Shown here in pieces: positions 1 to 64,000 of a stretch of 64,000 nt of DNA. The translations under genes and the position numbers were made by a program. The stretch lies in IMG/VR virus record IMGVR_UViG_3300021141_000706. One strand, given 5' to 3'. Source of the stretch: a virus. The notes under the pieces are model-generated. The model saw only the letters and a list, made by a program, of their open reading frames with translations, searched no databases and was not told the DNA's origin. How positions within the stretch are numbered: position 1 is the first letter of the stretch; every line of letters begins with the position of its first letter.

Positions 1-674
1 AGGCTGTCAATTGTTTACCACAATCTCAAAATAATACTTTTATATGTCTAAAAGAACACGTTGATAAATACCAAATAGATAAAACATTAAATAAATTTTA
101 TCCAAATTGTGATGTATTATCTATTAGTGAGACAACAGAAGGACAAGCTTGTACTTGTGAGTTAGGTGTTAATTTTTCAGATTTAGATTTAGAAAAACCA
201 ATATTAATTTCAGCTTGTGATAATGGTGTTTATTATGATGTTGATAAATATATGAGTCTTGTTAATGATGAGTCAAATGATATAATTGTTTGGTCTTTTA
301 GAAATAATCAAACTAGTAAAGTCAATCCTAATATGTATGCTTGGTTAAAAGTTGATGAGAATGATAATATAGAACACGTTTCTTGTAAAAAATTCATATA
401 TGATGATCCATTAAAGACTCATGCTATAATAGGAACTATGTTTTTTAGAAAGGCAAAATACTTTATTGATGGGTTAAACAAAAATTATCAAGAAAATATA
501 AGAACTAATAACGAGTTTTATGTTGATGATGTTTTAAATCAAAATATAAAAGAAGGATTAAAAGTTAAAGTCTTTGAAGTTGAAAATTATATTTGTTGGG
601 GTACGCCAGATGATTATAAAACTTATAATTATTGGGAAGAATATTTTAAAAAAATAAATAAAAAAAATGTATGA
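1..674 (+). CDS. Sugar-nucleotidyltransferase (NTP_transferase/GT2-like), 5'-truncated by the window edge
   Basis: Frame is open from base 3 (AVNCLPQ...TTEGQACT...ISACDNG) into the 252..674 ORF; TEGQACT, NNEFYV and WGTPDD motifs. Confidence 0.75.
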   Translation, partial: AVNCLPQSQNNTFICLKEHVDKYQIDKTLNKFYPNCDVLSISETTEGQACTCELGVNFSDLDLEKPILISACDNGVYYDVDKYMSLVNDESNDIIVWSFRNNQTSKVNPNMYAWLKVDENDNIEHVSCKKFIYDDPLKTHAIIGTMFFRKAKYFIDGLNKNYQENIRTNNEFYVDDVLNQNIKEGLKVKVFEVENYICWGTPDDYKTYNYWEEYFKKINKKNV

Positions 675-1761
675 TTATTTAATAGTTGGTGCTGGTTTAT
701 TTGGATCAACATTCGCCTATGAAATGACAAAGGCTGGTAAAAAATGTCTTATCATAGAAAGTAAAGAGCACATTGCTGGTAACTGTTATACTGAAAATAA
801 AGATGGTATAAACATACATACTTATGGCCCTCATATATTTCACACTAACGATAAAGGTATTTGGGAATGGGTTAATCAATTCACTGAATTTAACAATTAC
901 AGACACTGTGTTAGAGTTTCTTATGATGATAAGATGTATTCCTTTCCAATCAATTTAATGACCTTAAATCAACTCTGGGATGTTAAAACACCTGAAGAAG
1001 CAAAAACTAAGTTAAAGTCAGTTTCAATACCAAATGATAATCCTGAAAACTTAGAAGAATGGATTCTTTCTCAAGTAGGTGAAGATATTTACAAAACATT
1101 TGTTAAAGGTTATACAACTAAACAATGGGGTAAATCACCAAAAGAACTTCCAACATTTATAATTAAAAGACTTCCTATAAGAACTAGTTTTGATGATAAC
1201 TACTACTTTGATAAGTATCAAGGTATTCCAATTGGTGGTTATACAAAAATGTTTGAAAAAATGTTAGAAGGCATTGAAGTTAGAACAGGAGTTAATTACT
1301 TTTTAGATAAAGAGTATTATAATTCTATTGCGGATAAAATTGTATTTACTGGTAAAATAGATGAATTTTTCAACTATCAATTTGGTGAGTTAGAATATAG
1401 AACTCTTTCATTTGTTAATGAAAGATTAGATGTTGAAGATTATCAAGGATGTGCTCAAGTTAATTATGGTGACGAGAATGTTCCTTATACAAGAATCACA
1501 GAACACAAACACTTTGAAAAAAATGATTCTAAAGTAACTTGGATATCAAAAGAGTATTCAATGAAATATAAAAGAGGTGATATTCCGTATTATCCTATTA
1601 ATGATGAAAAGAATAATAAAGTATATAGCCAGTATAAAGAACTTTCTAATCAATATCCGAATATAATATTTGGTGGAAGATTATCTGAATATAAATATTA
1701 CGACATGCATCAGATAATTGGATCGGCTTTAACAAAAGTAAAAAAAGAATTAAATCAATGA
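667..1761 (+). CDS. glf: UDP-galactopyranose mutase
   Basis: GAGLFG FAD motif, HTYGPHIFHT, YQGIPIGGYT, GGRLSEYKYYDMHQ. Confidence 0.97.
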   Translation: MYDYLIVGAGLFGSTFAYEMTKAGKKCLIIESKEHIAGNCYTENKDGINIHTYGPHIFHTNDKGIWEWVNQFTEFNNYRHCVRVSYDDKMYSFPINLMTLNQLWDVKTPEEAKTKLKSVSIPNDNPENLEEWILSQVGEDIYKTFVKGYTTKQWGKSPKELPTFIIKRLPIRTSFDDNYYFDKYQGIPIGGYTKMFEKMLEGIEVRTGVNYFLDKEYYNSIADKIVFTGKIDEFFNYQFGELEYRTLSFVNERLDVEDYQGCAQVNYGDENVPYTRITEHKHFEKNDSKVTWISKEYSMKYKRGDIPYYPINDEKNNKVYSQYKELSNQYPNIIFGGRLSEYKYYDMHQIIGSALTKVKKELNQ

Positions 1762-2558
1762 AAAAGAAATGTGCTGTTTATACAATAGTTAAAAATGAAG
1801 ATTACTTTCTTCCAAAGTGGATTAAACATTTTAATAAATATTTTGACAAATCAGATATTTATATTTTAGATCATCAGAGTGATGATGGTTCTACTTCAAA
1901 TTTAGATGTTAATGTTACTAAGGTTGTTAATGATTTAGCATTTGATCACCAATGGCTTTTAAATACTGTTGAAAGTTATCAGTCAGTTTTGTTAGAAAAA
2001 TACGAGTGTGTTCTTTTTGCTGAGGTCGATGAGTTATTATACTGTACTAATAAGCCTTTGAATGAGATGATCGATGATTTTTTAAATGACGATATCAAAT
2101 ATTTAACAGCTCACGGCTATGAAATAAAACAACATAATGGAGAAACACCTATTAGTGTTAACGATGAGATAGTGATAAATAGAAACTATTGGTTTGAATC
2201 TTGGATGTATGGTAAAACTTTACTTTCAAAAATAAAACTAAACTGGGTTTGGGGATTTCACTACGCTAGAGTTATTAAGGAAAAATATATGTGGGATGAA
2301 AATAATATTCTTCAAAGAATTTATAAAAATAAAGAAGGTTTAGATTATGGTTTAAATTTAATTCACTTACATAGATGTGACTTTGAGTTAATGTATCAAA
2401 GACATGAGATTAGGTCTAAATGGAAACAAAAGTTTGATGGTGGTGGTAATCATAATAGAACAAGTGATAGAAGAGTATTAGAGCAATATTTTAATGATAT
2501 CCAAGGTGAAGTTGTACAAATACCTGAAGATCACAAAAAGCAACTTTATGGAATATGA
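1758..2558 (+). CDS. GT2-like glycosyltransferase
   Basis: VKNEDYFLPKWIKH, DHQSDDGS, EVDE motif. Confidence 0.7.
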   Translation: MKKKCAVYTIVKNEDYFLPKWIKHFNKYFDKSDIYILDHQSDDGSTSNLDVNVTKVVNDLAFDHQWLLNTVESYQSVLLEKYECVLFAEVDELLYCTNKPLNEMIDDFLNDDIKYLTAHGYEIKQHNGETPISVNDEIVINRNYWFESWMYGKTLLSKIKLNWVWGFHYARVIKEKYMWDENNILQRIYKNKEGLDYGLNLIHLHRCDFELMYQRHEIRSKWKQKFDGGGNHNRTSDRRVLEQYFNDIQGEVVQIPEDHKKQLYGI

Positions 2559-3241
2559 TAAACATTTATATTAATATAGCAATGGTTGGTTCTGTTAATC
2601 AAGTTCTTTGGGATTTATTGACAAGAATTAAACAAAGTGGATTATATGACTCTGCTAATAAAATATATTTAGTTTTTAATGGTGATAGAAAACAACTATC
2701 ATTTAATTTAGTTAGTGAAAAATATGTTATAATAGACGCTAATCCAGATATATCAAAGTGTGAGTTTCCAACATTAGATTTGATAAGTCAACATTGTAAA
2801 GAAGAAGATTTTAATGTTTTATACTTACATACTAAAGGCGTTACCAAACCAGGCTATCAACAAATAATTGACTGGACTAATTTACTATCTTATTTTAATA
2901 TAAATAAATGGCAAGATAGATTAAAAGATTTAGAAGATAATGATTGTTCTGGTGTTAATTTCTTTGGAAATCCAGATGATATAAATCATCATCCATCAAC
3001 TTGGGGTTACGGCAAAGCTCCTTTACATTATAGTGGTAATTTTTGGTGGTCTAAGTCATCTCATATTAAAAACTTACCTAATATGTCAAATTGGTTACCA
3101 GATGGTAACTATTTGAGATGGAGAGTAATGGCTGAGATGTGGCTTTGTCAAATACCGGATGGTAAATACAGTTGTGCTTGGCAATCAAATATAAATCACT
3201 ACCAACAAAATTATCCTAAAGAATTATATGAATCAAATTAA
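2555..3241 (+). CDS. Putative glycosyltransferase-like protein
   Basis: YLHTKG and HYSGNFWW motifs; sugar-gene context. Confidence 0.5.
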   Translation: MINIYINIAMVGSVNQVLWDLLTRIKQSGLYDSANKIYLVFNGDRKQLSFNLVSEKYVIIDANPDISKCEFPTLDLISQHCKEEDFNVLYLHTKGVTKPGYQQIIDWTNLLSYFNINKWQDRLKDLEDNDCSGVNFFGNPDDINHHPSTWGYGKAPLHYSGNFWWSKSSHIKNLPNMSNWLPDGNYLRWRVMAEMWLCQIPDGKYSCAWQSNINHYQQNYPKELYESN

Positions 3242-3455
3242 AACAGGAGCCGGTGGTGAAATCTATTCAAATCCTGAGGCTGATAAATTAAGTAGTCATT
3301 ATGGTCTCGATGTAGCTGATCAATTATCTGCTATGTTATCTGATGAAATAGCCAAAAGTATAGATAAAGAGATTCTAAAAAGTTTAGGATTAGAACCAGA
3401 TAGAAATAAAAGAAGAAAAAACTCTATTAATAAAATATTTAAAGACGTTGAATAA
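3228..3455 (+). CDS. Mini-protein: gp23 major-capsid-like fragment plus C-terminal tag
   Basis: HYGLDVADQLSAMLSDEIAKSIDKEIL resembles gp23 HGMDADAELSGILATEIMLEINREVV (recalled); ends RKNSINKIF. Confidence 0.75.
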   Translation: MNQIKTGAGGEIYSNPEADKLSSHYGLDVADQLSAMLSDEIAKSIDKEILKSLGLEPDRNKRRKNSINKIFKDVE

Positions 3456-4038
3456 TAGAAGGTAAAGCACCTAATTCAAGTACTTTAGATTTATCCAATA
3501 AGAATTCAATATCGTAAAAGTTAAAGTGAAATGTCATTGTAAATTCTTTAGAGTTAACTTTTTGTTGTGAATAATTAAAAGTATTGTCAGAAAGACCTTT
3601 AAGAATTATTTCATAAAACCTAATTACATAGATAGCATCTCTGTGTATATCAACACAAGTAATTGTAAAAGGATTAACCCAAGCATTATCAACATCTAAG
3701 TAGTGTTTAGTTAAAATATCAAACACTAACCAGTAGTTTAAGTCAGAGTCAACAGATCTAAATGTTACTGTTAAATCATGAGTTGAAGTAATATCTTGAA
3801 CGTTTTTAGCAGGCTTGAATTGTCTTTCTTTACCTCTCATATTAGTTTGTTTAGGCATATCGATTCCAACACCTGGAAAATTAACAGACTTAATAGTTGA
3901 GTTAACATAATCAATTACATTCTCATACTGTACCCAATTCTTTTCGAGAATTGGAGTATAAGTGTTAATAATTTCTTGTTTAATGAAATCACTCGGTAAA
4001 TTAAATATAAACTGACTACCTTGACTACTTAATCTCAT
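3439..4038 (-). CDS. Tail tube/terminator-fold protein (gp3/gp19-like)
   Basis: VNFPG...DLTVTFRSVDSDLNYW...FTMTFHFNFYDI; late operon. Confidence 0.6.
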   Translation of the reverse strand: MRLSSQGSQFIFNLPSDFIKQEIINTYTPILEKNWVQYENVIDYVNSTIKSVNFPGVGIDMPKQTNMRGKERQFKPAKNVQDITSTHDLTVTFRSVDSDLNYWLVFDILTKHYLDVDNAWVNPFTITCVDIHRDAIYVIRFYEIILKGLSDNTFNYSQQKVNSKEFTMTFHFNFYDIEFLLDKSKVLELGALPSIIQRL

Positions 4039-5960
4039 TGACCACCTAAGTTATTTTTTAAATTTATTGCTGCTTTACTAATTGATTGTTGTAACATATT
4101 AGCCTTTGACATACCTGGTTTAGCAACTGGTGCTGATTGTTTAACTGGTCTTCTTGTTACAACAGCTGTTTCTTGTGGTAACTTAGGATCTTTAATAATA
4201 GCAGGATTAGCACTGGAAGCCGCTTCCTGATTAAGACCGGAAACATTAGCAGCACTATCGTATATCTTAAATAATCCAGAGTAAACAACAGATTTAACTG
4301 ATTGTATATCACTAGTTATGTAAAATAAATTAATACCTGACTCATATAGTTTTTTAATATCGACAAATTTATTTTGAGTTATCTTAAATGATAATTGACC
4401 AAGATCTAAATTAACTGAACCAGAATCTGTGTAAAGAGGAAAATCAAAAGTTTTAGAATCATTTCTGAATGTTAATTTAATATCACCATATCCAGTCATA
4501 TTCAAAAAATCTGGTTTAGTATCACTACCATTAGCAATAGTAAATGTGATAATATTGTCAAAAGGATAAATATTGATAATCATTTTTCCAATACCATAAA
4601 ATAAAGTATTATTAAATGAAGCATTATCTGATTTACCAACTATATTAAACTTATCAACTAAAACAGGGAAAGGAACTTTTACAGTTTCAATTTGAATAAT
4701 TGGTGTGTTATTATTATTATTATTAGATCCAGATACTCTACCAGTTACTGCTTTGCTTATAGATATAGGTTTAGTTATTCTACCCATTGAGTTAGACATA
4801 CCAACTAATGATGGATCTATATTAGATTTAATATTATAAATTTTAGGTTTATTAGCATTTGTTAAATTAATCTTAGTTAAGTTTAGAGAGTATTTAGATA
4901 CTTCATCTTGTAACATACCATAAGAAGCTCTTCTAATGATATAAGAGTCATCTACAGCGTCTATTAATCTCATTTCAACATCTATGATAGCGGTTGTAGT
5001 TGAGTACTTAATAATAGGTCTATATTCAATAGTTTCATTAAAGTTATCATGTACAGTAACTGTTGTAGTTTTACCTCTAATGTTTTGTTCATACATTGTA
5101 ATGTTATATTGAACATAGTATCTGTGACCAATATTAAATGATTCATCCATAAACTGATTAAAACCAGCAATAGTATCATTATAAACACCGTATATCTCAA
5201 AGAAGTCACCATTAATTGAGTGAGCTACAACTAGACCTAATCTTTCGAACTCAGGAGTTTGAGGAACTGTTGTTGTTACTTTAGTTGATAAAATATATCC
5301 AGTTAATCCATTAACAGTTTGTATATTATCTATAAAGTGAAAATCAATAAAAACAGGAGATGTTATATTTAATCCCGCTCCATTTGTAAGATTAGCATTA
5401 ATACTATTTTCTTTTGGAACATTGTTAGTCTTTTGACTAGCTAAATCACTTAAAGATGGAATATTAATAGTTATATTCTTACCCCATAGTTTTTCTTGAA
5501 AAAGAAGTGGTGGACTTGTAAAGTTTAATAAATATTGTTGACTGACATCAGTCATGTCAAAGTAAAAGTTTGATATATCAAATATTCTAGTATTTGTAGT
5601 ATCAAATCCATAAACTTTAATAAAAAAACCTAAGTGTTCACCAAATGTCCAGTTTATAGGAACATGAATTTTAATAGTATCATGTCTAGTAGGTGTACCA
5701 GAAGCATACTCTTTTAATTGTAAAAATGAGTAATAAGATGGATTTACTTTAGCATACTTTTGAGTTACTGAATCAACTTTAAATAATTGATTACCCATTG
5801 TATTGCCGGTGATAGATGAAGAACCTGCTATATATGATTGTCTTCTATCTCTAGAGTCAACTAATATATCATAAGATTCACTTATTAAGTTACCATCATC
5901 ATAAATATATTCAAGTAAAACATCTTTGTCTAGTTTTACAAACTTAGAAATTTTTGCCAT
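4035..5960 (-). CDS. Large putative virion structural protein
   Basis: 641 aa, beta-rich; follows late motif at 5984; coupled to tail-fold gene. Confidence 0.45.
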   Translation of the reverse strand: MAKISKFVKLDKDVLLEYIYDDGNLISESYDILVDSRDRRQSYIAGSSSITGNTMGNQLFKVDSVTQKYAKVNPSYYSFLQLKEYASGTPTRHDTIKIHVPINWTFGEHLGFFIKVYGFDTTNTRIFDISNFYFDMTDVSQQYLLNFTSPPLLFQEKLWGKNITINIPSLSDLASQKTNNVPKENSINANLTNGAGLNITSPVFIDFHFIDNIQTVNGLTGYILSTKVTTTVPQTPEFERLGLVVAHSINGDFFEIYGVYNDTIAGFNQFMDESFNIGHRYYVQYNITMYEQNIRGKTTTVTVHDNFNETIEYRPIIKYSTTTAIIDVEMRLIDAVDDSYIIRRASYGMLQDEVSKYSLNLTKINLTNANKPKIYNIKSNIDPSLVGMSNSMGRITKPISISKAVTGRVSGSNNNNNNTPIIQIETVKVPFPVLVDKFNIVGKSDNASFNNTLFYGIGKMIINIYPFDNIITFTIANGSDTKPDFLNMTGYGDIKLTFRNDSKTFDFPLYTDSGSVNLDLGQLSFKITQNKFVDIKKLYESGINLFYITSDIQSVKSVVYSGLFKIYDSAANVSGLNQEAASSANPAIIKDPKLPQETAVVTRRPVKQSAPVAKPGMSKANMLQQSISKAAINLKNNLGGQ

Positions 5961-5983
5961 TTTTAGATAGATTATCTTTTGGT

Positions 5984-5992
5984 TATATATTA
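5984..5992 (-). promoter_or_regulatory. Candidate late promoter TAATATATA
   Basis: Exact motif upstream of the 5960 start. Confidence 0.6.
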
Positions 5993-6011
5993 AAAAAGAA
6001 AACCTTTCTTA

Positions 6012-6425
6012 TTAAGAAAGGCCCTCTTTTATTAATCTATCTTGTACTTTTTCTACTATCTGATTTTCTGTTAGATTTGGATGTCCATCTAAAATTTGAC
6101 GATATAGTTCCATTTCTTCCTTAGCTAATTTTTCAATTTCTAAGTTGATAGGCTCTATTAGCTTTTCTAATCTTTTACCTTCATCTTCTACTTCATCAAT
6201 TATCTTTAATAATTTTTCAAAGATTTCAGTTTCGCTCATGTGAATTTTTTGATTTTTAGAACTTTCTTTTAACTCTTTTTGATAGTCATCTATCTTTTTA
6301 AGAGTGCCATCTAATCTCTCAGAGACTTGAATAGCTCTTGCTCTATAAAGATCCATATTGTTGATTAACTTCAAATATGTTCTTCTGATAGAAATTGCTT
6401 TTTGTAAATATTTTTCATCAACCAT
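6012..6425 (-). CDS. Hypothetical coiled-coil protein
   Basis: 137-aa charged helical ORF. Confidence 0.6.
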   Translation of the reverse strand: MVDEKYLQKAISIRRTYLKLINNMDLYRARAIQVSERLDGTLKKIDDYQKELKESSKNQKIHMSETEIFEKLLKIIDEVEDEGKRLEKLIEPINLEIEKLAKEEMELYRQILDGHPNLTENQIVEKVQDRLIKEGLS

Positions 6426-7345
6426 TATTTAGCGATTTCTTTTTTAGCTCTAGGTTTTCTAGTAGTTGTTTTTTTAGGAAGATCTTTTGATAAAACAGGT
6501 TCTTTCTCCCAAGTAAGAGGTTCATGTTTTTCAGCTTTCTCATTATGTAGTTGAGTAACTGAATCTGTAATTTGTGAGTTAACATCTTTAACTTCAGCGC
6601 CATAAACAACTTCTTTAATCTTTTGTTTAATCATATCTTCTATGATTTGAGGATTTCTAAGTAAGTTATCTGTAAACTCTGCTGCTAAGAAATCAATAAT
6701 ACTTGTATTATAAGAATCTTCCATCATTTCAATAAAGTCTAGACGAGGAATTTTATTTTTAATTTCAAGAGATATTGAAAAATCTTTAGATCTTTTAACA
6801 TTCTTAAACATTGTGATAATCGGATCTTCAACAACTTGAACCGGTTGTTGATAAGTTTGAGAAACTGGTTGTTGAACAGGATTTCTATTTACTTGAACTT
6901 GTTGAACTTCTTCAGACTCTGGGTTTAATAATTTATTAAATGCCTCACTTTGTTTAGCCAAATCATTTTGTGGATTAGTAACACCGTATTTTCTAGCTAA
7001 TTCAGCTCTTTCATCTTCTTCAGTAACTTGAATAATAGCACTTTCATTTGTTTGTGGTCTAAATTGATTATTACCATCTACATTAACCATAACTTCACCA
7101 CCAACATCATCTCTGATTTTATCAGCTGGTATATTTTTAATTTTTTCAGCTAAATTGTTATAAGCACCTTGTGTATTAAAGAAACTAGAAACATCAATTT
7201 GCTCAGTATATAAATCTGGGTTTAAAAGTTGAGCTACATCAGCCTTGCCTTTATTTTCAAGAATTGCTATATTTTCAAAAGAATCAATAACTTTTACAAT
7301 CTCACCAGTTGCGTTATTTTTAAATGTTTTATTACTAAGACTCAT
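6425..7345 (-). CDS. Hypothetical protein
   Basis: 306-aa ORF, Q/V-rich linker, basic tail. Confidence 0.65.
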   Translation of the reverse strand: MSLSNKTFKNNATGEIVKVIDSFENIAILENKGKADVAQLLNPDLYTEQIDVSSFFNTQGAYNNLAEKIKNIPADKIRDDVGGEVMVNVDGNNQFRPQTNESAIIQVTEEDERAELARKYGVTNPQNDLAKQSEAFNKLLNPESEEVQQVQVNRNPVQQPVSQTYQQPVQVVEDPIITMFKNVKRSKDFSISLEIKNKIPRLDFIEMMEDSYNTSIIDFLAAEFTDNLLRNPQIIEDMIKQKIKEVVYGAEVKDVNSQITDSVTQLHNEKAEKHEPLTWEKEPVLSKDLPKKTTTRKPRAKKEIAK

Positions 7346-7380
7346 ATTTAATTTTATTTTTTATATTATTATCCTTTTAA

Positions 7381-7405
7381 TTATATAAAAGACTTCAAAT
7401 AAGTT
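7381..7405 (-). promoter_or_regulatory. Candidate middle promoter AACTT-N15-TATAA
   Basis: Motif upstream of 7345. Confidence 0.5.
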
Positions 7406-7423
7406 GTTAGGATATGTATAAAA

Positions 7424-7453
7424 AAAATAGGAGTCCCAATGGAACTCCTATTT
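7424..7453 (-). terminator. Intrinsic terminator after SSB
   Basis: ATAGGAGT...ACTCCTAT stem with T-run on minus strand. Confidence 0.6.
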
Positions 7454-7473
7454 CTAATATTAATATGTTACTA

Positions 7474-8442
7474 TTATAAGTCATTGAAGAAATCATCTTC
7501 ATCTTCAGAAGCACTAGCAGTAGTAGCCGCTGTTTTTGCGAAGTTGTCTTCAAATTCAAAATCATCAGATGATGGTTTTGCTTCTTGTTTAGGACTAGAA
7601 AAAGAAGAAGAAGCTTTACCAGTTAAGAAGTTTGAAATCTCAGTGATTTTAGCTTGTTGCTCATCAGTTAATTTCTTTGGAGCAAATTCTTCTAAATCGT
7701 GTTCACGGTCTAATAAGAAATCTTTAATTTTACTTTGAACACCAGCTTCAATTTTACCATCAGTAACAGGAGCATTTTTGAAAACACCTTTTTCTTTGAA
7801 GTAAATTGGAAGTGAAGTAGCTTCTGGTTTGAACATACTCATTTTGTAATCAGGATATGTTTCATCACCTGTTTGGATTTCTTTAACAACTAATACGAAA
7901 TCTTTACCAGCTGCTAAGTCAAATACGTTACAACCTACACCAGAGATTTCACCATTCTTTTCAGCCATGATTTTATCTTTGATAGTCTTACCATATTGCC
8001 AGATTAAAATTTTACCAACTAATTCTGGTTGTTGTTCGTCTTCGATAACTAATACATAAGAGTAGTATTTCTTAGAGTACTTTAATTGTTTTGATTTCTC
8101 AATCAAAATCGCATTTTTTGAATTTTGCATGGTGTAATACAAATCAGTCAAAGGGCACTTCTCGTTGAAGTTCTTTGGTGAATCAAACCAACCGCTTAAT
8201 TCTTTAGGTTGTTTAATATCAACATAGTGAGTAATTTTCTCAATTGCTGATTGACCAACTTTACCATCTTTGGTCAAATTAGGAAGGATTCTTACTAAAG
8301 ATCTCCATCCTCTTTTTTTGTCTTTCACTTTTGAAAGGTCAACGCGGTAAATACCATCGTTGTTGTTGCTTGTTTTCGCGTCATTAAGAAAGTCCATTTT
8401 ACTTTCTAAACCGCCATTAAATAAATCATCTAAATCTGCCAT
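7474..8442 (-). CDS. Single-stranded DNA-binding protein (T4 gp32-like)
   Basis: VRILPN, CPL, YYSYVLVIED, YGKTIKDKI, FDL..GKDFVL, YPDY, acidic tail DDDFFNDL. Confidence 0.9.
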   Translation of the reverse strand: MADLDDLFNGGLESKMDFLNDAKTSNNNDGIYRVDLSKVKDKKRGWRSLVRILPNLTKDGKVGQSAIEKITHYVDIKQPKELSGWFDSPKNFNEKCPLTDLYYTMQNSKNAILIEKSKQLKYSKKYYSYVLVIEDEQQPELVGKILIWQYGKTIKDKIMAEKNGEISGVGCNVFDLAAGKDFVLVVKEIQTGDETYPDYKMSMFKPEATSLPIYFKEKGVFKNAPVTDGKIEAGVQSKIKDFLLDREHDLEEFAPKKLTDEQQAKITEISNFLTGKASSSFSSPKQEAKPSSDDFEFEDNFAKTAATTASASEDEDDFFNDL

Positions 8443-8497
8443 AATTGCTTTTTATTTTTTTTGTTTATATCAAATACTTTGTGTATCTGATTAGTAT

Positions 8498-8522
8498 TTA
8501 TATTATAATTTTTGAAAAAGTT
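8498..8522 (-). promoter_or_regulatory. Candidate middle promoter AACTT-N15-TATAA
   Basis: Upstream of SSB. Confidence 0.55.
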
Positions 8523-8614
8523 GTTGTGTTATTTTGAAGTATTTTGTTAGAATAAAAAAAGTGTGGAATTTATAATAAAAACCACACTTGTATAGAAAAT
8601 AATTTCAAAAAAGT

Positions 8615-9334
8615 TTATAAAAAATGTTTAGTTACTTCAGGTGTATAATTACCAGTAGTAAAAATCTTACAAAGGTTCTTATACTCTACATCACTTACTT
8701 TATAAAGTTGTAAGTCATTTCTTACAGTAGAAACAACATTGCCTGTATCTTCATCTATATAGTCTTCACCCCATATAGATGACGTTGGTCTAAATCCAGT
8801 TACCTCATATAATCTTTGTAAACACTCTATAAATATTGGTAGGTTTTCCGGTTTGAAAATACCTAAGTTCAAATAAATAATCGGATAACCCGGAATAATA
8901 TCATTTAATATATTCTCTTGTAATCTTTCAAGATAACTTTTACCAGCACTATTTTTTGATTCTTCAACTTCTGAAAAATAAACATCATTGTAGATAAGTG
9001 AACTTCGAGAGTTTTTACTAGCCATTTTAATCATATCATCTGATAGGGGTTTGGACAAATCAATAAACATATTTTTCCAAGTATCTTGAATATCTTCACA
9101 TTCTTTATTAATCCAATTCTCTTCAAAACTCATATCAGAAAATAATTGACTTCTAATAGCCCTTGATATATTATTAGTTGTAAAGAATTGATAACCTGAT
9201 TCGTATAATTTACATTTAGCTAGAGGTTCTTCATCTGTTAGATCATAGAATAGTTCTTGAATATCCAACTCAATAGGAAATTCAGATTTAATAATAACAG
9301 ATTCAAATAATTTATATGACTTTAAGTATCTCAT
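8615..9334 (-). CDS. Putative head-internal protein (N-terminal capsid-targeting-like motif)
   Basis: Starts MRYLKSYKLFES. Confidence 0.6.
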   Translation of the reverse strand: MRYLKSYKLFESVIIKSEFPIELDIQELFYDLTDEEPLAKCKLYESGYQFFTTNNISRAIRSQLFSDMSFEENWINKECEDIQDTWKNMFIDLSKPLSDDMIKMASKNSRSSLIYNDVYFSEVEESKNSAGKSYLERLQENILNDIIPGYPIIYLNLGIFKPENLPIFIECLQRLYEVTGFRPTSSIWGEDYIDEDTGNVVSTVRNDLQLYKVSDVEYKNLCKIFTTGNYTPEVTKHFL

Positions 9335-10590
9335 TATAAGTTTAATAATATTTTAAATGAATAATCATTAACATCAGTATCATCATCATACATTCTGTCA
9401 AATCTTGCCATATCAAAAACAACTTCTTCATAATCTAACTCTGGTAAAATACTTAACAAAGCTTCATCTATATCTGATTCTAATTTTTTAAGATTCATTT
9501 TACCTGTTAAATGTGAGTTATCATATCCACCTATGTTTATATTAATAGCTGGTTTATACATATCTAAAACTTTATCAACTGAATAATCTTTTTTCTTTTT
9601 AATATCATAACTGTGAATTGTAACGCTTCTTCTTTCATTGCCTGGAAATTCATCACCGTCTTTGAATCCATAATTATCAATATCAAAATTGACACAATTC
9701 CATTTTTTATCAGTTACATAATACTGTTCGTCACTTCTTCTTAACATTGTATTTGGGTAACTACCAATATTTAAAGTTGGTGAAATAATATCTATTAATA
9801 TATGTTTAACTATTCTTAACTTAGATTCTTCATTTACATTCATAACAGATATTAAACCATTGTATTTATTCTTATTTGGTTTATCATGATTTTCATAATT
9901 GCCATAAGCTATACATAAAACTGAATACTTATCTTTAGCAGATGGAATCTCATCATAAACATCATACATTCTATCATTTACGGTTTCAATATCAACCTTT
10001 GATAGTGAATTAAACATTTTATCAACTAAAGAAGTAATTTTTTGCCAATAACCTTCTCCAATAAAATGTTCTGTATTTAATCTAAGAGATGATTCACTTA
10101 CTTTATTGTTACTACGACCCCATTGAGAAGATTTTATATCTTCAAACCAATCATAGATACCATAATTCATTTGATTAGATTCTTGAATTTTATCAGCTGA
10201 AAAAATAGTTTCTAATTTAGGCATCTCATCATATATTTCAAACTTATCATATCCATATTTTTTATAGTCTTCTGGTATAAGTATTAAATAATTATCATTA
10301 GGATTTTTAGTAAATTGTTTAATAGCAAAATCTATAACTTTATCATGTATCATAGGAGCAATATGAGCTTCAATATTAGAATCAAAATAAACTACTTTAA
10401 CATTCAAGTCTTTTGATTTTGCCCATTTGTAAAACTCATTGGTAAACCAAGCACAATTGGCTTTATTTTTATCAAATGATTCTCCAAATCTAAGACTATA
10501 AACTTTAGACATATCAGTAATAAACTGATTAGCTATAGTTTCTAACTTAAACATCGATTCAAATATTTTATATTTAGTTAAATGTCTCAT
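9334..10590 (-). CDS. Putative head-internal protein with N-terminal Cys-His-Asp (papain/transglutaminase-like) domain
   Basis: MRHLTKYKIFES; NCAWF...HIAP...VIDFAIKQF; internal IQES and VSES. Confidence 0.55.
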   Translation of the reverse strand: MRHLTKYKIFESMFKLETIANQFITDMSKVYSLRFGESFDKNKANCAWFTNEFYKWAKSKDLNVKVVYFDSNIEAHIAPMIHDKVIDFAIKQFTKNPNDNYLILIPEDYKKYGYDKFEIYDEMPKLETIFSADKIQESNQMNYGIYDWFEDIKSSQWGRSNNKVSESSLRLNTEHFIGEGYWQKITSLVDKMFNSLSKVDIETVNDRMYDVYDEIPSAKDKYSVLCIAYGNYENHDKPNKNKYNGLISVMNVNEESKLRIVKHILIDIISPTLNIGSYPNTMLRRSDEQYYVTDKKWNCVNFDIDNYGFKDGDEFPGNERRSVTIHSYDIKKKKDYSVDKVLDMYKPAININIGGYDNSHLTGKMNLKKLESDIDEALLSILPELDYEEVVFDMARFDRMYDDDTDVNDYSFKILLNL

Positions 10591-11438
10591 TCTAAGTTAA
10601 GTTCTTTTAATATTTCTGTTACTTTATCAAGTCTTATCATTATTGACTCATCTTCAAACCAAGATTCAAGAGCTTCTGATTCATTTGTATCAAGTTGAGA
10701 ATACATATTCATTACACCTACTATATCTGTTAGTTTGAAGTTATTATTTTTTGGATCTAATAATATATTTAAGTTTTCTAATAGGTTTAGACTATCATCC
10801 CATAAAACTTCATAATCAGTTGTAAAGTATTTACTTATTATGTGTTCAGATGCTTCTGAGCCTTCTAAAAACGATTTTAGTTCGTTCCAATTTGTATTTA
10901 ATGATGGTTTAACATTTCTGTCTAGTTCATTAACAAGTAATGTCATATAATAAGCAATTGATGGTCTATCCAAATCTTCCTCTATAAAATCTTCATCTTT
11001 TGGTAAATTTGAAAAACAATTCCAAAAATCACTTCTATCACCAGTGGCTACCATAGTATCATCAAAAGGAATAATAACATAATCAACTGATGGTCCTTTG
11101 ATAAATCCACCACCATGTGACAATGCTCTATATGAAGAAGCACATATTAATGATTTGTTTCTTCTGGGCCAGTCTTTCCAAGATTCTAAATTAGAGATTA
11201 ATAGATTGTGATAGTTTTTAAAAGCATAAGGGGCAATTCTATCTTGTGATGAAATCTTTGGATTAACTAATAAAAAGTCACCACGATTTTCATCTTTTCT
11301 ATAAATTAAACAACCTTCAGTATAGTCTTTTCCCCAATTAAGAAATTTCTTACATTTTGTCATAAGTATCTCAATTACTTCGTCTTTTGTCAACGTAGTA
11401 GTATTTAGACTTTCATTTATGCTCTTTAAATGTTTCAT
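10587..11438 (-). CDS. Putative head-internal protein, possible ADP-ribosyltransferase-like fold
   Basis: MKHLKSINES; IYR...RNKSLICASS...YVIIP...ESWFE. Confidence 0.45.
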   Translation of the reverse strand: MKHLKSINESLNTTTLTKDEVIEILMTKCKKFLNWGKDYTEGCLIYRKDENRGDFLLVNPKISSQDRIAPYAFKNYHNLLISNLESWKDWPRRNKSLICASSYRALSHGGGFIKGPSVDYVIIPFDDTMVATGDRSDFWNCFSNLPKDEDFIEEDLDRPSIAYYMTLLVNELDRNVKPSLNTNWNELKSFLEGSEASEHIISKYFTTDYEVLWDDSLNLLENLNILLDPKNNNFKLTDIVGVMNMYSQLDTNESEALESWFEDESIMIRLDKVTEILKELNLE

Positions 11439-12755
11439 TTATTTACTTGCTTTAATAACTTTAATTCTTTCAGTTTGATATTTCATAATATCAACTTCTT
11501 GATGTTGCTTTAAGAAGTCAACCATCTTTTGATACATTTGAATTGTAATTCTACAATCAGTTAAGGCATCGTGATAGTTAGTCATATTAATTCCAAGAGC
11601 TGGTCCTACTTTAGACATAGAAGATGAAATTAAACCACCATCTCTTGATGATGTTCCAATAAAGTCAATTATATCTTTATATTTAGAATCTACTTCAGAT
11701 AGTTTTTGTAAAAGTGGTAAATAATATAATTGAATTAGCATCTTAGTATCAAATACTTCATTATTAATTTTATGACCATATCTACCAGCCAACATTGCCA
11801 TATCAAAACCAGCATTCTGTGCTATAAATAAACAAGGCTCATAATTGCCAGTCCAATCAAAGAATTTATCTAATATCTCTTGTTCATTTTTGTATTTGTA
11901 TTTACCTGAACCATAATGATTGAATCCTAATACCCATTTAGTTCTATCTTCTGGTGTACTAAATTTAGATTTAGTTTCATCTGTTAATTTAATCTTCTCA
12001 TCAAATAATCCTAATTCATTAAATGTATTTGATTGAAAACTATAATCAGTTGCTAAAGCAGATACTTGAGTTAATTGTTGTTGTTTAGGTCCACCTAAGC
12101 CTGTTGTTTCTGTATCTATCCAAAGCCATGTCATTTTAGATTTAGATTCTAACCATTCTAATATTTGTGGAATAGTTTTATACCACATTTTATTTTCATT
12201 TAGTGATTCAACTATACCTTGATTGTATTTGAAATTTACTTTTTCACCACTTGGCATTGAATAAGTTATATTATCAACATTCTTAACTTCATATTTATAT
12301 TCTGGTTTAACATATTTCTTACCAGTTCCTTTGTTAACATAAGCGATTGTTATATGTGGTTTGTAATCAGGGAAACTATTTGAGTTAGGAAACTCAGAAA
12401 GTTTATCATGTAAATCTTGAAGAGCACCATCAGGGTTAACATTAAACTTAACAACATCATAGTCTTTGTTTTCAAAAACACCAATACCATCAACTTCTAT
12501 ATTAATACTTCCTGTAAATCCTTCAAATACAGATTTAACATCTTCTTCTGTTACACCTTCATGTAAGCCGTATAATATAGTAACATGTGGATTTTCTTGA
12601 ATACCGTGAGCGTCATCACCACCAGTGTAAACATCTTCTGGATTAATGTAACTTGTTATCTCATCCCAGTTACTAACTGGAACTTCAACCATTACACAGC
12701 CATATTCATAACCAGATGATTCTTTTATAAATTGTATATAACTTTTAATTATCAT
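11439..12755 (-). CDS. Acb1/gp57B-like 2H phosphoesterase fused to DEDDh 3'-5' exonuclease
   Basis: HVTILYG and PHITIAY (two HxT); DTETTG, AQNAGFD, HDALTD; N-term MIIKSYIQFIKES. Confidence 0.85.
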   Translation of the reverse strand: MIIKSYIQFIKESSGYEYGCVMVEVPVSNWDEITSYINPEDVYTGGDDAHGIQENPHVTILYGLHEGVTEEDVKSVFEGFTGSINIEVDGIGVFENKDYDVVKFNVNPDGALQDLHDKLSEFPNSNSFPDYKPHITIAYVNKGTGKKYVKPEYKYEVKNVDNITYSMPSGEKVNFKYNQGIVESLNENKMWYKTIPQILEWLESKSKMTWLWIDTETTGLGGPKQQQLTQVSALATDYSFQSNTFNELGLFDEKIKLTDETKSKFSTPEDRTKWVLGFNHYGSGKYKYKNEQEILDKFFDWTGNYEPCLFIAQNAGFDMAMLAGRYGHKINNEVFDTKMLIQLYYLPLLQKLSEVDSKYKDIIDFIGTSSRDGGLISSSMSKVGPALGINMTNYHDALTDCRITIQMYQKMVDFLKQHQEVDIMKYQTERIKVIKASK

Positions 12756-13186
12756 ATTCTACCTTGTATTATTATTCTTCTTTCACCACCTCTATTATTA
12801 TATGAAAATCTGAAATCAAGTCCAGTTTCATCATGTAATCTTTTTACAGCAACTAAGAAATCTTTACCGTCTTCACTATCTGTTTCGTCTTCATTCATTT
12901 CCCAATTAATAGAACCATCTGATTTAATTTCACCGGTAATATCAATGTTTTTTTCATAAGGATTTTTATTTAGAGTCCAGTTTCTTGGATCAGATTCTTC
13001 TTTATTCATCATTCTACAATTAAAGTTTGGATTTTGCCAAACAGATATGCCCGATCCATAAGAAACATCTGATATCCAATGCCAACCATTATCTTCAAAT
13101 TCTTGAAAACAATCTTTTATAGAATCAAGAACTTGCTGATAGATTTGATTTTCGATTGATTCATTAAAACTTTTAAGATATTTCAT
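12752..13186 (-). CDS. Putative head-internal protein
   Basis: Start revised to MKYLKSFNES (13186), just after late motif. Confidence 0.6.
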   Translation of the reverse strand: MKYLKSFNESIENQIYQQVLDSIKDCFQEFEDNGWHWISDVSYGSGISVWQNPNFNCRMMNKEESDPRNWTLNKNPYEKNIDITGEIKSDGSINWEMNEDETDSEDGKDFLVAVKRLHDETGLDFRFSYNNRGGERRIIIQGRI

Positions 13187-13193
13187 ATATCTA

Positions 13194-13202
13194 TATATAT
13201 TA
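13194..13202 (-). promoter_or_regulatory. Candidate late promoter TAATATATA
   Basis: Heads the five-gene 13186-8615 operon. Confidence 0.6.
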
Positions 13203-13234
13203 TTTGGTGTAATCAAAATTAATTTATATCTTTG
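13203..13234 (+). promoter_or_regulatory. Bacteroidota sigma-A promoter TTTG-N20-TATCTTTG
   Basis: -33 TTTG at 13203, -7 TAnnTTTG at 13227. Confidence 0.7.
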
Positions 13235-13243
13235 TATTGTTAA

Positions 13244-13582
13244 TTTCTTCTTAGATCTATCCCTTACGATATGGTATCCAATGAATTGAGAGAGTTGTGG
13301 GTGCCAATCATTTACGATGGTACTCTTAACTTAGAATCTAAAGAAGTAGTTCTTTACGAAGATGAGTCAAGAGGAATCCGTAAGACAAGAGTTGACTTCA
13401 TCCTTCCAAAAGATGTCGTAGAACTTTGTAAGGGAAAAGAGTTAGTGTCTGGTAAAGAATTACATATCCGTGAAGGTATTGTACTTCGTCCTTACATTGA
13501 CCGTGATGCTAGAGATGGTACTAAACTTAGGTTGAAAATCATCAACCCGGCATACAAAGAAACCGGGGAAGAAATTAACTAA
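13244..13582 (+). pseudogene. C-terminal remnant of an RNA ligase (Rnl2/DRB0094-like)
   Basis: HIREGIVLRP and LKIINPAY (motifs IV, V); no KxxG motif I; in-frame stop at 13241. Confidence 0.6.
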
Positions 13583-13585
13583 AAG

Positions 13586-13617
13586 AAAAAACCCACTCAT
13601 TTGAGTGGGTTTTTTTT
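13586..13617. terminator. Bidirectional intrinsic terminator
   Basis: AAAAAACCCACTCA-TT-TGAGTGGGTTTTTT between convergent genes. Confidence 0.85.
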
Positions 13618-13900
13618 ATTCTTCTCTATGAACTAATTTAATTTCATCTTCCCATCCTTCTGGAAGTTCTTCTTCCGGTTCTTGGTCAAATCCAAAATCC
13701 ATTCCAACTAGATAGTTCATAACTGAATCAATCATAATATCATCAGCTCCTCTTTCTTTCATATAAGCTTCATAGTCTTCTACTGTGTAGTAACCTTTTT
13801 CAGCCTGAAGTTTCTTTAATTCTGCTAATATACTAACAGCGATATCTTCATGAATATCTGATGATTGTCCATAAGCTTCGAATGTTTTTAAGTATTTCAT
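13616..13900 (-). CDS. Putative head-internal acidic protein
   Basis: MKYLKTFEA. Confidence 0.6.
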   Translation of the reverse strand: MKYLKTFEAYGQSSDIHEDIAVSILAELKKLQAEKGYYTVEDYEAYMKERGADDIMIDSVMNYLVGMDFGFDQEPEEELPEGWEDEIKLVHREE

Positions 13901-13902
13901 AA

Positions 13903-14334
13903 TTATCTAAAAATTTTTGAGTTAAATATATTATCTGATAATAAGTAATCAAAAGTTTGACTTACTTCTCCTTTACTTAAATCAGAATATTCTGTATCTA
14001 AAAGTAATTTAATTTTAGAATAAAGTTTAACTTGTTGGTCATTAAGTTTACCACCTTCTAAATCTTCTTCTTCTGATAATATTTCATCTAAGATTATTTC
14101 TAAGAATTTATTAGGATCAGATATACGACCACTATCAATAACTTGTTGAATTTCTTCAGATGTAAATGTTAATTCATTACATAAGTCACCTAATTCAGAA
14201 AGAATATCAGCCTTAGAAGGTTCATCACCTTGTTCAAATTCACTTTCATCATAGTTAATAATCTTATCAGCTAATTTGATAAATTCTTCAATTCTATCAA
14301 ATGATGCTTCGTTAAATTTCTTTAAGTATTTCAT
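13903..14334 (-). CDS. Putative head-internal acidic protein
   Basis: MKYLKKFNEA. Confidence 0.6.
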   Translation of the reverse strand: MKYLKKFNEASFDRIEEFIKLADKIINYDESEFEQGDEPSKADILSELGDLCNELTFTSEEIQQVIDSGRISDPNKFLEIILDEILSEEEDLEGGKLNDQQVKLYSKIKLLLDTEYSDLSKGEVSQTFDYLLSDNIFNSKIFR

Positions 14335-14855
14335 TATTTACTTTTCTTTTTTGATTCACCAGAAAATGGACTTAATAAATGCTTTAGATTCCAAGAAGAT
14401 ACAAACTTTTTGTTGTGTTTTTGATAATCTTCATATGATTCAATTCCAGAATCAATTGGATTTTGAATGTATTGAATATTAGCACCTTGTTTATTCATAT
14501 CAGATATTCTATTACCAATGTCAGTTTTAGCTGATTGTTTCATAACTCTTTTAAGTTGGTCTACAGTTTGTTGTCTTGGTAAAGATTCATTTGTTTCAAT
14601 TGCTACATCAACTGTGCCATCTTCGTTAAATTGTGCTAACCAAGGACTATCACATATACTAATAGATTGACCTACTAACTCAGGATTGATATTTTCTGGT
14701 CCAAACTCTTTAACAGTTTTTACACCATCTTCATCAATAACAAAATGAAATTCATCACCTTTATTTTTATCAATAAGACCTTTGATTCTACCTGCTACAG
14801 ATATGAACTCAGTTACACCACCATAAGGTTTAAGTCTAGCTCTAATAATTTTCAT
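14334..14855 (-). CDS. Hypothetical late protein
   Basis: 173 aa, late motif directly upstream. Confidence 0.6.
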   Translation of the reverse strand: MKIIRARLKPYGGVTEFISVAGRIKGLIDKNKGDEFHFVIDEDGVKTVKEFGPENINPELVGQSISICDSPWLAQFNEDGTVDVAIETNESLPRQQTVDQLKRVMKQSAKTDIGNRISDMNKQGANIQYIQNPIDSGIESYEDYQKHNKKFVSSWNLKHLLSPFSGESKKKSK

Positions 14856-14859
14856 AAGA

Positions 14860-14868
14860 TATATATTA
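14860..14868 (-). promoter_or_regulatory. Candidate late promoter TAATATATA
   Basis: 4 nt before ATG at 14855. Confidence 0.6.
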
Positions 14869-14871
14869 AAT

Positions 14872-14898
14872 AAAAAAACCCAATTTGATTATTGGGTT
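14872..14898 (-). terminator. Intrinsic terminator
   Basis: AACCCAAT...ATTGGGTT stem plus T-run. Confidence 0.65.
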
Positions 14899-15752
14899 AA
14901 TTTTTTGAAATCATTTACTTTGATTCCGTGAAATATCATAACTGATTGATTGGTCATTTGATTGGTCATTTTATTTTGAGCAATAAAATAAGATTTATCA
15001 AATAATCCACTTTCGTATAATCTATAACAATCTAGTATATCTTCAAATCTAGAATTATCTATCTTTCTTATATCAACAATTCCATTACTTATACAAGCGG
15101 TTCCTAAGTTTCCATTTTGATTATAAGACCAAAGTGTGACATTATAAATTTCTTCATCACCAGTGGCTATATTTCTAAGTTTATCATTATTAGTATAGTT
15201 ATTCCAATCTAGTAAAAAATCTAAATGTCTTTTGCTATAAACTATCATACAGTTTTGTGACCAAAGCTTGCCTGATCTTTCCATTGATAACTCTTCGCAT
15301 AAGTCACCACCAAAACATTTTATATTATTAGGGTCTCTATAATCCATAGGAAATTCCCAAAAGTGTTGAGGTGATAGTGGTGTATTTGATTTTTCTATTT
15401 GAGAAAATAAAATTTCTGAATTGAAATTTTTAGTAACTAATACATCTAAATCTAAATAGATGAAATTATCAGAATCTATATCAATTAAAGATTTAATTAA
15501 AATATTTGGTTTAAGAAAAACCGGATTAAATTCTGATTTTGTAGATGAAGAAACATGTCTATCACCTCTTTTAAATGTTTTATTGGTATTAAATTGATTT
15601 ATAATTAAATTGTCTCCTTTGATATTAGATTCATAGTTAACTGAATAATAATGTAAAGTAAATTCTTCATTACATTTATCAACAAGTGATTTATAAAAAT
15701 ATTCTAATAACTCTTCACAGTTATCAGTACCAAAAGAAACAAAATTAATCAT
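14889..15752 (-). CDS. GT-A glycosyltransferase-like protein
   Basis: LKP..L, YLDLD (DxD), GDEEIYN, IFHG. Confidence 0.6.
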   Translation of the reverse strand: MINFVSFGTDNCEELLEYFYKSLVDKCNEEFTLHYYSVNYESNIKGDNLIINQFNTNKTFKRGDRHVSSSTKSEFNPVFLKPNILIKSLIDIDSDNFIYLDLDVLVTKNFNSEILFSQIEKSNTPLSPQHFWEFPMDYRDPNNIKCFGGDLCEELSMERSGKLWSQNCMIVYSKRHLDFLLDWNNYTNNDKLRNIATGDEEIYNVTLWSYNQNGNLGTACISNGIVDIRKIDNSRFEDILDCYRLYESGLFDKSYFIAQNKMTNQMTNQSVMIFHGIKVNDFKKLTQ

Positions 15753-15754
15753 AA

Positions 15755-16711
15755 TTAAAAATCATTATCTAAGTTATCGAAGTCGATAGCTTTGTCAGAT
15801 ACTTTTTGGTATTCAGCAACTCTTTTCTCAAAGAAGTTAGTTTTACCTTGTAAAGAAATCATATCCATAAAGTCAAAAGGATTTTCAACATTATAAACCT
15901 TTGAACAACCTAAAGCTTGTAACCAGAAGTCAGCAGTAAACTCAATGTATTGTTCCATTAGTTTAGAGTTCATTCCAATTAAAGACACTGGTAAAGATTC
16001 TGTAATGAATGTTCTTTCAATATCAACTGCTGAACAGATGATTTCTTTGATTCTTTCTTCTGATACTTTATCTTTAATGTATCTGTTGTGTAACAAACAA
16101 GCAAACTGACAATGTAAAGCTTCATCTCTAGAGATTAACTCATTAGAAAATGATAGACCCGGCATTAAACCTCTTTTCTTCAACCAAAAGATAGAACAGA
16201 ATGATCCTGAGAAGAAGATACCTTCAACTGCCGCAAAAGCAATTAATCTTTCATCAAGTGAATCAGATTCAATCCATTTCAAAGCCCAATCAGCTTTTTC
16301 TTTAATAGAAGGAAAGTTATCAATTGCGTGAAATAATCTATCTTTCTCAGCTGAATCCTTAATATAAGTATCAATTAATAAAGAATATGTTTCAGAGTGA
16401 ATATTCTCCATAGCGATTTGAAAACCATAAAATGATTTCGCCTCTGGATATTGAACTTCTTTCAAAAAGTTTTCAGCTAAGTTTTCGTTTACGATACCAT
16501 CAGATGCCGCAAAGAAAGCTAGAACCATTTTAATAAAGTGTTGTTCATTCTCATTTAATTTTTCGTTCCAATCGGTTAAATCTTGAGCTAAGTCAATTTC
16601 TTCAGCTGTCCAGAATGAATGTTGTTGAGTTTTATACATTTCCCAAATATCGTGATATTTTAAGGGAAACATTACAAAACGGTCTTTGTTTTCTTGTAGT
16701 ATATGTTCCAT
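15755..16711 (-). CDS. nrdB: Ribonucleotide reductase class Ia beta subunit
   Basis: [47 protein letters not shown]. Confidence 0.97.
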
Positions 16712-16782
16712 GTTTTTAATTTTGTTTGTTTTTTTTATATAAGTATTTATTAATAATGTTTAGTTACTTGCTGTTTAAAAAT

Positions 16783-16813
16783 AAAAAAAAGCATCAATTA
16801 TATTGATGCTTTA
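16783..16813. terminator. Intrinsic terminator
   Basis: AAAAGCATCAAT...ATTGATGCTTTT. Confidence 0.65.
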
Positions 16814-16830
16814 TATTGAAGTAAAAAATA

Positions 16831-17592
16831 TTAATAAGAAGAAGTATTATCTACCGTTAAATTGTTTAATTTATCTACAGCAGCATAGCCCATTCCAAAT
16901 CTATCAACAATACCTAACATAGAGTTAATCTGTTCAGCTGTTCTAACACCACCGGAAGCTTTAATCTTCATATCAGATTCATACTCTTTTATAGTATCAT
17001 ACATTATCTTAATTTTATTCATTTCGGCACCAACAGGAACTTTACCTGTGGATGTTTTGATAAAATCAGCTCCTGCTTCCATACAGATGTGAGTTGCTAT
17101 TTTAGTTTCATCTTCTGTTAAAACACCAGACTCAACAATAACTTTTAAGATAATAGGTTCGCCATTTTTATTTTTACTTGAATGACAAATATCAACTAAT
17201 GTAGAAACCTCTTCTACTAAATAATCTACTTCATATAAATGGTCTTTACCTTGAAGTTCGTGATAGTTAAGAACCATATCTACTTCATCAGCGCCATTAG
17301 AAATAACTTGATTAGTTTCTGATATTTTTTGTTTTATTGTATTTGTACCTTCTGGAAAAGAAACAACAGTACAAACAAGAACTTTTGAATTTTCTAATTG
17401 TTTTGCCGCTAAAGCAACATGTTTTGGAAGAACACAAACAGATTTAACACTTAACATATTAGCTTTTTCACAAAGCTCAATAATATCTTGGTCTGTAGCA
17501 GATTCTTCTAATAAAGTATAATCAATCATATCATTATACTGGAACATTGTGTTCTCTTTAATAAATTGTATGTAGTTCTTAATCTTTTTCAT
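16831..17592 (-). CDS. deoC: Deoxyribose-phosphate aldolase with capsid-targeting-like N-terminus
   Basis: IDYTLL, VCTVVSFPEG, GADEVDMV, KVIVES, FIKTSTG, IKASGG; leader MKKIKNYIQFIKEN. Confidence 0.93.
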   Translation of the reverse strand: MKKIKNYIQFIKENTMFQYNDMIDYTLLEESATDQDIIELCEKANMLSVKSVCVLPKHVALAAKQLENSKVLVCTVVSFPEGTNTIKQKISETNQVISNGADEVDMVLNYHELQGKDHLYEVDYLVEEVSTLVDICHSSKNKNGEPIILKVIVESGVLTEDETKIATHICMEAGADFIKTSTGKVPVGAEMNKIKIMYDTIKEYESDMKIKASGGVRTAEQINSMLGIVDRFGMGYAAVDKLNNLTVDNTSSY

Positions 17593-17593
17593 A

Positions 17594-18577
17594 TTACTTT
17601 TCAAAATTTGCCATTGTTTTTACAAATAACTTCATATCTTCATCAGTTCTCATAATTTTAGAAACGTGAGGAAGATTCCAAGGTGAGTGACCAGAGATTT
17701 TCCAACCATCGATATACCAAGCAAACATTGGTTTGTTTAAGAACGATGTTTGTTGTAATTCACCAAATGTACCACCACTTGTTACATCATTAAATCCTAC
17801 AAATACAGCATCACATTTATTTACTATTAACTCATCTTCTGGCTCGATTGTTTGAGAGAAGATTCTTGATATTTCATCAAATTGTCTTGGATCTTTAGTT
17901 TCTTCATATTCACCAGATTTGAACTTACCCATTTCTTTACCAAAATTAGGATTCTTAGTTCTATCCATTTCTTTTCTAACTGGATTTAAGATAGCTGGTC
18001 TATCATAATATTTAAGAGTGTAGTTATTACCACTATCAACAAATTGTGCTAAATGGTCACCATCCACAACATAAGCGGGTTTTAAGACAATATTTTCACC
18101 GTGATAAGGAATAGTAATCTTTTCCATTTCTTCATAAGAAACACCTTTATTAACAACTTCAAATTCATATTCAACTTGTGCTCTCCAGCCTGCTCCAACA
18201 TCTTTAGCTTTGTCCATACCACCGGCAAGGTATAAAGAATTCAATTCAAAAGCTCTAAAGTTCTTTTTGATATCATCTAAAGTTGTTAAGTCAAAAAGAT
18301 CTAATTTACCAATCAATTCAGTATAGAATCTTTTTTTCTTATTAACAATATAGTTCATTATCTTTTCATCAAACCATTTAACAAGTCTGTCTTTAATATC
18401 ACTAAAGAAACCTTCGTTTAGTGATTCAGTTGTTAAAAGTGGAGTTAAATCTTTTTTAAGATTTGAAATTTCACTTGATGGGATATTTTTAGCAATATAA
18501 TTAAGTATTGCTTCTAAGTCTTTTTGGTCTTTTGAATCTTCATATGACTCGTTGAATTGCTGCCAGTTTTGGATCAT
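17594..18577 (-). CDS. Nucleoside 2-deoxyribosyltransferase/dNMP N-hydrolase-like protein
   Basis: LYLAGGM...GWR...LNPV...D..IVNKCD...SGGTFGE; start MIQNWQQFNES. Confidence 0.7.
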   Translation of the reverse strand: MIQNWQQFNESYEDSKDQKDLEAILNYIAKNIPSSEISNLKKDLTPLLTTESLNEGFFSDIKDRLVKWFDEKIMNYIVNKKKRFYTELIGKLDLFDLTTLDDIKKNFRAFELNSLYLAGGMDKAKDVGAGWRAQVEYEFEVVNKGVSYEEMEKITIPYHGENIVLKPAYVVDGDHLAQFVDSGNNYTLKYYDRPAILNPVRKEMDRTKNPNFGKEMGKFKSGEYEETKDPRQFDEISRIFSQTIEPEDELIVNKCDAVFVGFNDVTSGGTFGELQQTSFLNKPMFAWYIDGWKISGHSPWNLPHVSKIMRTDEDMKLFVKTMANFEK

Positions 18578-18619
18578 AAAAATATTTTGTGTTTTGTGTA
18601 TATATTTAATTTTCATTTG

Positions 18620-18627
18620 TATATTTG
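18620..18627 (+). promoter_or_regulatory. Bacteroidota -7 promoter element, near-leaderless
   Basis: TATATTTG 5 nt before ATG 18633. Confidence 0.65.
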
Positions 18628-18632
18628 TAACT

Positions 18633-19031
18633 ATGAAACTGTATTATAATGGCAGAGGGTATCCTGTACAGTGGAAATCCTTGATGAGAAAAGATATGTG
18701 GTATAATATGGAACCTGTGAAAATAAAATTCACACTTCCAGAATCTTTATATAAAGCAATTCTCATAGATATTAAATTAAATAAAGATGAGCATCGAGAT
18801 ATCTTTTCATTTAATCTACTCTTAAATAAAGATGAAATGTCTAGAGATCGTGATAAACTTGTTGTAGAAACAAATGAGTATTGGAAGATTGATGCTTGTG
18901 TAGATAGAGTTTCAATTACTTCTCGATTTAGAAATGGTGATGTGGTTGCTATATTTGAAGTTTCAATATTTGAAGAAGAAGAATTAGACAAATCTGAATT
19001 AAGAGAAATATTATTAAATGAACTTGTTTAA
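18633..19031 (+). CDS. Hypothetical early protein with C-terminal tag
   Basis: Start revised to 18633; ends ELREILLNELV. Confidence 0.6.
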   Translation: MKLYYNGRGYPVQWKSLMRKDMWYNMEPVKIKFTLPESLYKAILIDIKLNKDEHRDIFSFNLLLNKDEMSRDRDKLVVETNEYWKIDACVDRVSITSRFRNGDVVAIFEVSIFEEEELDKSELREILLNELV

Positions 19032-19115
19032 AAGCGAGAACACCGAGGAGCGAATTCGGTGTTCTCAATAGTCACCCGTTGGGGTTATAACTATTCCGGT
19101 CCTAAGTCGGATTAA
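19029..19115 (-). ncRNA. Candidate ~85-nt three-hairpin small RNA
   Basis: GC-rich island; late motif at 19126-19134; stems TCCG/CGGA, AATAGTTA/TGACTATT and 11-bp GAGAACACCGA/TCGGTGTTCTC then T-run. Confidence 0.5.
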
Positions 19116-19198
19116 ATTTATAAAGTATATATTAAACTTTATCTACTCTTAATCATAAAACAAAAGTAAATTAATGTCCAACAAAACAAAATAAACAA

Positions 19199-19513
19199 AT
19201 GATTAAACACGAAATCAAAGTAGAGTTCTCTAACTCTGAAGCTCTTAAAACTATTATTCAAAAAGCCTACTTCGAACAAGGTCAGATGGGTAAGATTTTA
19301 GGAAAGAACCACTTTATCACAGTTGATGAAACAAAAGATGATGTGGCTTACACAATTTTCAAAGGACTAAACAGTGCTACAGCAAAGATAACAAATGAAG
19401 AAGTTATCGATGGTGCTATGAGATTTATGATTGATGAAACATCTGGTGAAATCAGACTTTATCCAATCTCTATCTACTGTATTCAAGAAGAAGAAAAATA
19501 CATCTTCTATTAA
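19199..19513 (+). CDS. Hypothetical protein
   Basis: 104-aa ORF. Confidence 0.6.
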   Translation: MIKHEIKVEFSNSEALKTIIQKAYFEQGQMGKILGKNHFITVDETKDDVAYTIFKGLNSATAKITNEEVIDGAMRFMIDETSGEIRLYPISIYCIQEEEKYIFY

Positions 19514-19532
19514 AAAATCAAACAAATTTATT

Positions 19533-20603
19533 ATGGTTCATCCAGATTTTAATGACATCCTGATCACTCCGGCTGTTGTATCAACTATTCGATCAAGAAG
19601 TGAAATTAAAGCTTATCAAATGAGTATAGGTGAAACTCCTTGGTTACCTTTATTTGTATCTCCAATGGATACTGTTATTGGTTTAGACAATTGGGAGTTA
19701 TATCTGAATAATAAAATGCCTATTTGTTTTCCAAGAGATATTAGACCAAATTCCTTTAATGAGGATGATAAAGGTTTACTATCAGCTTATAGTGATGTTA
19801 TTTTCTTTTCTTACTCTTTAGAAGAAGCATCAGCAATGTGTGAGTGGTTAAATAGTAATAAAGATAACGATTTAGAGTTTAATATTTTAATTGATATTGC
19901 TAATGGTCATATGAAACATATGGTTGATGTAGTTGAAAGATTAAGAGAAAGAACTAAAGTTAAAATCATGGTTGGTAATATTGCTAACCCTCAAACTTAT
20001 AAAGTTTTATCAGAAGCAGGTGCTGACTTTATTAGAGTTGGTATTGGATTTGGTGGTGGTTGTTTAACTGCTATGAATACTGGTGTGGGTTACTCAATGG
20101 CTCAGTTAGTTAAAGAATGTGCTGACTTAAAAGACCATATGGAATCTATGGGTGATAGAACTGCTAGTATTGTTGCTGATGGTGGATTCCGTGAGTATTC
20201 GGATATCATCAAAGCTCTGGCTTTAGGTGCTGATTATGTTATGTTAGGATCTATCTTAAACAAATGTCTTGAGTCTTCTGGTGATACTTATTGGAAAGGT
20301 ATAAAGGTTTCTCCTAATATTGCTAATTTTCTTTGGAAACGTAAATTCAAATTAGAAAAGAAGTTCAGAGGTATGAGTACTAAAGAAGTTCAAAAGAAAT
20401 GGGGTAAGTCAAAACTAACTACATCTGAAGGAGTTGTTCGTATGAGAACGGTTAAATACACTTTAGAAGGTTGGACTGAGAACTTTGTTGATTACTTAAA
20501 ATCTACGATGTCTTATACTAACAGTAGAACATTAAAAGATTTTATTGGAAATGTTAAGTGGACTGTGATTTCACAGAATGCTTATAATAGATTCAACAAG
20601 TAA
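19533..20603 (+). CDS. GMP reductase / IMP dehydrogenase family protein
   Basis: SPMDTV, IDIANGH, RVGIGFGGGCLT, IVADGG, GADYVMLG, FRGMST, SEG; start revised to 19533. Confidence 0.88.
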   Translation: MVHPDFNDILITPAVVSTIRSRSEIKAYQMSIGETPWLPLFVSPMDTVIGLDNWELYLNNKMPICFPRDIRPNSFNEDDKGLLSAYSDVIFFSYSLEEASAMCEWLNSNKDNDLEFNILIDIANGHMKHMVDVVERLRERTKVKIMVGNIANPQTYKVLSEAGADFIRVGIGFGGGCLTAMNTGVGYSMAQLVKECADLKDHMESMGDRTASIVADGGFREYSDIIKALALGADYVMLGSILNKCLESSGDTYWKGIKVSPNIANFLWKRKFKLEKKFRGMSTKEVQKKWGKSKLTTSEGVVRMRTVKYTLEGWTENFVDYLKSTMSYTNSRTLKDFIGNVKWTVISQNAYNRFNK

Positions 20604-20604
20604 C

Positions 20605-20634
20605 AAAAAACCCACTCAACTGAGTGGGTTTTTT
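20605..20634. terminator. Bidirectional intrinsic terminator
   Basis: AAAAAACCCACTCA-AC-TGAGTGGGTTTTTT. Confidence 0.85.
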
Positions 20635-20658
20635 ATTGTATTTGTAATTTTACTTATT

Positions 20659-21459
20659 TTATTTCTTAACCATGTAGAACCAACTTGATGTTGATTGTCC
20701 TTTTACTTCTTCTTCAACTTCTTTTACTTCTTCTTTGCCTTGAGATACTAAATCTGCGGCATTAATTTTAACACCACCAGGTAAAGTATAATCATAACGA
20801 CCAACTAAATTACCTAATTGTTGTTTACAATATCCAGTAACATACTTAAAGAATAAATCATCTTTAAATAAATTCTCTTGTGGAATATTAGCATAAGCTT
20901 CCATAATAACGTTATGTTTAACATTAGTTAAGATATGTAGTCTGTGATTTAATTGGTTGAATTGATACCTTAGCGTATATTTATTCATTTGATTTAACAT
21001 ATCAGACATTGAGTCTAATACAGTTTTATAAACCCCTAACTCACCAATAGTAGTAACATATGATGATAAGTAAGGTTGATTAGTAACACCTAAGTTAACC
21101 GATAAATTAGGAGTGTTTATACCCAATTGAAATAAGCTATCACCTCTAACTTCATAAAGATAAACCACGGTTTGAATTTCACAAGGTACATTTACATAAT
21201 TATATTTAGTAAACTCTTCTTCAAAAAAAGCTTGTTTATCAATAAAGTAATATAATTTTTGAACAGCGTATTGGTAACTACGATAAAACCAAGGTAGTGC
21301 TCTAGTTTCAATAATTTGTCTGATATTAGCATCAGGTAAAGTTTTTGGCAAAGCACAAGAAATAGTTAATTCATTTTGAACTAAGTCAACTAACTCCTCG
21401 ATTGTATATCCACCTTGGTAAGGCACATAAGCATCACCTAATCTATTTACATCTGACAT
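20659..21459 (-). CDS. Neck protein (T4 gp13-like)
   Basis: KYVTGYCKQQLG..YTLPGGVKIN..QGKEE; start revised to 21459; late motif at 21480. Confidence 0.8.
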   Translation of the reverse strand: MSDVNRLGDAYVPYQGGYTIEELVDLVQNELTISCALPKTLPDANIRQIIETRALPWFYRSYQYAVQKLYYFIDKQAFFEEEFTKYNYVNVPCEIQTVVYLYEVRGDSLFQLGINTPNLSVNLGVTNQPYLSSYVTTIGELGVYKTVLDSMSDMLNQMNKYTLRYQFNQLNHRLHILTNVKHNVIMEAYANIPQENLFKDDLFFKYVTGYCKQQLGNLVGRYDYTLPGGVKINAADLVSQGKEEVKEVEEEVKGQSTSSWFYMVKK

Positions 21460-21479
21460 AAAATTATATTTATTTTGTT

Positions 21480-21488
21480 TATATATTA
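21480..21488 (-). promoter_or_regulatory. Candidate late promoter TAATATATA
   Basis: Upstream of neck gene. Confidence 0.65.
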
Positions 21489-21489
21489 A

Positions 21490-21521
21490 TTTGGACAATC
21501 CACTTATTTTCCTTATCTTTG
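21490..21521 (+). promoter_or_regulatory. Bacteroidota sigma-A promoter TTTG-N20-TATCTTTG
   Basis: Both elements present. Confidence 0.7.
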
Positions 21522-21553
21522 TATAACAAAACAAACAAATAATCACTACGGCT

Positions 21554-21742
21554 ATGAAAAACGGTAAAATTATAAATCTTGGTAAATTCACAAAAGAGGA
21601 TGCTATGAAAGCTAACAGAATGGCTGGTCGTGAAATTGATTTAATTAATTCTACTGGCTGGGTTGCTACTCATAAAGCTCATAAATCTGTAAAAGATTAC
21701 ACAAGAAAACCTAAGCATAAAAAAGCTATTCTTATTGACTAG
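21554..21742 (+). CDS. Small basic early protein, ArfA-like C-terminus
   Basis: HKSVKDYTRKPKHKK. Confidence 0.45.
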   Translation: MKNGKIINLGKFTKEDAMKANRMAGREIDLINSTGWVATHKAHKSVKDYTRKPKHKKAILID

Positions 21743-22487
21743 TTAAGGATTGTCTTATAAAGTAAGAAAGTGGTGTTTTGTTTAGTATTTCGGACTCAGT
21801 TAGATTTTCAGCTTCCTTATAAACACTATTCGTAAGAATAATTAATGGTTGAAATTCTCTTACTAAATTTTCCCAATTTTCATAAGGTTTTGTTAGATAC
21901 TCTTGTTTTTGTATTTTCCAACTTACTGGATACATATTTTCATCACCATCATAGAATTTATAATTCTTATACAAATATGGTTCATTATCAGTAAACTTTT
22001 TTAAAATATCATTTCCGATTTCTTCCCAAGATATTTTATTTTGTTTCTGATTTAATATATTAGTTAATGATTGAGACCATTTATGAAAAAGTTCTGTACC
22101 TGGTATAGTTCCTAATATTCCATTACAAAGTTTTTTATTGTACTTATCATCAGATTGAAGTATAAAAAATCCATCCTGATTCTTGATTATATCAAACAAT
22201 GAACTCAAATCGTTCATAACTACAGTGTCACTATCTAACCAAATACCTCCATATTTATATAAAATATTAACTCTTATAAAATCTGCCTGGTGTGCTGGAT
22301 GTAAGTTAAAAAAATAACTTGGAACCTCATCTAAATAATTTAAGATATTATTTTGGTTCAATAAGTGAACTTTATAGTTTATGCCATTATTAGAGTGATG
22401 ATAAATAAGACCTCTTAAAAACTTTATTAACTTATAATCAAATCCCGTCCAATATAAAAAAACGTTATTCTCAAATTTATCAACCAT
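21732..22487 (-). CDS. DxD glycosyltransferase (GT32/capsule synthesis)
   Basis: ADFIRVNILYKYGGIWLDSD. Confidence 0.85.
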   Translation of the reverse strand: MVDKFENNVFLYWTGFDYKLIKFLRGLIYHHSNNGINYKVHLLNQNNILNYLDEVPSYFFNLHPAHQADFIRVNILYKYGGIWLDSDTVVMNDLSSLFDIIKNQDGFFILQSDDKYNKKLCNGILGTIPGTELFHKWSQSLTNILNQKQNKISWEEIGNDILKKFTDNEPYLYKNYKFYDGDENMYPVSWKIQKQEYLTKPYENWENLVREFQPLIILTNSVYKEAENLTESEILNKTPLSYFIRQSLTSQ

Positions 22488-23545
22488 TAAACTGTAAAGT
22501 TTTTAGATGATTTTAACTTTTCAAGGGTATATTTTTCATCAAGTTCAATCTTCTTAGGAATCTTAATTGATATCTTTATATAAAGGTCACCTAAGCCATA
22601 TTGAATATCTGGAATACCTTTACCACTCATTCTGATAACTTTACCATGTTCAGTTCCTGGTTCAATTGTTACAGATATTTCACCGTGTGGTGTTTTAACT
22701 TTTACATTTGATCCAATAATAGCATCAATGACTGAAATGGTTTTCTCAACAATAATATTGTTATTTTCTCTTTTGAAAGAGTAATCATTCAATTCCTCAA
22801 TAACAATATGTAAATCTCCTGGTTGACCATTTCTAACATGATTACCAAATCCTGGCATTGATAATTGCATGCCATTAGATACACCTGCTGGGATATCAAC
22901 ATCAACAGTTTGTTCTTTAAAAACTGTACCATCACCTTTACAGTCTTTACATTTATTATGGACTTGTTGACCACTACCACCACAATCTGGACAAGAGGTA
23001 GCTTGTCTTATTTGACCAAATGGTGTGTTTTGAACAACTGTTCTTTGACCTGAGCCATTACAAGGAATACAATTTCTAACATCTGTACCACCTTTACCAT
23101 CACAAGTTCCACACTTATCTTGTCTTTTATATTTTAATTTCTTAGAGACACCTTTAAGAATTTCATCAATTGTTAAACTAACTTTAATTCTCAAATTAGA
23201 GCCTCTACTTTGTGGTTTTTGTCCACCACCATACCTTTGGTTAAAAGAGTTGCCAAAGATATCTCCAAAATTACTGAATATATCTTCCATATTAAATCCG
23301 CCACCACCAAATGGATTTCCACCGCCACCATTTGCCGATCCAAATCTATCATAGTTAGATTTTTTATCTGGTGTTGATAAAACATCATAAGCTTCAGCCG
23401 CTTCTTTGAATTTAGACTCTGCTTCTGGATTATCAGGATTTTTGTCTGGATGAAACTTCATTGCCATCTTACGATAAGCTTTTTTAATTTCATCTTCTGA
23501 AGCGTTTCTATCAACGCCTAATACATTGTAATAATCTTTACTCAT
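22487..23545 (-). CDS. dnaJ: Chaperone DnaJ
   Basis: J domain HPD, G/F region, four CxxCxGxG repeats. Confidence 0.97.
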
Positions 23546-23856
23546 GTTAATATTTGTCTTATTTTTGATTCTCTATATATTTGTATGGGTGTTTCGGTCA
23601 GTTTTATAGTTACCCATCTGTTATAATTTATTATAAACTCACTATTATAAACTTTGGCTGTCATAATTGGAAGTTCTTCGATTATTTCTTTGAAGATAGT
23701 ATTAGCATCTTCTAATTTCCAATCTTTCATATCAGTTAGTCTATTACAGAAATAATCCATACAAGGTGAAGCAGTGTCTATAACATTTCCTAAATACTTA
23801 TCGCCTTTGAATCCCTCTGGAGCCGAGTCTGATATTTCAACATACCAATCCGTCAT
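23542..23856 (-). CDS. Hypothetical protein with C-terminal tag
   Basis: Ends [11 protein letters not shown]. Confidence 0.6.
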
Positions 23857-24440
23857 AACAAATCATCTTTATTTTCTTCAAAGATTTGATTTATAGTTTC
23901 TTCTCTTTTATATTGTTTTAACATACCTTCAATTGCTTGTTCGTGATCTTCAATGTCTAGAACTTTTTGAACTAAACTAGCAACATAATTATCAACAATT
24001 AGAGTTAATGTTTCGGCAGTTCTATCGATATGTTCAAAATGTTGAAGACAATCTTTTGATTTAATAAACATATCAATTAGATAATCAATAAATTCATCAG
24101 CATTGAAGAACATAGTAAATAGTTTATATCTATGTCCATTATTATATCCTGTTTCTTTGAAAAGTGTTGGTGGGTCAATAAAGACCTTACCAAATACTCT
24201 TCTAATTGCCGGTAGTACTAAATCTAAAGTTTCATCTTCTTCGAGATATAAAGCTCCTTTGAATTCCTCTCTATCAAATAAATAATATTTTTCATCAACA
24301 ACATATTCTAATAAAGACTTAAACGAATGAAGATGTTGACTAGATATTCCTTGACATAAAGCGTCAATGATAGCTTTTTTATATTGTTCATCTTTATAAA
24401 GATCTAAGAAGCTTTTTTTATTCTCTACTTTATTTGACAT
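23853..24440 (-). CDS. Hypothetical protein with C-terminal tag and possible capsid-like LPAIRRVF motif
   Basis: LVLPAIRRVFGK; KREETINQIF. Confidence 0.55.
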   Translation of the reverse strand: MSNKVENKKSFLDLYKDEQYKKAIIDALCQGISSQHLHSFKSLLEYVVDEKYYLFDREEFKGALYLEEDETLDLVLPAIRRVFGKVFIDPPTLFKETGYNNGHRYKLFTMFFNADEFIDYLIDMFIKSKDCLQHFEHIDRTAETLTLIVDNYVASLVQKVLDIEDHEQAIEGMLKQYKREETINQIFEENKDDLL

Positions 24441-24889
24441 TATTGACTAATAACAATTTTTGGATGTCTGAAAGGTTTACCATTTAATGAATAACCTTTA
24501 CTAACAACATCAACAACACCTGGTTTACCAGTTGGAATTACACTAATAACTTCATGTAACTCATCATCATAAGTTTCAGTTTGAATAGTTTCAATACCTT
24601 GTGATTTCAAGAAGTTCTCAAGTTTTTGAGCAATAAGTTGAACTCCTTCTTTTGCTGATTCATCTTTGATGTTTTTAATAGCAATAGCCACATCATTGTC
24701 CATATCAAGAATAGAAGAAACCATATTTACTTTAGTATTAAATCTGATTTCTTCTTTATCTTTTTGAACTCTTCTTTTGTAATTTTCAAATTCAGCATAA
24801 AGACGAACATACTTATCTTCAGCTTCTGCCAACTTTTCAACTAAATCTTTTTCCTGAATTTGTTCGTTTTCAATTTGATTTTCTTCCAT
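24440..24889 (-). CDS. grpE: Nucleotide exchange factor GrpE
   Basis: RLYAEFENYKRR, HEVI, KGYSLNGK.FRHPKIVI. Confidence 0.95.
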   Translation of the reverse strand: MEENQIENEQIQEKDLVEKLAEAEDKYVRLYAEFENYKRRVQKDKEEIRFNTKVNMVSSILDMDNDVAIAIKNIKDESAKEGVQLIAQKLENFLKSQGIETIQTETYDDELHEVISVIPTGKPGVVDVVSKGYSLNGKPFRHPKIVISQ

Positions 24890-24893
24890 AGTA

Positions 24894-25379
24894 TTAATAA
24901 TTAAATTTTAATAGTTTTCTTACATTGTTTGAGTTATAAAACTCATAGGTTACATTTTTGTCTACAATCTTATGTATTTCAAGTTTTTCAACTTCTATCT
25001 TCATAATTTCAACATAATCAACTAACTCTTTTAGAGATCTTGACCAATTTGAATTTGGTTCCCAATAATCAGGAAACTTATCTACGAATTTATCAATAGC
25101 AAAGTCAAATGTTTTCTTTCTAACAAGTAAGTATTCTTTTTCTTTAATGGATTTGTTTGTTAAAAACTCCATAATATAAGAATTGAATTTGTGAATAAGA
25201 TTATCTGTTTCAATTAACTTTAACAAACCTATTACTAAAGCATCTCTTTCTGAGAGTTCCATTTCGGCATTTTCTTTTAATAATTTTTCTGCTTCTTTCT
25301 CAGAACCGACGATGTAATATACATAGTGGTCCCATAAACACATCCTTACAATATCTTCTGGATAAATTTTTATATTCAT
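24894..25379 (-). CDS. Hypothetical protein
   Basis: 161 aa, first gene of the grpE-dnaJ operon. Confidence 0.6.
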   Translation of the reverse strand: MNIKIYPEDIVRMCLWDHYVYYIVGSEKEAEKLLKENAEMELSERDALVIGLLKLIETDNLIHKFNSYIMEFLTNKSIKEKEYLLVRKKTFDFAIDKFVDKFPDYWEPNSNWSRSLKELVDYVEIMKIEVEKLEIHKIVDKNVTYEFYNSNNVRKLLKFNY

Positions 25380-25399
25380 TTATATAATTTATTTTTTAA

Positions 25400-25425
25400 T
25401 TATAGTCTATCACTGACATAAAGTT
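25400..25425 (-). promoter_or_regulatory. Candidate middle promoter AACTT-N16-TATAA
   Basis: Heads grpE-dnaJ operon. Confidence 0.5.
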
Positions 25426-25599
25426 TTCTACTTTATCTAAATAGAAAATTAAGTCTGGATAATAGACTACACCATAGTTTTAGAAAAACTTTTAAAAAAG
25501 TTGAAAATTATTTAAAAAAACAAGAAAAATTGTTAAAAAATGTAATATATAATCTCACTTTTACTACCGTAAAAGACAAAAAAATCAATATTTAATGAA

Positions 25600-25830
25600 T
25601 TGAAAAACATTGTTAATTCAGAAGTGGATACCCCTGACGGCAAAGCCACTCTAAAGGAAATCTATGTAACAGAATTAGGTTACATAATGGCAAAAGTTTA
25701 CTACCCAAAAAAAGGTGTTTATGTTAATCACAAAATTGGGTATCTTAAAAACCTACTAAAATCAGATGGATTGAATTTAGTATCTGAATGGACAGAACAT
25801 ATAGTATTAGAAGAAAAGTTGGTTAAATAA
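25600..25830 (+). CDS. Hypothetical protein
   Basis: 76 aa, TTG start; late motif at 25543-25551. Confidence 0.5.
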   Translation: MKNIVNSEVDTPDGKATLKEIYVTELGYIMAKVYYPKKGVYVNHKIGYLKNLLKSDGLNLVSEWTEHIVLEEKLVK

Positions 25831-25888
25831 CCAACTTTCTTTTTTTTAAATAACTTTTTTTATATATTTGCTGGATATATAAGGTAAT

Positions 25889-26077
25889 ATGGAACTTGAA
25901 AATAAAATTGAATTAAACAAACAAATTAGAGGTTACAAGGGAACAAACACTTTTGTAATTTCTTTACAGAAACAACTTAAAACAAATAAGTATTTATCTA
26001 AAGTAGAATGGAAAGATAAAGAAGTTAAGATTTTAAGTGACAAACAATACGAAGCAGCAATTAGTGCTTTAGCATAA
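25889..26077 (+). CDS. Hypothetical protein
   Basis: 62 aa; TAnnTTTG at 25863. Confidence 0.55.
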   Translation: MELENKIELNKQIRGYKGTNTFVISLQKQLKTNKYLSKVEWKDKEVKILSDKQYEAAISALA

Positions 26078-26107
26078 AAAAAGACCCTAATAACTAGGGT
26101 CCTTTTT
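26076..26107. terminator. Bidirectional terminator
   Basis: GACCCTA...TAGGGTC flanked by A/T runs. Confidence 0.7.
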
Positions 26108-26124
26108 ATTTAGATTAACGGCAA

Positions 26125-28305
26125 TTAATCGGTTATTGTAACTAAGTGATCTTCTGTTTCACCTGATTGAAATTTACTACAAGGCGTTAAATATTTACCC
26201 CATAAGCCTCCACCTAATACTAATCTAAGACAAGTAACTCCCGGTATAACATTTAATGGTATTGTTATAGTTCCTGTTATATGTTTAGGTCCGGTCACAC
26301 CATCAACTTGTAAAACCTTTTCGTTATCATCAAATACACCATTTTGATTAAAGTCTATCCAACCACCAACTGAAGCTGTATAATACGGTGAAGGTGGTAT
26401 ATCACAATCATTATCATAAATATCAAATGAGTATGTATTGCCCTTTTTTAGTGTAGTGAATGAACCGTTTGGCTTAAAGTCTGAGTATTCATTTAAATAG
26501 GATTTATCACCTGGTGCTTGTTTATCACAAGTTAGACCAACCTTTACTCCATTTAACGTGAAGTCTATAATTTCTTCATCAGCCTGACCACCAGCACCAG
26601 ACTCACAATAACAATCAGTAAACTTATTTAAATCAATTAAAATTGACTCTGTTTCTTTTAATACATCACCACATTTAACCTTACAAATAAAAGTAGTAGG
26701 TTCAGATACAACTGGTTCATAAAAAAAATCAGTAGATCCACTTACCACTTGACCATTTTTAATCCATTGATAACTATCACCTGCTATAGATGGGTAAAGT
26801 AATAAACTACTGCCTTTACAAACTTTAGTATCGCTACTTATTATTTTAGGAGTATTATCACAATTAACATCACTAACTAAATTAATTGTGTAGTCCTCAG
26901 TTTCTCCAAAAGCATAAGATCCACATGATGAAATTGCGTTTTGCGTTTCGTTCACAATAACTCTAACTCCTGTTATACCTGGTTGTGATGTAACTGGAAT
27001 TTTAATAAAACCTTTTCTGACATTGGCAGTTGGACCATAAACAACAGGTGATAAATAAATTTGTTCACTATCCTCAAATATCCCATTTCTATTAATATCT
27101 ATAAAAATAGCGGCACGATTATAAGCACCGTTAGTACCACATAATGATGTTTCAACAATAAATGGAACACTAGAACCAATTTTAATATCTGTAGGTTTAT
27201 CATCTCTGTAATTTGAGTATAAAGATTTTTTTGATCCTTCACCGGGTGCTAAATCACCACAGTCTCCAGCTCTAACTCCAAATATAACACTAGTACCAAC
27301 ACTGGATTTTTTATCTAAATTACCTAATTTGAAATGTGTTATCTCTTCATCTGTTGGTGATTGAGCCGTACTTGGACAATAACAATTATAAAAAGGATTA
27401 ATTGGTATTTTTATAATATTTGTATAAGTAACAAGACTACCACAGCTAACCTTACATCTATAATATGTCTCGGTTGTTTGTGATGTAATTACTGATGAAC
27501 TATTACCAATAGAAACGGCATCATTGAAAGATAAACTATTTGATTTCTGCCAGTCATATGATATACCACCTTCGGCTATTTTATTAGTCAATGAAAGTGT
27601 GAATTGTTGGTTTGGACAAACAACATTATTCGTTGAAACAGCTAAACCTGTATTAGGTAATTTTGAACACATGTTAGGAGCTGTATATGTTATTCTAATT
27701 GTTGGTTTTAGAGAACCAGATGTTGGTAGTAGCAAAGCATCTTGTGGTATTAATACTGGACTTGTTACCTGAATAGCTTTACCAACAGAGGCTTTTTGAT
27801 AGAAAGTTAATGGTCCAACACATGTTCCCACTTTAGCCCAATCTGTTAGTATAGATAAGCTTCCTCCTTCATAGATAAAACCAGATGAGAATGGACAAGG
27901 TATCCAATAGTTTGTTGTAGCTGGGAATTCCATTTTATCAGTTGAGAAAACTGTTTGTGAGTTTTGTAAAAATTCTGAATAATTAGCAGACGTACCCATT
28001 GTTGTTTTAGATGTATTAGAAATAATAACATTGAATTTATTATTACCGGTAGCAGTCGCGTTATTTGCTTTTAGCCATTCCACTTTTGTAATGGTTGATC
28101 CAGATGGAATGTTTAATTCATCTTTAGTGTAAAGATAAGCAGACTTAGAATATTTTGCGGTCTGAGCAGTAACTCTTTGATAGATAGGACCTGTTTGATA
28201 GGATGAAGCACCAGAGATTGGCCCAATTGTTACACTTTGGGCAAGACAAGTGTTGATAGTTAGTATTGATAGTATCAATACCATAAGTTGTTTAATTTTT
28301 CTCAT
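26125..28305 (-). CDS. Secreted Bacteroidota-type protein with two GEVED domains
   Basis: Signal peptide (..CLAQ); CYC.S.A...DEEI, IDINRNGIFED/IDFNQNGVFD, GETEDY/GETEDH. Confidence 0.8.
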   Translation of the reverse strand: MRKIKQLMVLILSILTINTCLAQSVTIGPISGASSYQTGPIYQRVTAQTAKYSKSAYLYTKDELNIPSGSTITKVEWLKANNATATGNNKFNVIISNTSKTTMGTSANYSEFLQNSQTVFSTDKMEFPATTNYWIPCPFSSGFIYEGGSLSILTDWAKVGTCVGPLTFYQKASVGKAIQVTSPVLIPQDALLLPTSGSLKPTIRITYTAPNMCSKLPNTGLAVSTNNVVCPNQQFTLSLTNKIAEGGISYDWQKSNSLSFNDAVSIGNSSSVITSQTTETYYRCKVSCGSLVTYTNIIKIPINPFYNCYCPSTAQSPTDEEITHFKLGNLDKKSSVGTSVIFGVRAGDCGDLAPGEGSKKSLYSNYRDDKPTDIKIGSSVPFIVETSLCGTNGAYNRAAIFIDINRNGIFEDSEQIYLSPVVYGPTANVRKGFIKIPVTSQPGITGVRVIVNETQNAISSCGSYAFGETEDYTINLVSDVNCDNTPKIISSDTKVCKGSSLLLYPSIAGDSYQWIKNGQVVSGSTDFFYEPVVSEPTTFICKVKCGDVLKETESILIDLNKFTDCYCESGAGGQADEEIIDFTLNGVKVGLTCDKQAPGDKSYLNEYSDFKPNGSFTTLKKGNTYSFDIYDNDCDIPPSPYYTASVGGWIDFNQNGVFDDNEKVLQVDGVTGPKHITGTITIPLNVIPGVTCLRLVLGGGLWGKYLTPCSKFQSGETEDHLVTITD

Positions 28306-28430
28306 AACGTTTTTATTTTTATATAATAATATAACTAGTTCATAACCAGTTATTTACTCGTTAAAATAATGTTAATAAGCTGTAAATCAATGTAGGTCTA
28401 TAAATAAAAAAAGACCCGTTAAGGTCTTTT

Positions 28431-29618
28431 TTATTTTATTTTCTTAAATACTATTGAAACTTGTTTAAGTTTAATTTCAGTTACTTTATTTCTTTCTTTC
28501 AATCCATTTTGAACAGTTGGTGATGGAAATTCACTATTTCTATTCACTTTTAAATCAAGATTAAGTGACCAGGATTTAGTACAATTATCTAAATCAGATA
28601 ATAATGTATCTAAGTCTGAACCTGTTAGAACTAATTTATCATTAGAAGCATAACTCATACTTAACTTTTCAACATTAAGAGTTTGATAATATCTACTCCA
28701 AAGAGGCTTGTCAGTATCTTCATCATATCTACTTGAATACTCTTTAGCTGCCTCAATTATTTCATCTCCAAATCTTCCGTTTCTACCATTGTAGAATAAT
28801 GGACCTTTAACTTTATACTTTATAATATAGTTGAAATTATATTTTTCTTCTTTTAAATAATCTTTAATTCTTTCAGCAACATCATTTAATAAAGAATCAA
28901 CGTCATTTGAGTAAACAAGATTTCTACTTTCACCAACTTTAACATCTAAACTTAAATAATCTTGTTCTTTACTGAAATAAGGTTTTACATCAACTGGTAA
29001 TTCATCTTCAAGTTCTAAACAGATATCATCTACTAATTGTTGAACTTCTTTAACTTTTTCTAATTCATCATATTTTGCTATCATTATAATCATTGGAAAG
29101 TTAGCAGGATCTTTTAACTTATCAGGATAATAAGTTCCTTTAGAATTTTTCTTCATTATAAAATTTTCTCCTGGATAAATATCAGAATCACTTAATCTTT
29201 GACCTCTATAAGTATCATCTTGTTTAATTTCATCTTTAGAAATATAAATAACGTCTCTACCAATTTTACCATGTTCACCACCACCAGTTGACTTATAATC
29301 TTTGGCTAAATAAAGATTCCAATCTCTTAGAAGCATTGCTAATTTAAGTTTGTTTTCTGGTAAATCATCAATGCTTACTTTAGTTAGTTCATGTTTCATT
29401 ACTTGTTGGTCACCGGTTGAAAATGGACTATCTTTAAGACCAGTAGTTGCTCTTTTCATTTCTCTCCATCTAAGATTCAACATAGGATAGATTCCTAATA
29501 ACTTCTTACCTAAGAATCCTAAAATAGCTTGTGGTATAAATCTAATAGATCTTTTTTCACTTGATGTAAGTTCTTCGTTTACTTTATTAAAGTTGTTATA
29601 TGATTGTAAATGTTTCAT
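28431..29618 (-). CDS. Putative head-internal protein
   Basis: MKHLQSYNNFNKVNEE. Confidence 0.6.
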   Translation of the reverse strand: MKHLQSYNNFNKVNEELTSSEKRSIRFIPQAILGFLGKKLLGIYPMLNLRWREMKRATTGLKDSPFSTGDQQVMKHELTKVSIDDLPENKLKLAMLLRDWNLYLAKDYKSTGGGEHGKIGRDVIYISKDEIKQDDTYRGQRLSDSDIYPGENFIMKKNSKGTYYPDKLKDPANFPMIIMIAKYDELEKVKEVQQLVDDICLELEDELPVDVKPYFSKEQDYLSLDVKVGESRNLVYSNDVDSLLNDVAERIKDYLKEEKYNFNYIIKYKVKGPLFYNGRNGRFGDEIIEAAKEYSSRYDEDTDKPLWSRYYQTLNVEKLSMSYASNDKLVLTGSDLDTLLSDLDNCTKSWSLNLDLKVNRNSEFPSPTVQNGLKERNKVTEIKLKQVSIVFKKIK

Positions 29619-29622
29619 TATA

Positions 29623-30072
29623 TTAATCTATTTTTCTAAAAGCAAATGTTACAGAGTCTATCCACCAATTAGATTCAAACGGTAAATACTCTACTGATTT
29701 ATAATATCTATAATCAGGTATTTTTACAACATAAATATACTCTAATTCTAAGCCTAGTTCACCTTTTGCGTAAGATTCAGCAAATAGTAAATTTTCTTTT
29801 ATTTCATCTATGGTAAACCTTTTATGAGTTGGTTGTCCCGCCTCATCAATTATTCTTTTATCAACTGTAACATCTATCGTTTTAATAGTTTGATTTTTAG
29901 TTTGTAAATCCCAAGAACCAAAAGAATTTAATTCAGAAAAATCCATTTTTTGAGTAGTAGATTCTTTTACACTAACATTGAATCCATCGTGTTTAAGTTC
30001 TAAAAATAAATCTCTAAACCAAGAAAAATCTCCAGATTCAAATAACTTATTATATGTTTTTAAATACTTCAT
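29623..30072 (-). CDS. Putative head-internal protein
   Basis: Start revised to MKYLKTYNKLFES. Confidence 0.6.
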   Translation of the reverse strand: MKYLKTYNKLFESGDFSWFRDLFLELKHDGFNVSVKESTTQKMDFSELNSFGSWDLQTKNQTIKTIDVTVDKRIIDEAGQPTHKRFTIDEIKENLLFAESYAKGELGLELEYIYVVKIPDYRYYKSVEYLPFESNWWIDSVTFAFRKID

Positions 30073-30073
30073 A

Positions 30074-30493
30074 TTAATTATTATGTTTTGTGAAGTAAAC
30101 AAGTATGTCTATTTCACCTGCTGTATTTTTTAAGTCTTTAAGTTCTTCTACATCATAGAGTTCATAATCATGTCTATTACCAGATTCAAATTGACACATT
30201 TCTATTTTAGATAGATTAATATCATATTCACTCAAAAAATCTTCTAATCTAAAGATAGAATCTTCAGCTAATTGTTTTTTTTCACTTGATTCAATAAAAT
30301 CTATTTGTATTTGAAACTCAGATACCACATCATCAATATATTTATTTATATGTACATTAACATCTAAATCAATTAATTCCAAAAAGATATCCTTAACATC
30401 AGATTCTAACTTACTAAATAATCTTTCTGATTCAATTTCAAACTTATTAGGTGGATAAGATTCAAATATTTTATATGTTTTTAAGTGTTTCAT
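30074..30493 (-). CDS. Putative head-internal protein
   Basis: MKHLKTYKIFES. Confidence 0.6.
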   Translation of the reverse strand: MKHLKTYKIFESYPPNKFEIESERLFSKLESDVKDIFLELIDLDVNVHINKYIDDVVSEFQIQIDFIESSEKKQLAEDSIFRLEDFLSEYDINLSKIEMCQFESGNRHDYELYDVEELKDLKNTAGEIDILVYFTKHNN

Positions 30494-31083
30494 TATATCT
30501 CATTAAATCTTTTTATCTTGAATATTGAACTGATATTATTAAGTTTCATTTTAATCTGATTAGCAAGTAAACCTTGAATACGGTTGAATCTTCTATTCTT
30601 TTCTAATTCGTCCATAATTTGAACAGTTTCTTGAAAGTATTTATTTCTAAATCTTTCAGAGGCTGTAAAAGCATCAGATATATTTTGTAATCTATCACAA
30701 AGTTTAATGAATAAGGCTTCATTAGACATATGAATCATTTTAACAATAAGATAATCGGCTTTGCTATCATAATCATCTTCAATCTCTTCTTTAGAGGAAG
30801 TTAGTTCTTGTACGATATCAGCAATCTTTTTACCAAACTTTCCTTCAATAATATGATAACCTACATCTGGATCATCAAAGCAGTCCTCTATCGTATCGTG
30901 AAGTAAAGCAGCACAAAGAATATCTTCATCTGTTGTGTATTGCTTAGCAATTCCATTAACCTTTTGAACATGAGCCGTAAAGTAAGGCTTATTGATAAAC
31001 TTTCTAACTTGACCCTTGTGTAATTCCTTTGCGAAATCCCAAGCTTCTTTTTCTTTTGGAGTTAATGGTCTATTTCTTATCAT
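30493..31083 (-). CDS. HD-domain (p)ppGpp-hydrolase-like protein (SpoT/Mesh1 family)
   Basis: HKGQVRK..PYFTAH, AALLHDTIED, IKLCDRLQN. Confidence 0.85.
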   Translation of the reverse strand: MIRNRPLTPKEKEAWDFAKELHKGQVRKFINKPYFTAHVQKVNGIAKQYTTDEDILCAALLHDTIEDCFDDPDVGYHIIEGKFGKKIADIVQELTSSKEEIEDDYDSKADYLIVKMIHMSNEALFIKLCDRLQNISDAFTASERFRNKYFQETVQIMDELEKNRRFNRIQGLLANQIKMKLNNISSIFKIKRFNEI

Positions 31084-31088
31084 ATTTG

Positions 31089-31097
31089 TATATATTA
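31089..31097 (-). promoter_or_regulatory. Candidate late promoter TAATATATA
   Basis: 5 nt before ATG 31083. Confidence 0.6.
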
Positions 31098-31136
31098 AAT
31101 TATTTCCTTAAATTTGTGTTACTAAAAACTAAAACT

Positions 31137-31556
31137 ATGATCGACGAGGCTAAAATTAAGAAAATACAAGATAGAATAAAAGCGGCAATTCTAAAAATTG
31201 AAGCAGAAGAAAATGTAAAGATTGATTTTGGAACTATTAGTTATAATAAAGCTTTTTACACTTCTAAAATGAGTGTTAAGACTTTAGAAAAGACTGAAGC
31301 CATTGGTGATGTTTATAAAGCAATCTGTCGAAGACTTGGTTTTACCCAAAACATTATAGGTATGAGATTTCATGGCACTAACGGTATCTATGAAATCGTA
31401 GATATCAAAACAAAAAACAGAACTTATCCAATTATTGCTAAGTCATTAACTGGTGCTAAAATGTACAAGTATTCAGTTAACCAAATAAAATCTTTGATTG
31501 GTGGTGATAAGATTATTAATCGAAATGCCAACTTAGATAAACTTATTGGTGAATAA
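31137..31556 (+). CDS. Hypothetical early protein with C-terminal tag
   Basis: Start revised to 31137; TAAATTTG at 31109; ends NRNANLDKLIGE. Confidence 0.6.
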   Translation: MIDEAKIKKIQDRIKAAILKIEAEENVKIDFGTISYNKAFYTSKMSVKTLEKTEAIGDVYKAICRRLGFTQNIIGMRFHGTNGIYEIVDIKTKNRTYPIIAKSLTGAKMYKYSVNQIKSLIGGDKIINRNANLDKLIGE

Positions 31557-31569
31557 TAATAAAAGTTAT

Positions 31570-31998
31570 ATGAAGAAAGTTGGATTTACTTGCTCTTGTT
31601 TTGATTTATTTCACGCTGGACATATAATGATGTTGAAAGAAGCAAAGGCAGTTTGTGACTATTTAATAGTAGGTCTACAAACTGACCCAACAATTGATAG
31701 AAAAGAAAAAAATAAACCAATACAAAGTGTATTTGAAAGGTTTGTTCAATTACAAGCATGTAAATATGTAGATGAAGTAGTTGTTTACGAAAGTGAGAAA
31801 GACCTTTTAGACATACTTAAATCATATCCAATTAATGTAAGAGTATTGGGTAGAGAATACGAATCTAAAGACTTTACTGGAAAAGATTTAGATTATATAG
31901 ACATTTATTATAATGATAGAAAACACTCTTTCTCAACAACTGAGTTACGAGGCCGAGTCATAAATAGATACTTAGAAGATACAAACCAGATTAAATAA
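31570..31998 (+). CDS. Glycerol-3-phosphate cytidylyltransferase-like protein
   Basis: FDLFHAGH, GLQTDP, FSTTELR. Confidence 0.88.
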   Translation: MKKVGFTCSCFDLFHAGHIMMLKEAKAVCDYLIVGLQTDPTIDRKEKNKPIQSVFERFVQLQACKYVDEVVVYESEKDLLDILKSYPINVRVLGREYESKDFTGKDLDYIDIYYNDRKHSFSTTELRGRVINRYLEDTNQIK

Positions 31999-32008
31999 TC
32001 TGGTTTTT

Positions 32009-32017
32009 TAATATATA
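32009..32017 (+). promoter_or_regulatory. Candidate late promoter TAATATATA
   Basis: 5 nt before RNA ligase ATG. Confidence 0.6.
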
Positions 32018-32022
32018 AATCA

Positions 32023-33360
32023 ATGAAATTATTTAGATATACAGAATTTATAAAGGAAAGCCTTTCTCAAAATACTATTCCAACATATGAACAAGCATTA
32101 GAACTTTGTTCTGTTGAGGAAGCGCCATTTTATGAATCTAAGATGGTTGTGGATGGATTTAATGTATCTGTATTCAACTATCGTCTTGCTCAATACAAAG
32201 ACTTTGCTTATCCAATTCCAGATAAGCCAGATTTAAAAGGTTATGAAATGAGAGGTTTAACTTTTGTTTTCAATGAAGATGGTTCATTATATAATAGATA
32301 TGTACTACTTGAAAAGTTCTTTAACTTGAATCAAGTACCGGAATCTTTATACTCAGTTGTTAAGAACTATAAAATCAAATTTGTGAATAATAAAGAAGAT
32401 GGTTCTATTGCTTCTTTTGTTAAGTTACCAAACGGTAAGATTGTTGGTAAATCTAAAATGGGATTTGATAACGACCAAGCTGATGGTATTAACAGAGTTT
32501 ATAAAACTAACAAAGAAGTTAAATCTTTAGTTGATTGGGCTTTGAATAATAATATCGTGCCAATTTTTGAATATGTGGCACCAAACAATCGTATTGTTTT
32601 AAGATATCCAAGCGAAGAATTAATCTTATTAAGATTAAGAGATAATGTTACTGGTAAACACATTGATATTAGAGACCACTTAGATAAAGTAGGTTCTATT
32701 AGAGTTGCGCCATTTGAAGATGATGTAAGAGACTTAGATCACTTAGTTGAGCTAACTGCTACTCAAGTAGATAAAGAAGGCTCTATTGTTACTTGTGAAG
32801 ATGAACACGGTAGAGATTTCTTCTTTAAGTTGAAGACTCCTTGGTATTGTGAACGTCACGGTTTACTTACTCAAGACTTATATAGAGAACATATTATTAT
32901 TGGTTATATCTTAGATGATAAGATAGATGATATCTTAGGTCAGATACCAGAAGATGAAAAAGAAGCACATATTAGAATTAATAAAATAATTACTATTGTC
33001 AAAAAATCAATTTCTGATAAAGTGTCAGAAATTGAAAGAGTTTACGAACAATTTGTCAAATCTGGAATTTCTAAAAAAGATTATGCCATAAATCAAAGAA
33101 AAGGTAATCCTAACTTTGGTTTTGTAATGAATATGGTTAAAGCCGATGATTTGAAAAAGATGTCTAAAGAAGAAATTCTTGATATCTATGATAATATGGA
33201 AGACTATGAAAAAGCATTACAAAGATGTGAGCCATATGAAATGGCTAAAGGTTGGTTAAGAGATTTAACTAAGAGATTGAATTTATCAAGAGAATGGTTA
33301 CAAACAAAAGATAAAACTTTATTTTTTCAAGATCCAGAAGAAAGTGAAGATGATAATTAA
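32023..33360 (+). CDS. RNA ligase 1 (T4 Rnl1/gp63-like) with capsid-targeting-like leader
   Basis: EMRGLTF, KFFNLNQ, KEDGS, FEYVAPNNRIV, EG, KLKTPWY; MKLFRYTEFIKES. Confidence 0.9.
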   Translation: MKLFRYTEFIKESLSQNTIPTYEQALELCSVEEAPFYESKMVVDGFNVSVFNYRLAQYKDFAYPIPDKPDLKGYEMRGLTFVFNEDGSLYNRYVLLEKFFNLNQVPESLYSVVKNYKIKFVNNKEDGSIASFVKLPNGKIVGKSKMGFDNDQADGINRVYKTNKEVKSLVDWALNNNIVPIFEYVAPNNRIVLRYPSEELILLRLRDNVTGKHIDIRDHLDKVGSIRVAPFEDDVRDLDHLVELTATQVDKEGSIVTCEDEHGRDFFFKLKTPWYCERHGLLTQDLYREHIIIGYILDDKIDDILGQIPEDEKEAHIRINKIITIVKKSISDKVSEIERVYEQFVKSGISKKDYAINQRKGNPNFGFVMNMVKADDLKKMSKEEILDIYDNMEDYEKALQRCEPYEMAKGWLRDLTKRLNLSREWLQTKDKTLFFQDPEESEDDN

Positions 33361-33629
33361 CTTACAACACCTCCAATATTCATCAATATTGGTGCTGAAT
33401 TTCTCATGTCGCCTTTAGATATAAATGTTTTGATATTATCAATATTTATTGATGAATTCATTTCATCTGGATATTCAGTAAAGTAATCTACTAAAAATTT
33501 TATATTTTCCTCTTCACTCATATCATCATTCCAAATGTTTTTTAAATTAGTCTTATTGATTTCAATAAAATCTAAAACCTTCTTGTTTAATACTGGATTC
33601 CATTCAGACCATTCTTTTATAAATTTCAT
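33357..33629 (-). CDS. Small late protein
   Basis: MKFIKEWSEW; late motif at 33634. Confidence 0.55.
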   Translation of the reverse strand: MKFIKEWSEWNPVLNKKVLDFIEINKTNLKNIWNDDMSEEENIKFLVDYFTEYPDEMNSSINIDNIKTFISKGDMRNSAPILMNIGGVVS

Positions 33630-33642
33630 TAATTATATATTA

Positions 33643-33668
33643 AACTTTTACTACATCAAAAAATATAA
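33643..33668 (+). promoter_or_regulatory. Candidate middle promoter AACTT-N16-TATAA
   Basis: Upstream of dnaK. Confidence 0.45.
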
Positions 33669-33689
33669 ACTTAGTGCTGAATGAAAAAA

Positions 33690-33730
33690 TGACAAATTGT
33701 CAGTAAATAAACTTTGGCACTTAGATTGAT
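33690..33730 (+). promoter_or_regulatory. TGACA-N3-TGTCA palindrome plus sigma54-like TGGCAC-N5-TTGA element
   Basis: 33690-33702 and 33715-33729, upstream of dnaK. Confidence 0.5.
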
Positions 33731-33761
33731 ATAATACTAATAAAAAAAAGAATAAATAAAT

Positions 33762-35648
33762 ATGGCAAAAGACGTAATTATTGGAATTGACTTAGGAACT
33801 ACAAACTCATGTGTTGCTGTAGTTGAAGGTGGTGAACCAATTGTAATCACCAACTCTGAAGGAAAAAGAACAACTCCTTCAGTTGTCGGATTTACCGACA
33901 ACGATAGAAAAATTGGAGACCCTGCTAAACGTCAGGCAGTTACCAATCCAAAAAACACTGTTTACTCTATCAAGAGATTCATCGGTAAAGACTTTTCAGC
34001 TTGTACTGACGAGGTAACGAAAGTTCCTTATCAAGTAGTTAAAGCTGGTAAGAATGTACCTGGTGTTCAAATCGGAGATAGAACTTACACACCTCAAGAA
34101 ATCTCAGCTATGATTCTTCAGAAAATGAAGAAAACTGCTGAAGATTATTTAGGGTATGAAGTAAAAAGAGCTGTTATTACAGTTCCTGCTTACTTCGGAG
34201 ACGCTGAAAGAACTGCGACTATTGAAGCTGGTGAAATCGCTGGTTTGAAAGTTGAGCGTATCATCAACGAACCAACTGCTGCTGCCTTGGCTTATGGCTT
34301 AGACAAAAAGAATACAGATTCTAAAATCTTAGTATTCGACTGTGGTGGTGGTACTCATGATGTATCAGTTCTAGAAATTGGTGATGGTGTATTTGAAGTT
34401 AAATCTACTGATGGTGATACTCACTTAGGTGGCGACGACTTCGATAATGCTATTATCGACTGGATGGTTGAAGAATTCAAATCTGAACATTCAATGGATC
34501 TTTCTAAAGATCCAATGGCTCTTCAACGTTTGAAAGATGCGGCTGAAAAGGCTAAGATTGAATTGTCTTCTACTTCTCAATCTGAAATCAACCTTCCTTA
34601 TATCACTGCTCAAGATGGTATGCCTTTACACTTTGTAAAACAATTAACTAAAGCTAAATTCGATCAAATGACTTCAAGTCTTGTTGATAGAGCTATTGCT
34701 TGTGCTAAATCTGCTTTGAAAAGTGCTGGGTTAAAACCGTCTGACATTGATGAAGTTATTCTTGTTGGTGGTTCTACAAGAATTCCTTCTATTCAAGAAG
34801 CTTTAGAAAAGTTTGTTGGTAAGAAACCAAATAAATCAGTTAACCCTGATGAAGTTGTCGCCTTAGGTGCTGCTATTCAAGGTGCTGTATTGACTGGTGG
34901 AATCACAGACGTTCTTCTTCTTGATGTTACTCCACTATCTTTAGGTATTGAAACTATGGGTAGTGTAATGACTAAGTTGATTGAAGCAAATACAACAATT
35001 CCTACCCGTAAGTCTGAAACGTTCTCAACTGCTGCTGACAATCAACCATCTGTAGAAATTCACGTTCTACAAGGTGAAAGACCAATGGCTAAGGATAACC
35101 GTTCGTTAGGTAGATTCCATCTTGATGGTATCATGCCAGCTCCGAGAGGTATTCCTCAAGTAGAGGTAACATTAGACATTGATGCTAATGGTATTCTATC
35201 TGTATCTGCTAAAGATAAAGCTAGTGGAAAAGAAAACAAAATCCGAATTGAAGGTGGTTCTCAACTATCTAAAGAGGAAATTGAAAGAATGAAAGCTGAA
35301 GCTGAATTAAATGCTGAGTCTGACCGTCTTGAAAGAGAATTGGTTGACAAAGTAAATATGGCTGATAATCTTATCTTCCAAACAGAAAAACAAATCAAAG
35401 AATTTGCTGATAAGTTAACTGAAGAAGATAAGTCTGCTTTGAATCAAGACTTAGAGTCATTGAAAACAGCTCATTCAACTAAAGATGCTCAAGCAATTGA
35501 CATAACATCTGAAAAATTGAATAGTACTTGGTCAACAATCTCAACAAGATTATACCAAGAATCTCAATCAGAACCACAGGTTAATACAGATACTGACACT
35601 GGTAATGGCGGTGATGTTGAAGACACTTCTTACGAAGAAGTTAAATAA
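33762..35648 (+). CDS. dnaK: Chaperone DnaK (Hsp70)
   Basis: [43 protein letters not shown]. Confidence 0.98.
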
Positions 35649-35667
35649 CAGAGTCTCGTAGGAAAAC

Positions 35668-35698
35668 AAAAAACCCAGTCATTTGACTGGGTTTTTTT
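35668..35698. terminator. Bidirectional intrinsic terminator
   Basis: AAAAAACCCAGTCA-TT-TGACTGGGTTTTTT. Confidence 0.85.
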
Positions 35699-35703
35699 AT
35701 TTA

Positions 35704-36960
35704 TTAATTTGCCATATCATATGAATCTTCATAAGATCCACCAGTATCTCTTAATAATCTATCAGAATCATCCCAATAAACATTACAAGCTGTTCCTGTA
35801 TCACTATTTATATAACATATAGTATCACAATAAGGATATTCACCAAAATCAGCGTCATCTAACTTAACTTCAATTGTACCTTTTCTAACTGAATTACCAT
35901 CAGTAAAATTTTCATCTGGTTCCATAGATTGTCTTTTCTTATACCACCAACCATTCTTTTCAGCAAATTGTTTGAATAATTCAACATCAGCATCAAGCGT
36001 TGTATAAATTCTATCCATAAATTTAATAGGTTGTCCATCTAATTTACAATCCCAAAGAATTGCTCTGCCCTTGATTCTATCATCAGTGTATTTTTCAGAT
36101 TCAATACTGCCACTATCACCATAAAGTATAACAAGTGATACTTGAGGGTTTTGTGTATAGATATCAAAATAATCAGAACTAACTTCAGCCATACAAGAAT
36201 TATTTAATGAACCACCACCATCAACATATCTATCTTCATCATTATTATCATACCAGTAAGCAATTTTATCACCTTTAACGATATCAAATTGTTTAAGAGC
36301 ATCTTTAGCAAAATCATAAGTTGCTTTATAAACATTAGTAAATTGTTCAATTTCTTGATCAGCAAAAGGTATTTTAGCCGCAGTAAGAATAGCTCTTACA
36401 ACTCTACCTATTTTAATATTATTTCTTGATGTTGACCAAATTCTTTGATCCTCAGCTTCTTTAGGCTCCATAGCTTCTTTGTTAATAACTCCAATTTTAT
36501 CACCTTCATATTCTTTAAACATAACATAGATTTTACCAGAAGTTCTACTAACAGTTTCTGCTAATATTAAACCTATCTCCCCGGCATTTGGTGCCCAACA
36601 ATTGTATTTTGCTTTATCATAACCAAGAGCTTCAAATATTTTATTATTTCTATCACTTGTAGTTAGGTATTTACCAGATTCTGTAATTACCCAAGTTTCT
36701 GGTTTATCTTTAGTTAATTCTTGAACTTTTCTATCAGGAGTAAAACTAACAGCATCTTTTAAGTCTGTTACATCAATATAATTTTGAGTAACACCATCAA
36801 CATCTTTAGAATAAAGACTTAATAATTGGGTAGCTAATTTATTAGCTTTCATCTTATTTAATAAGTTAATAAACTTTTTTGAGTAAACTACTTTAGACTC
36901 TAGTAAAAGTTCATAAACCACTTTCTCTGAAATATAATCTCCGTATTTAAGAATTGCCAT
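35704..36960 (-). CDS. Putative head-internal protein of unknown function
   Basis: MAILKYGDYISE..LLLES; NSCM, GRAILW, MDRIY, YPYCDT; late motif at 36984. Confidence 0.6.
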   Translation of the reverse strand: MAILKYGDYISEKVVYELLLESKVVYSKKFINLLNKMKANKLATQLLSLYSKDVDGVTQNYIDVTDLKDAVSFTPDRKVQELTKDKPETWVITESGKYLTTSDRNNKIFEALGYDKAKYNCWAPNAGEIGLILAETVSRTSGKIYVMFKEYEGDKIGVINKEAMEPKEAEDQRIWSTSRNNIKIGRVVRAILTAAKIPFADQEIEQFTNVYKATYDFAKDALKQFDIVKGDKIAYWYDNNDEDRYVDGGGSLNNSCMAEVSSDYFDIYTQNPQVSLVILYGDSGSIESEKYTDDRIKGRAILWDCKLDGQPIKFMDRIYTTLDADVELFKQFAEKNGWWYKKRQSMEPDENFTDGNSVRKGTIEVKLDDADFGEYPYCDTICYINSDTGTACNVYWDDSDRLLRDTGGSYEDSYDMAN

Positions 36961-37070
36961 TTGTAAAAATATTTTTATTAGGATATATATTAATTTCTAA
37001 AATTCCAATATTCATCTTTTATTTTATTTAAAATATTAAATATATACTTTATAAAAAAACAGCCAAAAAA

Positions 37071-37307
37071 ATGAAAGACAAAGTATCAAATTTGATTAAA
37101 ACTTTAGGTTTGGGCCTGAACGAGCTTGTATTTGACTTTGAAGTTGATGGAGTCAAATTTAATTCCATTGAATGGTTACCTGAAGAAGATAAGGTATTGC
37201 TTCACATATTTGAAGATGAAGAAATAGATTATCATTGTGATTTTGAGGGAATAGATATAGACAAACAAATAAAAGTCTATAAAATAATATCTGCCTTTAT
37301 AAATTAA
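37071..37307 (+). CDS. Hypothetical acidic protein
   Basis: 78-aa ORF. Confidence 0.5.
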   Translation: MKDKVSNLIKTLGLGLNELVFDFEVDGVKFNSIEWLPEEDKVLLHIFEDEEIDYHCDFEGIDIDKQIKVYKIISAFIN

Positions 37308-38284
37308 AGACTATTTAACATTTGTATCATCTCTTTTTGAGGAAATAAATCAAATTTATCTCTTCTAACTTGACCGTGGCTTCTAATTCCACCATTTTTC
37401 ATCCATGTTGTACTATAATCAAACCATTTTTCATTATAGATACCACCATCAATTTTTATAGCATATTTATTTACTAAATGTAGTATCAAGCTTCTACCAC
37501 TTTCTAATTGAGAATCTGTATATCTTTCATAGTATTCATATCCTTTAAATGGATTATCTAATTTAACAACATCTTTTTCATTAATTGGTTTATTTATCCA
37601 ATTATAAAATCTACCATCTTTACCAACAGTAAGTGGTCCGTAATTACAAAATTCAATAGCAACTGATCCTGAATTCAATTCTAAAGAATTATTTGAATTA
37701 ATGCCTAAGTGATATGCCCAGTATTTATCTTCAAATGCTCTCAAGATTTTACCATCCCATATATTTTCATCTGATGTTGATGATTTTCTACCAATAACAT
37801 AAGATGTACCCACTCTTAATGGTTGTATTAAACCATTTGGTCCTAAAACAGGATTGCCTGATTTATCTTTAATATAATCTTTTTCCCATCCATTTATACT
37901 CCAATCCGGTCTTGAACCACCGGCTGTATGATGTAAAAATATTGTGTCTTTTTTAGTTTCTTCTTTAATATATTCTTCATCTGATATTAGATGATCGTAT
38001 ATAATTAGACCTTTGTCATTATTATAAGATATTTCATGAGGAATTCCATTTCTAGTAAATGGCTCTTTACCAAAGTTCATCATTTTACTCCAAGTTAATG
38101 ATCCAACATTACCATCTGCTTTTGTATTAACGGCTCTTTGGAAATTAGTAACAGAAACTAAAGTATTTTGCCCAAAATGACTATCAATTCTTTCATTAAA
38201 GAATCCAAGTTCTTTTAGTTTAGTTTGTAAAAACTTAACATCTTCTCCAGACATTTTTAACGATAACACTCTTTGTAATTTCAT
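37304..38284 (-). CDS. Endolysin: peptidoglycan-binding domain plus N-acetylmuramoyl-L-alanine amidase
   Basis: GEDVKFLQ..FQ..ADG.VGSLTW; LHHTAG, WAYHLG, AIE, SHGQVRRDKFD; late motif at 38289. Confidence 0.88.
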   Translation of the reverse strand: MKLQRVLSLKMSGEDVKFLQTKLKELGFFNERIDSHFGQNTLVSVTNFQRAVNTKADGNVGSLTWSKMMNFGKEPFTRNGIPHEISYNNDKGLIIYDHLISDEEYIKEETKKDTIFLHHTAGGSRPDWSINGWEKDYIKDKSGNPVLGPNGLIQPLRVGTSYVIGRKSSTSDENIWDGKILRAFEDKYWAYHLGINSNNSLELNSGSVAIEFCNYGPLTVGKDGRFYNWINKPINEKDVVKLDNPFKGYEYYERYTDSQLESGRSLILHLVNKYAIKIDGGIYNEKWFDYSTTWMKNGGIRSHGQVRRDKFDLFPQKEMIQMLNSL

Positions 38285-38298
38285 ATCTTATATATTAA

Positions 38299-38805
38299 TT
38301 ATTGCTTATATCTTTGTGCGTTTTGAATTTCTAAATAAGCTTTTATATCTTCATATCTAACAGCACCTGGATTAAATGTTACCATTTCAGAATTACCTGT
38401 AGGTTTTGGTTCAACTTTCTTTTCAGTATTTGCTTTAATTCTTTCTTCGTGTTCTTCTTCAACCTTTTTAAGAATATGACCTAGATAAAAATCTATTCCC
38501 TTTTCTCTTATTAATTCAAAATCAACATCAATCAAAAATTCTTCATTTTCAGGACCGACATAGATAGCCATTACTGGATCTTTAATAAAAACGTCAGTAT
38601 AAAATTTTATATCACCAACATTACCTTGTGCGTAAATAGTTGTTCTATATTGTGTGTTATAATAATATGAAAATCTATCTTTATCATTAAATTCTCTATT
38701 ACCATTTCTATCAACAGTAGCAGCGAGACCAAGATTAATCTTAAAATATCTACACTTTTTAACTTCTTGTATTACAAATGTGTTTGTTACTACATTATAT
38801 GCCAT
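38299..38805 (-). CDS. Hypothetical late protein
   Basis: 168 aa; TAATAAATA variant upstream. Confidence 0.6.
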   Translation of the reverse strand: MAYNVVTNTFVIQEVKKCRYFKINLGLAATVDRNGNREFNDKDRFSYYYNTQYRTTIYAQGNVGDIKFYTDVFIKDPVMAIYVGPENEEFLIDVDFELIREKGIDFYLGHILKKVEEEHEERIKANTEKKVEPKPTGNSEMVTFNPGAVRYEDIKAYLEIQNAQRYKQ

Positions 38806-38841
38806 ACATTATTTATTAAAAATCTAGATCTTCCTTAAAAT

Positions 38842-38868
38842 AAAAAAACCCTATGTTATAGGGTTTTT
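38842..38868 (-). terminator. Intrinsic terminator
   Basis: AAAAACCCTAT...ATAGGGTTTTT. Confidence 0.75.
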
Positions 38869-38871
38869 AAT

Positions 38872-39456
38872 TTATTCTGTCTCAATTTCAAATTCTTCTT
38901 CATCACCAAACTTATCATCGATTTCGATTTTTAAGTCAATTAAAAATTCCTCATCAATATCTTTAATTTTAACATTTTTAGTTATTTGACCAATAACCTC
39001 AAATGTATCTAGATTATATTTTTTAAATTTAATGTAACACATTTCAATATTTTCATAAGAGAAGTCTTTAGTAGCATCTTTAGGCATAGCATCTTTAATA
39101 TCAATTGCTAAGTAAAGATTATATGTTGCCTCATCATCTGTAAACTTGATAGTTAAAGAGTCATACATTTTTGAATATTTAGAAACCTCTGAACTATCTA
39201 ATCTAACGCCTAAATCTTTTAAAGACATTTTAGATTTATCTCTACTTTCAGACTTAGCCTTTTGTATAGATTTACTACCGTCTTTTTCTTTTTCTAATTC
39301 ATCAGCTGGTCCATTAACATCCGATTCACCTTCTTGAAACTCAAACATCTTATCAAACTTTCTCTTTAATTGGTTAAGTGCTATTTCAACATATGATTCA
39401 GGAGTATCATTCATAATCTCCTCGTTGATAAATTCTGAGTATTTTCTAATTTTCAT
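38872..39456 (-). CDS. Putative head-internal acidic protein
   Basis: MKIRKYSEFINEE; late motif at 39461. Confidence 0.6.
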   Translation of the reverse strand: MKIRKYSEFINEEIMNDTPESYVEIALNQLKRKFDKMFEFQEGESDVNGPADELEKEKDGSKSIQKAKSESRDKSKMSLKDLGVRLDSSEVSKYSKMYDSLTIKFTDDEATYNLYLAIDIKDAMPKDATKDFSYENIEMCYIKFKKYNLDTFEVIGQITKNVKIKDIDEEFLIDLKIEIDDKFGDEEEFEIETE

Positions 39457-39481
39457 AATGTATATATTAAATATTATTCCT

Positions 39482-39489
39482 TATATTTG
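39482..39489 (+). promoter_or_regulatory. Bacteroidota -7 promoter element, near-leaderless
   Basis: TATATTTG 5 nt before ATG. Confidence 0.65.
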
Positions 39490-39494
39490 TATTT

Positions 39495-40421
39495 ATGATG
39501 AAGAATATCGGATATTGTTGTATTCCAATGGGATGTAACGAAGGTAAACCTAAAAAAGAACATATAACAGTTAATAGAGGTATGGTTCGTAGAACTTTTG
39601 ATGCTAAAGGCTTGCCTTATGCTTCCGAGTTAATTATTGAGAATCTAAAAGATACTCTCAAAGTTCTAGACTATAATCTTAAAAATCATATCTATATCTA
39701 TCGTTTGAGTTCAGACTCATTTCCATGGATGTCTGAATATGAATTCTCTGACTTACCAAATTTCAAATTGATTCAAATTCTTATGGCTCAAATTGGTGAG
39801 AAGATTAAATCAAATAAAATTCGTGTGAGCTATCACCCAGGTCCTTTCAACGTTTTGGCAAGTGAGAATCCATCAGTTGTTGAGAAAACAATTAAAGAGT
39901 TAAATAAACACGCTGAATTAATGGATTTAATGAACTTAGACAAGACTACGTTCTATCCGATAAACATTCATATCAATACAACTAAACCTACCAGAGAAGA
40001 AGCCGCAGTGCGTTTCTGTGAGCAGTTTGAGAACCTAAGTGAATCTTGTAAGTTAAGATTAGTTGTTGAGAATGATGATGGTCAAAATCAATACTCTGTA
40101 AAGATGTTACACGACTGGGTTCATACTAAGATTGGTATTCCAATTACTTTTGACCAACATCACTTTAACTATGGTCCACAAGACCAATCAATGGAAGAAG
40201 CATTGAGATTAGCTCACTCTACTTGGAAAACAAGAGCCTTAACTCATATGAGTTCACCAAAAACATTAGAAGATACATCAGGAAAACAAACAGCACATGC
40301 CGATTATATTTATGAAGAAATTAAAACATTTGGTCTTGACTTTGATACAGAAATCGAAGCGAAAGCAAAAGACCTCGCAGTTATTAGATATAGAAATCAG
40401 TTTAAAGTTCTCAAAGGGTGA
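39495..40421 (+). CDS. uvsE: UV damage endonuclease
   Basis: IGYCC, YRLSS, HPGPFNVL, ENDD, FDQHH, AHADY, EAKAKD. Confidence 0.93.
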   Translation: MMKNIGYCCIPMGCNEGKPKKEHITVNRGMVRRTFDAKGLPYASELIIENLKDTLKVLDYNLKNHIYIYRLSSDSFPWMSEYEFSDLPNFKLIQILMAQIGEKIKSNKIRVSYHPGPFNVLASENPSVVEKTIKELNKHAELMDLMNLDKTTFYPINIHINTTKPTREEAAVRFCEQFENLSESCKLRLVVENDDGQNQYSVKMLHDWVHTKIGIPITFDQHHFNYGPQDQSMEEALRLAHSTWKTRALTHMSSPKTLEDTSGKQTAHADYIYEEIKTFGLDFDTEIEAKAKDLAVIRYRNQFKVLKG

Positions 40422-40653
40422 TCGTGTTGTTATTGTGACACGAGCTTATGAGGATCTTAAATATCGAGTAGGTTCGGTGGTTGCTGCTAAAGATACACTG
40501 GAATTTAACTCATATAGAGTTGAACTAGATTTATATCCAAGTGGATATCAATTAAAACAACATTTAATACCTATTATTTTTGCTGAAGAAGAACTTCAGT
40601 TTGAAGATACATCTAAAGAAAGAGATTGGAAGTTAAAACAAGTTCTAAAATGA
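40297..40653 (+). CDS. SH3/KOW-like protein with C-terminal tag (start uncertain)
   Basis: KFSKGDRVVI...YRVELD...FAEEEL; ends KERDWKLKQVLK. Confidence 0.5.
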   Translation: MPIIFMKKLKHLVLTLIQKSKRKQKTSQLLDIEISLKFSKGDRVVIVTRAYEDLKYRVGSVVAAKDTLEFNSYRVELDLYPSGYQLKQHLIPIIFAEEELQFEDTSKERDWKLKQVLK

Positions 40654-40964
40654 TAAAAAAAATACTTTCTATATTCAAAAATAAAGAAGAAGAAATTTAT
40701 GGTTTTGTTAAATATAACAGAGGTGATGAAGTCAAAGTAACTATTTACTCTGAGGTGCCAGAATTTTGGTATATTGGTAAAGTATTAGATATTAATGCTC
40801 GTTATGTTCTGCCAGATATTAAACAAAGTTGGAAAGTAGAATATTATGTTTCATTTAAGAATAGTAAAGGAAGTGAACTAAGATACTGGTTCTTAGAATC
40901 AGAATTAAGAAAGTACTCTTTACAAGAAGAAAGAAATTCAAGAATAGACCAATTGTTAAATTAA
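40650..40964 (+). CDS. SH3/KOW-like protein with C-terminal tag
   Basis: KYNRGDEVKV...YYVSF...WFLESEL; ends EERNSRIDQLLN. Confidence 0.6.
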   Translation: MIKKILSIFKNKEEEIYGFVKYNRGDEVKVTIYSEVPEFWYIGKVLDINARYVLPDIKQSWKVEYYVSFKNSKGSELRYWFLESELRKYSLQEERNSRIDQLLN

Positions 40965-40982
40965 AACTTAATATATAAGTCT

Positions 40983-41345
40983 ATGAAGAAAATGAGTGAA
41001 TTAATCAAAGAAAGTGTAGGTTATGTAGGAGTTGGTTGTCAAAGCCTTAATTCTGAGTTAATATACTTGACAGAAGGTGGTAATCAGGTTGGGAGTCTTG
41101 TACTTATTTATAACGAAAATACAGCTTCTATTTTTTCAGTAGAAGTTCTAAATAAACATAGAGGAAAAGGATATGGTAAGAAATTAGTAGTTGAGGCTAT
41201 TAGTAGAGCTAAGTCTAAAGGTTCATATGTTTTAGAGTTAAATACAGAAACAGATAATACTGTTGCTAATAATCTTTATCAATCTTTAGGATTTGAATTA
41301 AGAGGATTAAAAGATGATTTTAATAATTACATAAAAACATTATAA
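40983..41345 (+). CDS. GNAT acetyltransferase with capsid-targeting-like leader
   Basis: HRGKGYGKKL, NTVANNLYQSLGF; MKKMSELIKES; late motif at 40969. Confidence 0.88.
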   Translation: MKKMSELIKESVGYVGVGCQSLNSELIYLTEGGNQVGSLVLIYNENTASIFSVEVLNKHRGKGYGKKLVVEAISRAKSKGSYVLELNTETDNTVANNLYQSLGFELRGLKDDFNNYIKTL

Positions 41346-41348
41346 AAG

Positions 41349-41376
41349 AAAAGAGAGTCAAATGACTCTCTTTTTT
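41349..41376. terminator. Bidirectional intrinsic terminator
   Basis: AAAAGAGAGTCA-AA-TGACTCTCTTTT. Confidence 0.8.
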
Positions 41377-41398
41377 GTTATTGCTAGACTTTTTTTGC

Positions 41399-41776
41399 TT
41401 ATTTTTTAAGACCTAAAGCTTGTCTTGTCATTTCTCTAAGATGTTCAATACTTTCATCTCTTTTTTGTAGCTCCTGATAAATACTTGCTACTTCTTTATT
41501 ATATCCGTCATATAATTTATCACAACGGCTATCTAACTTTCTATCTAAGTCATTGTAAACATTAGACACTGAGTTATCAAACTCTACTAATCTATTGTTT
41601 ATGTTTTGTACCTCAGCAATTAAGGCATTTTGTAGATTTGTAATGTCTACTACATTGTCTTTAACAACTTGTCTTAACTTTCTCACAACCACAACCAAGT
41701 AAGCTATAGAGCCTACGACCGCAACTGACAAAAGAGTAATCAAAACTGTTACTAAAATTAATTGTAAATTTTCCAT
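41399..41776 (-). CDS. Membrane-anchored coiled-coil protein
   Basis: N-terminal hydrophobic helix then heptads. Confidence 0.6.
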   Translation of the reverse strand: MENLQLILVTVLITLLSVAVVGSIAYLVVVVRKLRQVVKDNVVDITNLQNALIAEVQNINNRLVEFDNSVSNVYNDLDRKLDSRCDKLYDGYNKEVASIYQELQKRDESIEHLREMTRQALGLKK

Positions 41777-41778
41777 TT

Positions 41779-42252
41779 TTAATTGTTTATTTTTTGTTGT
41801 CTAGCAATTTCTTTTTCTTTTTCTAATTCTTCTGGATGAAGTAAACCTCTTCCATAGACTTTAAATCTATCTGAGTATCTTAGTTTAACTCTATCTGAAA
41901 TAGGAATGGGTGATCCTTCTCCATCAAGTTTAACGAATACCATTTTTGTTGAACAAACCAATTCTTGTTTACCAGTATGAACATTATGTTTTCTTGCCTC
42001 AAGATTGATAGTGATTGATGTTGTTCCAAATTTATCAACCGAAGCATAAATTTTGATAAGGTTACCTACTCTAACAGGGCTTTGAAAAACTACTTCTTCT
42101 ATTTTCATTGTGACCATTTTATCCGAGTCACATATTTGACAAGCGTATGCCGCTGCTGCTTCATCTAAAAATGACATCATATTACCACCAAAGAGATTAC
42201 CGTGAACTCCTAAGTCTAATGCCATACAAATTTTTGTTGTTACTAATTCCAT
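41779..42252 (-). CDS. Acyl-CoA thioesterase (hotdog fold)
   Basis: DLGVHGNLFGGNMMSFLDEAA, PVRVG, GTTSI. Confidence 0.88.
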   Translation of the reverse strand: MELVTTKICMALDLGVHGNLFGGNMMSFLDEAAAAYACQICDSDKMVTMKIEEVVFQSPVRVGNLIKIYASVDKFGTTSITINLEARKHNVHTGKQELVCSTKMVFVKLDGEGSPIPISDRVKLRYSDRFKVYGRGLLHPEELEKEKEIARQQKINN

Positions 42253-42254
42253 AA

Positions 42255-42755
42255 TTACTTTAATATTTCTTCTAATTTATTATCTCTTTCTTCGTACTTC
42301 TCTGTTATATCAGCATATCTTAATCTATATGATGTGCTTAGATTTACTAGATCTACATATTTTATAATTGAAAAGAGCACAAATGTTTTCCATCTTCTCT
42401 TTTCAAAAAAATCATTAACTAAATCTTCGGATTCAAATTCTTTTGTTTCAGCATTATATTGTTTTGAAACTATTTTATTATCAACTACTTTCATTATATG
42501 AAATGATGGCATCGAAGTAACATAAGAAATTTTAGTCCAATGTTTATCTAAAAATTGACCTAACCATAATGATGGATCAACTGTAGCCATTCTAACATTA
42601 CTATTATCACTACCCATTCTAAAGCAGTTATCAATTAGTATTTTAATACCTTCAAGATTATTCTCACCAATAGGATAAACTGATATACTTTTTGGATCCG
42701 TATTCGTTAGTTGAGTCGGTCCATTTAAATTTTTTATAAAGTCTTTGAATATCAT
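42255..42755 (-). CDS. Hypothetical protein with C-terminal tag
   Basis: Ends EERDNKLEEILK. Confidence 0.6.
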   Translation of the reverse strand: MIFKDFIKNLNGPTQLTNTDPKSISVYPIGENNLEGIKILIDNCFRMGSDNSNVRMATVDPSLWLGQFLDKHWTKISYVTSMPSFHIMKVVDNKIVSKQYNAETKEFESEDLVNDFFEKRRWKTFVLFSIIKYVDLVNLSTSYRLRYADITEKYEERDNKLEEILK

Positions 42756-42757
42756 AT

Positions 42758-43435
42758 TTATTTTATGTAATAATATAGTTTAAGTTTATCTCCCCAGGAG
42801 ACATCAACGACAAATTCTTCTTTTAATATCTTACAAGATTTATTTTCGTGTGATGTAATAAAGTGACAGCCTTTTGACAGCCTATTAAATATATCAGACC
42901 TCATATCATAATCAAAACAAACATCATTCATAAAAACAATAGAACCCATTGATAAATCAAAATCTTTTACATCTTTTTCAATGAAAAAAATTGATTTATG
43001 TTCTGGTAAAACTTCTTCTTTAATAGACTTAGCATATCTAAGTCTTTGTGGAACTATTTCAATACCAACAAATGTTTTTATATCAGACTTAATAGCAGTA
43101 TGTATAATTAATTTACCACAACCACAACCAATATCTACGAAAACATCTTTATCAGATACTTTTTTATATTTATTGATTTTATTTATGATTTCATCAACAC
43201 CATTTCTAAGAATCTCACCATATGTAAAATTATTATTATAATTTCCTTTATATGTGAAGTGTTTATTGATATTTGTATCTCTTTTAGTAAAATTTTCTAA
43301 TTTGAATTTGTCTTCAGATGAATAGTTATCCCAAACACCTAAAGACACACAAATAGATTTAATACTAAATAAGTTATGCTTATAAAGTTGATCTAATTTA
43401 GAATTGTCTAATAATAATTTAAGTTCCTTGTCCAT
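42758..43435 (-). CDS. Class I SAM-dependent methyltransferase, DOT1-like
   Basis: TYGEI, FVDIGCGCGK, GIEI, FMNDVCF, VSW. Confidence 0.75.
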   Translation of the reverse strand: MDKELKLLLDNSKLDQLYKHNLFSIKSICVSLGVWDNYSSEDKFKLENFTKRDTNINKHFTYKGNYNNNFTYGEILRNGVDEIINKINKYKKVSDKDVFVDIGCGCGKLIIHTAIKSDIKTFVGIEIVPQRLRYAKSIKEEVLPEHKSIFFIEKDVKDFDLSMGSIVFMNDVCFDYDMRSDIFNRLSKGCHFITSHENKSCKILKEEFVVDVSWGDKLKLYYYIK

Positions 43436-43841
43436 ATTTAACAATCTCAATTTTAGCCTCTCTTAAAAAATCTAAGCCAGAGGTGTCTTTATAGTCTTCA
43501 ATGTAGACTAATCGTTTTATTCCAGATTGTAGTATAAGTTTAGAACAATCTCTACAAGGAGAATGTGTTTGATATAAAGTACTACCCTCACAAGAATGAC
43601 CATGTTTAGCACACTTTAGAATAGCATTAGCTTCACCGTGAATAACATACCAATTAGTATCACCATCACCATTCTCACAAGAGTTATCAAAGCCTGTTGG
43701 TGTTCCATTATAACCATCAGATATAATCATTCCGTTCTTAACTATTAGGGCACCTACTTGTTTTCTACTACAATGTGAAAGTTTAGCCCACTCTGTAGCC
43801 ATATTCAAATAAGTTCTATCGTATCTTTCTTCCTTAGTCAT
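43419..43841 (-). CDS. dCMP deaminase
   Basis: SHCSRKQVGA, GYNGTP, HGEANAI, SPCRDC. Confidence 0.95.
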   Translation of the reverse strand: MTKEERYDRTYLNMATEWAKLSHCSRKQVGALIVKNGMIISDGYNGTPTGFDNSCENGDGDTNWYVIHGEANAILKCAKHGHSCEGSTLYQTHSPCRDCSKLILQSGIKRLVYIEDYKDTSGLDFLREAKIEIVKYGQGT

Positions 43842-43983
43842 TTTTAAATAGTTTATTTATTTTATATTTTCTAACCTCGTTTCTTTCCAGACCTAACATT
43901 TTAATTATCCAATCTATTGAAAAGTATGGAGTATTATATGATTTAATCATATCAGACATTATTTTCATTCTATCCTTATTCAT
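43834..43983 (-). CDS. Mini-protein (49 aa): portal (gp20)-like fragment plus tag; not in ORF track
   Basis: MNKDRMKIMSDMIKSYNTPYFSIDWIIKMLGLERNEVRKYKINKLFKND; 8-nt overlaps at both ends. Confidence 0.6.
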   Translation of the reverse strand: MNKDRMKIMSDMIKSYNTPYFSIDWIIKMLGLERNEVRKYKINKLFKND

Positions 43984-44128
43984 TGAATAATTTATTAATT
44001 TTTTTCTTTCTTATAAGTTTTCTAACACTATCTTTATATACCTTATTAAAGGCTTCTTTTGGATATATTCTACCATTGTGTTTATCATAGGCTTTTTGTA
44101 TAACACCTTCTAGAATATACTTACTCAT
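43976..44128 (-). CDS. Mini-protein (50 aa): prohead protease (gp21)-like fragment plus tag
   Basis: MSKYILEGVIQKAYDKHNGRIYPKEAFNKVYKDSVRKLIRKKKINKLFNE; start revised to 44128. Confidence 0.72.
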   Translation of the reverse strand: MSKYILEGVIQKAYDKHNGRIYPKEAFNKVYKDSVRKLIRKKKINKLFNE

Positions 44129-44294
44129 CTGGAAATAACTTTTTAATTTTTTCTTTTCTACTACCTCTTTTAAAATCATTTATAACATCAGCAACAGCAG
44201 GTGAAACAACCATATAATTAGCACTACCTTTAGTAGATGCTTTATGAATCATTTCAGATGCCTTTAATAATTTATTAATTAGTTCTTTACTCAT
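44121..44294 (-). CDS. Mini-protein (57 aa): major capsid (gp23)-like fragment plus tag; not in ORF track
   Basis: MSKELINKLLKASEMIHKASTKGSANYMVVSPAVADVINDFKRGSRKEKIKKLFPDE. Confidence 0.75.
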   Translation of the reverse strand: MSKELINKLLKASEMIHKASTKGSANYMVVSPAVADVINDFKRGSRKEKIKKLFPDE

Positions 44295-45072
44295 GTGTTA
44301 TTCTTATATTAGTTTTCACACTCCAATCTTTTGGTAAATGTTTACACTCATTATGTTCTAAGAAGTGTGATCTCCACATCTCTATAAAACTTTGTATATT
44401 ATCTATCTTAGACATAACAACTTCACCGTGGGTCTTTTTAATAACCATTGTTTTTATTTTAGATATCTTCTCTAATCTTCTACAATCTAACCTTTTAATA
44501 CCAAAGTAATCTTTAATCTTCTTTTTCATCAGATTAATTTTATCTTTAGGTATAGTAATATCTGGATTAAGTAAAGCAATTGATATCTTCACATAAGTTA
44601 TTAACTCTTTACTATCACTACATAATTCACCGTTCAAAGGTATTTGATACTCTTCGCCAATTTTGTTTTTTAACTCATCTGCTTTTCTTTCATAAGAATC
44701 ATGACAATCAGCACATAATGAAAGAACATCGTGGAAGTTATGAGATTTTAATTCCATCGGAAAGTATCTACGATAACAGTAAGGCACAACGTGGTGTCTA
44801 GTAAGATATTCTTCATTACCACAAGTAACACAGCGATTACCCATTTCAGATAAACCGAATGATTTATTATGATTACCTAAACCTCTTGGTTCAAATTTCA
44901 ATTTAACTATTAATGGTGATTCTGATACAATCTCACCTAAATTTCTATTAAGATACCACTTGGCTTTTTTCTCGTCACATCTAAACATCAAAATCCCACC
45001 CGGAGATAGGACTTGACAGTTTCCATAAATTTTTCGGTCTTTCTCTACACCATATGATGTAACTCTACCCAT
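44287..45072 (-). CDS. HNH-like nuclease resembling the EXD2 C-terminal domain
   Basis: YGNCQVLSP, KAKWYL, CVTCG..LTRHHVVPYCYR..KSHNFHDVLSLCADCH. Confidence 0.75.
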   Translation of the reverse strand: MGRVTSYGVEKDRKIYGNCQVLSPGGILMFRCDEKKAKWYLNRNLGEIVSESPLIVKLKFEPRGLGNHNKSFGLSEMGNRCVTCGNEEYLTRHHVVPYCYRRYFPMELKSHNFHDVLSLCADCHDSYERKADELKNKIGEEYQIPLNGELCSDSKELITYVKISIALLNPDITIPKDKINLMKKKIKDYFGIKRLDCRRLEKISKIKTMVIKKTHGEVVMSKIDNIQSFIEMWRSHFLEHNECKHLPKDWSVKTNIRITHE

Positions 45073-45075
45073 TTA

Positions 45076-45633
45076 TTAAGCGATATGTTTGTCGATTTGT
45101 TGAATGTTTAATTCTACCAAAGTTTTTCTACCAAAGATTAAAACAGCAATCTTAACCTTATCACCATCAATGTTTTCAACATCACCAGTGAATGAATTAA
45201 AAGGACCATCTAAGATTTTAACTTCTTCGCCTATGATGAATCTGTTTGTAGATTCCTGTTCAACAGCTACTTGTTCTTGTACACCAATCATTCTTTCTAC
45301 TTCTTTAAGAGAAAGTACTTGAGGTTTTTTAGCTCTATCTGAAAGTAAACCAGTGGCACCATCACAACCTTTAACAAAGTGTGCTAATTCTCCAATTGAT
45401 ATTGTTTCAACAAAAATATAACCAGGGTACATAACTTTTTCTCTGGTAACTTTCTTACCGTCTTTTAAGTGGAAGCTTTTTTCAGTAGGTACTAAAACTC
45501 TACTAATAGCACCCATCAAGTCACCTTTTTCAGATTCTTTTCTTAACTTTTCGGCTACAGAACGCTCACGATTAGATTGTGCTCTAACGATGTACCACTT
45601 CATTGTTGTTTCTTTTTCCATTGTTGTATTCAT
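45076..45633 (-). CDS. nusG: Transcription termination/antitermination factor NusG
   Basis: KWYIV..SNRE, YPGYIFVE, KOW GEEVKILDGPF, IFGRKTLVEL. Confidence 0.93.
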   Translation of the reverse strand: MNTTMEKETTMKWYIVRAQSNRERSVAEKLRKESEKGDLMGAISRVLVPTEKSFHLKDGKKVTREKVMYPGYIFVETISIGELAHFVKGCDGATGLLSDRAKKPQVLSLKEVERMIGVQEQVAVEQESTNRFIIGEEVKILDGPFNSFTGDVENIDGDKVKIAVLIFGRKTLVELNIQQIDKHIA

Positions 45634-45642
45634 ATTTTTAAT

Positions 45643-46038
45643 TTAATTTCCTTTTTCTATTTGTTTGTAATATTTGAGTTCTTCTTTAATGAAGTCGATA
45701 TGATGTTCAATTAGATAATCTAAATCAATATCTTTTATTTTAAGTTTTTGTAAAAGAAGTTTGTAATCCTTATCAATGATCTCAGACTTTTCGCCTTTCT
45801 CACTCTTAGACCAAAACCAATTTGGATAAGGTTGCTTTAACATAAACTGATACCATAAATTCATGGCGGTTATCTTATCTATTGATTTTAGGTTAAGAAG
45901 TTGAGCCTTTTCGGGAAATTTTTTAGCAAAGTAACGGTTGAAGATAAAGAAGCAAGACTCCTTTTCTTCATCCGGTACATTTACCCAATCACTCTTTTTA
46001 TAGAACATTGCGTTCCCTACAAGTTTCAAATCCGCCAT
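45643..46038 (-). CDS. Hypothetical protein
   Basis: 131 aa, coupled to RNase H gene. Confidence 0.6.
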   Translation of the reverse strand: MADLKLVGNAMFYKKSDWVNVPDEEKESCFFIFNRYFAKKFPEKAQLLNLKSIDKITAMNLWYQFMLKQPYPNWFWSKSEKGEKSEIIDKDYKLLLQKLKIKDIDLDYLIEHHIDFIKEELKYYKQIEKGN

Positions 46039-47012
46039 TATCTTAATACTGAATAACCAGTTTCCATTTTGTTAATAATCTCATCTGGTAAATTGTGTAA
46101 TCTTAAATCGATTAATCTCATATTACCTTTAATGTTTTCTACAATTGATTCAATTTGAGTTTTACTTAACTTTTTCTTTTCACAGATTAAGTCAGCTATA
46201 TTCTCATATAAATCTGGATCGCCTAAGTTTACTTCACCAAACTCTTGTAGATATTCGTCATAAATTGTTTTAGCTCCTTTATCACCAATACCTCTTTTCT
46301 TTCCATTCTTAGTAACAGACCAAACAGAGCCGATATTATCTGAAGTATCACCTGAAATGACTTTAATCATTAAAGATTCAACTGGGTCAATTTCGTTGAT
46401 TTCATACTTGTTAATAAATCTATCAAGTAATAATAAGAAGTCTGTATTATCATTTAGACTAAAAATATCGTCACTTGGTAGTTTAGATACTTTATTCAAA
46501 AAGACTTGATAGTTTCTTGGTAAAAAGAGTTTTTCTTTATTATACATTTCATTAGTCATAATGTTAATGTACAATGGATCCAAACCATAGTTAACAATTT
46601 GTTTAATATCATAGTCATTTGAAACTATGATTGCTGATCTTCCTTCTTTATTAGCTTTAGTAACTAAGAATGAAATCCAGTCATCACCTTCAACATGAGG
46701 TGCTTCTAAAATTTTCACTAAATCTCTCATAGAATCTTTGAATTCACCGTAAGCGTTATAAACGAATTGCCAGTCAATATCAGAATCTTTTTTACGAGTA
46801 GCTTTGTAAGCAGTGGTTAATTGTTTTCTCCAAGATTTCTCTTTGGAATCAGAGACAAGATAAACATTAGCAAATGGGTACCACTTTCTATAATTGTTTA
46901 TTGTATTCTCTAATGACTTATGTAGTGCGCCGAACAATAAATTGTTCTTGTGTAGTGTGAATGTATTCTTACTTAGAATATAATTACCATCTATTATTAA
47001 ATCACATATCAT
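46038..47012 (-). CDS. rnh: 5'-3' exonuclease / T4 RNase H-like flap nuclease
   Basis: IIDGN, SWRK..YKATR, EGDD, SNDYDIKQ, GDTSDNI. Confidence 0.88.
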   Translation of the reverse strand: MICDLIIDGNYILSKNTFTLHKNNLLFGALHKSLENTINNYRKWYPFANVYLVSDSKEKSWRKQLTTAYKATRKKDSDIDWQFVYNAYGEFKDSMRDLVKILEAPHVEGDDWISFLVTKANKEGRSAIIVSNDYDIKQIVNYGLDPLYINIMTNEMYNKEKLFLPRNYQVFLNKVSKLPSDDIFSLNDNTDFLLLLDRFINKYEINEIDPVESLMIKVISGDTSDNIGSVWSVTKNGKKRGIGDKGAKTIYDEYLQEFGEVNLGDPDLYENIADLICEKKKLSKTQIESIVENIKGNMRLIDLRLHNLPDEIINKMETGYSVLR

Positions 47013-47067
47013 TGGATTTTATTAATTTTATTTTTATACTAAAATAAAGATGGTTTGTTTTTCTAAT

Positions 47068-47490
47068 CTATTTAAGAATCTCTTTTATTTTTCTATCTCT
47101 TTCTAAAATTTTGAATTTAATTTCTAAATATTCTTCTATCTCTGAAGGTAAGTTAAGGTTATTCTTTTTTAACTCATCGTAAAAAGGTTTACCTAAAACA
47201 TTTAATGTTGAAATAGCAACAGCAAGATGTGGATCACCATAACCATCAACTTCAATATCTTCATCTAAAACATGATAAGTTGTTTTATTAATTGAGTAGT
47301 TCATAGTGCTACCGCCCCAAGTAAGATATTGACCAGATGATAATGTAGATGTTGTGATTGAAGAATTTGTACCAGATATGTTGATAACTCCAGAATTACC
47401 TACTGAGCTTGATATAGAAGGTGTTCCAAATACTGGAGCACCTATTGCGCTTGTGTGAACTGTTTGTCCGGCTATGTTTACGAATCCCAT
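47068..47490 (-). CDS. Hypothetical protein with S/T/G-rich N-terminus and C-terminal tag
   Basis: Ends LERDRKIKEILK. Confidence 0.6.
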   Translation of the reverse strand: MGFVNIAGQTVHTSAIGAPVFGTPSISSSVGNSGVINISGTNSSITTSTLSSGQYLTWGGSTMNYSINKTTYHVLDEDIEVDGYGDPHLAVAISTLNVLGKPFYDELKKNNLNLPSEIEEYLEIKFKILERDRKIKEILK

Positions 47491-47495
47491 AGGAA

Positions 47496-47520
47496 TTATA
47501 TAAACATCATATAGAAAGTT
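47496..47520 (-). promoter_or_regulatory. Candidate middle promoter AACTT-N15-TATAA
   Basis: 5 nt before ATG 47490. Confidence 0.5.
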
Positions 47521-48065
47521 TAGATAATCTTACTAATTTGAATATGGCGATAAAGACTTTGAAACTCTTCTCTTATTTCTTCTTTGTATTCATATGAATA
47601 ATTATTTGAAAAATAATCATATTCTTTTCTCTCTACTTTCTTACTAATTGATTCATAATTGGCTTTAACTTTATCAAAGCAGTTTTCTTTATCAGTCCAC
47701 TTAACCATATTGTTAATTAAGTCAAAGTCAATCTTTTTGAATCCGTCAAAAAACTCAACTTGAGCATGTGAGTATAGATAGTGTCTAATAACTTTATCAT
47801 AATAATCTTCTTCTAAAACTCCTTTAGGATTTGATAACTCTGTTGTTGTAAAGTAAAACTCAACACCTATGTTTATTAAATGTTTAACTAATTTTACTAT
47901 TGCGTTTGAAACTCTATTGTCTAAAAAAACATAAACTATATCATCCTCAACAAAACAAACCGGTATATGTTCATATTTTTTGAACATAACAAATTTACCT
48001 TTAACAACCCAAGTAGGATTGACTAAAGGTCTAAATTTATCTGGTATTAAGTTATTTAAGTCCAT
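47520..48065 (-). CDS. Hypothetical protein with degenerate C-terminal tag
   Basis: Ends LYRHIQISKII. Confidence 0.6.
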   Translation of the reverse strand: MDLNNLIPDKFRPLVNPTWVVKGKFVMFKKYEHIPVCFVEDDIVYVFLDNRVSNAIVKLVKHLINIGVEFYFTTTELSNPKGVLEEDYYDKVIRHYLYSHAQVEFFDGFKKIDFDLINNMVKWTDKENCFDKVKANYESISKKVERKEYDYFSNNYSYEYKEEIREEFQSLYRHIQISKII

Positions 48066-48381
48066 TCTCTTTTAATATCTTCAAAAATAATCTTTTTTGT
48101 TTTTCTCTGGTTTGACCATTACCTTCATCACGATAATAACCTTGGTCTTTGTTTGGAGAGTATTTTACTTTGTGTTTAGTGTCCCACTTTGTAGTGGTGT
48201 GAGTTTTAGCTCTAAAGTGTATTTCAGTTCCGATATAAATTGCTATAGTAGGTCTTTGATGATTAATGTCATTAACATCTCTAAATCCTCGCCACCACCT
48301 ATTGGTACAAACAGCGCGAGACATTCTACGAATGACTATTCGTTCTTCCATATACCTACGCCATGCTCTATTTCGGATCAT
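48052..48381 (-). CDS. Basic hypothetical early protein
   Basis: Arg-rich; TATCTTTG (48386-48393) 4 nt before ATG. Confidence 0.55.
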   Translation of the reverse strand: MIRNRAWRRYMEERIVIRRMSRAVCTNRWWRGFRDVNDINHQRPTIAIYIGTEIHFRAKTHTTTKWDTKHKVKYSPNKDQGYYRDEGNGQTREKQKRLFLKILKENGLK

Positions 48382-48404
48382 CAGGCAAAGATAGTAAAAC
48401 TAAA

Positions 48405-50249
48405 TTACTTTAGCAACTCTGTTTTTCTTAGGTCAGAGTTTTTACCAAACCATATATCTAAAGAATTAGCTGACATATCATCTTTTGAGATTAAAGTCAT
48501 TTTAGGACTATTGATAATATCTTGATACTCATCATCAACAAGTGCGGCTAAACCTTTCTTATACTTAATCTCATAGTTCTTCAAGTCGTTCTTAGCGGCC
48601 CAATCATTATATTCTGTTTGAGTATAGAAAAGAACTTTCTTTTTAGTTTTAGCTTTTGGAACAGCAACTACGATAGGAGTTTCAACTTTATAAATCATTC
48701 GTCTCTCAAACATATCAGGCCAGTACTTGTAGAAAAAGTTTAGAAGCAATCCAGCGATTGAATTTCCATCAACATCAGCATCTACATAGAAAAGTATTCT
48801 ACCATATCTTAAATCTTTTAATTCAATTCTTTGTCCTAATTTCAAACCAATAGCCGCCATTAAATTAACAACTTCTGTATTTTGAACTAATTTTTGATTA
48901 GTCATTTCAGATACATTTACAAACTTGCCTTTAAGAGCAAAGGCTCCCATTGTTTGTGGATCTCTATACTTTCTGAAAGCAGAGATAGCAGAATCACCTT
49001 CAAATAAACCAATTGAGTACTTCCATCTGTCTTTACCTTTAGCATCAATAAGCTTCTCAACTTTAATCTTGTCAAGTTTCTTATTTAAGTCTCTTTGTAA
49101 TTTAGATTCTTCAGCACTTTTCTTTTGTTGAATCCAATCTAAGATAGAATTAACTATTTCAGATTTAATAATTGATTGAATTAATTTATTAGTGACTTCA
49201 AAAGTAGAACCAAAGTCTTTAATCTCAGTGATAAGTTTCTCTTTAGTTTGAGAAGAGAATGATGGATTAATTACAGTAGAATCTAGGAATAGAAACATAT
49301 GATTCCTTAATTCACCAGGTCTTACATCTACTTTATGTTTCTTCATAAAGAACTCTCTTAACTGAGCAATGATTTGATTCATCACATAATCAACGTGAGT
49401 ACCACCATCATAAGTATCGGTAGAGTTGGCGAAACTGACTTGTTGGAATCCATTGTTAGAAAGAGCTATACCTAAAGACCAAGTTTTATCTTTCTTAGCT
49501 TCGTAGAAGAAGTCTTTAGTATAATACTTAATGTAATCTTCAAATGTTTTGATATTGACTAACTTACCGTTAAAATAAACTTTAAGATTGGTATTACAAG
49601 CCGCAATATCATAAACTCTTTTCTCAAGCATCTTAAAGTGGTCATCATCGATTCCAGTTATGGCAAACTTTTCGAAATCAATTAGGTAATTGATTTCAGT
49701 GAATCCTTTTGTAGATTTCTTAACTTTAGCCGCGGTTCTTTTTCTCATATTATTAGAGAAAGTTTGTGTAAAGTGATTCACTCCGTCGCAAGTAGTTACT
49801 GTAAATTCTTTTGAGTAAATGTTAGTAAGTGTAGAACCCACACCGTTTGTACCAGCACCAGTTCTTTGTTCTTCATCATTGAAGTTAGAACCTGCTTTAA
49901 GATTCGAGAATATCATCTCAGGAATCCACTCTTTATGTTGTGTGTGTTTAACTACAGGAATACCACCATTGTCCCAGATGTTTATGTAGTTTGTTGTTCT
50001 ATCAATATTTACTTTAACAGTATTTAATTTAGAACCTGCTCTTTTGCTTTCATCTACAGAGTTGGTAACAATCTCATCAAAAATTTTAAGTAAACCTGGA
50101 TTATAGGTTACTTCTTTTTGAATCATTTTATCATCTTCAACTATCCATTTAGTAGCTTTGTGAGGTTTAATAGAACCGATATACATACCAGGTCTTAATA
50201 TAACGTGGTCAATATCATCTAACTTTTTGAACTTCTTATCTACTGACAT
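48405..50249 (-). CDS. DNA topoisomerase II large subunit (gp39+gp60, GyrB-like)
   Basis: RPGMYIGS, EIVTNSVDE, GTNGVG, EGDSA, LKGKF, DADVDG, YKKGL. Confidence 0.95.
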   Translation of the reverse strand: MSVDKKFKKLDDIDHVILRPGMYIGSIKPHKATKWIVEDDKMIQKEVTYNPGLLKIFDEIVTNSVDESKRAGSKLNTVKVNIDRTTNYINIWDNGGIPVVKHTQHKEWIPEMIFSNLKAGSNFNDEEQRTGAGTNGVGSTLTNIYSKEFTVTTCDGVNHFTQTFSNNMRKRTAAKVKKSTKGFTEINYLIDFEKFAITGIDDDHFKMLEKRVYDIAACNTNLKVYFNGKLVNIKTFEDYIKYYTKDFFYEAKKDKTWSLGIALSNNGFQQVSFANSTDTYDGGTHVDYVMNQIIAQLREFFMKKHKVDVRPGELRNHMFLFLDSTVINPSFSSQTKEKLITEIKDFGSTFEVTNKLIQSIIKSEIVNSILDWIQQKKSAEESKLQRDLNKKLDKIKVEKLIDAKGKDRWKYSIGLFEGDSAISAFRKYRDPQTMGAFALKGKFVNVSEMTNQKLVQNTEVVNLMAAIGLKLGQRIELKDLRYGRILFYVDADVDGNSIAGLLLNFFYKYWPDMFERRMIYKVETPIVVAVPKAKTKKKVLFYTQTEYNDWAAKNDLKNYEIKYKKGLAALVDDEYQDIINSPKMTLISKDDMSANSLDIWFGKNSDLRKTELLK

Positions 50250-50306
50250 TTTACTTAACTTAGAATTTTAAGTATATATGGTAAATAATTTCTTTTGTTT
50301 AGGAAT

Positions 50307-50972
50307 TTAATCTTTTAGAGGAATTTCGGGATTAACTTCAAAGTTTCTATTTAAATAATCTTTTAGTTCATTTTCAATATAGTGTTGAGGAACTTCCATA
50401 TTAGAATCCATATTAGCCATCTTCTCAGATAACTCTAATGAAAACTTTTGTAGAACTTCTGGTTTAATTGCTTCTACTAATCTATCGGATACAACGAATG
50501 CTCTTGTGAATCTATCTTTTTCGGTAGTTAAATCACCTTCAGCGATTCTCATTGTTGCGTCAATAACTTTCTTTAAGAAGTCTGGATAATCGTGTCCTGG
50601 ATCTGCTAAGATAGGAGCAACAACTTTATTAAATGCTCTTGATGTACCTAAAACATAACCAAAAATTGCTAATATTGGAAAGAAAGGTGCTAATAACATT
50701 GGAACAATTCTGTGTACGGCTTTAATAATACCTACTTTAAGTTCAGTTCCTTTTTTAGCGGCTCTAGCATCTTTGAATAAGGCATTTAACATACCAAATG
50801 TAAATACTTTACCATTTTCTTCTAAGTATTTTGCTAAATGACCTCTATGAGCGTGATATAAATATGTGTTGATTTCTTTTTCATCAGTTACACCTAATTT
50901 TATAAGTTCAGCCTTGATATTACTATCAAACTTCTCTAAAATCAAAAAATCGTCATATTTTTTAAGTCTCAT
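50307..50972 (-). CDS. Putative head-internal protein
   Basis: Start revised to MRLKKYDDFLILE; late motif at 50977. Confidence 0.6.
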   Translation of the reverse strand: MRLKKYDDFLILEKFDSNIKAELIKLGVTDEKEINTYLYHAHRGHLAKYLEENGKVFTFGMLNALFKDARAAKKGTELKVGIIKAVHRIVPMLLAPFFPILAIFGYVLGTSRAFNKVVAPILADPGHDYPDFLKKVIDATMRIAEGDLTTEKDRFTRAFVVSDRLVEAIKPEVLQKFSLELSEKMANMDSNMEVPQHYIENELKDYLNRNFEVNPEIPLKD

Positions 50973-51085
50973 AATGTATATATTATTTTTACTTAGCATA
51001 AAAATAACATTGAAAAAATCAGTGTAATTTTTAAGAATTAAAGAACTTTATTAAAAATGACTTTTATACATGAATAGATATATTG

Positions 51086-52021
51086 ATGAAAATTTTATAC
51101 GGAATACAACTTAATGGAAACGGACATATAACAAGATCTTTAGAATTGATAAATCAACTAAAGGTAAAAGGTTATGAGGTTGATGTTATTGCCTCTGGTG
51201 GTAATTACAGTATAGAATTACCAGATTACATTAAGAAGTTCAAAGGTTTATCAATGTATTTTAACAAGTCTGGTAGAATCAATAAACTTAAAACAACATT
51301 ATCATTAAATTTATTTAAATTAATAAAAGATATAAATTATGATTGTAGTGGATATGATTTAGTTATCTCTGACTTTGAACCTATAAGTGCTTACTCTGCT
51401 AAAAAGTACAAGGTAAGATCAATAGGTATTTCAAATCAAGTTTCAATTACAAAATCAAGTTTTTTAGAATCTCTTTTTATTAAATACTTTGCTCCTTGTG
51501 ATTATTATATACCTTTAGATTATACAAATGGTTATCAGCCTATTATATCTGAGAAGTTCTTGAATGGTAAAGTATCTGATGAAGATTTCTATTTAGTTTA
51601 CTTAGCCGCTTACAGTTTGGAACATATTAAGAATGAACTTAAATACTCAGATAAAAAATTCAAAGTTTATAGTAGTGATGTTATTGTAGATTACGTTTAT
51701 AACAATATAGAATTCAAAAAATCAAATAAAGATTCATTTCAGTCTGACTTACTTAGATGTTCTGGAGTTATAACTGCTTCTGGATTCTCAACAACATCTG
51801 AGGCTCTTGTTTTAGGTAAAAGACTATGGTCAATTCCAATAAAAGGTCAGTTTGAACAAATTGATAATGCTACAAAGTTAAATAAGTTAGGTATCTATAC
51901 AGATGACTTAACTTCTGAAAATTTAGAAAATTGGTTAAATAATTATACTAAAATAGATTATGAATGGATTAATCCAATTGAAAGTATAGTTACTAAAATA
52001 AAAGAGATATATGAAAGTTAA
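51086..52021 (+). CDS. GT-B glycosyltransferase (MJ1255/VC2487-like)
   Basis: GNGHITRS, ISDFEP, ASGFSTTSEAL..GK, GQFEQ..NA. Confidence 0.85.
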   Translation: MKILYGIQLNGNGHITRSLELINQLKVKGYEVDVIASGGNYSIELPDYIKKFKGLSMYFNKSGRINKLKTTLSLNLFKLIKDINYDCSGYDLVISDFEPISAYSAKKYKVRSIGISNQVSITKSSFLESLFIKYFAPCDYYIPLDYTNGYQPIISEKFLNGKVSDEDFYLVYLAAYSLEHIKNELKYSDKKFKVYSSDVIVDYVYNNIEFKKSNKDSFQSDLLRCSGVITASGFSTTSEALVLGKRLWSIPIKGQFEQIDNATKLNKLGIYTDDLTSENLENWLNNYTKIDYEWINPIESIVTKIKEIYES

Positions 52022-52745
52022 AACATTATTTGTATCTGATATACATTTAGGTAACCACAAATCACAACCAGAAAAACTACTTGAAGTTTTGAGAGACTAC
52101 GAGTATGAAAATTTAGTAATTGTTGGAGACTTTATTGATTTAACATCATTAAAAAAGAAATTCTATTGGAGTGCTAATCATTCAACAGTTATTCAAAAAG
52201 TTTTAAGAGCATCCAGAAAAGGAGTTAATGTTACTTACATATTAGGCAATCATGATTTCTATTTAAGAGGTTTAATAAAAGATGAGAATATAAATATTGG
52301 TGATATAACTATTTGTGATGAGATGTATTATGAAACATCTAAAGGTGAGAAAATATACATTTGTCACGGTGACCAGTTTGATGGTTTTATCAGATTACAT
52401 CCTTTTTTATATGTCTTAGGTGACTGGGCTTACGAATTTAGTTTTAAGATTAACAAAGCTTATAACTGGTTAAGAAAAATTGTAGGTTTAGAATACTGGT
52501 CTTTATCTCAATATCTCAAATATAAAGTTAAGAATGCTATAACATTTATTAATGACTTCAAAATTTTATCACTTAGAAAATTAGATGAGGTTGATTGTGA
52601 TTCAATTATGATTGGACATATTCACACACCAGCAATTGAAAAAATAGGAGAAAAAACCTACTACAACACAGGTGATTTCTGTGAGACCTGTTCATTTTTA
52701 TATGAAGATTTAGATGGTGAGATTAAGTTAGTCGTGATCGGATAA
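52011..52745 (+). CDS. UDP-2,3-diacylglucosamine hydrolase (LpxH)-like metallophosphoesterase
   Basis: SDIHLG, VGDFID, GNHD, HGDQFD, GHIH, NTGDF. Confidence 0.85.
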   Translation: MKVKTLFVSDIHLGNHKSQPEKLLEVLRDYEYENLVIVGDFIDLTSLKKKFYWSANHSTVIQKVLRASRKGVNVTYILGNHDFYLRGLIKDENINIGDITICDEMYYETSKGEKIYICHGDQFDGFIRLHPFLYVLGDWAYEFSFKINKAYNWLRKIVGLEYWSLSQYLKYKVKNAITFINDFKILSLRKLDEVDCDSIMIGHIHTPAIEKIGEKTYYNTGDFCETCSFLYEDLDGEIKLVVIG

Positions 52746-52782
52746 TCTAAAACAAACAAACATTTTTATCATATATAAACGT

Positions 52783-54126
52783 ATGATGACAGAAAAAACA
52801 ATATCTGATTTCTTAGCCAATGAGTATAAGGAGTTCGCAATGTATTCAATTGAAGGTAGAGCTATCCCTTCTGTTATTGATGGTTTCAAACCAACTCAAC
52901 GAAAAATTATTCACGTTTCAAACGATATCTGGAAGAATGGTAGTGAAAAAGCACTTAAAGTATTTCAACTAGCCGGTAAAGTAGCATCTGATGCTTTCTA
53001 CCATCACGGTAATGCTTCTTTAGAGAATGCTATTATCACAATGGCTCAACGATTTAAGAACAATGCGGCTTTATTAGAAGAAGATGGTCAGTTTGGATCA
53101 TTACGTTCACCTCAAGCTGGTGCGCCTCGTTATATCGGTACTAAACTATCTGAAAACTTTAGATTGATTTATAAAGACTTTGAACTTCTTGAATACAAAG
53201 AAGAAGAGGGTGAATCAATTGAACCAAGATTTTTCTTACCAATTGTACCAACCGTATTATTAAATGGCTCATCTGGTATTGCTGTAGGATTTGCTTCTAA
53301 TGTTCTTAATAGAGATATTAAAAGTATCATTGATGCTTGTGTTAAAGTACTTGCTGATAAGAATCCTGGTGAAGTTAAACCATCTCTAAATGGATTCACT
53401 GGTGAGTTTGTTCAAGATTCTGAGAATAATAAAAGATGGATGATTAGAGGTAAGTTTGATAGAGCAAATACTTCTACTGTTAAGATTAGTGAACTTCCTC
53501 CTTCAATGACTTATGAAAAATATGAAGAAATATTAGATAAGTTAGTTGATGATAAATTAATTGTTTCTTATGATGACAACTGTAAAGATAATATTGATTA
53601 CACTATTAAATTTACAAGAGCTGATTTAGATAAGTTAGATGATGAGAAGTTAGTTAAGTTACTAAAGTTAGAAGAATCATCTACAGAAATCTTCTCAACA
53701 TTAGATGAGTTTGGTAAGTTAATGATATTTGAAAATACAAGTGACATCATTAAATACTTTGTTAACTTCAGGTTAAAATATTATCACAAAAGAAAACAAT
53801 TCTTATTAGATAAAATGAACAGAGAGTTGAAAATACTTTCTAATCGTGGTCGATTTATTAAAGCCATTATTGATGGTAAGTTAAAAGTAAACAATGTTGC
53901 TAAAGCCCTCATCATTGAAGGCATTGAAGCAATGGGTTTGGATAAGATTGATGATTCATATGATTACTTATTGAGAATGCCTATCTACTCTTTGACTAAA
54001 GAGATGTATGAAAAGATTAAAGAGGATTTTACTACTAAGAAAGAAGAAATTAAAATCTTAGAAGCAACTGATCCTAAAGATATGTACTTATTAGATTTAA
54101 CTGAATTGAAAAAGAAATTCAAATAA
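52783..54126 (+). CDS. DNA topoisomerase II medium subunit (gp52, GyrA-like)
   Basis: DGFKPTQRK, YHHG, APRY catalytic Tyr, NGSSGIAVGF. Confidence 0.95.
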   Translation: MMTEKTISDFLANEYKEFAMYSIEGRAIPSVIDGFKPTQRKIIHVSNDIWKNGSEKALKVFQLAGKVASDAFYHHGNASLENAIITMAQRFKNNAALLEEDGQFGSLRSPQAGAPRYIGTKLSENFRLIYKDFELLEYKEEEGESIEPRFFLPIVPTVLLNGSSGIAVGFASNVLNRDIKSIIDACVKVLADKNPGEVKPSLNGFTGEFVQDSENNKRWMIRGKFDRANTSTVKISELPPSMTYEKYEEILDKLVDDKLIVSYDDNCKDNIDYTIKFTRADLDKLDDEKLVKLLKLEESSTEIFSTLDEFGKLMIFENTSDIIKYFVNFRLKYYHKRKQFLLDKMNRELKILSNRGRFIKAIIDGKLKVNNVAKALIIEGIEAMGLDKIDDSYDYLLRMPIYSLTKEMYEKIKEDFTTKKEEIKILEATDPKDMYLLDLTELKKKFK

Positions 54127-54140
54127 ATTGAATATCTAAG

Positions 54141-54494
54141 ATGAATCAAAGATCAATTAATCTTTCACCCTGGAAAGAAATTTCTATATCAACTGAAGTA
54201 CAACATCATACTTTAATTGATATAGCAACCATTATCATAAGTGATGATGAAGACTATTATATAATTGAGGATGATATTGAAAAAGTAATGGATGTTAGTC
54301 AAATGCCTCATTATATAAAAGAAGATTGGATTAACTACAATAAGAAAGAACTTAACCAAAAAGTTATAGATAAACACATCGCAGTTTATACCGATAAGTC
54401 TGAAATGATATATCCACCTGACAGAGAAGTTGAAGAAATAATTTCTACACTAAAATCAATAAAAAGACATTTAATTATTAAAAAGATAATTTAA
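54141..54494 (+). CDS. Hypothetical protein with degenerate C-terminal tag
   Basis: Ends IKRHLIIKKII. Confidence 0.55.
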   Translation: MNQRSINLSPWKEISISTEVQHHTLIDIATIIISDDEDYYIIEDDIEKVMDVSQMPHYIKEDWINYNKKELNQKVIDKHIAVYTDKSEMIYPPDREVEEIISTLKSIKRHLIIKKII

Positions 54495-54512
54495 TTTTTG
54501 TATATTTGCTAA

Positions 54513-54683
54513 ATGAAGCATTTAAGACCAAGAAAAGAAGATCCATTTAAAGATTTTGCGCCAGTGATGACAAAAGATTGTCAAGGTGTCTGTGATCGTC
54601 AAGTTGTAATGACTAAGGAAGGACCAGTTATTGTTTGTAATGGTTGTATGAGAATTGTAATGGATAATAGAGATAAAAAATGA
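54513..54683 (+). CDS. Small zinc-ribbon-like protein (56 aa, not in ORF track)
   Basis: MKHLRPRKEDPF...DCQGVCDRQ...VCNGCMRIVMDNRDKK; TATATTTG at 54501; ATGA overlap with rhomboid. Confidence 0.6.
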   Translation: MKHLRPRKEDPFKDFAPVMTKDCQGVCDRQVVMTKEGPVIVCNGCMRIVMDNRDKK

Positions 54684-55243
54684 TAAATTTAACACCAGTT
54701 GTAAAGCAGTTATTAAAGATTAATGTTATAGCTTTTATTATATCATATCTTTTATTTGAAATGGGATTACCTTTTGTTAGTCAATTTCTATTATATCCAA
54801 TTCAATCTGAAGAATTTCACATCTACCAGCTTGTGAGTTATATGTTTTTACATAGCTCACTCATGCATATTATATTCAATATGCTAGGTTTAATAACATT
54901 TGGACCAGATATAGAAGAAAGATTTGGTAGTAAAAAGTTTTTGAACTATTATTTAATAATGGGAATAGTATCTGGTTTATGTCATGCTTTATTTATAAGT
55001 AATCCAGTTTTAGGCGCATCAGGTGCTGTTTGGGGAGTTATGATGATATATGCTTTATCTAATCCAAATACAATTCTACATCTTTACTTTTTAATTCCGG
55101 TTAAAGTTAAATATATTGTTGGTGTGTTTTTTACCATAGAGTTATACTTAGCACTTATAGGTGGTAGTGATGGTGTGAGTCATATTGCTCATGTTGGAGG
55201 TGCTTTAACTGGTCTTTTAATTTATTTGCTCAATAGAAAGTAG
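54680..55243 (+). CDS. Rhomboid intramembrane serine protease
   Basis: MFLH..HIIFNM, GASG, AHVGG. Confidence 0.92.
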   Translation: MINLTPVVKQLLKINVIAFIISYLLFEMGLPFVSQFLLYPIQSEEFHIYQLVSYMFLHSSLMHIIFNMLGLITFGPDIEERFGSKKFLNYYLIMGIVSGLCHALFISNPVLGASGAVWGVMMIYALSNPNTILHLYFLIPVKVKYIVGVFFTIELYLALIGGSDGVSHIAHVGGALTGLLIYLLNRK

Positions 55244-55406
55244 CCTTTGCTCATCCATTGTAAATAAATTATAACTTTAGATAAATCTTTATTTATAACT
55301 TGATATATATATATATTATATGTTATCTGGGCTAATATTCTAACATAATTTTTGTTAGTCACCCAATTTGAGATAACTTTTGTTTTGAAAAATTTTATTT
55401 TATTTT

Positions 55407-57617
55407 ATGAGAAAATTGCTAACTATGTTATTTTCTGTGATTAGTTTATTTGCTATTTCACAGAACTGTCCTGAATTAGGACCAAATCAGATTTTACCTT
55501 GTGGTGTAAATACTGCTATATTGACTGCTAACCTAACCGCTTGTGGTGCTGGTACAAATCCAAATCAAACAACTAACTATTCTGTTGCTTCTATTCCTTA
55601 TGTTGCTCAAACAAATACGGGAACTCAGTTATTTATGACTGATGATTCACAACAAGGACCTTTTAATATAGGTTTTAACTTTTGTTTCTTTGGTACAACA
55701 TACACTCAATTTTATATAGGTTCAAATGGTTGGATATCTTTCTCACCCGCACAACCAACAACATTTAGTTCTCAACTAATACCAACTATCAATCCTTTAG
55801 TTCCAAAGAACTGTATTATGGGTCCTTGGCAAGATTGGCATCCAGGTTTAGGAGGTCAAATTAGATATCAAACGTCTGGTGTTGCTCCTTGTAGAAAACT
55901 AACAGTTAGTTGGATTGGGGTTCCAATGTTCTCTTGTACAGGTAATCAAGGAACATTTCATATAGTTATTTATGAATCTAGTAATAATATTGAAAATCAT
56001 ATTCAAAATAAACCGGCTTGTTTAGGTTGGCAAGGTGGTACTGCTGTTGAAGGTATACATAACTTAGCGGGTACAATAGGAATTCCAGTACCTGGTAGAA
56101 ATTCAACTGCTTGGGTTGCTAATAATGATGCTTGGAAATGGACACCTAGTGGACCAGTAGTTACACCTGTATTAACTTGGTATCAAGTTGGTAATCCAGT
56201 TGCTATTGGAACAGGTCCTACTATAACTGTAAATCCATTAGTACCAACACAATATACTTGTCATTTTGTTTACCCTATTTGTAATGCGGGTTGGACTTCT
56301 TGTAATGCTGGTATTGCTGGACCTGGACCAGATACTGTTTTAGTTGTGCCAGGTCCACCTAACATTCTTCTTAATACTTCATTTACCGAACCACTTTGTT
56401 TTAATGATTGTAATGGGACAGCAACTGTTACTCCAATAACAGGAACACCACTATATAATTATTTATGGTCAAATGGTCAAACAACTCAAACTGCTACTAG
56501 TTTATGTGCTGGTGTTTATAGTGTAAATGTAACTGATATAAACGGATGTTCAGCAAATACCACTGTTAATATAACTCAACCAACACAATTGATTTTTGAT
56601 AGTTTAGTTTTATCTGATGTTACTTGCTCATTAAATGATGGACAAATTTTTATTTATCCAAATGGTGGAACACCAACATATGATTATTTTATAGATGGTT
56701 TAATATCAAATGACACAATTACTAATCTCGCTGGTGGTAACTATACAGTTTCTGTAACAGATAATAATGGTTGTACTATAGACTCAATCGTTTTTATTGA
56801 TTTTCCTACACCTATAAATATTTCAGTATCACCAGTTGATACAATTCTTTGTGTTCCAGGTACATTCAATTTTATAAATAACTCTACACCTGCTGTTAAT
56901 ATTGTTAGTTCAATAATAGATTATGGTGATGGATTTACTGATAATATATTATCAAATTCTAACTTTACACATACTTATAGTACAGTTGGTATTTGGGATG
57001 TTATAGTAACAACGGTTAATGATTATGGATGTACATACACACAAACATTTAACAATATAGTAGAAACCGTTTCATTGCCAGTTTCTCAGTTTATGGTTGG
57101 ACCAAACCCAACAACAATGTTTGAGACAACTGTTTCTACATTTGATTATTCAGGTCCTAATATTGTGGCTTGGAATTGGTCAGCACCAGGATCTTTAGAA
57201 CTAACTAGTGGTCTTTCTAATCCAAATTTCACATACCCTGAAGGAATTATAGGTCAGTATTTAATTACTCTAACAGTTCAAAATAGCTTAGGTTGTAGTG
57301 ATTCATCTTCTGTTGTTTTAATTGTTAATCCAGATGTATTAACTTATATACCTAATGCTTTCACTCCGGGTGGTGATGAATTCAATTCAACTTGGAAATT
57401 CTACTTATCAGGTGTTGATGAGCAAGATTTCACTATGTCTATATTCAATAGATGGGGTCAAATGATATGGGAATGTCATGATATAAATGGTGAGTGGGAT
57501 GGATCTTATAATGGGTATTATGTTCCAGATGGTTGTTATTTTTGGAAATCTCAGTTTACGGTTTTAAACTCTTCAGAGAAAAGAACTGTTATGGGTTATG
57601 TAACTATTATCAGATAA
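55407..57617 (+). CDS. Secreted protein with SprB-like repeats, PKD domains and T9SS type-B (gliding-motility) C-terminal domain
   Basis: Signal peptide; YLWSNG..VTD.NGC repeats; YIPNAFTPGGD, IFNRWG, WDG, GYVTIIR. Confidence 0.88.
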   Translation: MRKLLTMLFSVISLFAISQNCPELGPNQILPCGVNTAILTANLTACGAGTNPNQTTNYSVASIPYVAQTNTGTQLFMTDDSQQGPFNIGFNFCFFGTTYTQFYIGSNGWISFSPAQPTTFSSQLIPTINPLVPKNCIMGPWQDWHPGLGGQIRYQTSGVAPCRKLTVSWIGVPMFSCTGNQGTFHIVIYESSNNIENHIQNKPACLGWQGGTAVEGIHNLAGTIGIPVPGRNSTAWVANNDAWKWTPSGPVVTPVLTWYQVGNPVAIGTGPTITVNPLVPTQYTCHFVYPICNAGWTSCNAGIAGPGPDTVLVVPGPPNILLNTSFTEPLCFNDCNGTATVTPITGTPLYNYLWSNGQTTQTATSLCAGVYSVNVTDINGCSANTTVNITQPTQLIFDSLVLSDVTCSLNDGQIFIYPNGGTPTYDYFIDGLISNDTITNLAGGNYTVSVTDNNGCTIDSIVFIDFPTPINISVSPVDTILCVPGTFNFINNSTPAVNIVSSIIDYGDGFTDNILSNSNFTHTYSTVGIWDVIVTTVNDYGCTYTQTFNNIVETVSLPVSQFMVGPNPTTMFETTVSTFDYSGPNIVAWNWSAPGSLELTSGLSNPNFTYPEGIIGQYLITLTVQNSLGCSDSSSVVLIVNPDVLTYIPNAFTPGGDEFNSTWKFYLSGVDEQDFTMSIFNRWGQMIWECHDINGEWDGSYNGYYVPDGCYFWKSQFTVLNSSEKRTVMGYVTIIR

Positions 57618-57620
57618 TTC

Positions 57621-57651
57621 TTTGGTATTTATAATTTTTTTACTATCTTTG
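57621..57651 (+). promoter_or_regulatory. Bacteroidota sigma-A promoter TTTG-N19-TATCTTTG
   Basis: 4 nt before ATG 57656. Confidence 0.72.
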
Positions 57652-57655
57652 CTTT

Positions 57656-58018
57656 ATGAAGACTGAAAGTGTATTTAACATGATTGATAAAAAGATAATT
57701 GAACATCTTGTTGAAGGTCATGCTATACCTTTTATTCAGAAGGATCTTAATGATAAGATGAATAAATTCTGTGATAATATTAAACAAGCTGACAAGACAG
57801 TGGATCTTTTGAAGCTACTTATGATGGAAACAGAAATCATAACTCCTTCAAAGACTAAGTATCAAGTAATGTATATTAAAGTTTGTGCTCAAAGAGTTAA
57901 AGACTTAGATTGGTTGATAAAGAATAAATATAAGTTTCCTGGAAGATCTAATTCTCAAGTATTTAAGTTAATAAAATTAAAAGAAAAACTTTCAATAGAA
58001 AACGCTATTTCTTTCTAA
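57656..58018 (+). CDS. Hypothetical early protein
   Basis: 120-aa ORF. Confidence 0.6.
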   Translation: MKTESVFNMIDKKIIEHLVEGHAIPFIQKDLNDKMNKFCDNIKQADKTVDLLKLLMMETEIITPSKTKYQVMYIKVCAQRVKDLDWLIKNKYKFPGRSNSQVFKLIKLKEKLSIENAISF

Positions 58019-58022
58019 TTTA

Positions 58023-58054
58023 TTTGGCAAATTAGGTAGTTTTGCTTATATTTG
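58023..58054 (+). promoter_or_regulatory. Bacteroidota sigma-A promoter TTTG-N20-TATATTTG
   Basis: 4 nt before ATG 58059. Confidence 0.72.
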
Positions 58055-58058
58055 TATT

Positions 58059-58292
58059 ATGAAAATCACTACAGAAAATAAAGCAATCCTTTGGTCAATT
58101 CTTGAAAAATATGACGGTATTTCAGAATATTCAAATTTCTGTGATGCTCTTTCTAGATTTATTCAAAATAAAGTAAATAATACTGATATTCTTGTTGTTT
58201 ATCAAAGTCTTTTGATTATAGATATGGTTGATAAGAAAAAAATTGACTCTACTATTGGTGATGAAATCGACGCTTGCTTGTTCTCTATCTAA
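58059..58292 (+). CDS. Hypothetical early protein
   Basis: 77-aa ORF. Confidence 0.55.
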   Translation: MKITTENKAILWSILEKYDGISEYSNFCDALSRFIQNKVNNTDILVVYQSLLIIDMVDKKKIDSTIGDEIDACLFSI

Positions 58293-58378
58293 AAATCATG
58301 TAACATCATGATGCCTATTCTTACTAATAATACTTGAATTTTTTGAAAAATCTTATACTGGATTTTTTATAGAAAAAG

Positions 58379-58404
58379 AAACCTCTCAAATTGAGAGGTT
58401 TTTT
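58379..58404. terminator. Bidirectional terminator
   Basis: AAACCTCTCAA-A-TTGAGAGGTTT. Confidence 0.75.
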
Positions 58405-59143
58405 ACTTTTTTATCCATTCTTTGAATTTCATAACTGATTCTTTTAGTGATTCTACAAAATCAAACTCTCTAAGAAAATCTCCAAAGTCTTCAAGATAAC
58501 CTTTCTTACTTTCATCGTTCTTATCTTTAGTCCATTGCCAGTTAAAAGAAAGAACATCTGGAGTTTTGAATCCAAAGAAACTTAAAACTTGTTTTTCTAA
58601 CTTAACAGCTTCTTCACCGTTCCAGTTGTGACCAGTTGCTATAACACCAACTTCTTTATCTTTAAGTAAATTAGATTCACCTAAAGTTGTATGTCTGTTA
58701 TCTAACCAAGTTAATCTTTCAACTAACTCACCATATATAGAATTCATTTTACCCCAACGAATTGAACCAAAGAAAATAACTATATCAGCATCAAAAATAG
58801 CATTTGCTACTTTATACATTTCGTCTGATTTATTATTCAAAGATGCCCAACATCTAATGTTACCTGTTGGATTTTTTTCTTTATCATCTAACTTAGCTTC
58901 TTTCAATCCACAAGTATTACCTCTTTTAGTTGAAACATTTCCTTCACAAGGATATATTTTTAATTTAGCAACATTAATCAATTGAACTCTATCAGAACCT
59001 AACTTTTTAATAAGTTCATCAGCTATTATTGATGATTTAGGAAGTTCATTATCACCTTCCCATCTGTTAGATGTTGTTAAGAAAAGAATTTTTTTATTCT
59101 TATTTTTCTTTAAGTAATTGTAAAGTTTCTTTAAGTTATCCAT
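58403..59143 (-). CDS. NAD(P)H-dependent FMN reductase / flavodoxin-like protein
   Basis: LTTSNR..KSS, IYPCEG, ADIVIFFGSIRWG, ERL; late motif at 59152. Confidence 0.75.
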   Translation of the reverse strand: MDNLKKLYNYLKKNKNKKILFLTTSNRWEGDNELPKSSIIADELIKKLGSDRVQLINVAKLKIYPCEGNVSTKRGNTCGLKEAKLDDKEKNPTGNIRCWASLNNKSDEMYKVANAIFDADIVIFFGSIRWGKMNSIYGELVERLTWLDNRHTTLGESNLLKDKEVGVIATGHNWNGEEAVKLEKQVLSFFGFKTPDVLSFNWQWTKDKNDESKKGYLEDFGDFLREFDFVESLKESVMKFKEWIKK

Positions 59144-59178
59144 TATGAAGTTATATATTAAAATTTATATATAGGTAT

Positions 59179-59754
59179 ATGAAATTTCTTAAAAAATTTG
59201 AAGCCAAATCAGAAGACTCTAAAGAAAAGTTAATAGAGTATGCTGATGATATTGTAAAAGTTATAACAACTTATTACTCAACTCATACTGGTGATTTATG
59301 TGATCAAATTGATGAAATACTTTGGAATACCTCAAATGTTGATTTAGATGGTTGGGAGAATGATGGTGTGCTAACTGAAGAGATGATGAGAGAAGTAGTT
59401 GAGGATTATAAAGGTGCTTGGTCCAGAGAAATAGAAAAATTACTTGATGTATATTATGATTGTAGACATTTTGTTAAACATGTAAATAAAGACTTAGTTG
59501 AAGATATAAAAGAAGTATTTTTAGAATATTCTGATATGGGTAAGGTTGAAGTTAGTAAAACGTCTAGGTTAAATGATGATAGATATTCTGTAAAAATTTA
59601 TATTAAAGATATATTATTTAAAATTAACTTTGAAGAAGTATTAGATAGAATAAAAGAATTAGGTTTTGAACATTATTCCATAGAGTGTGTCAAAAATGGT
59701 TATATAGAAAGTATGACTATTGAATTTTGGAAGCCATTACCAGAAGAAGAATAA
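59179..59754 (+). CDS. Putative head-internal protein
   Basis: MKFLKKFEA. Confidence 0.6.
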   Translation: MKFLKKFEAKSEDSKEKLIEYADDIVKVITTYYSTHTGDLCDQIDEILWNTSNVDLDGWENDGVLTEEMMREVVEDYKGAWSREIEKLLDVYYDCRHFVKHVNKDLVEDIKEVFLEYSDMGKVEVSKTSRLNDDRYSVKIYIKDILFKINFEEVLDRIKELGFEHYSIECVKNGYIESMTIEFWKPLPEEE

Positions 59755-59780
59755 AAAACCCACTTTAGAGTGGGTTTTTT
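59753..59780. terminator. Bidirectional intrinsic terminator
   Basis: AAAAAACCCACT-TTAG-AGTGGGTTTTTT. Confidence 0.85.
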
Positions 59781-59782
59781 AT

Positions 59783-60757
59783 TTAGTCGAACATATTATT
59801 GTCAACTCTATCTTTTAACTTTTGTATTGCTCTTGTTAACTCACCAGCAACTTGAATAACAACTGGATGATTAAATCCTGAAAGGCTATTTGCTATGCTA
59901 CTAATATTTCTAACTTCTGATTCTATTCCTTTTAATTCAGCCTCTAAATCACCGTATATTTTACTTTTATTAGCCTCTGTAATTTCATTCATCTTAGATT
60001 CTAACATAGACTCTAATTCTTGAACTTTTTTGAATCCAGCTTCTAATTCTTTCTCTCTCTTAGAAAGATCAGCTAAGTCAGAATCAATTTTAGTTTGAAG
60101 TTCTGCGTATTTAGAATCTACTTCTTTAGCTGATGAAAGAGCAGTTCTATCAAGATTTCTTTCTCTTTCATTTAACTCTTGAATCTTTTCTTGTAAGTCT
60201 AATTCTTTTTCAGTTATAGTTCTTGTTCTTAATCTTAAATCATCGTCTTTCTTTTCAATTGTTTTAAGATCTAATTTATATTCGTCTTCTCTTTTTTCAA
60301 CTCTTTTAATTCTGATTTCAAGTTCATCTTCTTTATCTTTGATTCTTCTATCCCTTGAATCTAAATCAGTTTCTCTTCTATCTAAATCTCTTTTGAAAGT
60401 GTTTAATTCAGATTCTCTTCTTTCTACATCTTTCATTAAAGCAGGGTCCATAGATGGAACATTATCATGTTGAATTGAAGACATAATCATATCTTCAAAG
60501 AAAGGAATTAATTTTTTACCTAATTGAGCAGGTTGAGGCATTTTTTCAGCTCTCATAAATGTTAATAATTCGGCTTTCCAGTCGATTACCTCGAAAAACT
60601 CCGGATTATTATCTATGATAGCTCTATCAATAGGAATTAATTCAGTCTTTACCTTATAAATGTACTCTTCTAAGATAGCACCAATTTTAAGAATAAAGAT
60701 TTTTTTATCTGGACTTAAATACTGAAACTCCTTTATTACTTTATGTTTAATTTTCAT
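59783..60757 (-). CDS. Long coiled-coil late protein
   Basis: Charged heptads (REx.L repeats); late motif at 60779. Confidence 0.6.
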   Translation of the reverse strand: MKIKHKVIKEFQYLSPDKKIFILKIGAILEEYIYKVKTELIPIDRAIIDNNPEFFEVIDWKAELLTFMRAEKMPQPAQLGKKLIPFFEDMIMSSIQHDNVPSMDPALMKDVERRESELNTFKRDLDRRETDLDSRDRRIKDKEDELEIRIKRVEKREDEYKLDLKTIEKKDDDLRLRTRTITEKELDLQEKIQELNERERNLDRTALSSAKEVDSKYAELQTKIDSDLADLSKREKELEAGFKKVQELESMLESKMNEITEANKSKIYGDLEAELKGIESEVRNISSIANSLSGFNHPVVIQVAGELTRAIQKLKDRVDNNMFD

Positions 60758-60816
60758 GTTTCGAAAATGAATTTTATTTATATATTAAAAACCATTGTTT
60801 TTGTTTTAATTTTTAG

Positions 60817-60824
60817 TATATTTG
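60817..60824 (+). promoter_or_regulatory. Bacteroidota -7 promoter element, near-leaderless
   Basis: TATATTTG 4 nt before ATG 60829. Confidence 0.65.
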
Positions 60825-60828
60825 TAAA

Positions 60829-61293
60829 ATGGTGTCTTTGAATAAAGAATATAATCAAATTGTGAACCTTACTAAATTCAATGTGAATTTTAGTAAGTTT
60901 ATTCATAATAATGACTTATTGAGTCATAGTCCAGACTATATTCTTGAAAAATATAATCATTGGATTGGATTTGAACCAACTATTGAGTGTAAATTATATA
61001 CACCAGATGATATGACTGATTTTTTTCTTAAATATTGGAAAAGATGGGGTATATTTGAAGAATATTCTGTGAAAAATATTTTGATGTATCTTTACTCAAC
61101 TAGAAGTATGAATCTAGTATTAATGTCTGAGAAGTTTGAAGAGTATATCGGGCCAATGAATATGATATCAGATATACCAGATAAAAAAGGATTACATCAT
61201 AAATCAGATTTATTTATTAATGATGTATTAGAAAAGAATAAAGACAATGTAAAAGTTGTTTTAAGAGATATGAAAATTGGAAGTATAATATAA
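60829..61293 (+). CDS. Hypothetical early protein with C-terminal tag
   Basis: Ends VLRDMKIGSII. Confidence 0.6.
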   Translation: MVSLNKEYNQIVNLTKFNVNFSKFIHNNDLLSHSPDYILEKYNHWIGFEPTIECKLYTPDDMTDFFLKYWKRWGIFEEYSVKNILMYLYSTRSMNLVLMSEKFEEYIGPMNMISDIPDKKGLHHKSDLFINDVLEKNKDNVKVVLRDMKIGSII

Positions 61294-61527
61294 GTCAGAG
61301 AAGCTATCGCTGGTAGAAATACTAGAGAAACTTCGACACTACAGAACCTAACACGGGAGAATAAGTAAAGAAATTGAAAGTTCGTTTGTACCGAGGAAGT
61401 AGCAACACATACAGACTTAGGGTATCGGTTCCCCTTTGATGGTCGGGTTGTGGCAGTCCTTCGGGACCACTGAAAGGTGAGATAAATGATAGCTTAAAGC
61501 AAAATGTCGGGTACGCTCAACTTATAT
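61288..61527 (+). ncRNA. rnpB: RNase P RNA, compact phage-encoded form
   Basis: P1 61288-300/61516-527; P2 AAGCTATCG/TGATAGCTT; P3 with GAAA loop; P4 AC(U)UCGACA/UGUCGGGU with bulged U; CR-IV-like AGATAAATGA; UUCG and GAAA hairpins. Confidence 0.8.
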
Positions 61528-61571
61528 AACTTTCAATTATAAAATAGTAACAAATAAAAAATAAAATAAAT

Positions 61572-62036
61572 ATGAAAATGATTAAATTCTTGATGTTGGC
61601 TCTTGTAGCAACAATGTTCTTAACTTCTTGTACTGAGAACTATTCTAATGGTGAACGTATTGGTATGATTACCAAATTCTCACAAAAAGGTCTTGTTTGG
61701 AACTCTTGGGAAGGCTCATTAAACACAACACAAACTGGTATGAATAGTGCCACTCCGTTTGAGTTCTCTGTTGATAATGATGTAAATGATGCTAAAGTTA
61801 TCTCTACTTTAGATTCAGCGGCTACCGAAGGATGGAAAGTTAAAATTAAATATCATGAAACATTCGGTAAGAACTGGCTTTCTAATAGAGGTGAAACTAA
61901 TTACTTTGTTAAAGAAGTAGAAGTTTTAGATAGAGACCCAATGGGTAGCGTATTTGGTAACTCAAATAATACAGGTGGTAAAGTTGTTGACACAATCTAT
62001 GTGGTAATCGTTCCAAAAGAAAAAGTAATTAAATAA
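61572..62036 (+). CDS. Conserved lipoprotein
   Basis: Lipobox LTSC; YSNGERIG..KFSQKG..WEG..FEFSV. Confidence 0.8.
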   Translation: MKMIKFLMLALVATMFLTSCTENYSNGERIGMITKFSQKGLVWNSWEGSLNTTQTGMNSATPFEFSVDNDVNDAKVISTLDSAATEGWKVKIKYHETFGKNWLSNRGETNYFVKEVEVLDRDPMGSVFGNSNNTGGKVVDTIYVVIVPKEKVIK

Positions 62037-62249
62037 ATGAATATAAGAAAGGGAGATAAGCTTTTATGTACCGAAGATGTGAATAACGTCTTCGGTTGGC
62101 CCTTATTTGAAAAAGGTAAGCAATATGAAGTTCTTTATGTAGATAATGAAAAGGTAAAAACTTATGTCTATATGAACCATAATCTATATGGTAATGAATA
62201 TATGGAACACGAATTACAATGGGTATTAAAAAGATTTAAGAAACAATGA
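62037..62249 (+). CDS. Small SH3-like hypothetical protein
   Basis: IRKGDKLLC..FEKGKQYEV. Confidence 0.55.
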   Translation: MNIRKGDKLLCTEDVNNVFGWPLFEKGKQYEVLYVDNEKVKTYVYMNHNLYGNEYMEHELQWVLKRFKKQ

Positions 62250-62698
62250 TAAACGATAAAGTGATAATGATTGTAGAAAATCTGATACAATCAACTAAAA
62301 ACGCAGAGTTAGAATGGATTGATAAAGGTTCTGTTGATAAAAGAAGTTATCATCGTGAGTATTATGCTATTGCTGAAGATGGTACAAAATACGAGGCAGA
62401 AGTTAAGTACACATTAAGTAATAGTGGTACTTGGGTATTAGAATCTGCTCCTTCTATCTGGGTTAGAAGTGAGAAACTTCCAAATGGTGTTTTCTATATC
62501 TATGGTGGTCAATCCGAATTGAAAGAAATTATTTCCGAATTTAGAAAAGTAATTATGGATAAGTATTGTCAAGATATGAAGCCATCTGAAAAAGTGGTTG
62601 AAGATGCTTTAGATGGTATTGCTAAAGGTATTAGTATATCAACTTATCGTGATAATAAACTAAATAAGATTCTTGGTGTCTTTGGATTAGGTAAATAA
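62246..62698 (+). CDS. Hypothetical protein with C-terminal tag
   Basis: YRDNKLNKILG. Confidence 0.6.
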   Translation: MINDKVIMIVENLIQSTKNAELEWIDKGSVDKRSYHREYYAIAEDGTKYEAEVKYTLSNSGTWVLESAPSIWVRSEKLPNGVFYIYGGQSELKEIISEFRKVIMDKYCQDMKPSEKVVEDALDGIAKGISISTYRDNKLNKILGVFGLGK

Positions 62699-62700
62699 TA

Positions 62701-62726
62701 AACTTATTAATTTCCATAGAATATAA
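62701..62726 (+). promoter_or_regulatory. Candidate middle promoter AACTT-N16-TATAA
   Basis: 5 nt before MTase ATG. Confidence 0.5.
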
Positions 62727-62731
62727 CGTCT

Positions 62732-63544
62732 ATGGAAATTAATGATATTCATCAAGGTGATTCTTTGGAGTTACTAAAAAAACTACCAGACAACTCTGTT
62801 GACTTGGTAATAACATCACCACCTTACGCTGACTTAAAAGTTTATATAGACAATGGTGGAATCTTAGCCAAAGATTATGTCAATTGGTTTATACCTTATT
62901 GTAAGGAAATAGAAAGAGTTCTTAAACCAACAGGGTCTTTCATCTTAAACATCAATGATAAAGTAGAGAATGGTTTTAGACATCCTTATGTCTTTGACTT
63001 AATATCAGAACTACATAAACAAACAGGTCTAAAAATGTTTGAGAGATTGTTCTGGAATAAATTAAAAAGTCTTCCTAACAGAGCCAGATTTGGTGATAGA
63101 GTAGAATACTTATTTTGGTTCGCTAAAGAAAAAGGATTCAAGTTTAATCTTGATGAAATGAGAACTGAGTATTCTGAGAAGTCTATTAAAAGAATGACTA
63201 AACCTCTAAAGAAAAGATTTGCCAGAACTGAAGGTGATGATAATTTAGAGTATAAAGATTGGGCTCCAAATCCAAAAGGTGCTTTACCGACTACATTAGT
63301 AAACATCTCATCTGAATCAAAACGAATTGCTGATAATCACGTTGCTGTTTTTCCAGTTGATCTTATTGAATACTTTATCAAAGGTGCTACTGATAAAGGT
63401 GATTTAGTTTTAGATATATTTATGGGAACTGGTACAACTGCTGTTGCCGCTAAGAAGTTAGGTAGAAATTGGATGGGATTTGAACTACAACAAGATTATA
63501 TAGATGTTGCGAATATTAGAATAGGTGATGTTGAGAATAACTAA
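62732..63544 (+). CDS. DNA N4-cytosine/N6-adenine methyltransferase (beta class)
   Basis: TSPPY, H.AVFP, VLDIFMGTGTT. Confidence 0.92.
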   Translation: MEINDIHQGDSLELLKKLPDNSVDLVITSPPYADLKVYIDNGGILAKDYVNWFIPYCKEIERVLKPTGSFILNINDKVENGFRHPYVFDLISELHKQTGLKMFERLFWNKLKSLPNRARFGDRVEYLFWFAKEKGFKFNLDEMRTEYSEKSIKRMTKPLKKRFARTEGDDNLEYKDWAPNPKGALPTTLVNISSESKRIADNHVAVFPVDLIEYFIKGATDKGDLVLDIFMGTGTTAVAAKKLGRNWMGFELQQDYIDVANIRIGDVENN

Positions 63545-63548
63545 AAAT

Positions 63549-63797
63549 ATGGGTAAGATAATTTCTATGAAGAGAGGTGACTTTCCCATAGATAGTTTTG
63601 TTATTATGCCTGGTGTTACCCATTATAAAAACATATACACAAATGGAAATTATTTATTCTTTAGTCAAGAAGACTATAAACAATCCATAACTATTGAATT
63701 TACTAATGAAGGTGAGTTAGATAGATTTTTTACTATGTTAATGAGAGAGATAAAATTAAATCAGCTAATAAATGTTGAGACGAAAAATACTAAATAG
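63549..63797 (+). CDS. Hypothetical protein with C-terminal tag
   Basis: LMREIKLNQLIN. Confidence 0.55.
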   Translation: MGKIISMKRGDFPIDSFVIMPGVTHYKNIYTNGNYLFFSQEDYKQSITIEFTNEGELDRFFTMLMREIKLNQLINVETKNTK

Positions 63798-64000
63798 AAT
63801 AGGTGTTGTGTTTGGTATATTAGCATTCTTAATGATGTTTGTTATACCATTCTTTATCAAGTCTAATGATAAAATGTATGCTGGTATTTACTTTTGTTTC
63901 TTTCTAACTTGTACTTGTGTGGCTAATGTAACATTAGAAAAATCAAATAAACCACCATCTCTTGAAGAAAGAGAAGAAAAAATTAGACAAATTATTAAGT
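63772..64000 (+). CDS. Two-TM membrane protein with C-terminal tag (runs off window; not in ORF track)
   Basis: MLRRKILNRIGVVFGILAFLMMFVIPFF...YAGIYFCFFLTCTCVA...EEREEKIRQIIK. Confidence 0.6.
   Translation, partial: MLRRKILNRIGVVFGILAFLMMFVIPFFIKSNDKMYAGIYFCFFLTCTCVANVTLEKSNKPPSLEEREEKIRQIIK

Follow-up and report, generated by a model that had tools for sequence, protein, structure and literature searches.

A short C-terminal helical tag on otherwise unrelated small megaphage proteins and its possible role as a docking label

Why do otherwise mutually unrelated proteins of one phage end in the same short peptide? This question is raised by the window, i.e., the whole stretch of 64,000 nucleotides analyzed here (IMGVR_UViG_3300021141_000706), which belongs to a freshwater megaphage and in which about one fifth of the genes end in a tag with the consensus R-x-x-K-I/L-x-x-I/L-L/I/F. 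No prior account of this tag was found in the literature. All 18 peptides quoted by an initial annotation were recovered verbatim in the translations, the coordinates attached to them being ORF boundaries and not motif positions. We defined the motif as an Arg residue followed by hydrophobic residues at +4, +7, and +8, with a tail of 0–8 residues before the stop; this definition was made post hoc after inspection of the window, but the identical regular expression also revealed the pattern in independent genomes. The motif was present at the C-terminus of 19 of the 90 ORFs of the window compared to approximately 0.4–0.7 expected. Since internal matches occurred at 10 per 18,639 positions, 0.43 C-terminal matches are expected (Poisson P ~7e-25). 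When the last 25 residues of each window protein were shuffled, matches averaged 0.69 and never exceeded 4 in 2000 trials, so that the motif is commoner at C-termini than internally or in shuffled tails. Two matches were located at N-termini. The top signals of an unbiased 3-mer enrichment at the C-termini were pieces of the tag. The C-terminal tag is thus confirmed as a real feature. Its extended pattern reads K-x-x-h-R-[DE]-x-K-[IL]-x-x-[IL]-[LIF], alternatively with L-G-I, and the tag is predicted to form an amphipathic helix of 9–13 residues whose hydrophobic face is centered on the invariant Arg.

The first tagged ORF (3228–3455, plus strand, 75 amino acids) carries RKNSINKIF (3414–3440) followed by the tail KDVE, and the protein gave a weak match to a Gp23 fragment (E 2e-4) under the Pfam cut-off. 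Its orthologue in the genome LR745206 is tagged, and the same holds true for the 132-residue ORF 18633–19031 (plus strand), whose tag REILLNELV (19002–19028) extends up to the stop. ORF 10587–11438 (minus strand, 283 residues) was added by our analysis as the 19th case. Its tag RLDKVTEIL (10608–10634) is weak, and it is a doubtful member because it also has an N-terminal leader (MKHLKSINES), as the sole one of the 19. The minus-strand ORF between grpE and dnaJ (23542–23856, 104 residues) ends in RESKIRQIL (23548–23574), and 11 of 11 homologues from related contigs have the tag. Its neighbor adjoining grpE (23853–24440, minus strand, 195 residues) has REETINQIF (23880–23906) with an 8-residue tail, and 10 of 29 homologues match the pattern. 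In ORF 31065–31556 (plus strand, 163 residues, with Met 25 as the probable true start), RNANLDKLI (31521–31547) is preceded by a GGDK linker, and natural tag-less members of this family stop just upstream of the linker. An AF2 model predicted a terminal helix with a pLDDT of 54–60.

Two plus-strand ORFs follow, one of 118 residues overlapping the end of uvdE (40297–40653, tag RDWKLKQVL at 40621–40647) and one of 104 residues (40650–40964, tag RNSRIDQLL at 40932–40958). All 20 of 20 homologues of the 166-residue ORF 42255–42755 (minus strand, tag RDNKLEEIL at 42261–42287) are tagged at a median identity of 42%. Its AF2 model (pLDDT 83), in which the tag forms the terminal helix 153–165, gave no fold match in the PDB. 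Three mini-ORFs on the minus strand encode 49 residues (43834–43983, RKYKINKLF at 43846–43872), 67 or fewer residues (43976–44179, RKKKINKLF at 43985–44011), and 57 residues (44121–44294, RKEKIKKLF at 44133–44159), the last one with a weak Gp23-fragment match (E 2.5e-4). Also on the minus strand are a 140-residue ORF upstream of an RNase H-like gene (47068–47490, RDRKIKEIL at 47074–47100) and a 181-residue ORF (47520–48065) with RHIQISKII (47523–47549) up to the stop and the tag in 8 of 8 homologues. The remaining cases are located on the plus strand: a 117-residue ORF after a topoisomerase gene (54141–54494, RHLIIKKII at 54465–54491), a 154-residue ORF preceded at 12 nt by a TAnnTTTG box of its own (60829–61293, RDMKIGSII at 61264–61290), a 150-residue ORF (62246–62698, RDNKLNKIL at 62648–62674, tail GVFGLGK), an 89-residue ORF (63528–63797, REIKLNQLI at 63744–63770, 8-residue tail), and an ORF with hydrophobic, membrane-like segments (63772–64000, REEKIRQII at 63970–63996) which is cut by the window end, so that the distance of its motif to the C-terminus lies outside the view.

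The tag was widespread in related genomes. LR745206 had 179 tagged genes out of 975 compared to 6 expected. A stricter pattern gave 147, whereas shuffled tails matched 9.1 times on average and at most 17 times. In LR756504, 102 of 951 genes were tagged, and in IMG/VR relatives 152 of 1409. Controls just as rich in AT lacked the tag, with matches in 5 of 639 genes of Lak-A1 (GC 26%), 5 of 759 of LR756508, 0 of 89 of T4, 1 of 562 of a sister clade consisting of fragments rated 14–42% complete, and 0 of 444 of loci from Bacteroidota, the probable hosts. The tag is therefore neither a compositional nor a host feature.

The tagged proteins are small and evolve fast. As the initial annotation had stated, their bodies are unrelated, the 147 tagged LR745206 proteins falling into 146 BLAST clusters, and hardly any recognizable domain occurs in them (4 Pfam families among 144 tagged versus 45 among 144 length-matched untagged proteins). 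Despite drift of the bodies, orthologues at approximately 40% identity kept the tag (the 20/20, 11/11, and 8/8 cases above), and for those untagged window proteins that were examined, every homologue from related contigs lacked the tag. In AF2 models the tag formed a terminal helix predicted with a confidence below that of the protein core. The tag is modular and joined to the bodies via a loose linker.

Three lineage-specific consensus sequences were identified: R-D-x-K-I-N-K-I-L, R-K-x-K/I-I-E-D-L-L, and K-N-x-K-R-T-K-L-I/M-D-K-M-L. Within a lineage, all tagged proteins share the shift in consensus, a pattern that points to a single reader co-evolving with them and fits the earlier idea of a constant docking piece read by a single, still putative hub. 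A common reader of some kind probably exists; that it is a single one we infer, and it is most likely encoded by the phage.

These phages also possess an N-terminal leader resembling the capsid-targeting sequence (CTS) of T4, MKYLKxF(N)ES. Exclusion of this head-targeting leader from tagged proteins had been claimed and was borne out, since only one protein carried both signals among 147 tagged and 81 leader-bearing ones (Fisher 3e-5). Judged from promoter-like motifs, on which our temporal classes are based, 66 units with tagged genes were headed by the host-type (early) TAnnTTTG and 15 by TAATATATA, in agreement with the early promoters noted before, whereas the leader genes showed the reverse (3 TAnnTTTG-headed versus 61 TAATATATA-headed units). 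From their sequences, the tagged proteins look like an early, non-virion class. Because they almost never carry the head leader, the tag may represent a second, non-virion address.

To our mind, the following model explains the data best. The phage would attach the tag via a loose linker to early, fast-evolving, domain-less accessory proteins, on which it would act as an address or docking label, and one co-evolving reader would handle the whole class of proteins. The tag would then correspond to the T4-like leader at the N-terminus, by which a different, late set of proteins is sent into the head. As to what the reader does, our best guess would be that it processes the tagged early proteins proteolytically or removes them at a set time.

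Which protein might read the tag? The three tag-positive lineages share 57 genes that are missing from the tag-negative sets. Among these is a processing peptidase of the M16B type whose HxxEH motif is intact. All 8 tag-positive genomes have it, whereas the 2 complete tag-negative ones (LR756508, Lak-A1) and the sister-clade fragments, which are rated 14–42% complete, lack it. Among proteins of solved structure, it is closest to a bacterial "processing protease" and the beta subunit of the mitochondrial processing peptidase. A DUF2201 metallopeptidase/VWA protein and a MoxR-like ATPase share the distribution of the tag as well, the phyletic match of M16 and DUF2201 being common to about 55 other genes and based on few independent lineages. 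Contigs retrieved via the M16 gene had 48 tagged genes out of 623 compared to 5.6 expected. M16 enzymes are known to act on N-terminal presequences and free peptides, but not on C-terminal tags of folded proteins. The phage also encodes a ClpC-like ATPase (VGF loop), ClpP, and ClpS. With respect to phage-encoded Clp, ClpP is absent from the tag-positive genomes G001 and LR756501, and the ClpC-like ATPase occurs in the tag-negative clade and has a different N-terminus in all three tag-positive lineages, so that neither of these phage proteins fits well as the reader. The distribution of Clp and DnaK, both suggested as the hub before, does not track the tag. The sliding clamp, another suggested hub, is an improbable reader, because the DNA polymerases of LR745206, LR756504, and LR756501 have C-termini that differ from the tag of their own genome (e.g., ...VVMDIFGGFK and ...KLTFTLSLF). 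Handling of the tag by proteolytic processing or turnover in particular is a possibility that we infer with due reserve, and the model as a whole, a docking label with a common reader and a proteolytic outcome, is our preferred but tentative explanation.

The initial annotation had gone further and suggested that the tagged proteins could be adaptors, in which a variable body binds a host target and the constant helix recruits a single hub such as a protease or unfoldase, a chaperone, the clamp, or RNA polymerase. In the version weighed here, the target may also be a protein of a competing phage, the hub would be a protease, unfoldase, or chaperone, and the system would resemble the adaptors of the SspB or F-box type. 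Its observations on unrelated bodies, few domains, leader exclusion, and early-type promoters stood, whereas its candidates clamp, Clp, and DnaK did not. Diverse, fast-evolving bodies without enzyme domains are what arms-race binders would show, expression looks early, some tagged mini-proteins resemble pieces of a gp23-like capsid protein and could be bait, and the phage has possible machinery in ClpC-like, ClpP, ClpS, the M16 peptidase, and the MoxR/VWA pair. However, target and hub are both hypothetical, gp23-like capsid fragments occur just as commonly in small proteins that lack the tag, a single hub served by approximately 100–180 adaptors would be without precedent in bacteria, and the same evidence fits a simple turnover of the tagged proteins themselves. 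We consider adaptors unlikely. The boldest version, in which the tag is the code of a phage system for targeted proteolysis or processing and 100–180 binders, including capsid decoys, seize targets of host defense, host takeover, or rival phages and hand them via the helix to one peptidase or AAA+ machine, appears distinctly improbable.

Alternatively, the tag might direct proteins to the membrane, as the amphipathic helix of MinD or FtsA does, to a replication factory or another compartment made by the phage, or to a virion site other than the one reached via the N-terminal leader. A terminal amphipathic helix with basic residues would suit this role, encapsulin cargo-loading and microcompartment encapsulation peptides follow the same logic, and the fact that tag and head leader avoid each other suggests that there are two addresses. 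Only three to four positions are hydrophobic, though, D/E was found at +1 in 94 of 148 (64%) LR745206 tags, and LR756504 tags are acidic at +5/+6. With few hydrophobic positions and conserved acidic residues, the tag would seem poorly suited for lipid binding; a membrane-targeting helix of the MinD or FtsA type would be expected to be basic and hydrophobic without conserved acidic residues. The lineage-specific consensus favors a protein partner, proteins that already have membrane-like segments are tagged too, and tagged genes avoid late-type transcription units. A role in localization therefore also seems unlikely.

A helix without any reader, serving for oligomerization, as a stabilizing cap, or for protection against C-terminal proteolysis and reused in new small genes, would agree with the predicted helix and with its presence on orphan, possibly young genes. 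An invariant central Arg and a concerted shift within lineages would be unexpected for a generic cap, one helix on approximately 180 proteins would cause promiscuous hetero-association, and some families do well without the tag, making this very unlikely. A nucleotide-level or AT-rich by-product of overlapping gene starts, promoters, or recombination cassettes, to which the A/T-rich codons of the tag and the tight packing of tagged genes (gap of ≤5 nt to the next gene in 72% versus approximately 50% of untagged genes) might point, has a negligible probability, as synonymous codons vary as genome-wide (Arg codon AGA 74% in tags, 76% in the genome), DNA downstream of and flanking the tags is not conserved, the motif is missing from Lak phage and from relatives of similarly high AT content, and shuffled LR745206 tails gave approximately 9 matches versus 147 observed. 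Since codon choice in the tag equals that of the genome, selection acts on the protein, and the tag can be regarded, on sequence grounds, as a C-terminal short linear motif that is under selection at the protein level.

The gene content of huge phages consists mostly of small orphans, and a label on 10–20% of them sorts out a class whose members the phage would treat alike. The label also opens this class to experiments, with the peptide for use in pull-downs and its one Arg as a target for mutation. The lineage variants represent a natural experiment on proteome-wide co-evolution of motif and receptor, and finding the reader could uncover a new mechanism of phage proteostasis or takeover. If the targeted-proteolysis reading were true, it would be a bacterial-virus counterpart to the F-box/PRANC adaptors of giant eukaryotic viruses.

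The likeness to F-box/PRANC proteins is one of logic only. An F-box-like domain has 40–50 residues and binds Skp1, compared to 9–13 residues of the tag, no F-box or PRANC domain was found by Pfam in 144 tagged proteins, and to our knowledge Bacteroidota have no SCF ligases. The tails of T4 gp43, gp33, and gp55 dock on the gp45 clamp, and T7 gp2.5 and gp4 have acidic tails. Here, too, unrelated proteins share a short end peptide, and the h-x-x-h-h spacing of the tag resembles clamp-binding motifs, but such tails occur on few known enzymes, whereas the tag occurs on 100–180 domain-less proteins and not on the phage polymerases. The C-terminal ClpX-binding peptide of SspB and MuA-type and ssrA-type signals deliver proteins to AAA+ proteases and are likewise short, partly basic or hydrophobic C-terminal peptides leading to one proteolytic machine. 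They have no sequence likeness to the tag, whose distance to the end varies from 0 to 8 residues and whose occurrence does not coincide with Clp genes. Encapsulin cargo-loading and microcompartment encapsulation peptides are terminal amphipathic helices behind a linker that are recognized by one shell protein; a shell of this kind is not known for these phages, and the tagged genes are early-type and number in the hundreds. The presequences of mitochondria and chloroplasts are N-terminal import signals read by M16 processing peptidases. They share with the tag an amphipathic helix with a key Arg on many unrelated proteins, and the phage M16B co-occurs with the tag, but presequences are N-terminal, whereas the tag is C-terminal and its cleavage hypothetical. 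The CTS of T4, present on internal proteins and Alt (PMC3012670), is similar in that a short constant peptide serves as address on unrelated, fast-evolving accessory proteins. It is N-terminal, comprises approximately 10 residues with a prohead-protease site, (L/I/F)-x-E, and marks late packaged proteins, whereas the tag is C-terminal and found on early-type genes. The tag itself was rejected as a T4-type CTS, as it lies 0–8 residues from the C-terminus, occurs in 1 of 81 leader proteins, and belongs to units of the opposite promoter type. This comparison suggests that these megaphages run a two-address sorting, with late cargo sent to the head and early accessory proteins to another destination.

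All 18 of the peptides quoted in the initial annotation, which had described a C-terminal helical motif consisting of an arginine followed by hydrophobic residues at positions +4, +7 and +8, were found in the translation of the window. Searched by the same definition and ending at most eight residues before the stop codon, the motif occurred in 19 of the 90 window ORFs, compared to 0.43 expected from the internal rate of the same proteins and 0.69 expected from shuffled tails, and thus is far commoner at C-termini than internally. The N-termini of the window ORFs gave two matches. An anchored alignment yielded the consensus R-[DEK]-x-K-[IL]-[NK]-[KQE]-[IL]-[LIF], in most cases with one or two polar residues between it and the stop codon.

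The window has a GC content of 29% and is 94% coding with the standard code. Its T4-like replication and repair genes encode a gp32-like protein (7474-8442), topoisomerase II subunits (48405-50249 and 52783-54126), an RNase H-like 5'-3' exonuclease (46038-47012), an RnlA-like ligase (32023-33360), UvdE and the ribonucleotide reductase small subunit. The chaperone set is complete, with DnaK (33762-35648), GrpE (24440-24889) and DnaJ (22487-23545), and within the chaperone region (22487-25379 and 33762-35648) conservation is highest for DnaK, which has 87% identity to LR745206. Closest among public records are two uncultured megaphages, LR745206 (635 kb) and LR756502 (642 kb), which originate from Japanese subsurface and French lake samples (PMC9723777). 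The nearest cellular DnaJ sequences are those of Cytophagales and Saprospira, which makes a freshwater bacterium of the Bacteroidota the probable host. Type IX secretion sorting domains are present on window-encoded proteins. One large protein (55407-57617) has a hydrophobic, signal-peptide-like N-terminus, SprB and PKD repeats and a CHU_C type IX secretion sorting domain, and another (26125-28305) has a similar N-terminus and a GEVED domain; both look like phage proteins exported via the host type IX system.

When LR745206 was read whole, 147 of its 975 ORFs carried the tag, compared to 5.8 expected and an average of 9 for shuffled tails. A variant ending in L-G-I-stop (e.g., RDKKLNELGI; loci L002-L014), which the first pattern had missed, added 32 proteins and raised the number to 179 (18%). 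Tags were likewise found in 20 of 111 ORFs in 50 kb of LR756502 and in 152 of 1409 ORFs of IMG/VR contigs encoding a DnaK with 74% or more identity to that of the window. A second lineage, represented by LR756504, showed 102 tagged ORFs among 951, with the consensus R-K-x-K/I-I-E/K-D/N/E-L-L, which often ends exactly at the stop codon, and a third, represented by LR756501 (735 kb), has the form K-N-x-K-R-T-K-L-I/M-D-K-M-L-N-E in 22 ORFs. The same pattern stayed at background level in all controls examined: LR756508 (5/759 ORFs), Prevotella phage Lak-A1 (5/639; GC 26%), the first 50 kb of T4 (0/89), a sister clade of IMG/VR contigs with DnaK 66-69% identical (1/562) and 417 kb of Bacteroidota chromosomal DNA (0/444). 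A K/I/N-rich composition therefore does not account for the motif. An unbiased enrichment of 3-mers in the last 16 residues recovered fragments of the tag from the tag-positive genomes and nothing comparable in LR756508 or Lak-A1. The observation is thus confirmed, and its extent is greater than had been seen in the window. The sister-clade records (loci L072-L096 and G005-G010) are 40-126 kb long and rated 14-42% complete, which implies genomes of about 300 kb, smaller than those of the tag-positive phages (385-735 kb). In LR756501, a further C-terminal motif unrelated to the tag, DPYGEE[DEN]W[DNES], ends about 42 proteins and occurs at 67 internal sites (loci L150-L186); it is absent from the other genomes examined.

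The tagged LR745206 proteins are small (median 105 residues), and Pfam matched 5 of 144 to four families in all, one being Gp23, to which two proteins match weakly; 144 length-matched untagged proteins matched 45 families. The tagged proteins evolve fast. A homologue in LR756504 was found for 6% of the tagged LR745206 proteins versus 14% of the untagged small ones, and in LR756501 for 2% versus 14%. For the 19 tagged window proteins, a homologue was detectable in LR745206 in only 10 cases and none was found in more distant lineages. Orthologues, where present, retain the tag even as their bodies diverge. In the family of ORF 42255-42755, all 20 members are tagged at a median identity of 42%, and R157, K160 and I164 are among the few (nearly) invariant residues; some members of the ORF 31065-31556 family lack the tag and end right before a GGDK linker. 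AlphaFold2 models of two families placed the tag in a terminal helix with a confidence below that of the core. The tag thus has the behaviour of a detachable module. A fold search with the ORF 42255 model found no relative in the PDB. Among the homologues of the examined untagged window proteins found in related contigs, none was tagged. In ORF 31065-31556, translation from the annotated first ATG would prepend 24 hydrophobic residues present in no homologue, and the true start is probably the methionine at residue 25 (MIDEAK...). Only in the lineage of the window are two tagged orphan genes found between grpE and dnaJ. Small proteins resembling 40-190-residue pieces of a gp23-like capsid protein of about 560 residues, with 25-40% identity, occur in the window (3228-3455, 44121-44294), LR745206 (207176-207907, 255010-255237) and LR756504 (415901-416098, 472629-473165). 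Some are tagged, and untagged ones are present in all three lineages, which rules out capsid-fragment baits as a speciality of tagged proteins.

The motif is a C-terminal tag of early orphan proteins, proteome-wide in extent, clade-specific and co-evolving. The open-access literature searched, on C-terminal motifs of huge phages and on M16 peptidases in jumbo phages, yielded no account of it. Each of the three lineages has its own consensus across dozens to hundreds of unrelated proteins, as predicted for co-evolution with one shared partner, and we infer with good support that the tag serves such a partner as a docking or address label. We favor processing or timed removal of the tagged proteins, which would be carried out by a phage peptidase system. 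The adaptor system proposed in the initial annotation, in which variable binders would be recruited through a constant docking helix to a single hub, is a live alternative to such processing or removal. A self-contained structural role would hardly explain a lineage-specific consensus on so many unrelated proteins. Common descent of the tagged proteins is ruled out, as their pre-tag bodies in LR745206 fell into 146 separate BLAST clusters. A cause at the DNA level is ruled out as well: the Arg, Ile, Leu and Lys codons of the window tags vary, codon usage at tag positions in LR745206 equals that of the genome, and the DNA past the stop codon is not conserved; it is therefore the peptide, not the DNA, that is under selection. 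The variable spacing between motif and stop codon excludes translational coupling and nascent-peptide stalling.

Candidates for the partner that recognizes the tag were compared by their phyletic distribution. LR745206 genes with homologues in both LR756504 and LR756501 were collected and those matched in LR756508, Lak-A1 or the sister clade were removed, which left 57 genes. Pfam was run on 20 of these; among them were an M16B peptidase whose HxxEH motif is intact, a DUF2201 metallopeptidase/VWA protein paired with a MoxR-like ATPase, an M42 aminopeptidase, a tRNA synthetase, bS21 and an RF-1-domain protein. Each of the four near-complete IMG/VR genomes from the lineage of the window has both the M16 peptidase and DUF2201, LR756502 has the former as well, and no tag-negative record examined has either. 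Among solved structures, the phage M16 is closest to a bacterial 'processing protease' (3hdi) and to mitochondrial processing peptidase beta, and contigs fetched via M16 were tag-rich (48 of 623 ORFs). A predicted complex between an M16 dimer and the C-terminal 39 residues of ORF 42255-42755 scored 0.62, 0.01 and 0.01, which weighs neither for nor against binding. The two peptidases are leads, as candidate partners, and only that, because about 55 other genes share their phyletic pattern, the independent lineages are few and the sister clade consists of fragments only.

The M42 aminopeptidase is inconsistent, since in two tag-positive genomes it is either missing or falls short of the Pfam cut-off. 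The phage encodes a ClpC-like ATPase with a ClpP-docking VGF loop as well as ClpP and ClpS. However, the distribution of the Clp system does not match that of the tag: ClpP is absent from two tag-positive genomes, the ATPase also occurs in the tag-negative clade, and its N-terminal region varies among the three tag-positive lineages. The ATPase is of the double-ring type (Clp genes of LR745206 at 423224-425329 and 123556-124221; loci L106-L110). Two lineages lack its N-terminal domain and a third has it in full, and these phages have one to three ClpP genes and a ClpS. DnaK as a specific partner is rejected, as phage Hsp70 occurs in tag-positive and tag-negative clades alike; in addition, none of 25 clade-discriminating DnaK positions was among the checked residues that we take to form the substrate pocket, and the grpE-tag-tag-dnaJ arrangement is confined to one lineage. 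A sliding-clamp site is dismissed because the tails of the DNA polymerases differ from the tag.

An N-terminal leader, MK[YH]LKxF/Y..(F)ES, is present on many of the phage's other proteins. In the window, it is carried by ORFs 8615-9334, 9334-10590, 11439-12755, 12752-13186, 13616-13900, 13903-14334, 16831-17592, 28431-29618, 29623-30072, 30074-30493, 32023-33360 (the RnlA-like RNA ligase), 38872-39456 and 59179-59754. Intergenic regions are dominated by two promoter-like motifs, TAATATATA and TAnnTTTG, the latter being the form of Bacteroidota housekeeping promoters. Each operon was walked upstream to the first of these motifs. Tagged genes were headed by TAnnTTTG in 66 cases and by TAATATATA in 15, the 64 classifiable leader genes of LR745206 in 3 and 61, and all other genes in 181 and 253, respectively; considering only the gene's own upstream gap, the counts were 20 and 1 for tagged genes and 1 and 27 for leader genes. 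In the window, tagged genes share operons with RNase H, topoisomerase and chaperone genes. These counts support the earlier statement that tagged genes have early or middle promoters, a timing that we infer from sequence motifs only. The separation of tag and head-targeting motif also held, since LR745206 has 81 leader proteins and 147 tagged ones, with one carrying both (Fisher test, 3e-5). The near-exclusive occurrence of leader and tag together with their different promoter classes speaks against the tag being a virion address. The leader resembles the capsid-targeting sequence of T4 and its cleavage site (PMC3012670), and the tag is complementary to this T4-like head leader.

Follow-up and report, generated by a model that had tools for sequence, protein, structure and literature searches.

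A conserved mini-gene of huge T4-related phages joins an excerpt of the capsid spine helix to a C-terminal tag found on many phage proteins

The stretch of DNA analyzed here (the window) comprises 64,000 nucleotides of IMG/VR record IMGVR_UViG_3300021141_000706. It is phage DNA of 29% G+C. The database records nearest to it, LR756502.1 (642 kb) and LR745206.1 (635 kb), come from uncultured phages and carry no annotation. Genome-wide counts refer to a 476-kb relative, IMGVR_UViG_3300032236_002285 (G001), which is 97% complete and has 637 ORFs. Near the start of the window lies a 75-aa ORF whose reading on the plus strand was confirmed exactly as first quoted. The features of this gene and its surroundings are as follows.

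3..3241, plus strand: sugar-modification operon closed by the mini-gene, with a nucleotidyltransferase-like ORF, Glf, a GT2-type glycosyltransferase, and a 228-aa ORF
3228..3455, plus strand: 75-aa mini-gene, ATG to TAA, with the stop codon counted in the coordinates
3228..3241, plus strand: 14-nt overlap between the start of the mini-gene and the stop of the upstream 228-aa ORF (2555-3241)
3279..3401, plus strand: capsid-homologous excerpt, residues 18-58, matching, in T4-type capsid and vertex proteins, the strand end and the first stretch of the spine helix (hhalign, PDB profile match, Pfam Gp23, AF2)
3387..3404, plus strand: inter-helix loop, residues 54-59 (GLEPDR; AF2 loop 53-58), whose length and sequence vary across the family
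3402..3452, plus strand: C-terminal tag helix, residues 59-75 (AF2 helix 59-74)
3414-3440, plus strand: tag core motif R63..S66-I67..I70-F71, then KDVE (from the tail logo)
3439..3455, no strand assigned: 17-nt convergent overlap between the end of the mini-gene and the 3' end of a conserved 199-aa gene (3439-4038, minus strand)

Placement of the mini-gene at the end of a sugar operon proved correct because Glf, the GT2-type glycosyltransferase, and the sugar-nucleotidyltransferase-like ORF all precede it; the UDP-galactopyranose mutase upstream matches PF03275 (E 3.6e-78). The 14-nt start/stop overlap implies translational coupling. In each of six IMG/VR or GenBank relatives, the mini-gene closes a sugar operon, begins before the upstream ORF has ended, and runs toward the same convergent pair of 199-aa and ~640-aa genes; the upstream sugar gene itself is not the same in all six. 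The overlap with the upstream gene measures 14 or 4 nt in every relative although the identity of that gene varies, and the convergent overlap with the 199-aa gene is likewise found in relatives L002-L005, L007, and L010.

[quoted passage not shown] Such a hit is present: the mini-protein alone scores 21.1 bits against PF07068 (cut-off 24.4; E 2.4e-4), with residues 21-53 on profile positions 162-194 of 376. Individually, 107 of 129 diverse family members match PF07068, with a best E of 1.5e-16, and no other family recurs. An alignment to the phage's own capsid protein had also been proposed and was carried out with the capsid proteins of the clade and of G001. Using hhalign, the family aligned with 29 capsid proteins of the clade such that residues 18-58 correspond to capsid residues 331-371 (probability 85%, E 6e-6, 20% identity), and when the family HMM was run against all 1705 ORFs of the window and G001, the best non-self match was the capsid protein of G001 itself (E 5.5e-7, 26.2 bits). 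Among 177,635 PDB sequences, the same HMM matched only T4 gp24 (1yue 184-224, E 1.6e-4, 24.8 bits) and T4 gp23 (residues 275-307 of 6uzc, E 0.16-0.56); the gp23 sequence given with the prediction agrees with the one in the printed PDB alignment. Mapped onto gp23, as had been suggested, the mini-protein falls on residues 275-307, in the spine helix, where gp23 residues 292, 306, and 307 also lie (PMC9546572). By alignment to gp23 and gp24, the excerpt therefore covers the strand end and the first part of the spine helix. These comparisons indicate that the mini-protein derives from the Gp23 family but is not a capsid protein, as the homology covers one segment only. Three clusters of such viral proteins (63-90 aa) already carry the automatic label Gp23-domain-containing in the ESM Atlas.

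Structure prediction by AF2 with the family alignment gave a weak N-terminal hairpin followed by a long helix (residues 16-52) and a second one (59-74) with a loop (53-58) between them; the mean pLDDT is 82.7, and within the first helix values are about 95 from residue 31. The mini-protein is thus modeled as two helices joined by a loop, a capsid-derived helix 1 and a tag helix 2. At 75 aa, it does not amount to a complete HK97 fold with A domain, P domain, E loop, and N arm. Compared with T4 gp23 and gp24 (PF07068, HK97 fold; PDB 6uzc, 5vf3, and 1yue), whose residues 275-307 and 184-224, respectively, are homologous to its residues 18-58, it keeps only about 41 of >400 residues and lacks the A domain, the P-domain sheet, and the E loop, and therefore cannot form a capsomer; it also bears an unrelated C-terminal tag and evolves as a family of its own, with members of 45-80 aa. 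A Foldseek search of the AF2 model against the PDB returned no match, and all that a wide VIA-align search brought up were unspecific long helices or coiled coils, with Z no higher than 4.3. The AF2 model of the capsid protein, built on a shallow alignment, had a pLDDT of 48.5 and is usable only as a low-confidence helix at residues 342-366. Co-folding of the mini-protein with the capsid protein of the clade scored 0.00, which gives no verdict and counts neither way.

The 75-aa ORF is a real small gene, conserved widely within a clade of huge phages related to T4. Homologues recovered in a word-indexed search fall into at least 412 clusters at 90% identity, nearly all of them 73-75 aa long, and 49 contigs, the longest of 215 kb, encode the identical mini-protein. 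Searching 1.8 billion representatives with a profile yielded 174 family clusters at 50% identity, nearly all of 42-80 aa. When 50,697 phage records were searched by tblastn, only two uncultured phages of 630-640 kb matched the mini-protein, and two Stenotrophomonas jumbo phages appeared only at E=1. Pairwise dN/dS between the mini-gene and its relatives is 0.09-0.35 over the whole gene and 0-0.28 over the tail, within which synonymous changes occur. Codon usage at the tag motif positions equals genome usage, which shows selection on the peptide and not on the DNA, and together with the synonymous changes it rules out the tag as a DNA-level motif. The same data bear on the idea that the ORF is what a duplicated capsid gene left behind, without function, or that it acts as DNA, for example as a promoter or recombination site, and happens to read as a peptide. 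Both the single-sequence Pfam score under the curated cut-off and the AT-rich DNA of the tail would fit such an origin, but the idea is hardly credible given hundreds of intact homologs of constant length, dN/dS values far under 1, the synonymous substitutions within the tail, the genome-like codon usage of the motif, and the lack of a co-directional downstream gene for the DNA to serve. Nor is the mini-gene a degenerate remnant absent from relatives, the outcome that the original prediction had named as fatal, since it is conserved and under purifying selection.

Along the spine helix, the mini-protein is identical to T4 gp24 at 12 of 28 residues and to gp23 at 9 of 25, compared with 7 of 28 for the capsid protein of its own clade. 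The low identity to the latter means that the gene is not a copy of the present capsid protein, and the family is an old derivative that evolves independently, with no recent copying. One explanation that builds on this difference is a weapon against co-infecting T4-like phages, in which consensus-like pieces poison the capsid assembly of the foreign phage while the diverged capsid protein of the producer is insensitive. Expression that is probably early (see below) would suit this role as well, but the family HMM scores the phage's own capsid protein (26.2 bits) about as highly as T4 gp24 (24.8 bits) and therefore gives no clear "foreign" origin, and we regard this explanation as very unlikely.

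Further tagged mini-ORFs lie elsewhere in the window:

44121..44294, minus strand: 57-aa tagged mini-ORF, a second capsid excerpt (Gp23 profile 222-259; Pfam Gp23 E 2.5e-4), with tail RKEKIKKLF
43976..44179, minus strand: 67-aa tagged mini-ORF (50 aa if the start is at 44128), with tail RKKKINKLF and no family match
43834..43983, minus strand: 49-aa tagged mini-ORF, whose module SID..I.K.LGLE.RN..RK..INKLF is common with the 75-aa family

As predicted, the 75-aa gene represents another part of gp23 than the 57-aa ORF (profile positions 162-194 vs 222-259), for which the G001 homolog also matches Gp23 (E 4.2e-5). The junction LGLE..RN..RK..INK[IL]F does recur in the 49-aa ORF, and the family HMM matches residues 26-48 of that ORF (E 9.5e-5), so that the two agree from the final third of the helix through the loop to the tail, in agreement with the idea of a shared tag and junction module. 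The likeness of the 49-aa ORF to a portal protein is weak (phrog_213, E 0.089).

Using the Gp23 profile and our own HMMs, the matches in G001 were the 564-aa capsid protein, a 258-aa partial paralog, and the following separate small genes, given by position on the Gp23 profile:

26-47: 144-aa gene
132-172: 66-aa gene
134-194: ortholog of the 75-aa gene
222-260: 56-aa gene
308-347: 86-aa gene

By these matches, G001 carries at least five tagged capsid pieces scattered over its genome. The claim that the capsid is tiled by scattered tagged ORFs is thus partly right, as the pieces are separate and sample conserved blocks, but they do so with overlaps and gaps. In a single-sequence phmmer comparison of small against large G001 ORFs, only the 144-aa N-terminal copy matched the capsid protein among the matches listed. 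That ORF (165780-166214) copies the capsid N terminus (E 2.3e-8); part of a 249-aa tail-bearing ORF (69912-70661) resembles the capsid protein (capsid HMM, E 4.8e-9), and a 170-aa ORF (421096-421608) is capsid-derived (E 6.5e-5). The 168-aa ORF of the window (38299-38805) has weak capsid likeness only (E 0.39). At 317295-317474 on the minus strand, G001 also encodes a 59-aa tagged mini-ORF with a body like the tail-fiber-associated DUF2793 (E 3.6e-4) and several tail-fiber PHROGs, so that the tagged excerpts extend beyond head proteins.

The second part of the mini-protein is a short C-terminal tag, R..K[IL]..[IL][LIF], that is found on about one in eight of the phage's own proteins, most of them small. 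In G001, the tail logo reads R-[DE]-x-K-[IL]-x-x-[IL]-[LIF] and usually ends 0-2 residues from the C terminus. A loose form of the pattern occurs within the 8 C-terminal residues of 74 of the 637 ORFs, compared with 13 +/- 3.8 for shuffled C termini and about 10 for internal windows; the R-anchored pattern, with the "...LGI" variant included, is found in 89 of 637. When the pattern was sought anywhere in G001 proteins, 40 of 59 matches lay within 4 residues of the C terminus. The tag is kept in 115 of 129 members of the 75-aa family, where the motif stands 2-7 residues from the C terminus and the last residue is acidic; in the ORF of one relative, the motif is internal. Tag bearers are mostly 45-180 aa long and without a Pfam or PHROG family, one NADAR domain excepted. 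About ten back-to-back small genes at G001 435493-439100 (minus strand) all end in the variant R[DE]xKLxxLGI. The tag is not a label of head mimics, given that it sits on 12-14% of G001 ORFs, nearly all of them unrelated to head proteins.

Several known roles were considered for the tag. It bears a likeness, as we take it, to the tail of the RB69 polymerase, which raised the idea of a clamp-binding peptide. That idea was rejected because none of the ten larger tag bearers scanned matched a replication-protein family, the NADAR domain being the only clear family match; a regular-expression search for a B-family polymerase found none. As judged by eye from N-terminal motifs, the window carries a GrpE-like, DnaJ-like, and DnaK-like set (22487-24889 and 33762-35648), and two tail-bearing ORFs with overlapping starts and stops (23853-24440 and 23542-23856) lie between grpE and dnaJ. 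For a DnaK-client site, which this arrangement might suggest, the motif is without a contiguous hydrophobic core. Compared with an amphipathic helix of the MinD/FtsA type, the tag helix has hydrophobic residues at i, i+3, and i+4, only three such positions.

A second terminal motif, MK[YH]LKx[YF], heads 42 of the 637 G001 ORFs at the N terminus, one of which also has the C-terminal tail. Many ORFs in the window start with MK[YH]LKx[YF]..F.ES, at 8615-13186, 13616-14334, 28431-30493, 59179-59754, and others. We take this N-terminal motif to resemble the capsid-targeting sequence of T4.

Two motifs are strongly enriched upstream of G001 genes, AATATATA in 133 of 280 upstream regions and TAnnTTTG in 68 of 280, and reversed-motif controls gave far fewer promoter calls. 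The first sits 20-29 nt before the ATG and precedes the capsid gene, its large neighbors, and the ~640-aa gene that adjoins the 75-aa gene; the second we take to be the housekeeping -7 element of Bacteroidota. As motif-based classes, AATATATA probably marks phage-specific promoters and TAnnTTTG host-type promoters. AATATATA also precedes a topoisomerase gene in the window and is therefore not strictly "late." Promoter-motif regions in the window are at 5961-6011 and 50250-50306. Both convergent neighbors of the mini-gene, 199 aa and 641 aa long (window 3439-5960, minus strand), are conserved and without a Pfam or PHROG family; the 641-aa gene has the capsid-type AATATATA motif 24 nt upstream, and the two may be unrecognized virion proteins.

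Tagged genes in G001 are distributed very unevenly between these classes. Assigned by operon, 57 fall under TAnnTTTG and 3 under AATATATA (Fisher 1e-11), and operons with tagged genes make up 22 of 63 with TAnnTTTG vs 2 of 85 with AATATATA (7e-8). Genes with the N-terminal tag like that of T4 lean oppositely (19 AATATATA vs 9 TAnnTTTG). The C-terminal tag has the look of a marker for proteins made from host-type promoters, probably early, and not for head cargo. For the sugar operon that ends in the 75-aa gene, no gap and neither promoter motif was found within 6 kb upstream in six relatives, and the operon in G001 has only a terminator-like hairpin ahead of it. The only recognizable upstream motif of the operon with the three-gene tagged cassette of the window is of the AATATATA type. 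Both observations count against the explanation that we favor below.

This promoter bias, together with the location of the gene, bears on a role as a head-assembly accessory, i.e., a small core- or scaffold-like component or a modulator of assembly or folding that pairs with the capsid protein as the prohead forms, like T4 gp67/gp68. Descent from the capsid protein would be in keeping with such a role, as would the 66-aa piece and the 249-aa capsid-like tagged ORF that lie within the head-gene region of G001 and the gp31-bypass positions carried by the counterpart helix in T4, which link it to capsid-protein folding. The 75-aa gene, however, belongs to a sugar operon that lies apart from the head genes, and tagged genes are strongly depleted from operons with the promoter motif of the capsid gene. 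GroEL and GroES were not found in G001, which eliminates a chaperonin link there. A head-assembly accessory is therefore decidedly unlikely in our assessment.

The timing bears as well on a passive immune decoy, the role put forward in the original prediction, in which the excerpts copy capsid segments bound by host pattern-recognition defenses and soak up or block the sensors. The pieces correspond to those capsid segments that are most conserved, excerpts appear to come from several core proteins, and tagged genes are mostly in probable early operons and so would be present before the capsid protein. The closer likeness of the helix to T4 gp24 and gp23 than to the phage's own capsid protein would also suit a decoy, and STAND receptors are documented with which bacteria sense core proteins of phages (PMC13581612). 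Against this, no sensor is known for this host or capsid segment, a fragment bearing the epitope might trigger a sensor instead of blocking it, and the same tag occurs on about 80 unrelated proteins and is therefore not a decoy-specific device. On balance we consider a purely passive decoy unlikely.

A candidate reader of the tag is encoded by the phages themselves. G001 has a ClpP (E 1.8e-55) and a 710-aa ClpC-like unfoldase with AAA, AAA_lid_9, UVR motif, AAA_2, and D2-small domains; as examined in G001, the unfoldase has a loop of the VGF ClpP-docking type and is without a Clp_N domain. The two genes occupy 284643-286775 and 440754-441512, and the ClpC-like gene adjoins the upstream side of the sugar operon that carries the ortholog of the 75-aa gene. 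LR756502.1 encodes three ClpP genes and one ClpC-like unfoldase. Based on co-occurrence in these two genomes, the phage ClpC-like/ClpP machine could read the tag.

Comparisons with known systems place the mini-protein beside several precedents. The Gol peptide corresponds roughly to residues 93-122 of gp23. Like this peptide of the Gol/Lit/EF-Tu exclusion system, which acts alone in trans, the mini-protein is a short linear stretch of a capsid protein, but Gol is no separate gene and is untagged, and the mini-protein aligns to gp23 275-307 and so does not correspond to the stretch that activates Lit. The tag recalls the capsid-targeting sequence of T4 IPI, IPII, IPIII, and Alt in that it is a short terminal label on many unrelated phage proteins. 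The T4 sequence, with a consensus like MKTYQEFIAE that ends in a protease site, is N-terminal and cleaved, whereas the tag here is C-terminal and the mini-protein begins with MNQIKTGAGG, so it does not qualify as capsid-targeted cargo of the T4 type. Tags read by Clp proteases (ssrA/SspB and the MuA C terminus) are also short basic-hydrophobic motifs near the C terminus of many proteins. The motif sequence is unrelated to these. An ssrA-like degron, as recognized by ClpX or ClpA, has non-polar last residues at a free C terminus; genome-wide the tag usually ends 0-2 residues from the C terminus, and in the mini-protein KDVE follows it, giving the acidic end of the 75-aa family. This placement with an acidic end, and the internal motif in one relative, both differ from classic degrons of the ssrA type. 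Eukaryotic microProteins such as the Id proteins and LITTLE ZIPPER are stand-alone excerpts of an interaction surface with the rest of the parent absent, and the capsid homology makes the mini-protein a small protein from one interaction module of a larger one. These microProteins act by competitive binding, and the mini-protein is likened to them by architecture and origin only; its added shared tag is without counterpart among them. Our literature search found nothing that describes capsid-fragment mini-proteins or this tag.

The best-supported description is a tagged microProtein, in which an excerpt of the capsid spine helix is joined to a C-terminal label found across the proteome. The excerpt, helix 1, was taken long ago from the strand end and spine helix of gp23/gp24 and is far too short for the HK97 fold. 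As an explanation of what it does, we tentatively favor, at less than even confidence, a microProtein-type mimic of the capsid helix that is coupled to a shared reader of the tag. Helix 1 would fill the site that otherwise binds this segment, the most conserved of the capsid protein; the site might belong to a folding or assembly partner or to a host sensor. The tag would then connect the mimic with a reader that all tagged proteins share, for which our favored candidate is the phage's own ClpC-like/ClpP machine, with timed removal or delivery as the possible outcome. A far more speculative extension, which we would call a long shot, is that tagged baits are made from conserved segments of core virion proteins to which host immune receptors have adapted and that the tag hands the catch to the phage ClpC-like/ClpP machine, with the ~80 other tagged proteins acting as adaptors that destroy host proteins. 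If true, this would be a phage-encoded system of targeted proteolysis.

What is new here is the breadth of the family, its structural mapping, the promoter bias of the tagged genes, and a candidate reader of the tag. Abundant in freshwater metagenomes but missing from cultured phages, the family offers a clean subject for heterologous testing. It appears that huge phages put the most conserved pieces of their virion proteins to a second use as free-standing, labeled microproteins, and about an eighth of the proteome appears to be labeled with one terminal peptide. Identifying the reader, be it a protease, a chaperone, a membrane, or another partner, would give a common logic to dozens of uncharacterized genes per genome and would tell whether peptides derived from the capsid serve to regulate assembly, to combat competing phages, or to weaken host immunity.

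Follow-up and report, generated by a model that had tools for sequence, protein, structure and literature searches.

In phage T4, the internal proteins IPI, IPII and IPIII and the Alt protein carry an N-terminal capsid-targeting sequence (CTS) that the prohead protease gp21 cleaves off (Mullaney and Black 1996; PMC9026906, PMC3012670); by experimental mapping, residues 4 and 7 of this peptide serve targeting, and residues 8 and 10 processing (PMC9026906). IPII and IPIII begin with MKTYQEFIAE/A (a slash follows the Glu of a cut or predicted cut site throughout). The proteases gp175 of phiKZ and gp245 of SPN3US are related to gp21 and cut after Glu. The phiKZ-like giant phages have heads of about 50 proteins and eject a large mass of protein; many of their inner-head proteins undergo processing, and some paralogues have identical N-termini (PMC5694885, PMC10052503). 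Phage P1 offers a case of capsid-loaded counter-defence, its Dar anti-restriction proteins being delivered with the DNA (PMC9024508, PMC12810830). A search of the literature found no paper connecting capsid targeting with huge phages. As an analogy only, encapsulins use short, transferable terminal cargo-loading peptides to bring unrelated enzymes inside an HK97-fold shell; these peptides usually sit at the C-terminus, stay on the cargo and attach to the shell and not to a scaffold, and neither DNA nor delivery is involved.

We analysed a stretch of 64,000 nucleotides from a giant freshwater phage (the window), in which about one fifth (~20%) of the encoded proteins share a similar short N-terminal tag. 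Synteny links the window to LR756502.1, an uncultured phage of 642 kb (~70% DNA identity) with at least 75 tagged genes, and at least 20 are present in a more distant 636-kb relative, LR756504.1; across the lineage, the leader is found on about 8-10% of all proteins. These leaders probably represent a greatly expanded version of the T4-like capsid-targeting propeptide. Late in infection, the basic, aromatic and amphipathic first 8-15 residues would dock the protein on the prohead scaffold core, a T4-type (S77-like) head protease would cut after the Glu of a hydrophobic-x-Glu motif, and the mature protein would remain in the capsid and probably exit with the DNA, docking, cleavage, packaging and injection all being predicted from sequence.

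As in T4, a propeptide of 10-19 N-terminal residues stands on otherwise unrelated proteins, with aromatic residues followed by aliphatic-x-Glu (compare the T4 peptide above with MKIRKYSEFINE/E and MKLFRYTEFIKE/S), the genes appear to be late (here by promoter-like class), and the lineage has a gp20/gp21/gp23-type head module. In contrast to the handful of tagged genes in T4, however, there are at least 75 per genome here (roughly tenfold more), a second and commoner leader type, MK[YH]LK[ST][YF]..(F)E/S, is present, the cargo would include RNA-repair and nucleotide enzymes, the mature parts are acidic whereas T4 internal proteins are basic, and the protease carries a fused scaffold of leader-like repeats. 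With phiKZ and SPN3US the lineage shares giant size and a gp21-related protease, but their propeptides are mostly 80-160 residues long with the motif (S/A/G)-x-Glu, processing is confined to about 8-19 proteins, and a short uniform leader has not been described there (PMC5694885, PMC10052503). In P1, loading depends on specific Dar and Hdf proteins that act in a hierarchy, without a common cleavable leader (PMC9024508, PMC12810830).

Leaders in the window and its relatives

An earlier note on this stretch had quoted 19 such N-termini and read them as capsid-targeting signals on an injected payload; the observation is confirmed and its interpretation partly supported. All 19 N-termini are present, two of them by choice of start codon: MKYLKSFNES depends on the start at 13186 and not the first TTG (13216), and MIQNWQQFNES on the ATG at 18577, within a longer ORF ending at 18616. 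Fourteen leaders are clear and five weaker, four of the latter being rescued by orthologues. The features are as follows.

8615..9334, minus strand: tagged ORF, 239 aa, leader MRYLKSYKLFE/S, no known family; score 28.7, 0 decoys; last gene of the five-gene operon headed by TAATATATA at 13194-13202
9334..10590, minus strand: tagged ORF, 418 aa, leader MRHLTKYKIFE/S, no known family; LR756502.1 orthologue begins MKIKTYSLFLE/S
10587..11438, minus strand: tagged ORF, 283 aa, leader MKHLKSINE/S, phrog_12810 (function unknown); the relative's homologue begins MITKYKLFE/K
11439..12755, minus strand: tagged fusion, 438 aa, leader MIIKSYIQFIKE/S, 2H phosphoesterase (Acb1/LigT-like) plus RNase_T-type (DEDD) exonuclease
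12192..12215, minus strand: fusion junction, residues 181-188, IVE/SLNE/N, two tandem aliphatic-x-Glu motifs
12752..13186, minus strand: tagged ORF, 144 aa, leader MKYLKSFNE/S, first gene of the operon
13194..13202, minus strand: TAATATATA promoter-like motif heading operon 13186-8615, ends 7 nt before the ATG of 12752..13186
13616..13900, minus strand: tagged ORF, 94 aa, leader MKYLKTFE/A; score 28.2
13903..14334, minus strand: tagged ORF, 143 aa, leader MKYLKKFNE/A; score 33.0
14860..14868, minus strand: TAATATATA motif heading 14855-13616 (one untagged, then two tagged genes)
16831..17592, minus strand: tagged DeoC/DERA aldolase, 253 aa, leader MKKIKNYIQFIKE/N; PF01791, 1.6e-19
17594..18577, minus strand: tagged ORF, 327 aa from the ATG at 18577, weaker leader MIQNWQQFNE/S; AATATATA motif ~25 nt upstream of this ATG
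28431..29618, minus strand: tagged ORF, 395 aa, leader MKHLQSYNNFNKVNE/E; orthologue begins MRHIQSYNEHINE/E
29623..30072, minus strand: tagged ORF, 149 aa, leader MKYLKTYNKLFE/S; orthologue begins MKYLKEYKIFE/N
30074..30493, minus strand: tagged ORF, 139 aa, leader MKHLKTYKIFE/S; best score, 36.1
31089..31097, minus strand: TAATATATA motif heading 31083-28431 (HD-domain gene, then three tagged genes)
32009..32017, plus strand: TAATATATA motif, 5 nt upstream of the Rnl1 start codon
32023..33360, plus strand: tagged RNA ligase 1 (Rnl1), 445 aa, leader MKLFRYTEFIKE/S; PF09511, 7.5e-20; orthologue begins MKKLHRYNSFIKE/S
33357..33629, minus strand: ORF, 90 aa, short leader-like MKFIKE/W (weak), score 7.2; TAATATATA at 33634-33642
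35704..36960, minus strand: tagged ORF, 418 aa, leader MAILKYGDYISE/K and, at residue 21, a second site LLLE/S; belongs to a very large family found in phages only; TAATATATA at 36984-36992
38872..39456, minus strand: tagged ORF, 194 aa, leader MKIRKYSEFINE/E, nearest to the T4 CTS; TAATATATA at 39461-39469
40983..41345, plus strand: short GNAT acetyltransferase, 120 aa, weak leader MKKMSELIKE/S; TAATATATA at 40969-40977; the relative's homologue begins MKHIKTYKE/T
50307..50972, minus strand: ORF, 221 aa, moderate start MRLKKYDDFLILE/K; TAATATATA at 50977-50985; orthologue begins MKNIIKYNHFLILE/K
59179..59754, plus strand: tagged ORF, 191 aa, leader MKFLKKFE/A, score 21.6; upstream variant motif TTATATATA

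Window leaders take forms such as MK[YH]LK[ST][YF]..FE/S and K.Y..FI.E/S, with the Glu at residue 8-15. In the window, a strict leader pattern picked out 14 of the 121 Met positions at N-termini and 0 of the 303 internal ones; the figures were 75 of 1177 against 4 of 2878 in LR756502.1, and 20 against 2 in LR756504.1; one of the 14 window matches, MIRNRAWRRYMEE (48052-48381), is likely false. Among 89 strict leaders, the Glu lies at residue 8-13 and the residue two before it is I, F, Y or L in 78, the Glu being fixed and the hydrophobic-x-Glu ending partly imposed by the search pattern; this ending was recovered independently in the window by a scoring matrix trained on the leaders of the relative only. 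The residue after the Glu is most commonly S, then N, E or A. With this matrix, 14 window N-termini score at a level reached by at most one of 2477 internal-Met decoys, while MKKMSELIKES, MIQNWQQFNES, MAILKYGDYISE and MRLKKYDDFLILE are indistinguishable from chance. Orthologues or paralogues in LR756502.1 of the MKKMSELIKES, MAILKYGDYISE and MRLKKYDDFLILE proteins have canonical or conserved leaders, and DeoC orthologues bear MIKSW/MIKNW..FNE[ST] leaders, the same variant as MIQNWQQFNES. The leader of MKFIKEW, though accepted by the matrix, counts as weak on account of its length of just six residues.

The tagged proteins are mutually unrelated (14 families for 14 window proteins, 71 for the 75 in the relative) and most are small orphans. 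Their mature parts are more acidic than other proteins, with a median net charge of -0.037 against -0.016 per residue.

The leader as an added module on enzymes

A few tagged proteins are RNA-repair or nucleotide enzymes: Rnl1, the 2H phosphoesterase-exonuclease and DeoC, and a CCA-adding enzyme in the relative. Family matches uphold the domain calls DeoC, Rnl1, GNAT and 2H phosphoesterase. The proposal that the tag was grafted onto ordinary enzymes holds for DeoC and Rnl1, whose leaders are absent from solved homologues and are thus additions: residue 21 of the window DeoC aligns to residue 7 of solved DERA aldolases and residue 23 of Rnl1 to residue 7 of T4 Rnl1 (2c5u), the N-terminal extension in each case being the leader. 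It fails for the GNAT protein, which has a weak leader and no N-terminal extension, being truncated at this end instead. On DeoC and Rnl1 the leader is a modular addition. Homologues of DeoC (47 compared) have a conserved leader, immediately after it a hot spot of 0-24-residue insertions and deletions, and then the core; leader variants interchange between orthologues. In two high-confidence structure models, the leader lies outside the fold with low confidence (residues 1-13 of DeoC, barrel pLDDT 90; residues 1-20 of the 35704..36960 protein, body from about residue 22). The two halves of the 2H-exonuclease fusion are separate genes in LR756502.1, each with its own leader, and IVE/SLNE/N in the fusion sits exactly where the separate exonuclease ends its leader (..QLNE/NNMWYK).

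Promoter-like motif and head module

The motif TAATATATA occurs 17 times in the window against 4.75 expected, a number reached by no shuffle. The claim that every tagged gene lies behind such a motif or in an operon headed by one stood for 11 of the 14 strict tagged genes, which are in AATATATA-headed units (16 of 71 other genes); in LR756502.1 the figures are 67 of 75 tagged and 303 of 841 untagged genes (p = 4e-20), so that AATATATA heads 36% of untagged genes too. It is also found upstream of portal, protease, capsid and endolysin genes; the class may be called late, judging by these head and lysis genes alone, and this common promoter-like class suggests that tagged genes are co-regulated with head genes. 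A second, C-terminal tag avoids AATATATA-headed units, and the suggestion that the two tags are mutually exclusive was borne out in LR756502.1, where no protein has both against 6.7 expected.

The head machinery was read in LR756502.1 and LR756504.1. Both relatives encode a T4-type head module, in which the S77-like protease has a scaffold fused to it and is accompanied by a portal and a gp23-like capsid protein. In LR756502.1, the gene order is two tagged genes, a gp20-like portal (1.2e-58), the head maturation protease (phrog_207, 6e-28) and the gp23-like capsid protein (4.5e-28), and GEFDHP and VSSRAAG of the protease align with GELNHP and VSSRGLG of T4 gp21. The capsid protein keeps VLE/N and (S/Q)INE/N at its N-terminus in 120 homologues; its cut site is a prediction, because this N-terminus is conserved throughout.

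The proposed likeness of the leaders to the T4 CTS is upheld, down to the Y..FI.E spacing of the mapped determinants. The pattern [YFW]..[YFW][ILV].E, built from the four mapped T4 positions, matched 5 times at N-termini and 3 times elsewhere in the window; LR756502.1 gave 28 and 51 such matches, and LR756504.1 gave 25 and 54. Per residue, the N-terminal enrichment is ~28-fold in the window and 8-fold in both relatives. This concerns leaders of the Y..FI.E type; those of the MKYLK type have a different register. The C-terminal scaffold of the protease consists of 9-13 fourteen-residue repeats, YSEY[ILV]AE[NH], which string together aliphatic-x-Glu sites; the T4-derived pattern has 11 matches there in either relative. 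Since an unbiased leader matrix places these repeats only in about the top 1% of internal Glu sites, the likeness is restricted to the Y..FI.E type and partly post hoc.

Proposed capsid targeting and other explanations

Several points count against capsid targeting. To our knowledge, at least 75 cargo species far exceeds any characterised phage, and the purpose of a pre-packed DeoC is not obvious. The acidic mature parts differ from the basic T4 internal proteins. The core cut motif is not depleted inside tagged proteins, where it occurs 11 times against 9.6 expected, and a weak relative deficit (0.90 vs 1.10) is confined to the broad [IL].E. The leader could instead be an address or recognition tag for other late machinery than the prohead, such as a chaperone, a ClpX-type N-terminal degron limiting lifetime, or a peptide that docks the protein to some other late assembly or compartment. 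This is rather unlikely, although the leader is a modular peptide-level tag on unrelated proteins, its basic-hydrophobic start (Met-basic-aromatic-Leu-basic) presumably resembles chaperone- or ClpX-binding N-motifs, the phage has putative DnaK and DnaJ genes and a probable GrpE gene (DnaK-like 33762-35648 and DnaJ-like 22487-23545 in the window, read from their N-termini), and the C-terminal tag suggests that short address peptides are in general use in these genomes. Such a tag leaves unexplained the invariant Glu with a hydrophobic residue two before it, the match to four mapped T4 positions, the likeness to the protease-fused scaffold repeat, the cut motif kept at the fusion junction and the tagged genes adjoining the portal gene.

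Somewhat more doubtful still is a role in assembly: after recruitment and cleavage by the head protease, the proteins would serve as accessory scaffold, filler or decoy and then be expelled or degraded, with no injected payload. T4 gp22, gp67 and gp68 are largely expelled or degraded in assembly, and two tagged genes lie beside the portal, near the T4 position of prohead core genes 67 and 68; the resemblance of the leader to the scaffold repeat unit and the prevalence of small acidic orphans also fit. Against this, the folded enzymes (DeoC barrel, Rnl1, 2H-exonuclease) are conserved with intact catalytic domains, and the bodies show no excess of cut motifs, as wholesale degradation would lead one to expect.

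A nucleic-acid or translation feature, namely an unstructured A/U-rich 5' coding sequence required by mRNAs whose start is a few bases downstream of the AATATATA promoter, is very improbable and largely refuted: the motif commonly ends 4-8 nt before the ATG, and codon 2 strongly favours AAA and codon 3 C-ending His/Tyr codons, but leaders also stand on operon-internal genes without a promoter, at least 89 untagged genes in LR756502.1 have the identical 4-7 nt spacing, and what is conserved is residue classes, at variable length. The leader is under selection as a peptide and not as codons: synonymous codons vary freely at Leu4 (four codons in use), Lys5, the Glu (GAA:GAG 59:30, near the genome's 60:40) and the following Ser, for which both TCN and AGY are used.

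An N-terminal leader on unrelated proteins

All 19 N-termini that an earlier note had quoted as capsid-targeting-like signals were found in the window. A strict pattern for this leader, a short N-terminus ending at Glu, matched 14 of the 121 N-terminal methionines in the window and none of the 303 internal ones. The N-terminal and internal counts were 75 and 4 in LR756502.1, a syntenic uncultured phage, and 20 and 2 in the more distant LR756504.1; several of the internal matches probably mark genuine starts or gene fusions. One protein of LR756502.1 carries two leaders, and is either an in-frame fusion of two tagged genes or a small polyprotein:

LR756502.1 22663-23577, 304-aa ORF with a canonical N-terminal leader and, at residue 129, another complete one, MKYLKAYKLFES

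With a matrix trained on the leaders of LR756502.1 alone, 14 window N-termini outscored all but one of 2477 decoys, and four of the 19 leaders (MKKMSELIKES, MIQNWQQFNES, MAILKYGDYISE and MRLKKYDDFLILE) were individually indistinguishable from chance. MKFIKEW scored above the matrix threshold, yet is weak because it offers six residues only. Except for MKFIKEW, the weaker leaders have canonical or conserved counterparts on orthologues or paralogues, and the tagged share thus comes to about 22% of window genes and at least 8% of LR756502.1 genes.

When the first 18 residues were stripped before BLAST clustering, the 14 tagged window proteins formed 14 families and the 75 of LR756502.1 formed 71; the bodies are thus unrelated, which excludes a paralogous N-terminal domain as the source of the leaders. 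Sec, Tat or lipoprotein signals were likewise excluded, since the leaders have no hydrophobic core, unlike the genuine signal peptides at 26125-28305 and 55407-57617. A Pfam family was assigned to only 5 of 71 tagged proteins in LR756502.1 (CCA/poly(A) polymerase, Rnl1, cold-shock domain, SET domain and carbohydrate-binding module). Tagged window proteins with a family are DeoC, Rnl1, a short GNAT and a 2H-phosphoesterase/DEDD-exonuclease fusion, and a comparison of ten tagged orphan proteins with PHROGs yielded no function. The mature parts of tagged proteins are acidic, unlike T4 internal proteins.

The proposal that leaders had been added to ordinary enzymes was borne out by alignment for DeoC and Rnl1 and failed for GNAT, which is N-terminally short rather than extended. 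Residue 21 of DeoC aligns with residue 7 of solved aldolases, the 14 surplus residues being the leader, and residue 23 of the phage Rnl1 aligns with residue 7 of T4 Rnl1. Among 47 DeoC homologues, a conserved leader block is followed, right after the Glu, by an indel hot spot of 0-24 residues and then by the invariant core FxYNxMIDYTLL. The leaders on DeoC orthologues differ (MKKIKNYIQFIKE, MKYLKNWKLFE, MIKSWNKFNE), so that the variants are interchangeable. In AlphaFold models of DeoC (pLDDT 90) and of a tagged 418-aa protein (pLDDT 91), the leader was of low confidence and lay outside the fold.

Likeness to the T4 capsid-targeting sequence

The T4 internal proteins IPII and IPIII begin with MKTYQEFIAE-A (here and below a hyphen marks the cut after Glu, which for the phage sequences of this study is predicted). 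Mutations in this capsid-targeting sequence (CTS) have assigned targeting to residues 4 and 7 and processing to residues 8 and 10 (PMC9026906). A T4-derived pattern using solely these four positions, [YFW]..[YFW][ILV].E, occurred N-terminally and elsewhere 5 and 3 times in the window, 28 and 51 times in LR756502.1, and 25 and 54 times in LR756504.1, an 8- to 28-fold N-terminal enrichment per residue. Two leader types, exemplified by MKIRKYSEFINEE and MKHLKTYKIFES, can be distinguished: a Y..FI.E type near enough to the T4 CTS for testing in T4, and the commoner MK[YH]LK[ST][YF] type, which resembles the CTS in its basic-aromatic start and its hydrophobic-x-Glu end but differs in register. A literature search found no paper linking capsid targeting with huge phages.

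Comparison of homologues gave hints of leader cleavage. The 2H-exonuclease fusion of the window corresponds to two separate genes in LR756502.1 with one leader each; at the fusion junction, the second leader has lost its targeting half and IVE-SLNE-N is retained exactly at the end of the LR756502.1 exonuclease leader. In most members of the family of the 418-aa protein (window 35704-36960), the leader is followed 8-9 residues downstream by a second site, L[IL]LE[SA], immediately before the folded body. Depletion of the cut motif inside tagged proteins was not clear, at best weakly positive. The 418-aa family is phage-only and very large (2700 clusters at 50% identity), with four tagged paralogues in LR756502.1. 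No clear fold emerged: a PDB search with the confident model returned only an SH3-like subdomain (residues 87-168) and a weakly matching GNAT-like one, BFVD matches were uncharacterised phage proteins, and Atlas matches were unnamed viral clusters.

We consider that the leaders probably represent a T4-type capsid-targeting propeptide expanded to about one tenth of the proteome. If so, huge phages would carry a programmable payload of about a hundred protein species, addressed by a 10-residue tag nearly interchangeable with the T4 signal. A large share of orphan genes would gain a function as virion cargo, likely in first-minute counter-defence and RNA repair, and a simple sequence rule would predict the virion proteomes of uncultured phages. 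That the leader is instead read by another late recognition system appears improbable, and that it recruits proteins to the head without their being delivered is slightly less probable again. It is very unlikely that the leader is a translation feature. Synonymous variation in leader codons follows genome usage: the Ser after the leader Glu is encoded by TCA, TCT, TCC, TCG, AGT and AGC, Leu4 by TTA, CTA, CTT and TTG, and the Glu by GAA and GAG at 59:30. This free use rules out a codon-level signal as the cause of the leader and marks it as a signal at the peptide level.

Two codon biases were seen at the start of the leaders. Codon 3 of MK[HY]L leaders is CAC or TAC in 37 of 61 cases, though the genome favours CAT (66%) and TAT (78%), and codon 2 is AAA for 50 of 55 lysines (window and LR756502.1). 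These biases may reflect a translation-start effect on top of the peptide signal.

The head module and its protease-fused scaffold

The head genes were read from the relatives. In LR756502.1, two tagged genes (MKYLSKYNMFIE.. and MKHLRKFEE..) precede a gp20-like portal (1.2e-58), a head maturation protease and a gp23-like capsid protein (4.5e-28). The protease has 699 aa and matches phrog_207 (6e-28), its S77 match being weak:

LR756502.1 225272-227371 (L014:5272-7371), protease-scaffold fusion

Its alignment with T4 gp21 spans GEFDHP/GELNHP and VSSRAAG/VSSRGLG, which we take to be the site of the catalytic His and Ser. The T4 homology of the protease and capsid protein is based on Pfam/PHROG profiles and pairwise BLAST; a sequence search of both against solved structures gave no match. 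The N-terminus of the capsid protein is like that of gp23 (KKWGPVLEN and NKWKPLLEG), and VLE-N and (S/Q)INE-N are kept in 120 homologues, although the cut site is a prediction only, since the entire N-terminal region is conserved.

About 500 C-terminal residues of the protease are scaffold-like, with 14-residue repeats YSEY[ILV]AE[NH]LDKNIx followed by an acidic tract; there are 9-13 units per protein across 120 homologues, and the fusion is kept in more than 4000 database proteins. Every unit constitutes an aliphatic-x-Glu site, and the T4-derived pattern matched within the repeats 11 times in LR756502.1 and 11 times in LR756504.1. With an unbiased leader matrix, the repeats came out not at the very top of the internal Glu sites but only in roughly the first 1%, so that scaffold mimicry is a lead for the Y..FI.E type rather than a result. 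A complex prediction that paired two copies of the repeat region with the first 45 residues of the protein encoded at window 38872-39456 gave a score of 0.01 and speaks neither for nor against an interaction.

A further, rather doubtful proposal is that the leader mimics one repeat unit (YSEY[IL]AE-N). Tagged proteins would then co-assemble as pseudo-scaffold subunits and be freed by the cut that dismantles the scaffold; about a hundred proteins, a tenth of the proteome, would be loaded, an effector repertoire on a par with that of a secretion system, and a C-terminal tag would mark a non-overlapping set from another transcription class. The likeness of leader and scaffold repeat suggests how the T4 CTS itself may locate the core.

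Promoter-like motif, C-terminal tag and host

The portal, protease, capsid and endolysin genes are all preceded by the promoter-like motif AATATATA. In LR756502.1, 67 of 75 tagged genes belong to units headed by this motif, compared with 303 of 841 untagged genes (p = 4e-20); the respective values are 11 of 14 and 16 of 71 in the window, and 12 of 20 and 181 of 849 in LR756504.1. The C-terminal tag R..K[IL]..[ILM][LG] was found on 82 genes of LR756502.1, only 8 of which lie in AATATATA units (10%, versus 39% of untagged genes). The earlier note had described two mutually exclusive address codes. This held in LR756502.1, where no gene carries both tags and 6.7 were expected, whereas the window counts (5 and 14, with 0.8 overlaps expected) are too small to decide. 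The C-tagged genes of LR756502.1 cluster at 620-640 kb and 0-20 kb.

(T)AATATATA sites and C-terminal tags in the window
13194-13202, (T)AATATATA
14860-14868, (T)AATATATA
31089-31097, (T)AATATATA
32009-32017, (T)AATATATA
33634-33642, (T)AATATATA
38289-38297, (T)AATATATA
39461-39469, (T)AATATATA
40969-40977, (T)AATATATA
50977-50985, (T)AATATATA
23542-23856, C-terminal tag
42255-42755, C-terminal tag
47068-47490, C-terminal tag
60829-61293, C-terminal tag
63772-64000, C-terminal tag

In the window and LR756502.1, the motif ends either 4-8 nt or 18-30 nt 5' of the ATG, the endolysin gene (37304-38284) belonging to the short-spacing class. If transcription begins a few bases past the motif, as at T4 late promoters, mRNAs of this class would have almost no 5' leader, or none at all.

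The window has a G+C content of 28-30%, and the large subunit of its topoisomerase II shares 78% identity with those of LR756502.1 (642 kb) and LR745206.1 (635 kb), both uncultured phages. Window positions 3.3-54 kb are collinear with 466-511 kb of LR756502.1 at 65-78% DNA identity. This genome and LR756504.1 (636 kb, topoisomerase 43% identical) were taken whole for comparison. Genes of the window include those for a gp32-like SSB, an endolysin and a protein whose C-terminal domain is of the type IX secretion kind, so that the phage probably infects one of the Bacteroidota. Two large secreted proteins with signal peptides (55407-57617 and 26125-28305), one with SprB and PKD repeats and a CHU_C type IX secretion domain and the other with a GEVED domain, also point to a Bacteroidota host. 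The N-terminal sequences, the sole basis here, suggest that the phage has a DnaJ-like protein (22487-23545), a DnaK-like protein (33762-35648) and a probable GrpE (24440-24889) of its own, none of which carries the N-terminal leader or the C-terminal tag.

Follow-up and report, generated by a model that had tools for sequence, protein, structure and literature searches.

A giant T4-like lake phage encodes short excerpts of head proteins as separate mini-proteins, each closed by the same kind of C-terminal tag. Three of the mini-genes follow one another on the minus strand of the window (the whole stretch of 64,000 nt of phage DNA analysed here, base composition ~29% G+C), and their excerpts come from the major capsid protein, the prohead protease and, probably, the portal protein. 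Comparison with related genomes indicates that the mini-genes are genuine, selected and independently movable, and that they evolve fast under constraint. The reading that we prefer, at a probability of roughly 0.4, is a bait-plus-handle mimic in which the excerpts would compete for contacts of their parent proteins and the tag would couple them to a common putative reader. The mini-genes and their neighbours are the following:

45076-45633, minus strand: NusG-like gene, conserved left flank of a variable slot
44287-45072, minus strand: HNH endonuclease gene, 261 aa (PHROGs E 1.9e-4, weak Pfam HNH match)
44121-44294, minus strand: ORF1, 57 aa, T4-type major capsid excerpt (A-domain helix plus strand, T4 gp23 352-389), then the tag
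43976-44128, minus strand: ORF2, 50 aa, prohead protease N-terminus excerpt (residues ~24-50), then the tag
43834-43983, minus strand: ORF3, 49 aa, probable portal C-terminal helix excerpt (PYFxIxWI motif), then the tag
43419-43841, minus strand: dCMP deaminase gene, conserved right flank of the slot

The lengths, positions and tails of the three ORFs are as the initial annotation had described them, and so is the 8-nt overlap between neighbours. It has the form ATGAnTAA and is found at all four junctions of the segment (HNH/ORF1, ORF1/ORF2, ORF2/ORF3 and ORF3/dCMP deaminase). Upstream, beyond the NusG-like gene, lie the genes of an uncharacterised protein and of a 5′-3′ exonuclease/RNase H (PHROGs and Pfam profile searches); downstream of the mini-genes, the dCMP deaminase gene is accompanied by that of a DOT1-like methyltransferase. 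The genes from 48381 to 41399 form a run without notable intergenic gap, and the first terminator-like site is located at 41347-41376. The mini-genes do share a gap-free run with the RNase H, NusG and dCMP deaminase genes, as had been stated. A run of this kind, composed of replication and nucleotide-metabolism genes, suggests that the mini-genes are probably expressed before the head genes. A promoter scan of the sequence was uninformative (50 sites versus 44.6 expected). Other T4-like replication genes found elsewhere in the window code for topoisomerase II subunits, a gp32-type SSB and an RnlA-like ligase. The head genes of W01 (LR745206.1), W02 (LR756502.1) and the IMG/VR genomes G004-G007 were used as proxies for those of the phage itself.

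ORF1 matches the Pfam model Gp23 (PF07068) with an E-value of 2.5e-4 and 21 bits at model positions 222-259. This score is below the curated cut-off of 24.4 bits. Orthologues of ORF1 from IMG/VR relatives do exceed it, with 32 bits (E 1.1e-7) and 26.3 bits (E 6.4e-6). Several database members of the ORF1 family have a precomputed PF07068 match, and PHROG major-head families also match ORF1. Residues 352-389 of T4 gp23, the very stretch that the initial annotation had named as the counterpart of ORF1, provide the best four PDB matches of the profile built from the 49 sequences of the ORF1 family, at an E-value of only 0.2. When the family HMM was stripped of the tag and run against all ORFs of W01, the W01 capsid protein came first (E 2.6e-4, residues 411-450). 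A tblastn search of ORF1 gave mostly chance matches. The portion of the Gp23 model present in ORF1 and its orthologues is 222-263, of ~376 positions in the complete HK97-type fold. Judged by these profile matches ORF1 is an excerpt of a T4-type capsid protein and no shell-forming capsid protein. Its AlphaFold model consists of a helix (residues 3-21), a loop and a second helix (residues 32-53) that includes the tag (pLDDT 71, pTM 0.31), a predicted helical hairpin in which confidence is only moderate. The only invariant residues among the 49 family members are R46, K47 and I50, all in the tag; A12, S13, I16, N26, Y27, M28, V29 and S31, in the capsid-like core, are almost invariant.

The likeness of ORF2 to the prohead protease gp21, also noted earlier, was borne out by profile comparison. 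Alignment by hhalign of the 42-member ORF2 family with the proteases of megaphage relatives, Sinorhizobium phiM19 and Xanthomonas BUDD gave a P-value of 1.8e-7 and a probability of 94% over 47 columns (ORF2 residues 3-49 on protease residues 24-71). All nine tblastn matches of ORF2 in 50,697 phage records are prohead protease/core genes (54-58% identity over 24-28 residues). No direct Pfam match was obtained for ORF2 and its orthologues (the prohead protease gp21 corresponds to PF03420, Peptidase_S77), and a profile search against PDB sequences returned nothing relevant. The likeness to the protease spans residues ~24-50, the later aligned columns being ORF2's own linker and tag. The catalytic His motif (GEFDHP/GELNHP) is located at about residues 68-74 of the protease alignment, past the end of the excerpt, and the Ser region is absent from ORF2. 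Because the excerpt ends before the His motif ORF2 cannot be a protease, in agreement with the earlier remark that it is too short to carry the catalytic residues. The ORF2 proteins of the clade score 53-70 against the phiM19, BUDD and T4 proteases and 28-35 against the W01 megaphage protease, the latter standing in for the window phage's own; the capsid excerpts, unlike ORF2, are equally close or closer to the resident lineage. This score pattern hints at a foreign or consensus target.

ORF3 had been matched to gp20-type portals as the weakest of the three cases, and this ranking stands. The search against the portal family phrog_213 gave an E-value of 0.089 (positions 452-490 of 528), an ORF3 orthologue matches Pfam Portal_T4 (PF07230) with E 0.025 (positions 384-419 of 433), and the ORF3 family HMM has as its top full-length match in W01 the 577-aa portal protein (residues 478-497, E 0.012). 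Comparison with the portal profile by hhalign gave P 2.4e-4. These four weak matches coincide in one segment (PYFxIxWI...), which belongs to the final 35-40 residues of the portal ahead of its acidic tail. ORF3 is not matched by tblastn in phage records, and a profile search against PDB sequences found nothing relevant. ORF3 thus probably derives from the portal C-terminus, and with its 49 aa it cannot be the portal itself.

Further mini-genes of this kind are dispersed in this phage group. One lies elsewhere in the window:

3228-3455, plus strand: fourth tagged mini-gene, 75 aa, capsid spine-helix excerpt, then the tag RRKNSINKIF

It matches Pfam Gp23 with E 2.4e-4 (model 162-194) and phrog_138 with E 1.9e-4, and has orthologues in W01, W02, G002 and G005. 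In all six related genomes inspected, a single full capsid gene is accompanied by two to five mini-ORFs with capsid excerpts, some of which exceed the Pfam cut-off. Together these mini-ORFs cover four regions of the fold (Gp23 model positions ~102-180, 159-198, 197-263 and 302-356). The possibility that excerpts invariably represent the best-conserved segments of the capsid protein was discarded, as it applies to two of the four regions only: their W01-T4 identities fall at the 97th and 88th percentiles versus the 28th and 19th in an alignment of 16% identity. Relatives also carry a tagged piece of the C-terminal motif of the protease and three tagged scaffold repeats (E 2e-17 to a protease-scaffold fusion). 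Weaker cases are a FEN/RNase H motif and a patchwork in which a ribonucleotide-reductase motif is combined with motif A of DNA polymerase B. About half of the W01 mini-proteins with the basic form of the tag (see below) have no recognisable parent. The capsid excerpts are only 30-39% identical to the resident capsid protein and are therefore not recent duplicates or scraps.

The tags of the three mini-genes, and two examples of a second flavour in the window, are located as follows:

44133-44159, minus strand: ORF1 tag RKEKIKKLF (then PDE)
43985-44011, minus strand: ORF2 tag RKKKINKLF (then NE); a natural variant without ORF2 has its breakpoint at the first codon of this tag
43846-43872, minus strand: ORF3 tag RKYKINKLF (then KND)
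42255-42755, minus strand: 166-aa protein without assigned function, with the acidic tag flavour ERDNKLEEILK
47068-47490, minus strand: 140-aa protein without assigned function, with the acidic tag flavour ERDRKIKEILK

The tails of the mini-proteins represent the basic flavour, RKxKIxK[LI]F, of a C-terminal tag that occurs throughout the lineage and has the form R-x-x-K-I-x-x-[IL]-[FL]. W01, a complete relative of 635 kb, was assembled from 33 stretches and translated in six frames. The strict motif R[KRS]..[IV][KNE][KNR][IL][FL] occurs 14 times in this translation, each time within 1-7 residues of the stop and in frames no longer than 87 aa, compared with two occurrences of the reversed motif. 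Count and position, set against the reversed control, show that the tail is not due to chance. A relaxed motif (R..[KRS][IV]..[IL][FLI]) is found 148 times, 104 of them at most 10 residues from the stop. By a crude gene set, 61 of the 1063 W01 genes (5.7%) encode a tagged protein. The basic “RK” flavour is found in 15 W01 proteins with a median length of 52 aa (range 35-83, none larger), the acidic “R[DEN]” flavour in 43 proteins with a median of 105 aa. No match to Pfam or annotated PHROG families was obtained for the larger tagged proteins, nor to Pfam and PHROGs for ten parentless tagged mini-proteins. The initial annotation had noted the tail on the trio; most tagged proteins, those of the acidic flavour, are without fragment character or likeness to head proteins, and the role of the tag need consequently not involve mimicry.

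The common tail that had been noticed is nonetheless a real, selected peptide. Its conserved positions show synonymous codon variation (AGA/AGG/CGT, ATA/ATT/ATC, TTT/TTC), so that it is the peptide, and no DNA signal, that is under constraint. The tag of the fourth mini-gene stands at a convergent gene end and cannot serve a downstream start codon. These two observations refute a DNA-level role of the tail as a junction or translation-initiation signal. The tag is always C-terminal, 1-10 residues away from the stop codon, and is followed by one to eight residues of variable sequence (PDE, NE, KND, GG, KTKKHDN and others). An ssrA-type degron was rejected on this ground, since it needs extreme C-terminal residues with a free carboxylate; tagged proteins may yet be degraded by some other route.

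In the preferred bait-plus-handle reading the excerpt, freed from the fold of its parent, would act as a bait that competes for binders of the corresponding parent segment. The binder might be an adjacent subunit, a partner in folding or in assembly, or a host sensor that reads the motif. The tag would be a shared handle that links all tagged proteins to one putative reader for sorting, docking or disposal. The mini-proteins would probably be present ahead of the head gene products, and their ultimate target could be either the immunity of the host or another T4-like phage in the same cell. Inhibition of parent proteins by fragments of themselves, in a dominant-negative manner, is experimentally established (PMC9245647). 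Arguments against the bait are that the excerpts correspond for the most part to buried elements in the core of the HK97 fold, not to evident surfaces, and that about half of the “RK” mini-proteins of W01 are parentless, as noted above. We propose only tentatively the more specific version in which a tagged excerpt library (capsid, portal, protease, scaffold and possibly replication proteins) neutralises motif-reading sensors or poisons the assembly of co-infecting relatives. The main rivals of the bait-plus-handle reading are interference with co-infecting T4-like phages, an address label and neutral debris, the last of which is opposed by conservation.

The address label would do without mimicry. 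The tag would sort small accessory proteins to one place, for example the prohead, from which they would be injected in the manner of the T4 internal proteins, or a protease that disposes of them at a set time, and the excerpts would be mere foldable bodies. This has its best argument in the spread of the tag over ~6% of the W01 genes and ~12 ORF ends of the window (about one ORF in seven), most of them without any fragment likeness, and in the tag being the most conserved part of ORF1. It appears doubtful because the excerpt core is conserved as well among the 49 ORF1 sequences, and because six or more genomes have separate families based on the same parent segments. Random bodies would not keep being pieces of capsid, portal, protease and scaffold, and a run of replication genes fits packaging into the head poorly.

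A second use of the excerpts, suggested in the initial annotation, is that of immune decoys: made early, they would capture sensors of the CapRel/Lit, Avs4 and CBASS systems, and the tail would pass these sensors to a common partner. The parent protein classes do trigger defences (PMC9712102; preprint 10.64898/2026.01.04.697583), and accessory, fast-evolving and patchily distributed genes are typical of counter-defence loci. The non-late gene run is also in keeping with early decoys. However, Avs sensors recognise and wrap whole folds over extended interfaces (preprint 10.64898/2026.01.04.697583), which makes excerpts of 30-40 residues poor decoys for sensors of the Avs4 type and leaves sensors that read a motif, such as Lit and CapRel, as the only fitting targets. 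The putative excerpts of replication enzymes, being weakly supported, likewise do not help this explanation, and we consider it unlikely.

The conservation of the mini-genes bears on whether they have a function at all. They belong to stand-alone small proteins of the same size that form 52 (ORF1), 41 (ORF2) and 28 (ORF3) clusters at 90% identity, all of them unnamed. One of the contigs that carry ORF1 is 215 kb long. In 12 relatives anchored by NusG, the slot between the NusG and dCMP deaminase genes holds zero to three mini-genes, with or without the HNH gene, and the order ORF1, ORF2, ORF3 is constant. What had been described as a cassette of three coupled genes is not a private unit but a set of independent modules of a dispersed family. 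The dN/dS ratio of the mini-genes is 0.15-0.6 in most pairs, with values of 0.02-0.26 for the neighbouring genes, the dN of these neighbours being lower by a factor of 3-17. One pair, which involves an orthologue with a degenerate tail, has a ratio of ~1. Conservation in relatives with dN/dS below 1, which the initial annotation had named as a check, is therefore found in most comparisons.

The mini-genes are covered by contigs from metatranscriptomic libraries of three studies; such contigs attest presence in RNA libraries, where carry-over of DNA is possible, and the uncovered parts are uninformative. Two of these RNA libraries contain the natural variant mentioned above, in which the body of ORF1 (...GFKRGS) is fused to the first codon of the ORF2 tag (44011). 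The ORF2 cassette is missing from this variant and the breakpoint lies exactly at the tag.

Non-functional debris would account for part of this picture. Scraps of head genes would have been captured beside a recombination-prone tag repeat, or by the traffic of a homing endonuclease, and be translated without having a role. In its favour, the HNH gene adjoins the mini-genes both in the window and in four relatives, cassettes come and go, the breakpoint just described lies exactly at a tag, one pair has a dN/dS of ~1 and one orthologue has a degenerate tail. Yet the ORFs are intact across lineages whose NusG proteins are only 60% identical, the families comprise 28-52 clusters each, dN/dS is mostly well below 1, and residues are conserved in excerpt and tag alike. 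Mini-genes without HNH gene are found in L007, L009, L010 and L001 and at unrelated loci, and an identity of 30-39% to the resident capsid protein is not that of recent scraps. Debris is accordingly an improbable explanation. The HNH gene is an optional neighbour, present or absent among relatives, that has no part in the function of the mini-genes. The remnant of an exon or flank of a homing endonuclease was rejected because the linkage to HNH is not obligate and the capsid identity is so low. A decayed duplicate of a head module was rejected too, because the order capsid-protease-portal reverses the 20-21-23 order of T4, the cassettes are independent and the sister pieces dispersed.

In phage T4, gp33 and gp55 are tethered to the sliding clamp gp45, and the PIP box has a 4-7-8 spacing. 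That K-x-K-I-x-K-[LI]-F would be such a clamp-binding tail, tethering the tagged proteins to the phage clamp, is most improbable: the 4-7-8 hydrophobic spacing of I, [LI] and F, the basic flanks, the near-C-terminal position and the T4-like replication-gene neighbourhood would suit it, but the Gln and the aromatic pair of Q-x-x-[ILM]-x-x-[FY]-[FY] are missing, known clamp motifs do not resemble the acidic flavour R-D-x-K-I-D-x-I-L, there is no precedent for a genome with ~60 clamp clients, and a search of W01 and W02 with PF09116 revealed no gp45-type clamp.

Among known systems, the T4 capsid targeting sequence (CTS) of IPI-III and Alt is likewise a short portable peptide common to unrelated small phage proteins, which it addresses to one place. 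The CTS is N-terminal, has ~10 residues, is cut by gp21 at L/I-x-E and is found on late packaged proteins. The tag is not a CTS: it is always located 1-10 residues before the stop, is predicted to be helical, showed no conserved protease cleavage motif in the tag comparison and is borne by genes in non-late runs.

Dominant-negative fragments (PMC9245647; PMC10769210) and eukaryotic microProteins resemble the mini-proteins in being short excerpts of a larger protein expressed alone; such fragments are able to compete for native contacts of the parent. They are laboratory constructs or eukaryotic regulators, whereas the families described here are natural, selected and tagged phage genes. The Gol region of gp23, which acts on Lit, and the capsid motif read by CapRel (PMC9712102) are short linear capsid stretches active outside the shell. 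Those stretches switch host defence on, and the excerpts here appear to represent other regions of Gp23. DSAD1 of SPbeta-like phages (PMC11087589) blocks the sensor of a virion protein; it is a full-size protein without shared tag, different from the short, tagged mini-proteins.

Full-text literature searches revealed neither tagged fragment mini-proteins nor the tag in published work on phages. If the excerpts are mimics, they would be the first natural instance of a virus that employs short fragments of conserved virion proteins, organised by a portable peptide tag, as decoys or inhibitors. They would then offer a handle on the linear motifs of core phage proteins that host defences or assembly partners read, and on how giant phages sort and time their many small “dark” proteins. 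Even without mimicry, a tag on ~6% of the proteins of a genome implies an undiscovered reader.

The mini-gene families are abundant in lake metagenomes.

A natural variant of the cassette is found in two contigs from RNA libraries (X15 and X16), in which ORF2, the prohead-protease mini-gene, is missing and the body of ORF1, the capsid mini-gene, is fused to the tag of ORF2. This tag is the C-terminal helix R-x-x-K-I-x-x-[IL]-[FL] found across the lineage, and the fusion point is exactly its first codon in ORF2 (tag at window 43985-44011). The tag-coding repeats may be recombination points for gain and loss of cassettes. A further gene neighbors the mini-genes:

44287-45072, minus strand: HNH endonuclease gene between NusG and the first mini-gene

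Its presence is polymorphic among relatives that share the NusG-anchored slot: it is found at this position in L002, L003, L006 and L012 and absent from it in L001, L004, L005 and L007-L010. The gene looks like a free-standing homing endonuclease.

In its acidic flavor (R[DEN]; sample ends ERDNKLEEILK and ERDRKIKEILK) the tag also forms the C-terminal end of eight further window ORFs of 90-283 aa, none of the eight with a known function:

10587, 23542, 40964, 42255, 47068, 61293, 62698, 63797: ends of the acidic-tagged ORFs

The complete 635-kb relative LR745206.1 has the following features:

83154-83393 (5154-5390 in the stretch L029): 79-aa tagged mini-protein, a possible two-enzyme motif patchwork
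460435-460686: 83-aa tagged mini-protein with head-scaffold repeats
198546-200669: head scaffold, to which the 14-residue repeat belongs
440158-440361: spine-helix mini-protein
193127-194860: portal, compared with the spine-helix mini-protein

The 83-aa mini-protein carries three copies of the scaffold repeat (YSEYLAENLDKNI); prohead protease and scaffold are one fused protein of 707-713 aa in these phages. The 79-aa mini-protein seems, though weakly, to combine a ribonucleotide-reductase motif (TIKPSGSVS, cf. TIAPTGSVS) with DNA-polymerase-B motif A (DFASLYPST), the matches having E-values of 0.004 and 0.011 computed within one genome. In the spine-helix mini-protein, the pre-tag together with the tag, GLGIEPDRYKRRKNSINKIFKQ, is similar to a stretch near the N-terminus of the portal, GIGINEDPYAARGNSMYDFFSQ (45% over 22 residues). 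This likeness is not significant genome-wide (E 0.24); it is a hint of possible copying of a portal motif by the tag.

Other genes of the window are:

55407-57617, plus strand: gene for a 736-aa protein that combines SprB repeats and PKD domains with a type IX secretion signal domain (CHU_C)
26125-28305, minus strand: gene for a 726-aa protein that has an Ig-like domain and, at its C-terminus, a GEVED domain
42758-43450, minus strand: DOT1-like methyltransferase (Pfam DOT1, E 4e-13)
19431-20603, plus strand: IMP dehydrogenase/GMP reductase-like gene

The domain content of the 736-aa protein suggests that the host belongs to the Bacteroidota and that its T9SS exports this phage protein. The DOT1-like methyltransferase gene lies immediately downstream of dCMP deaminase and is kept in relatives.
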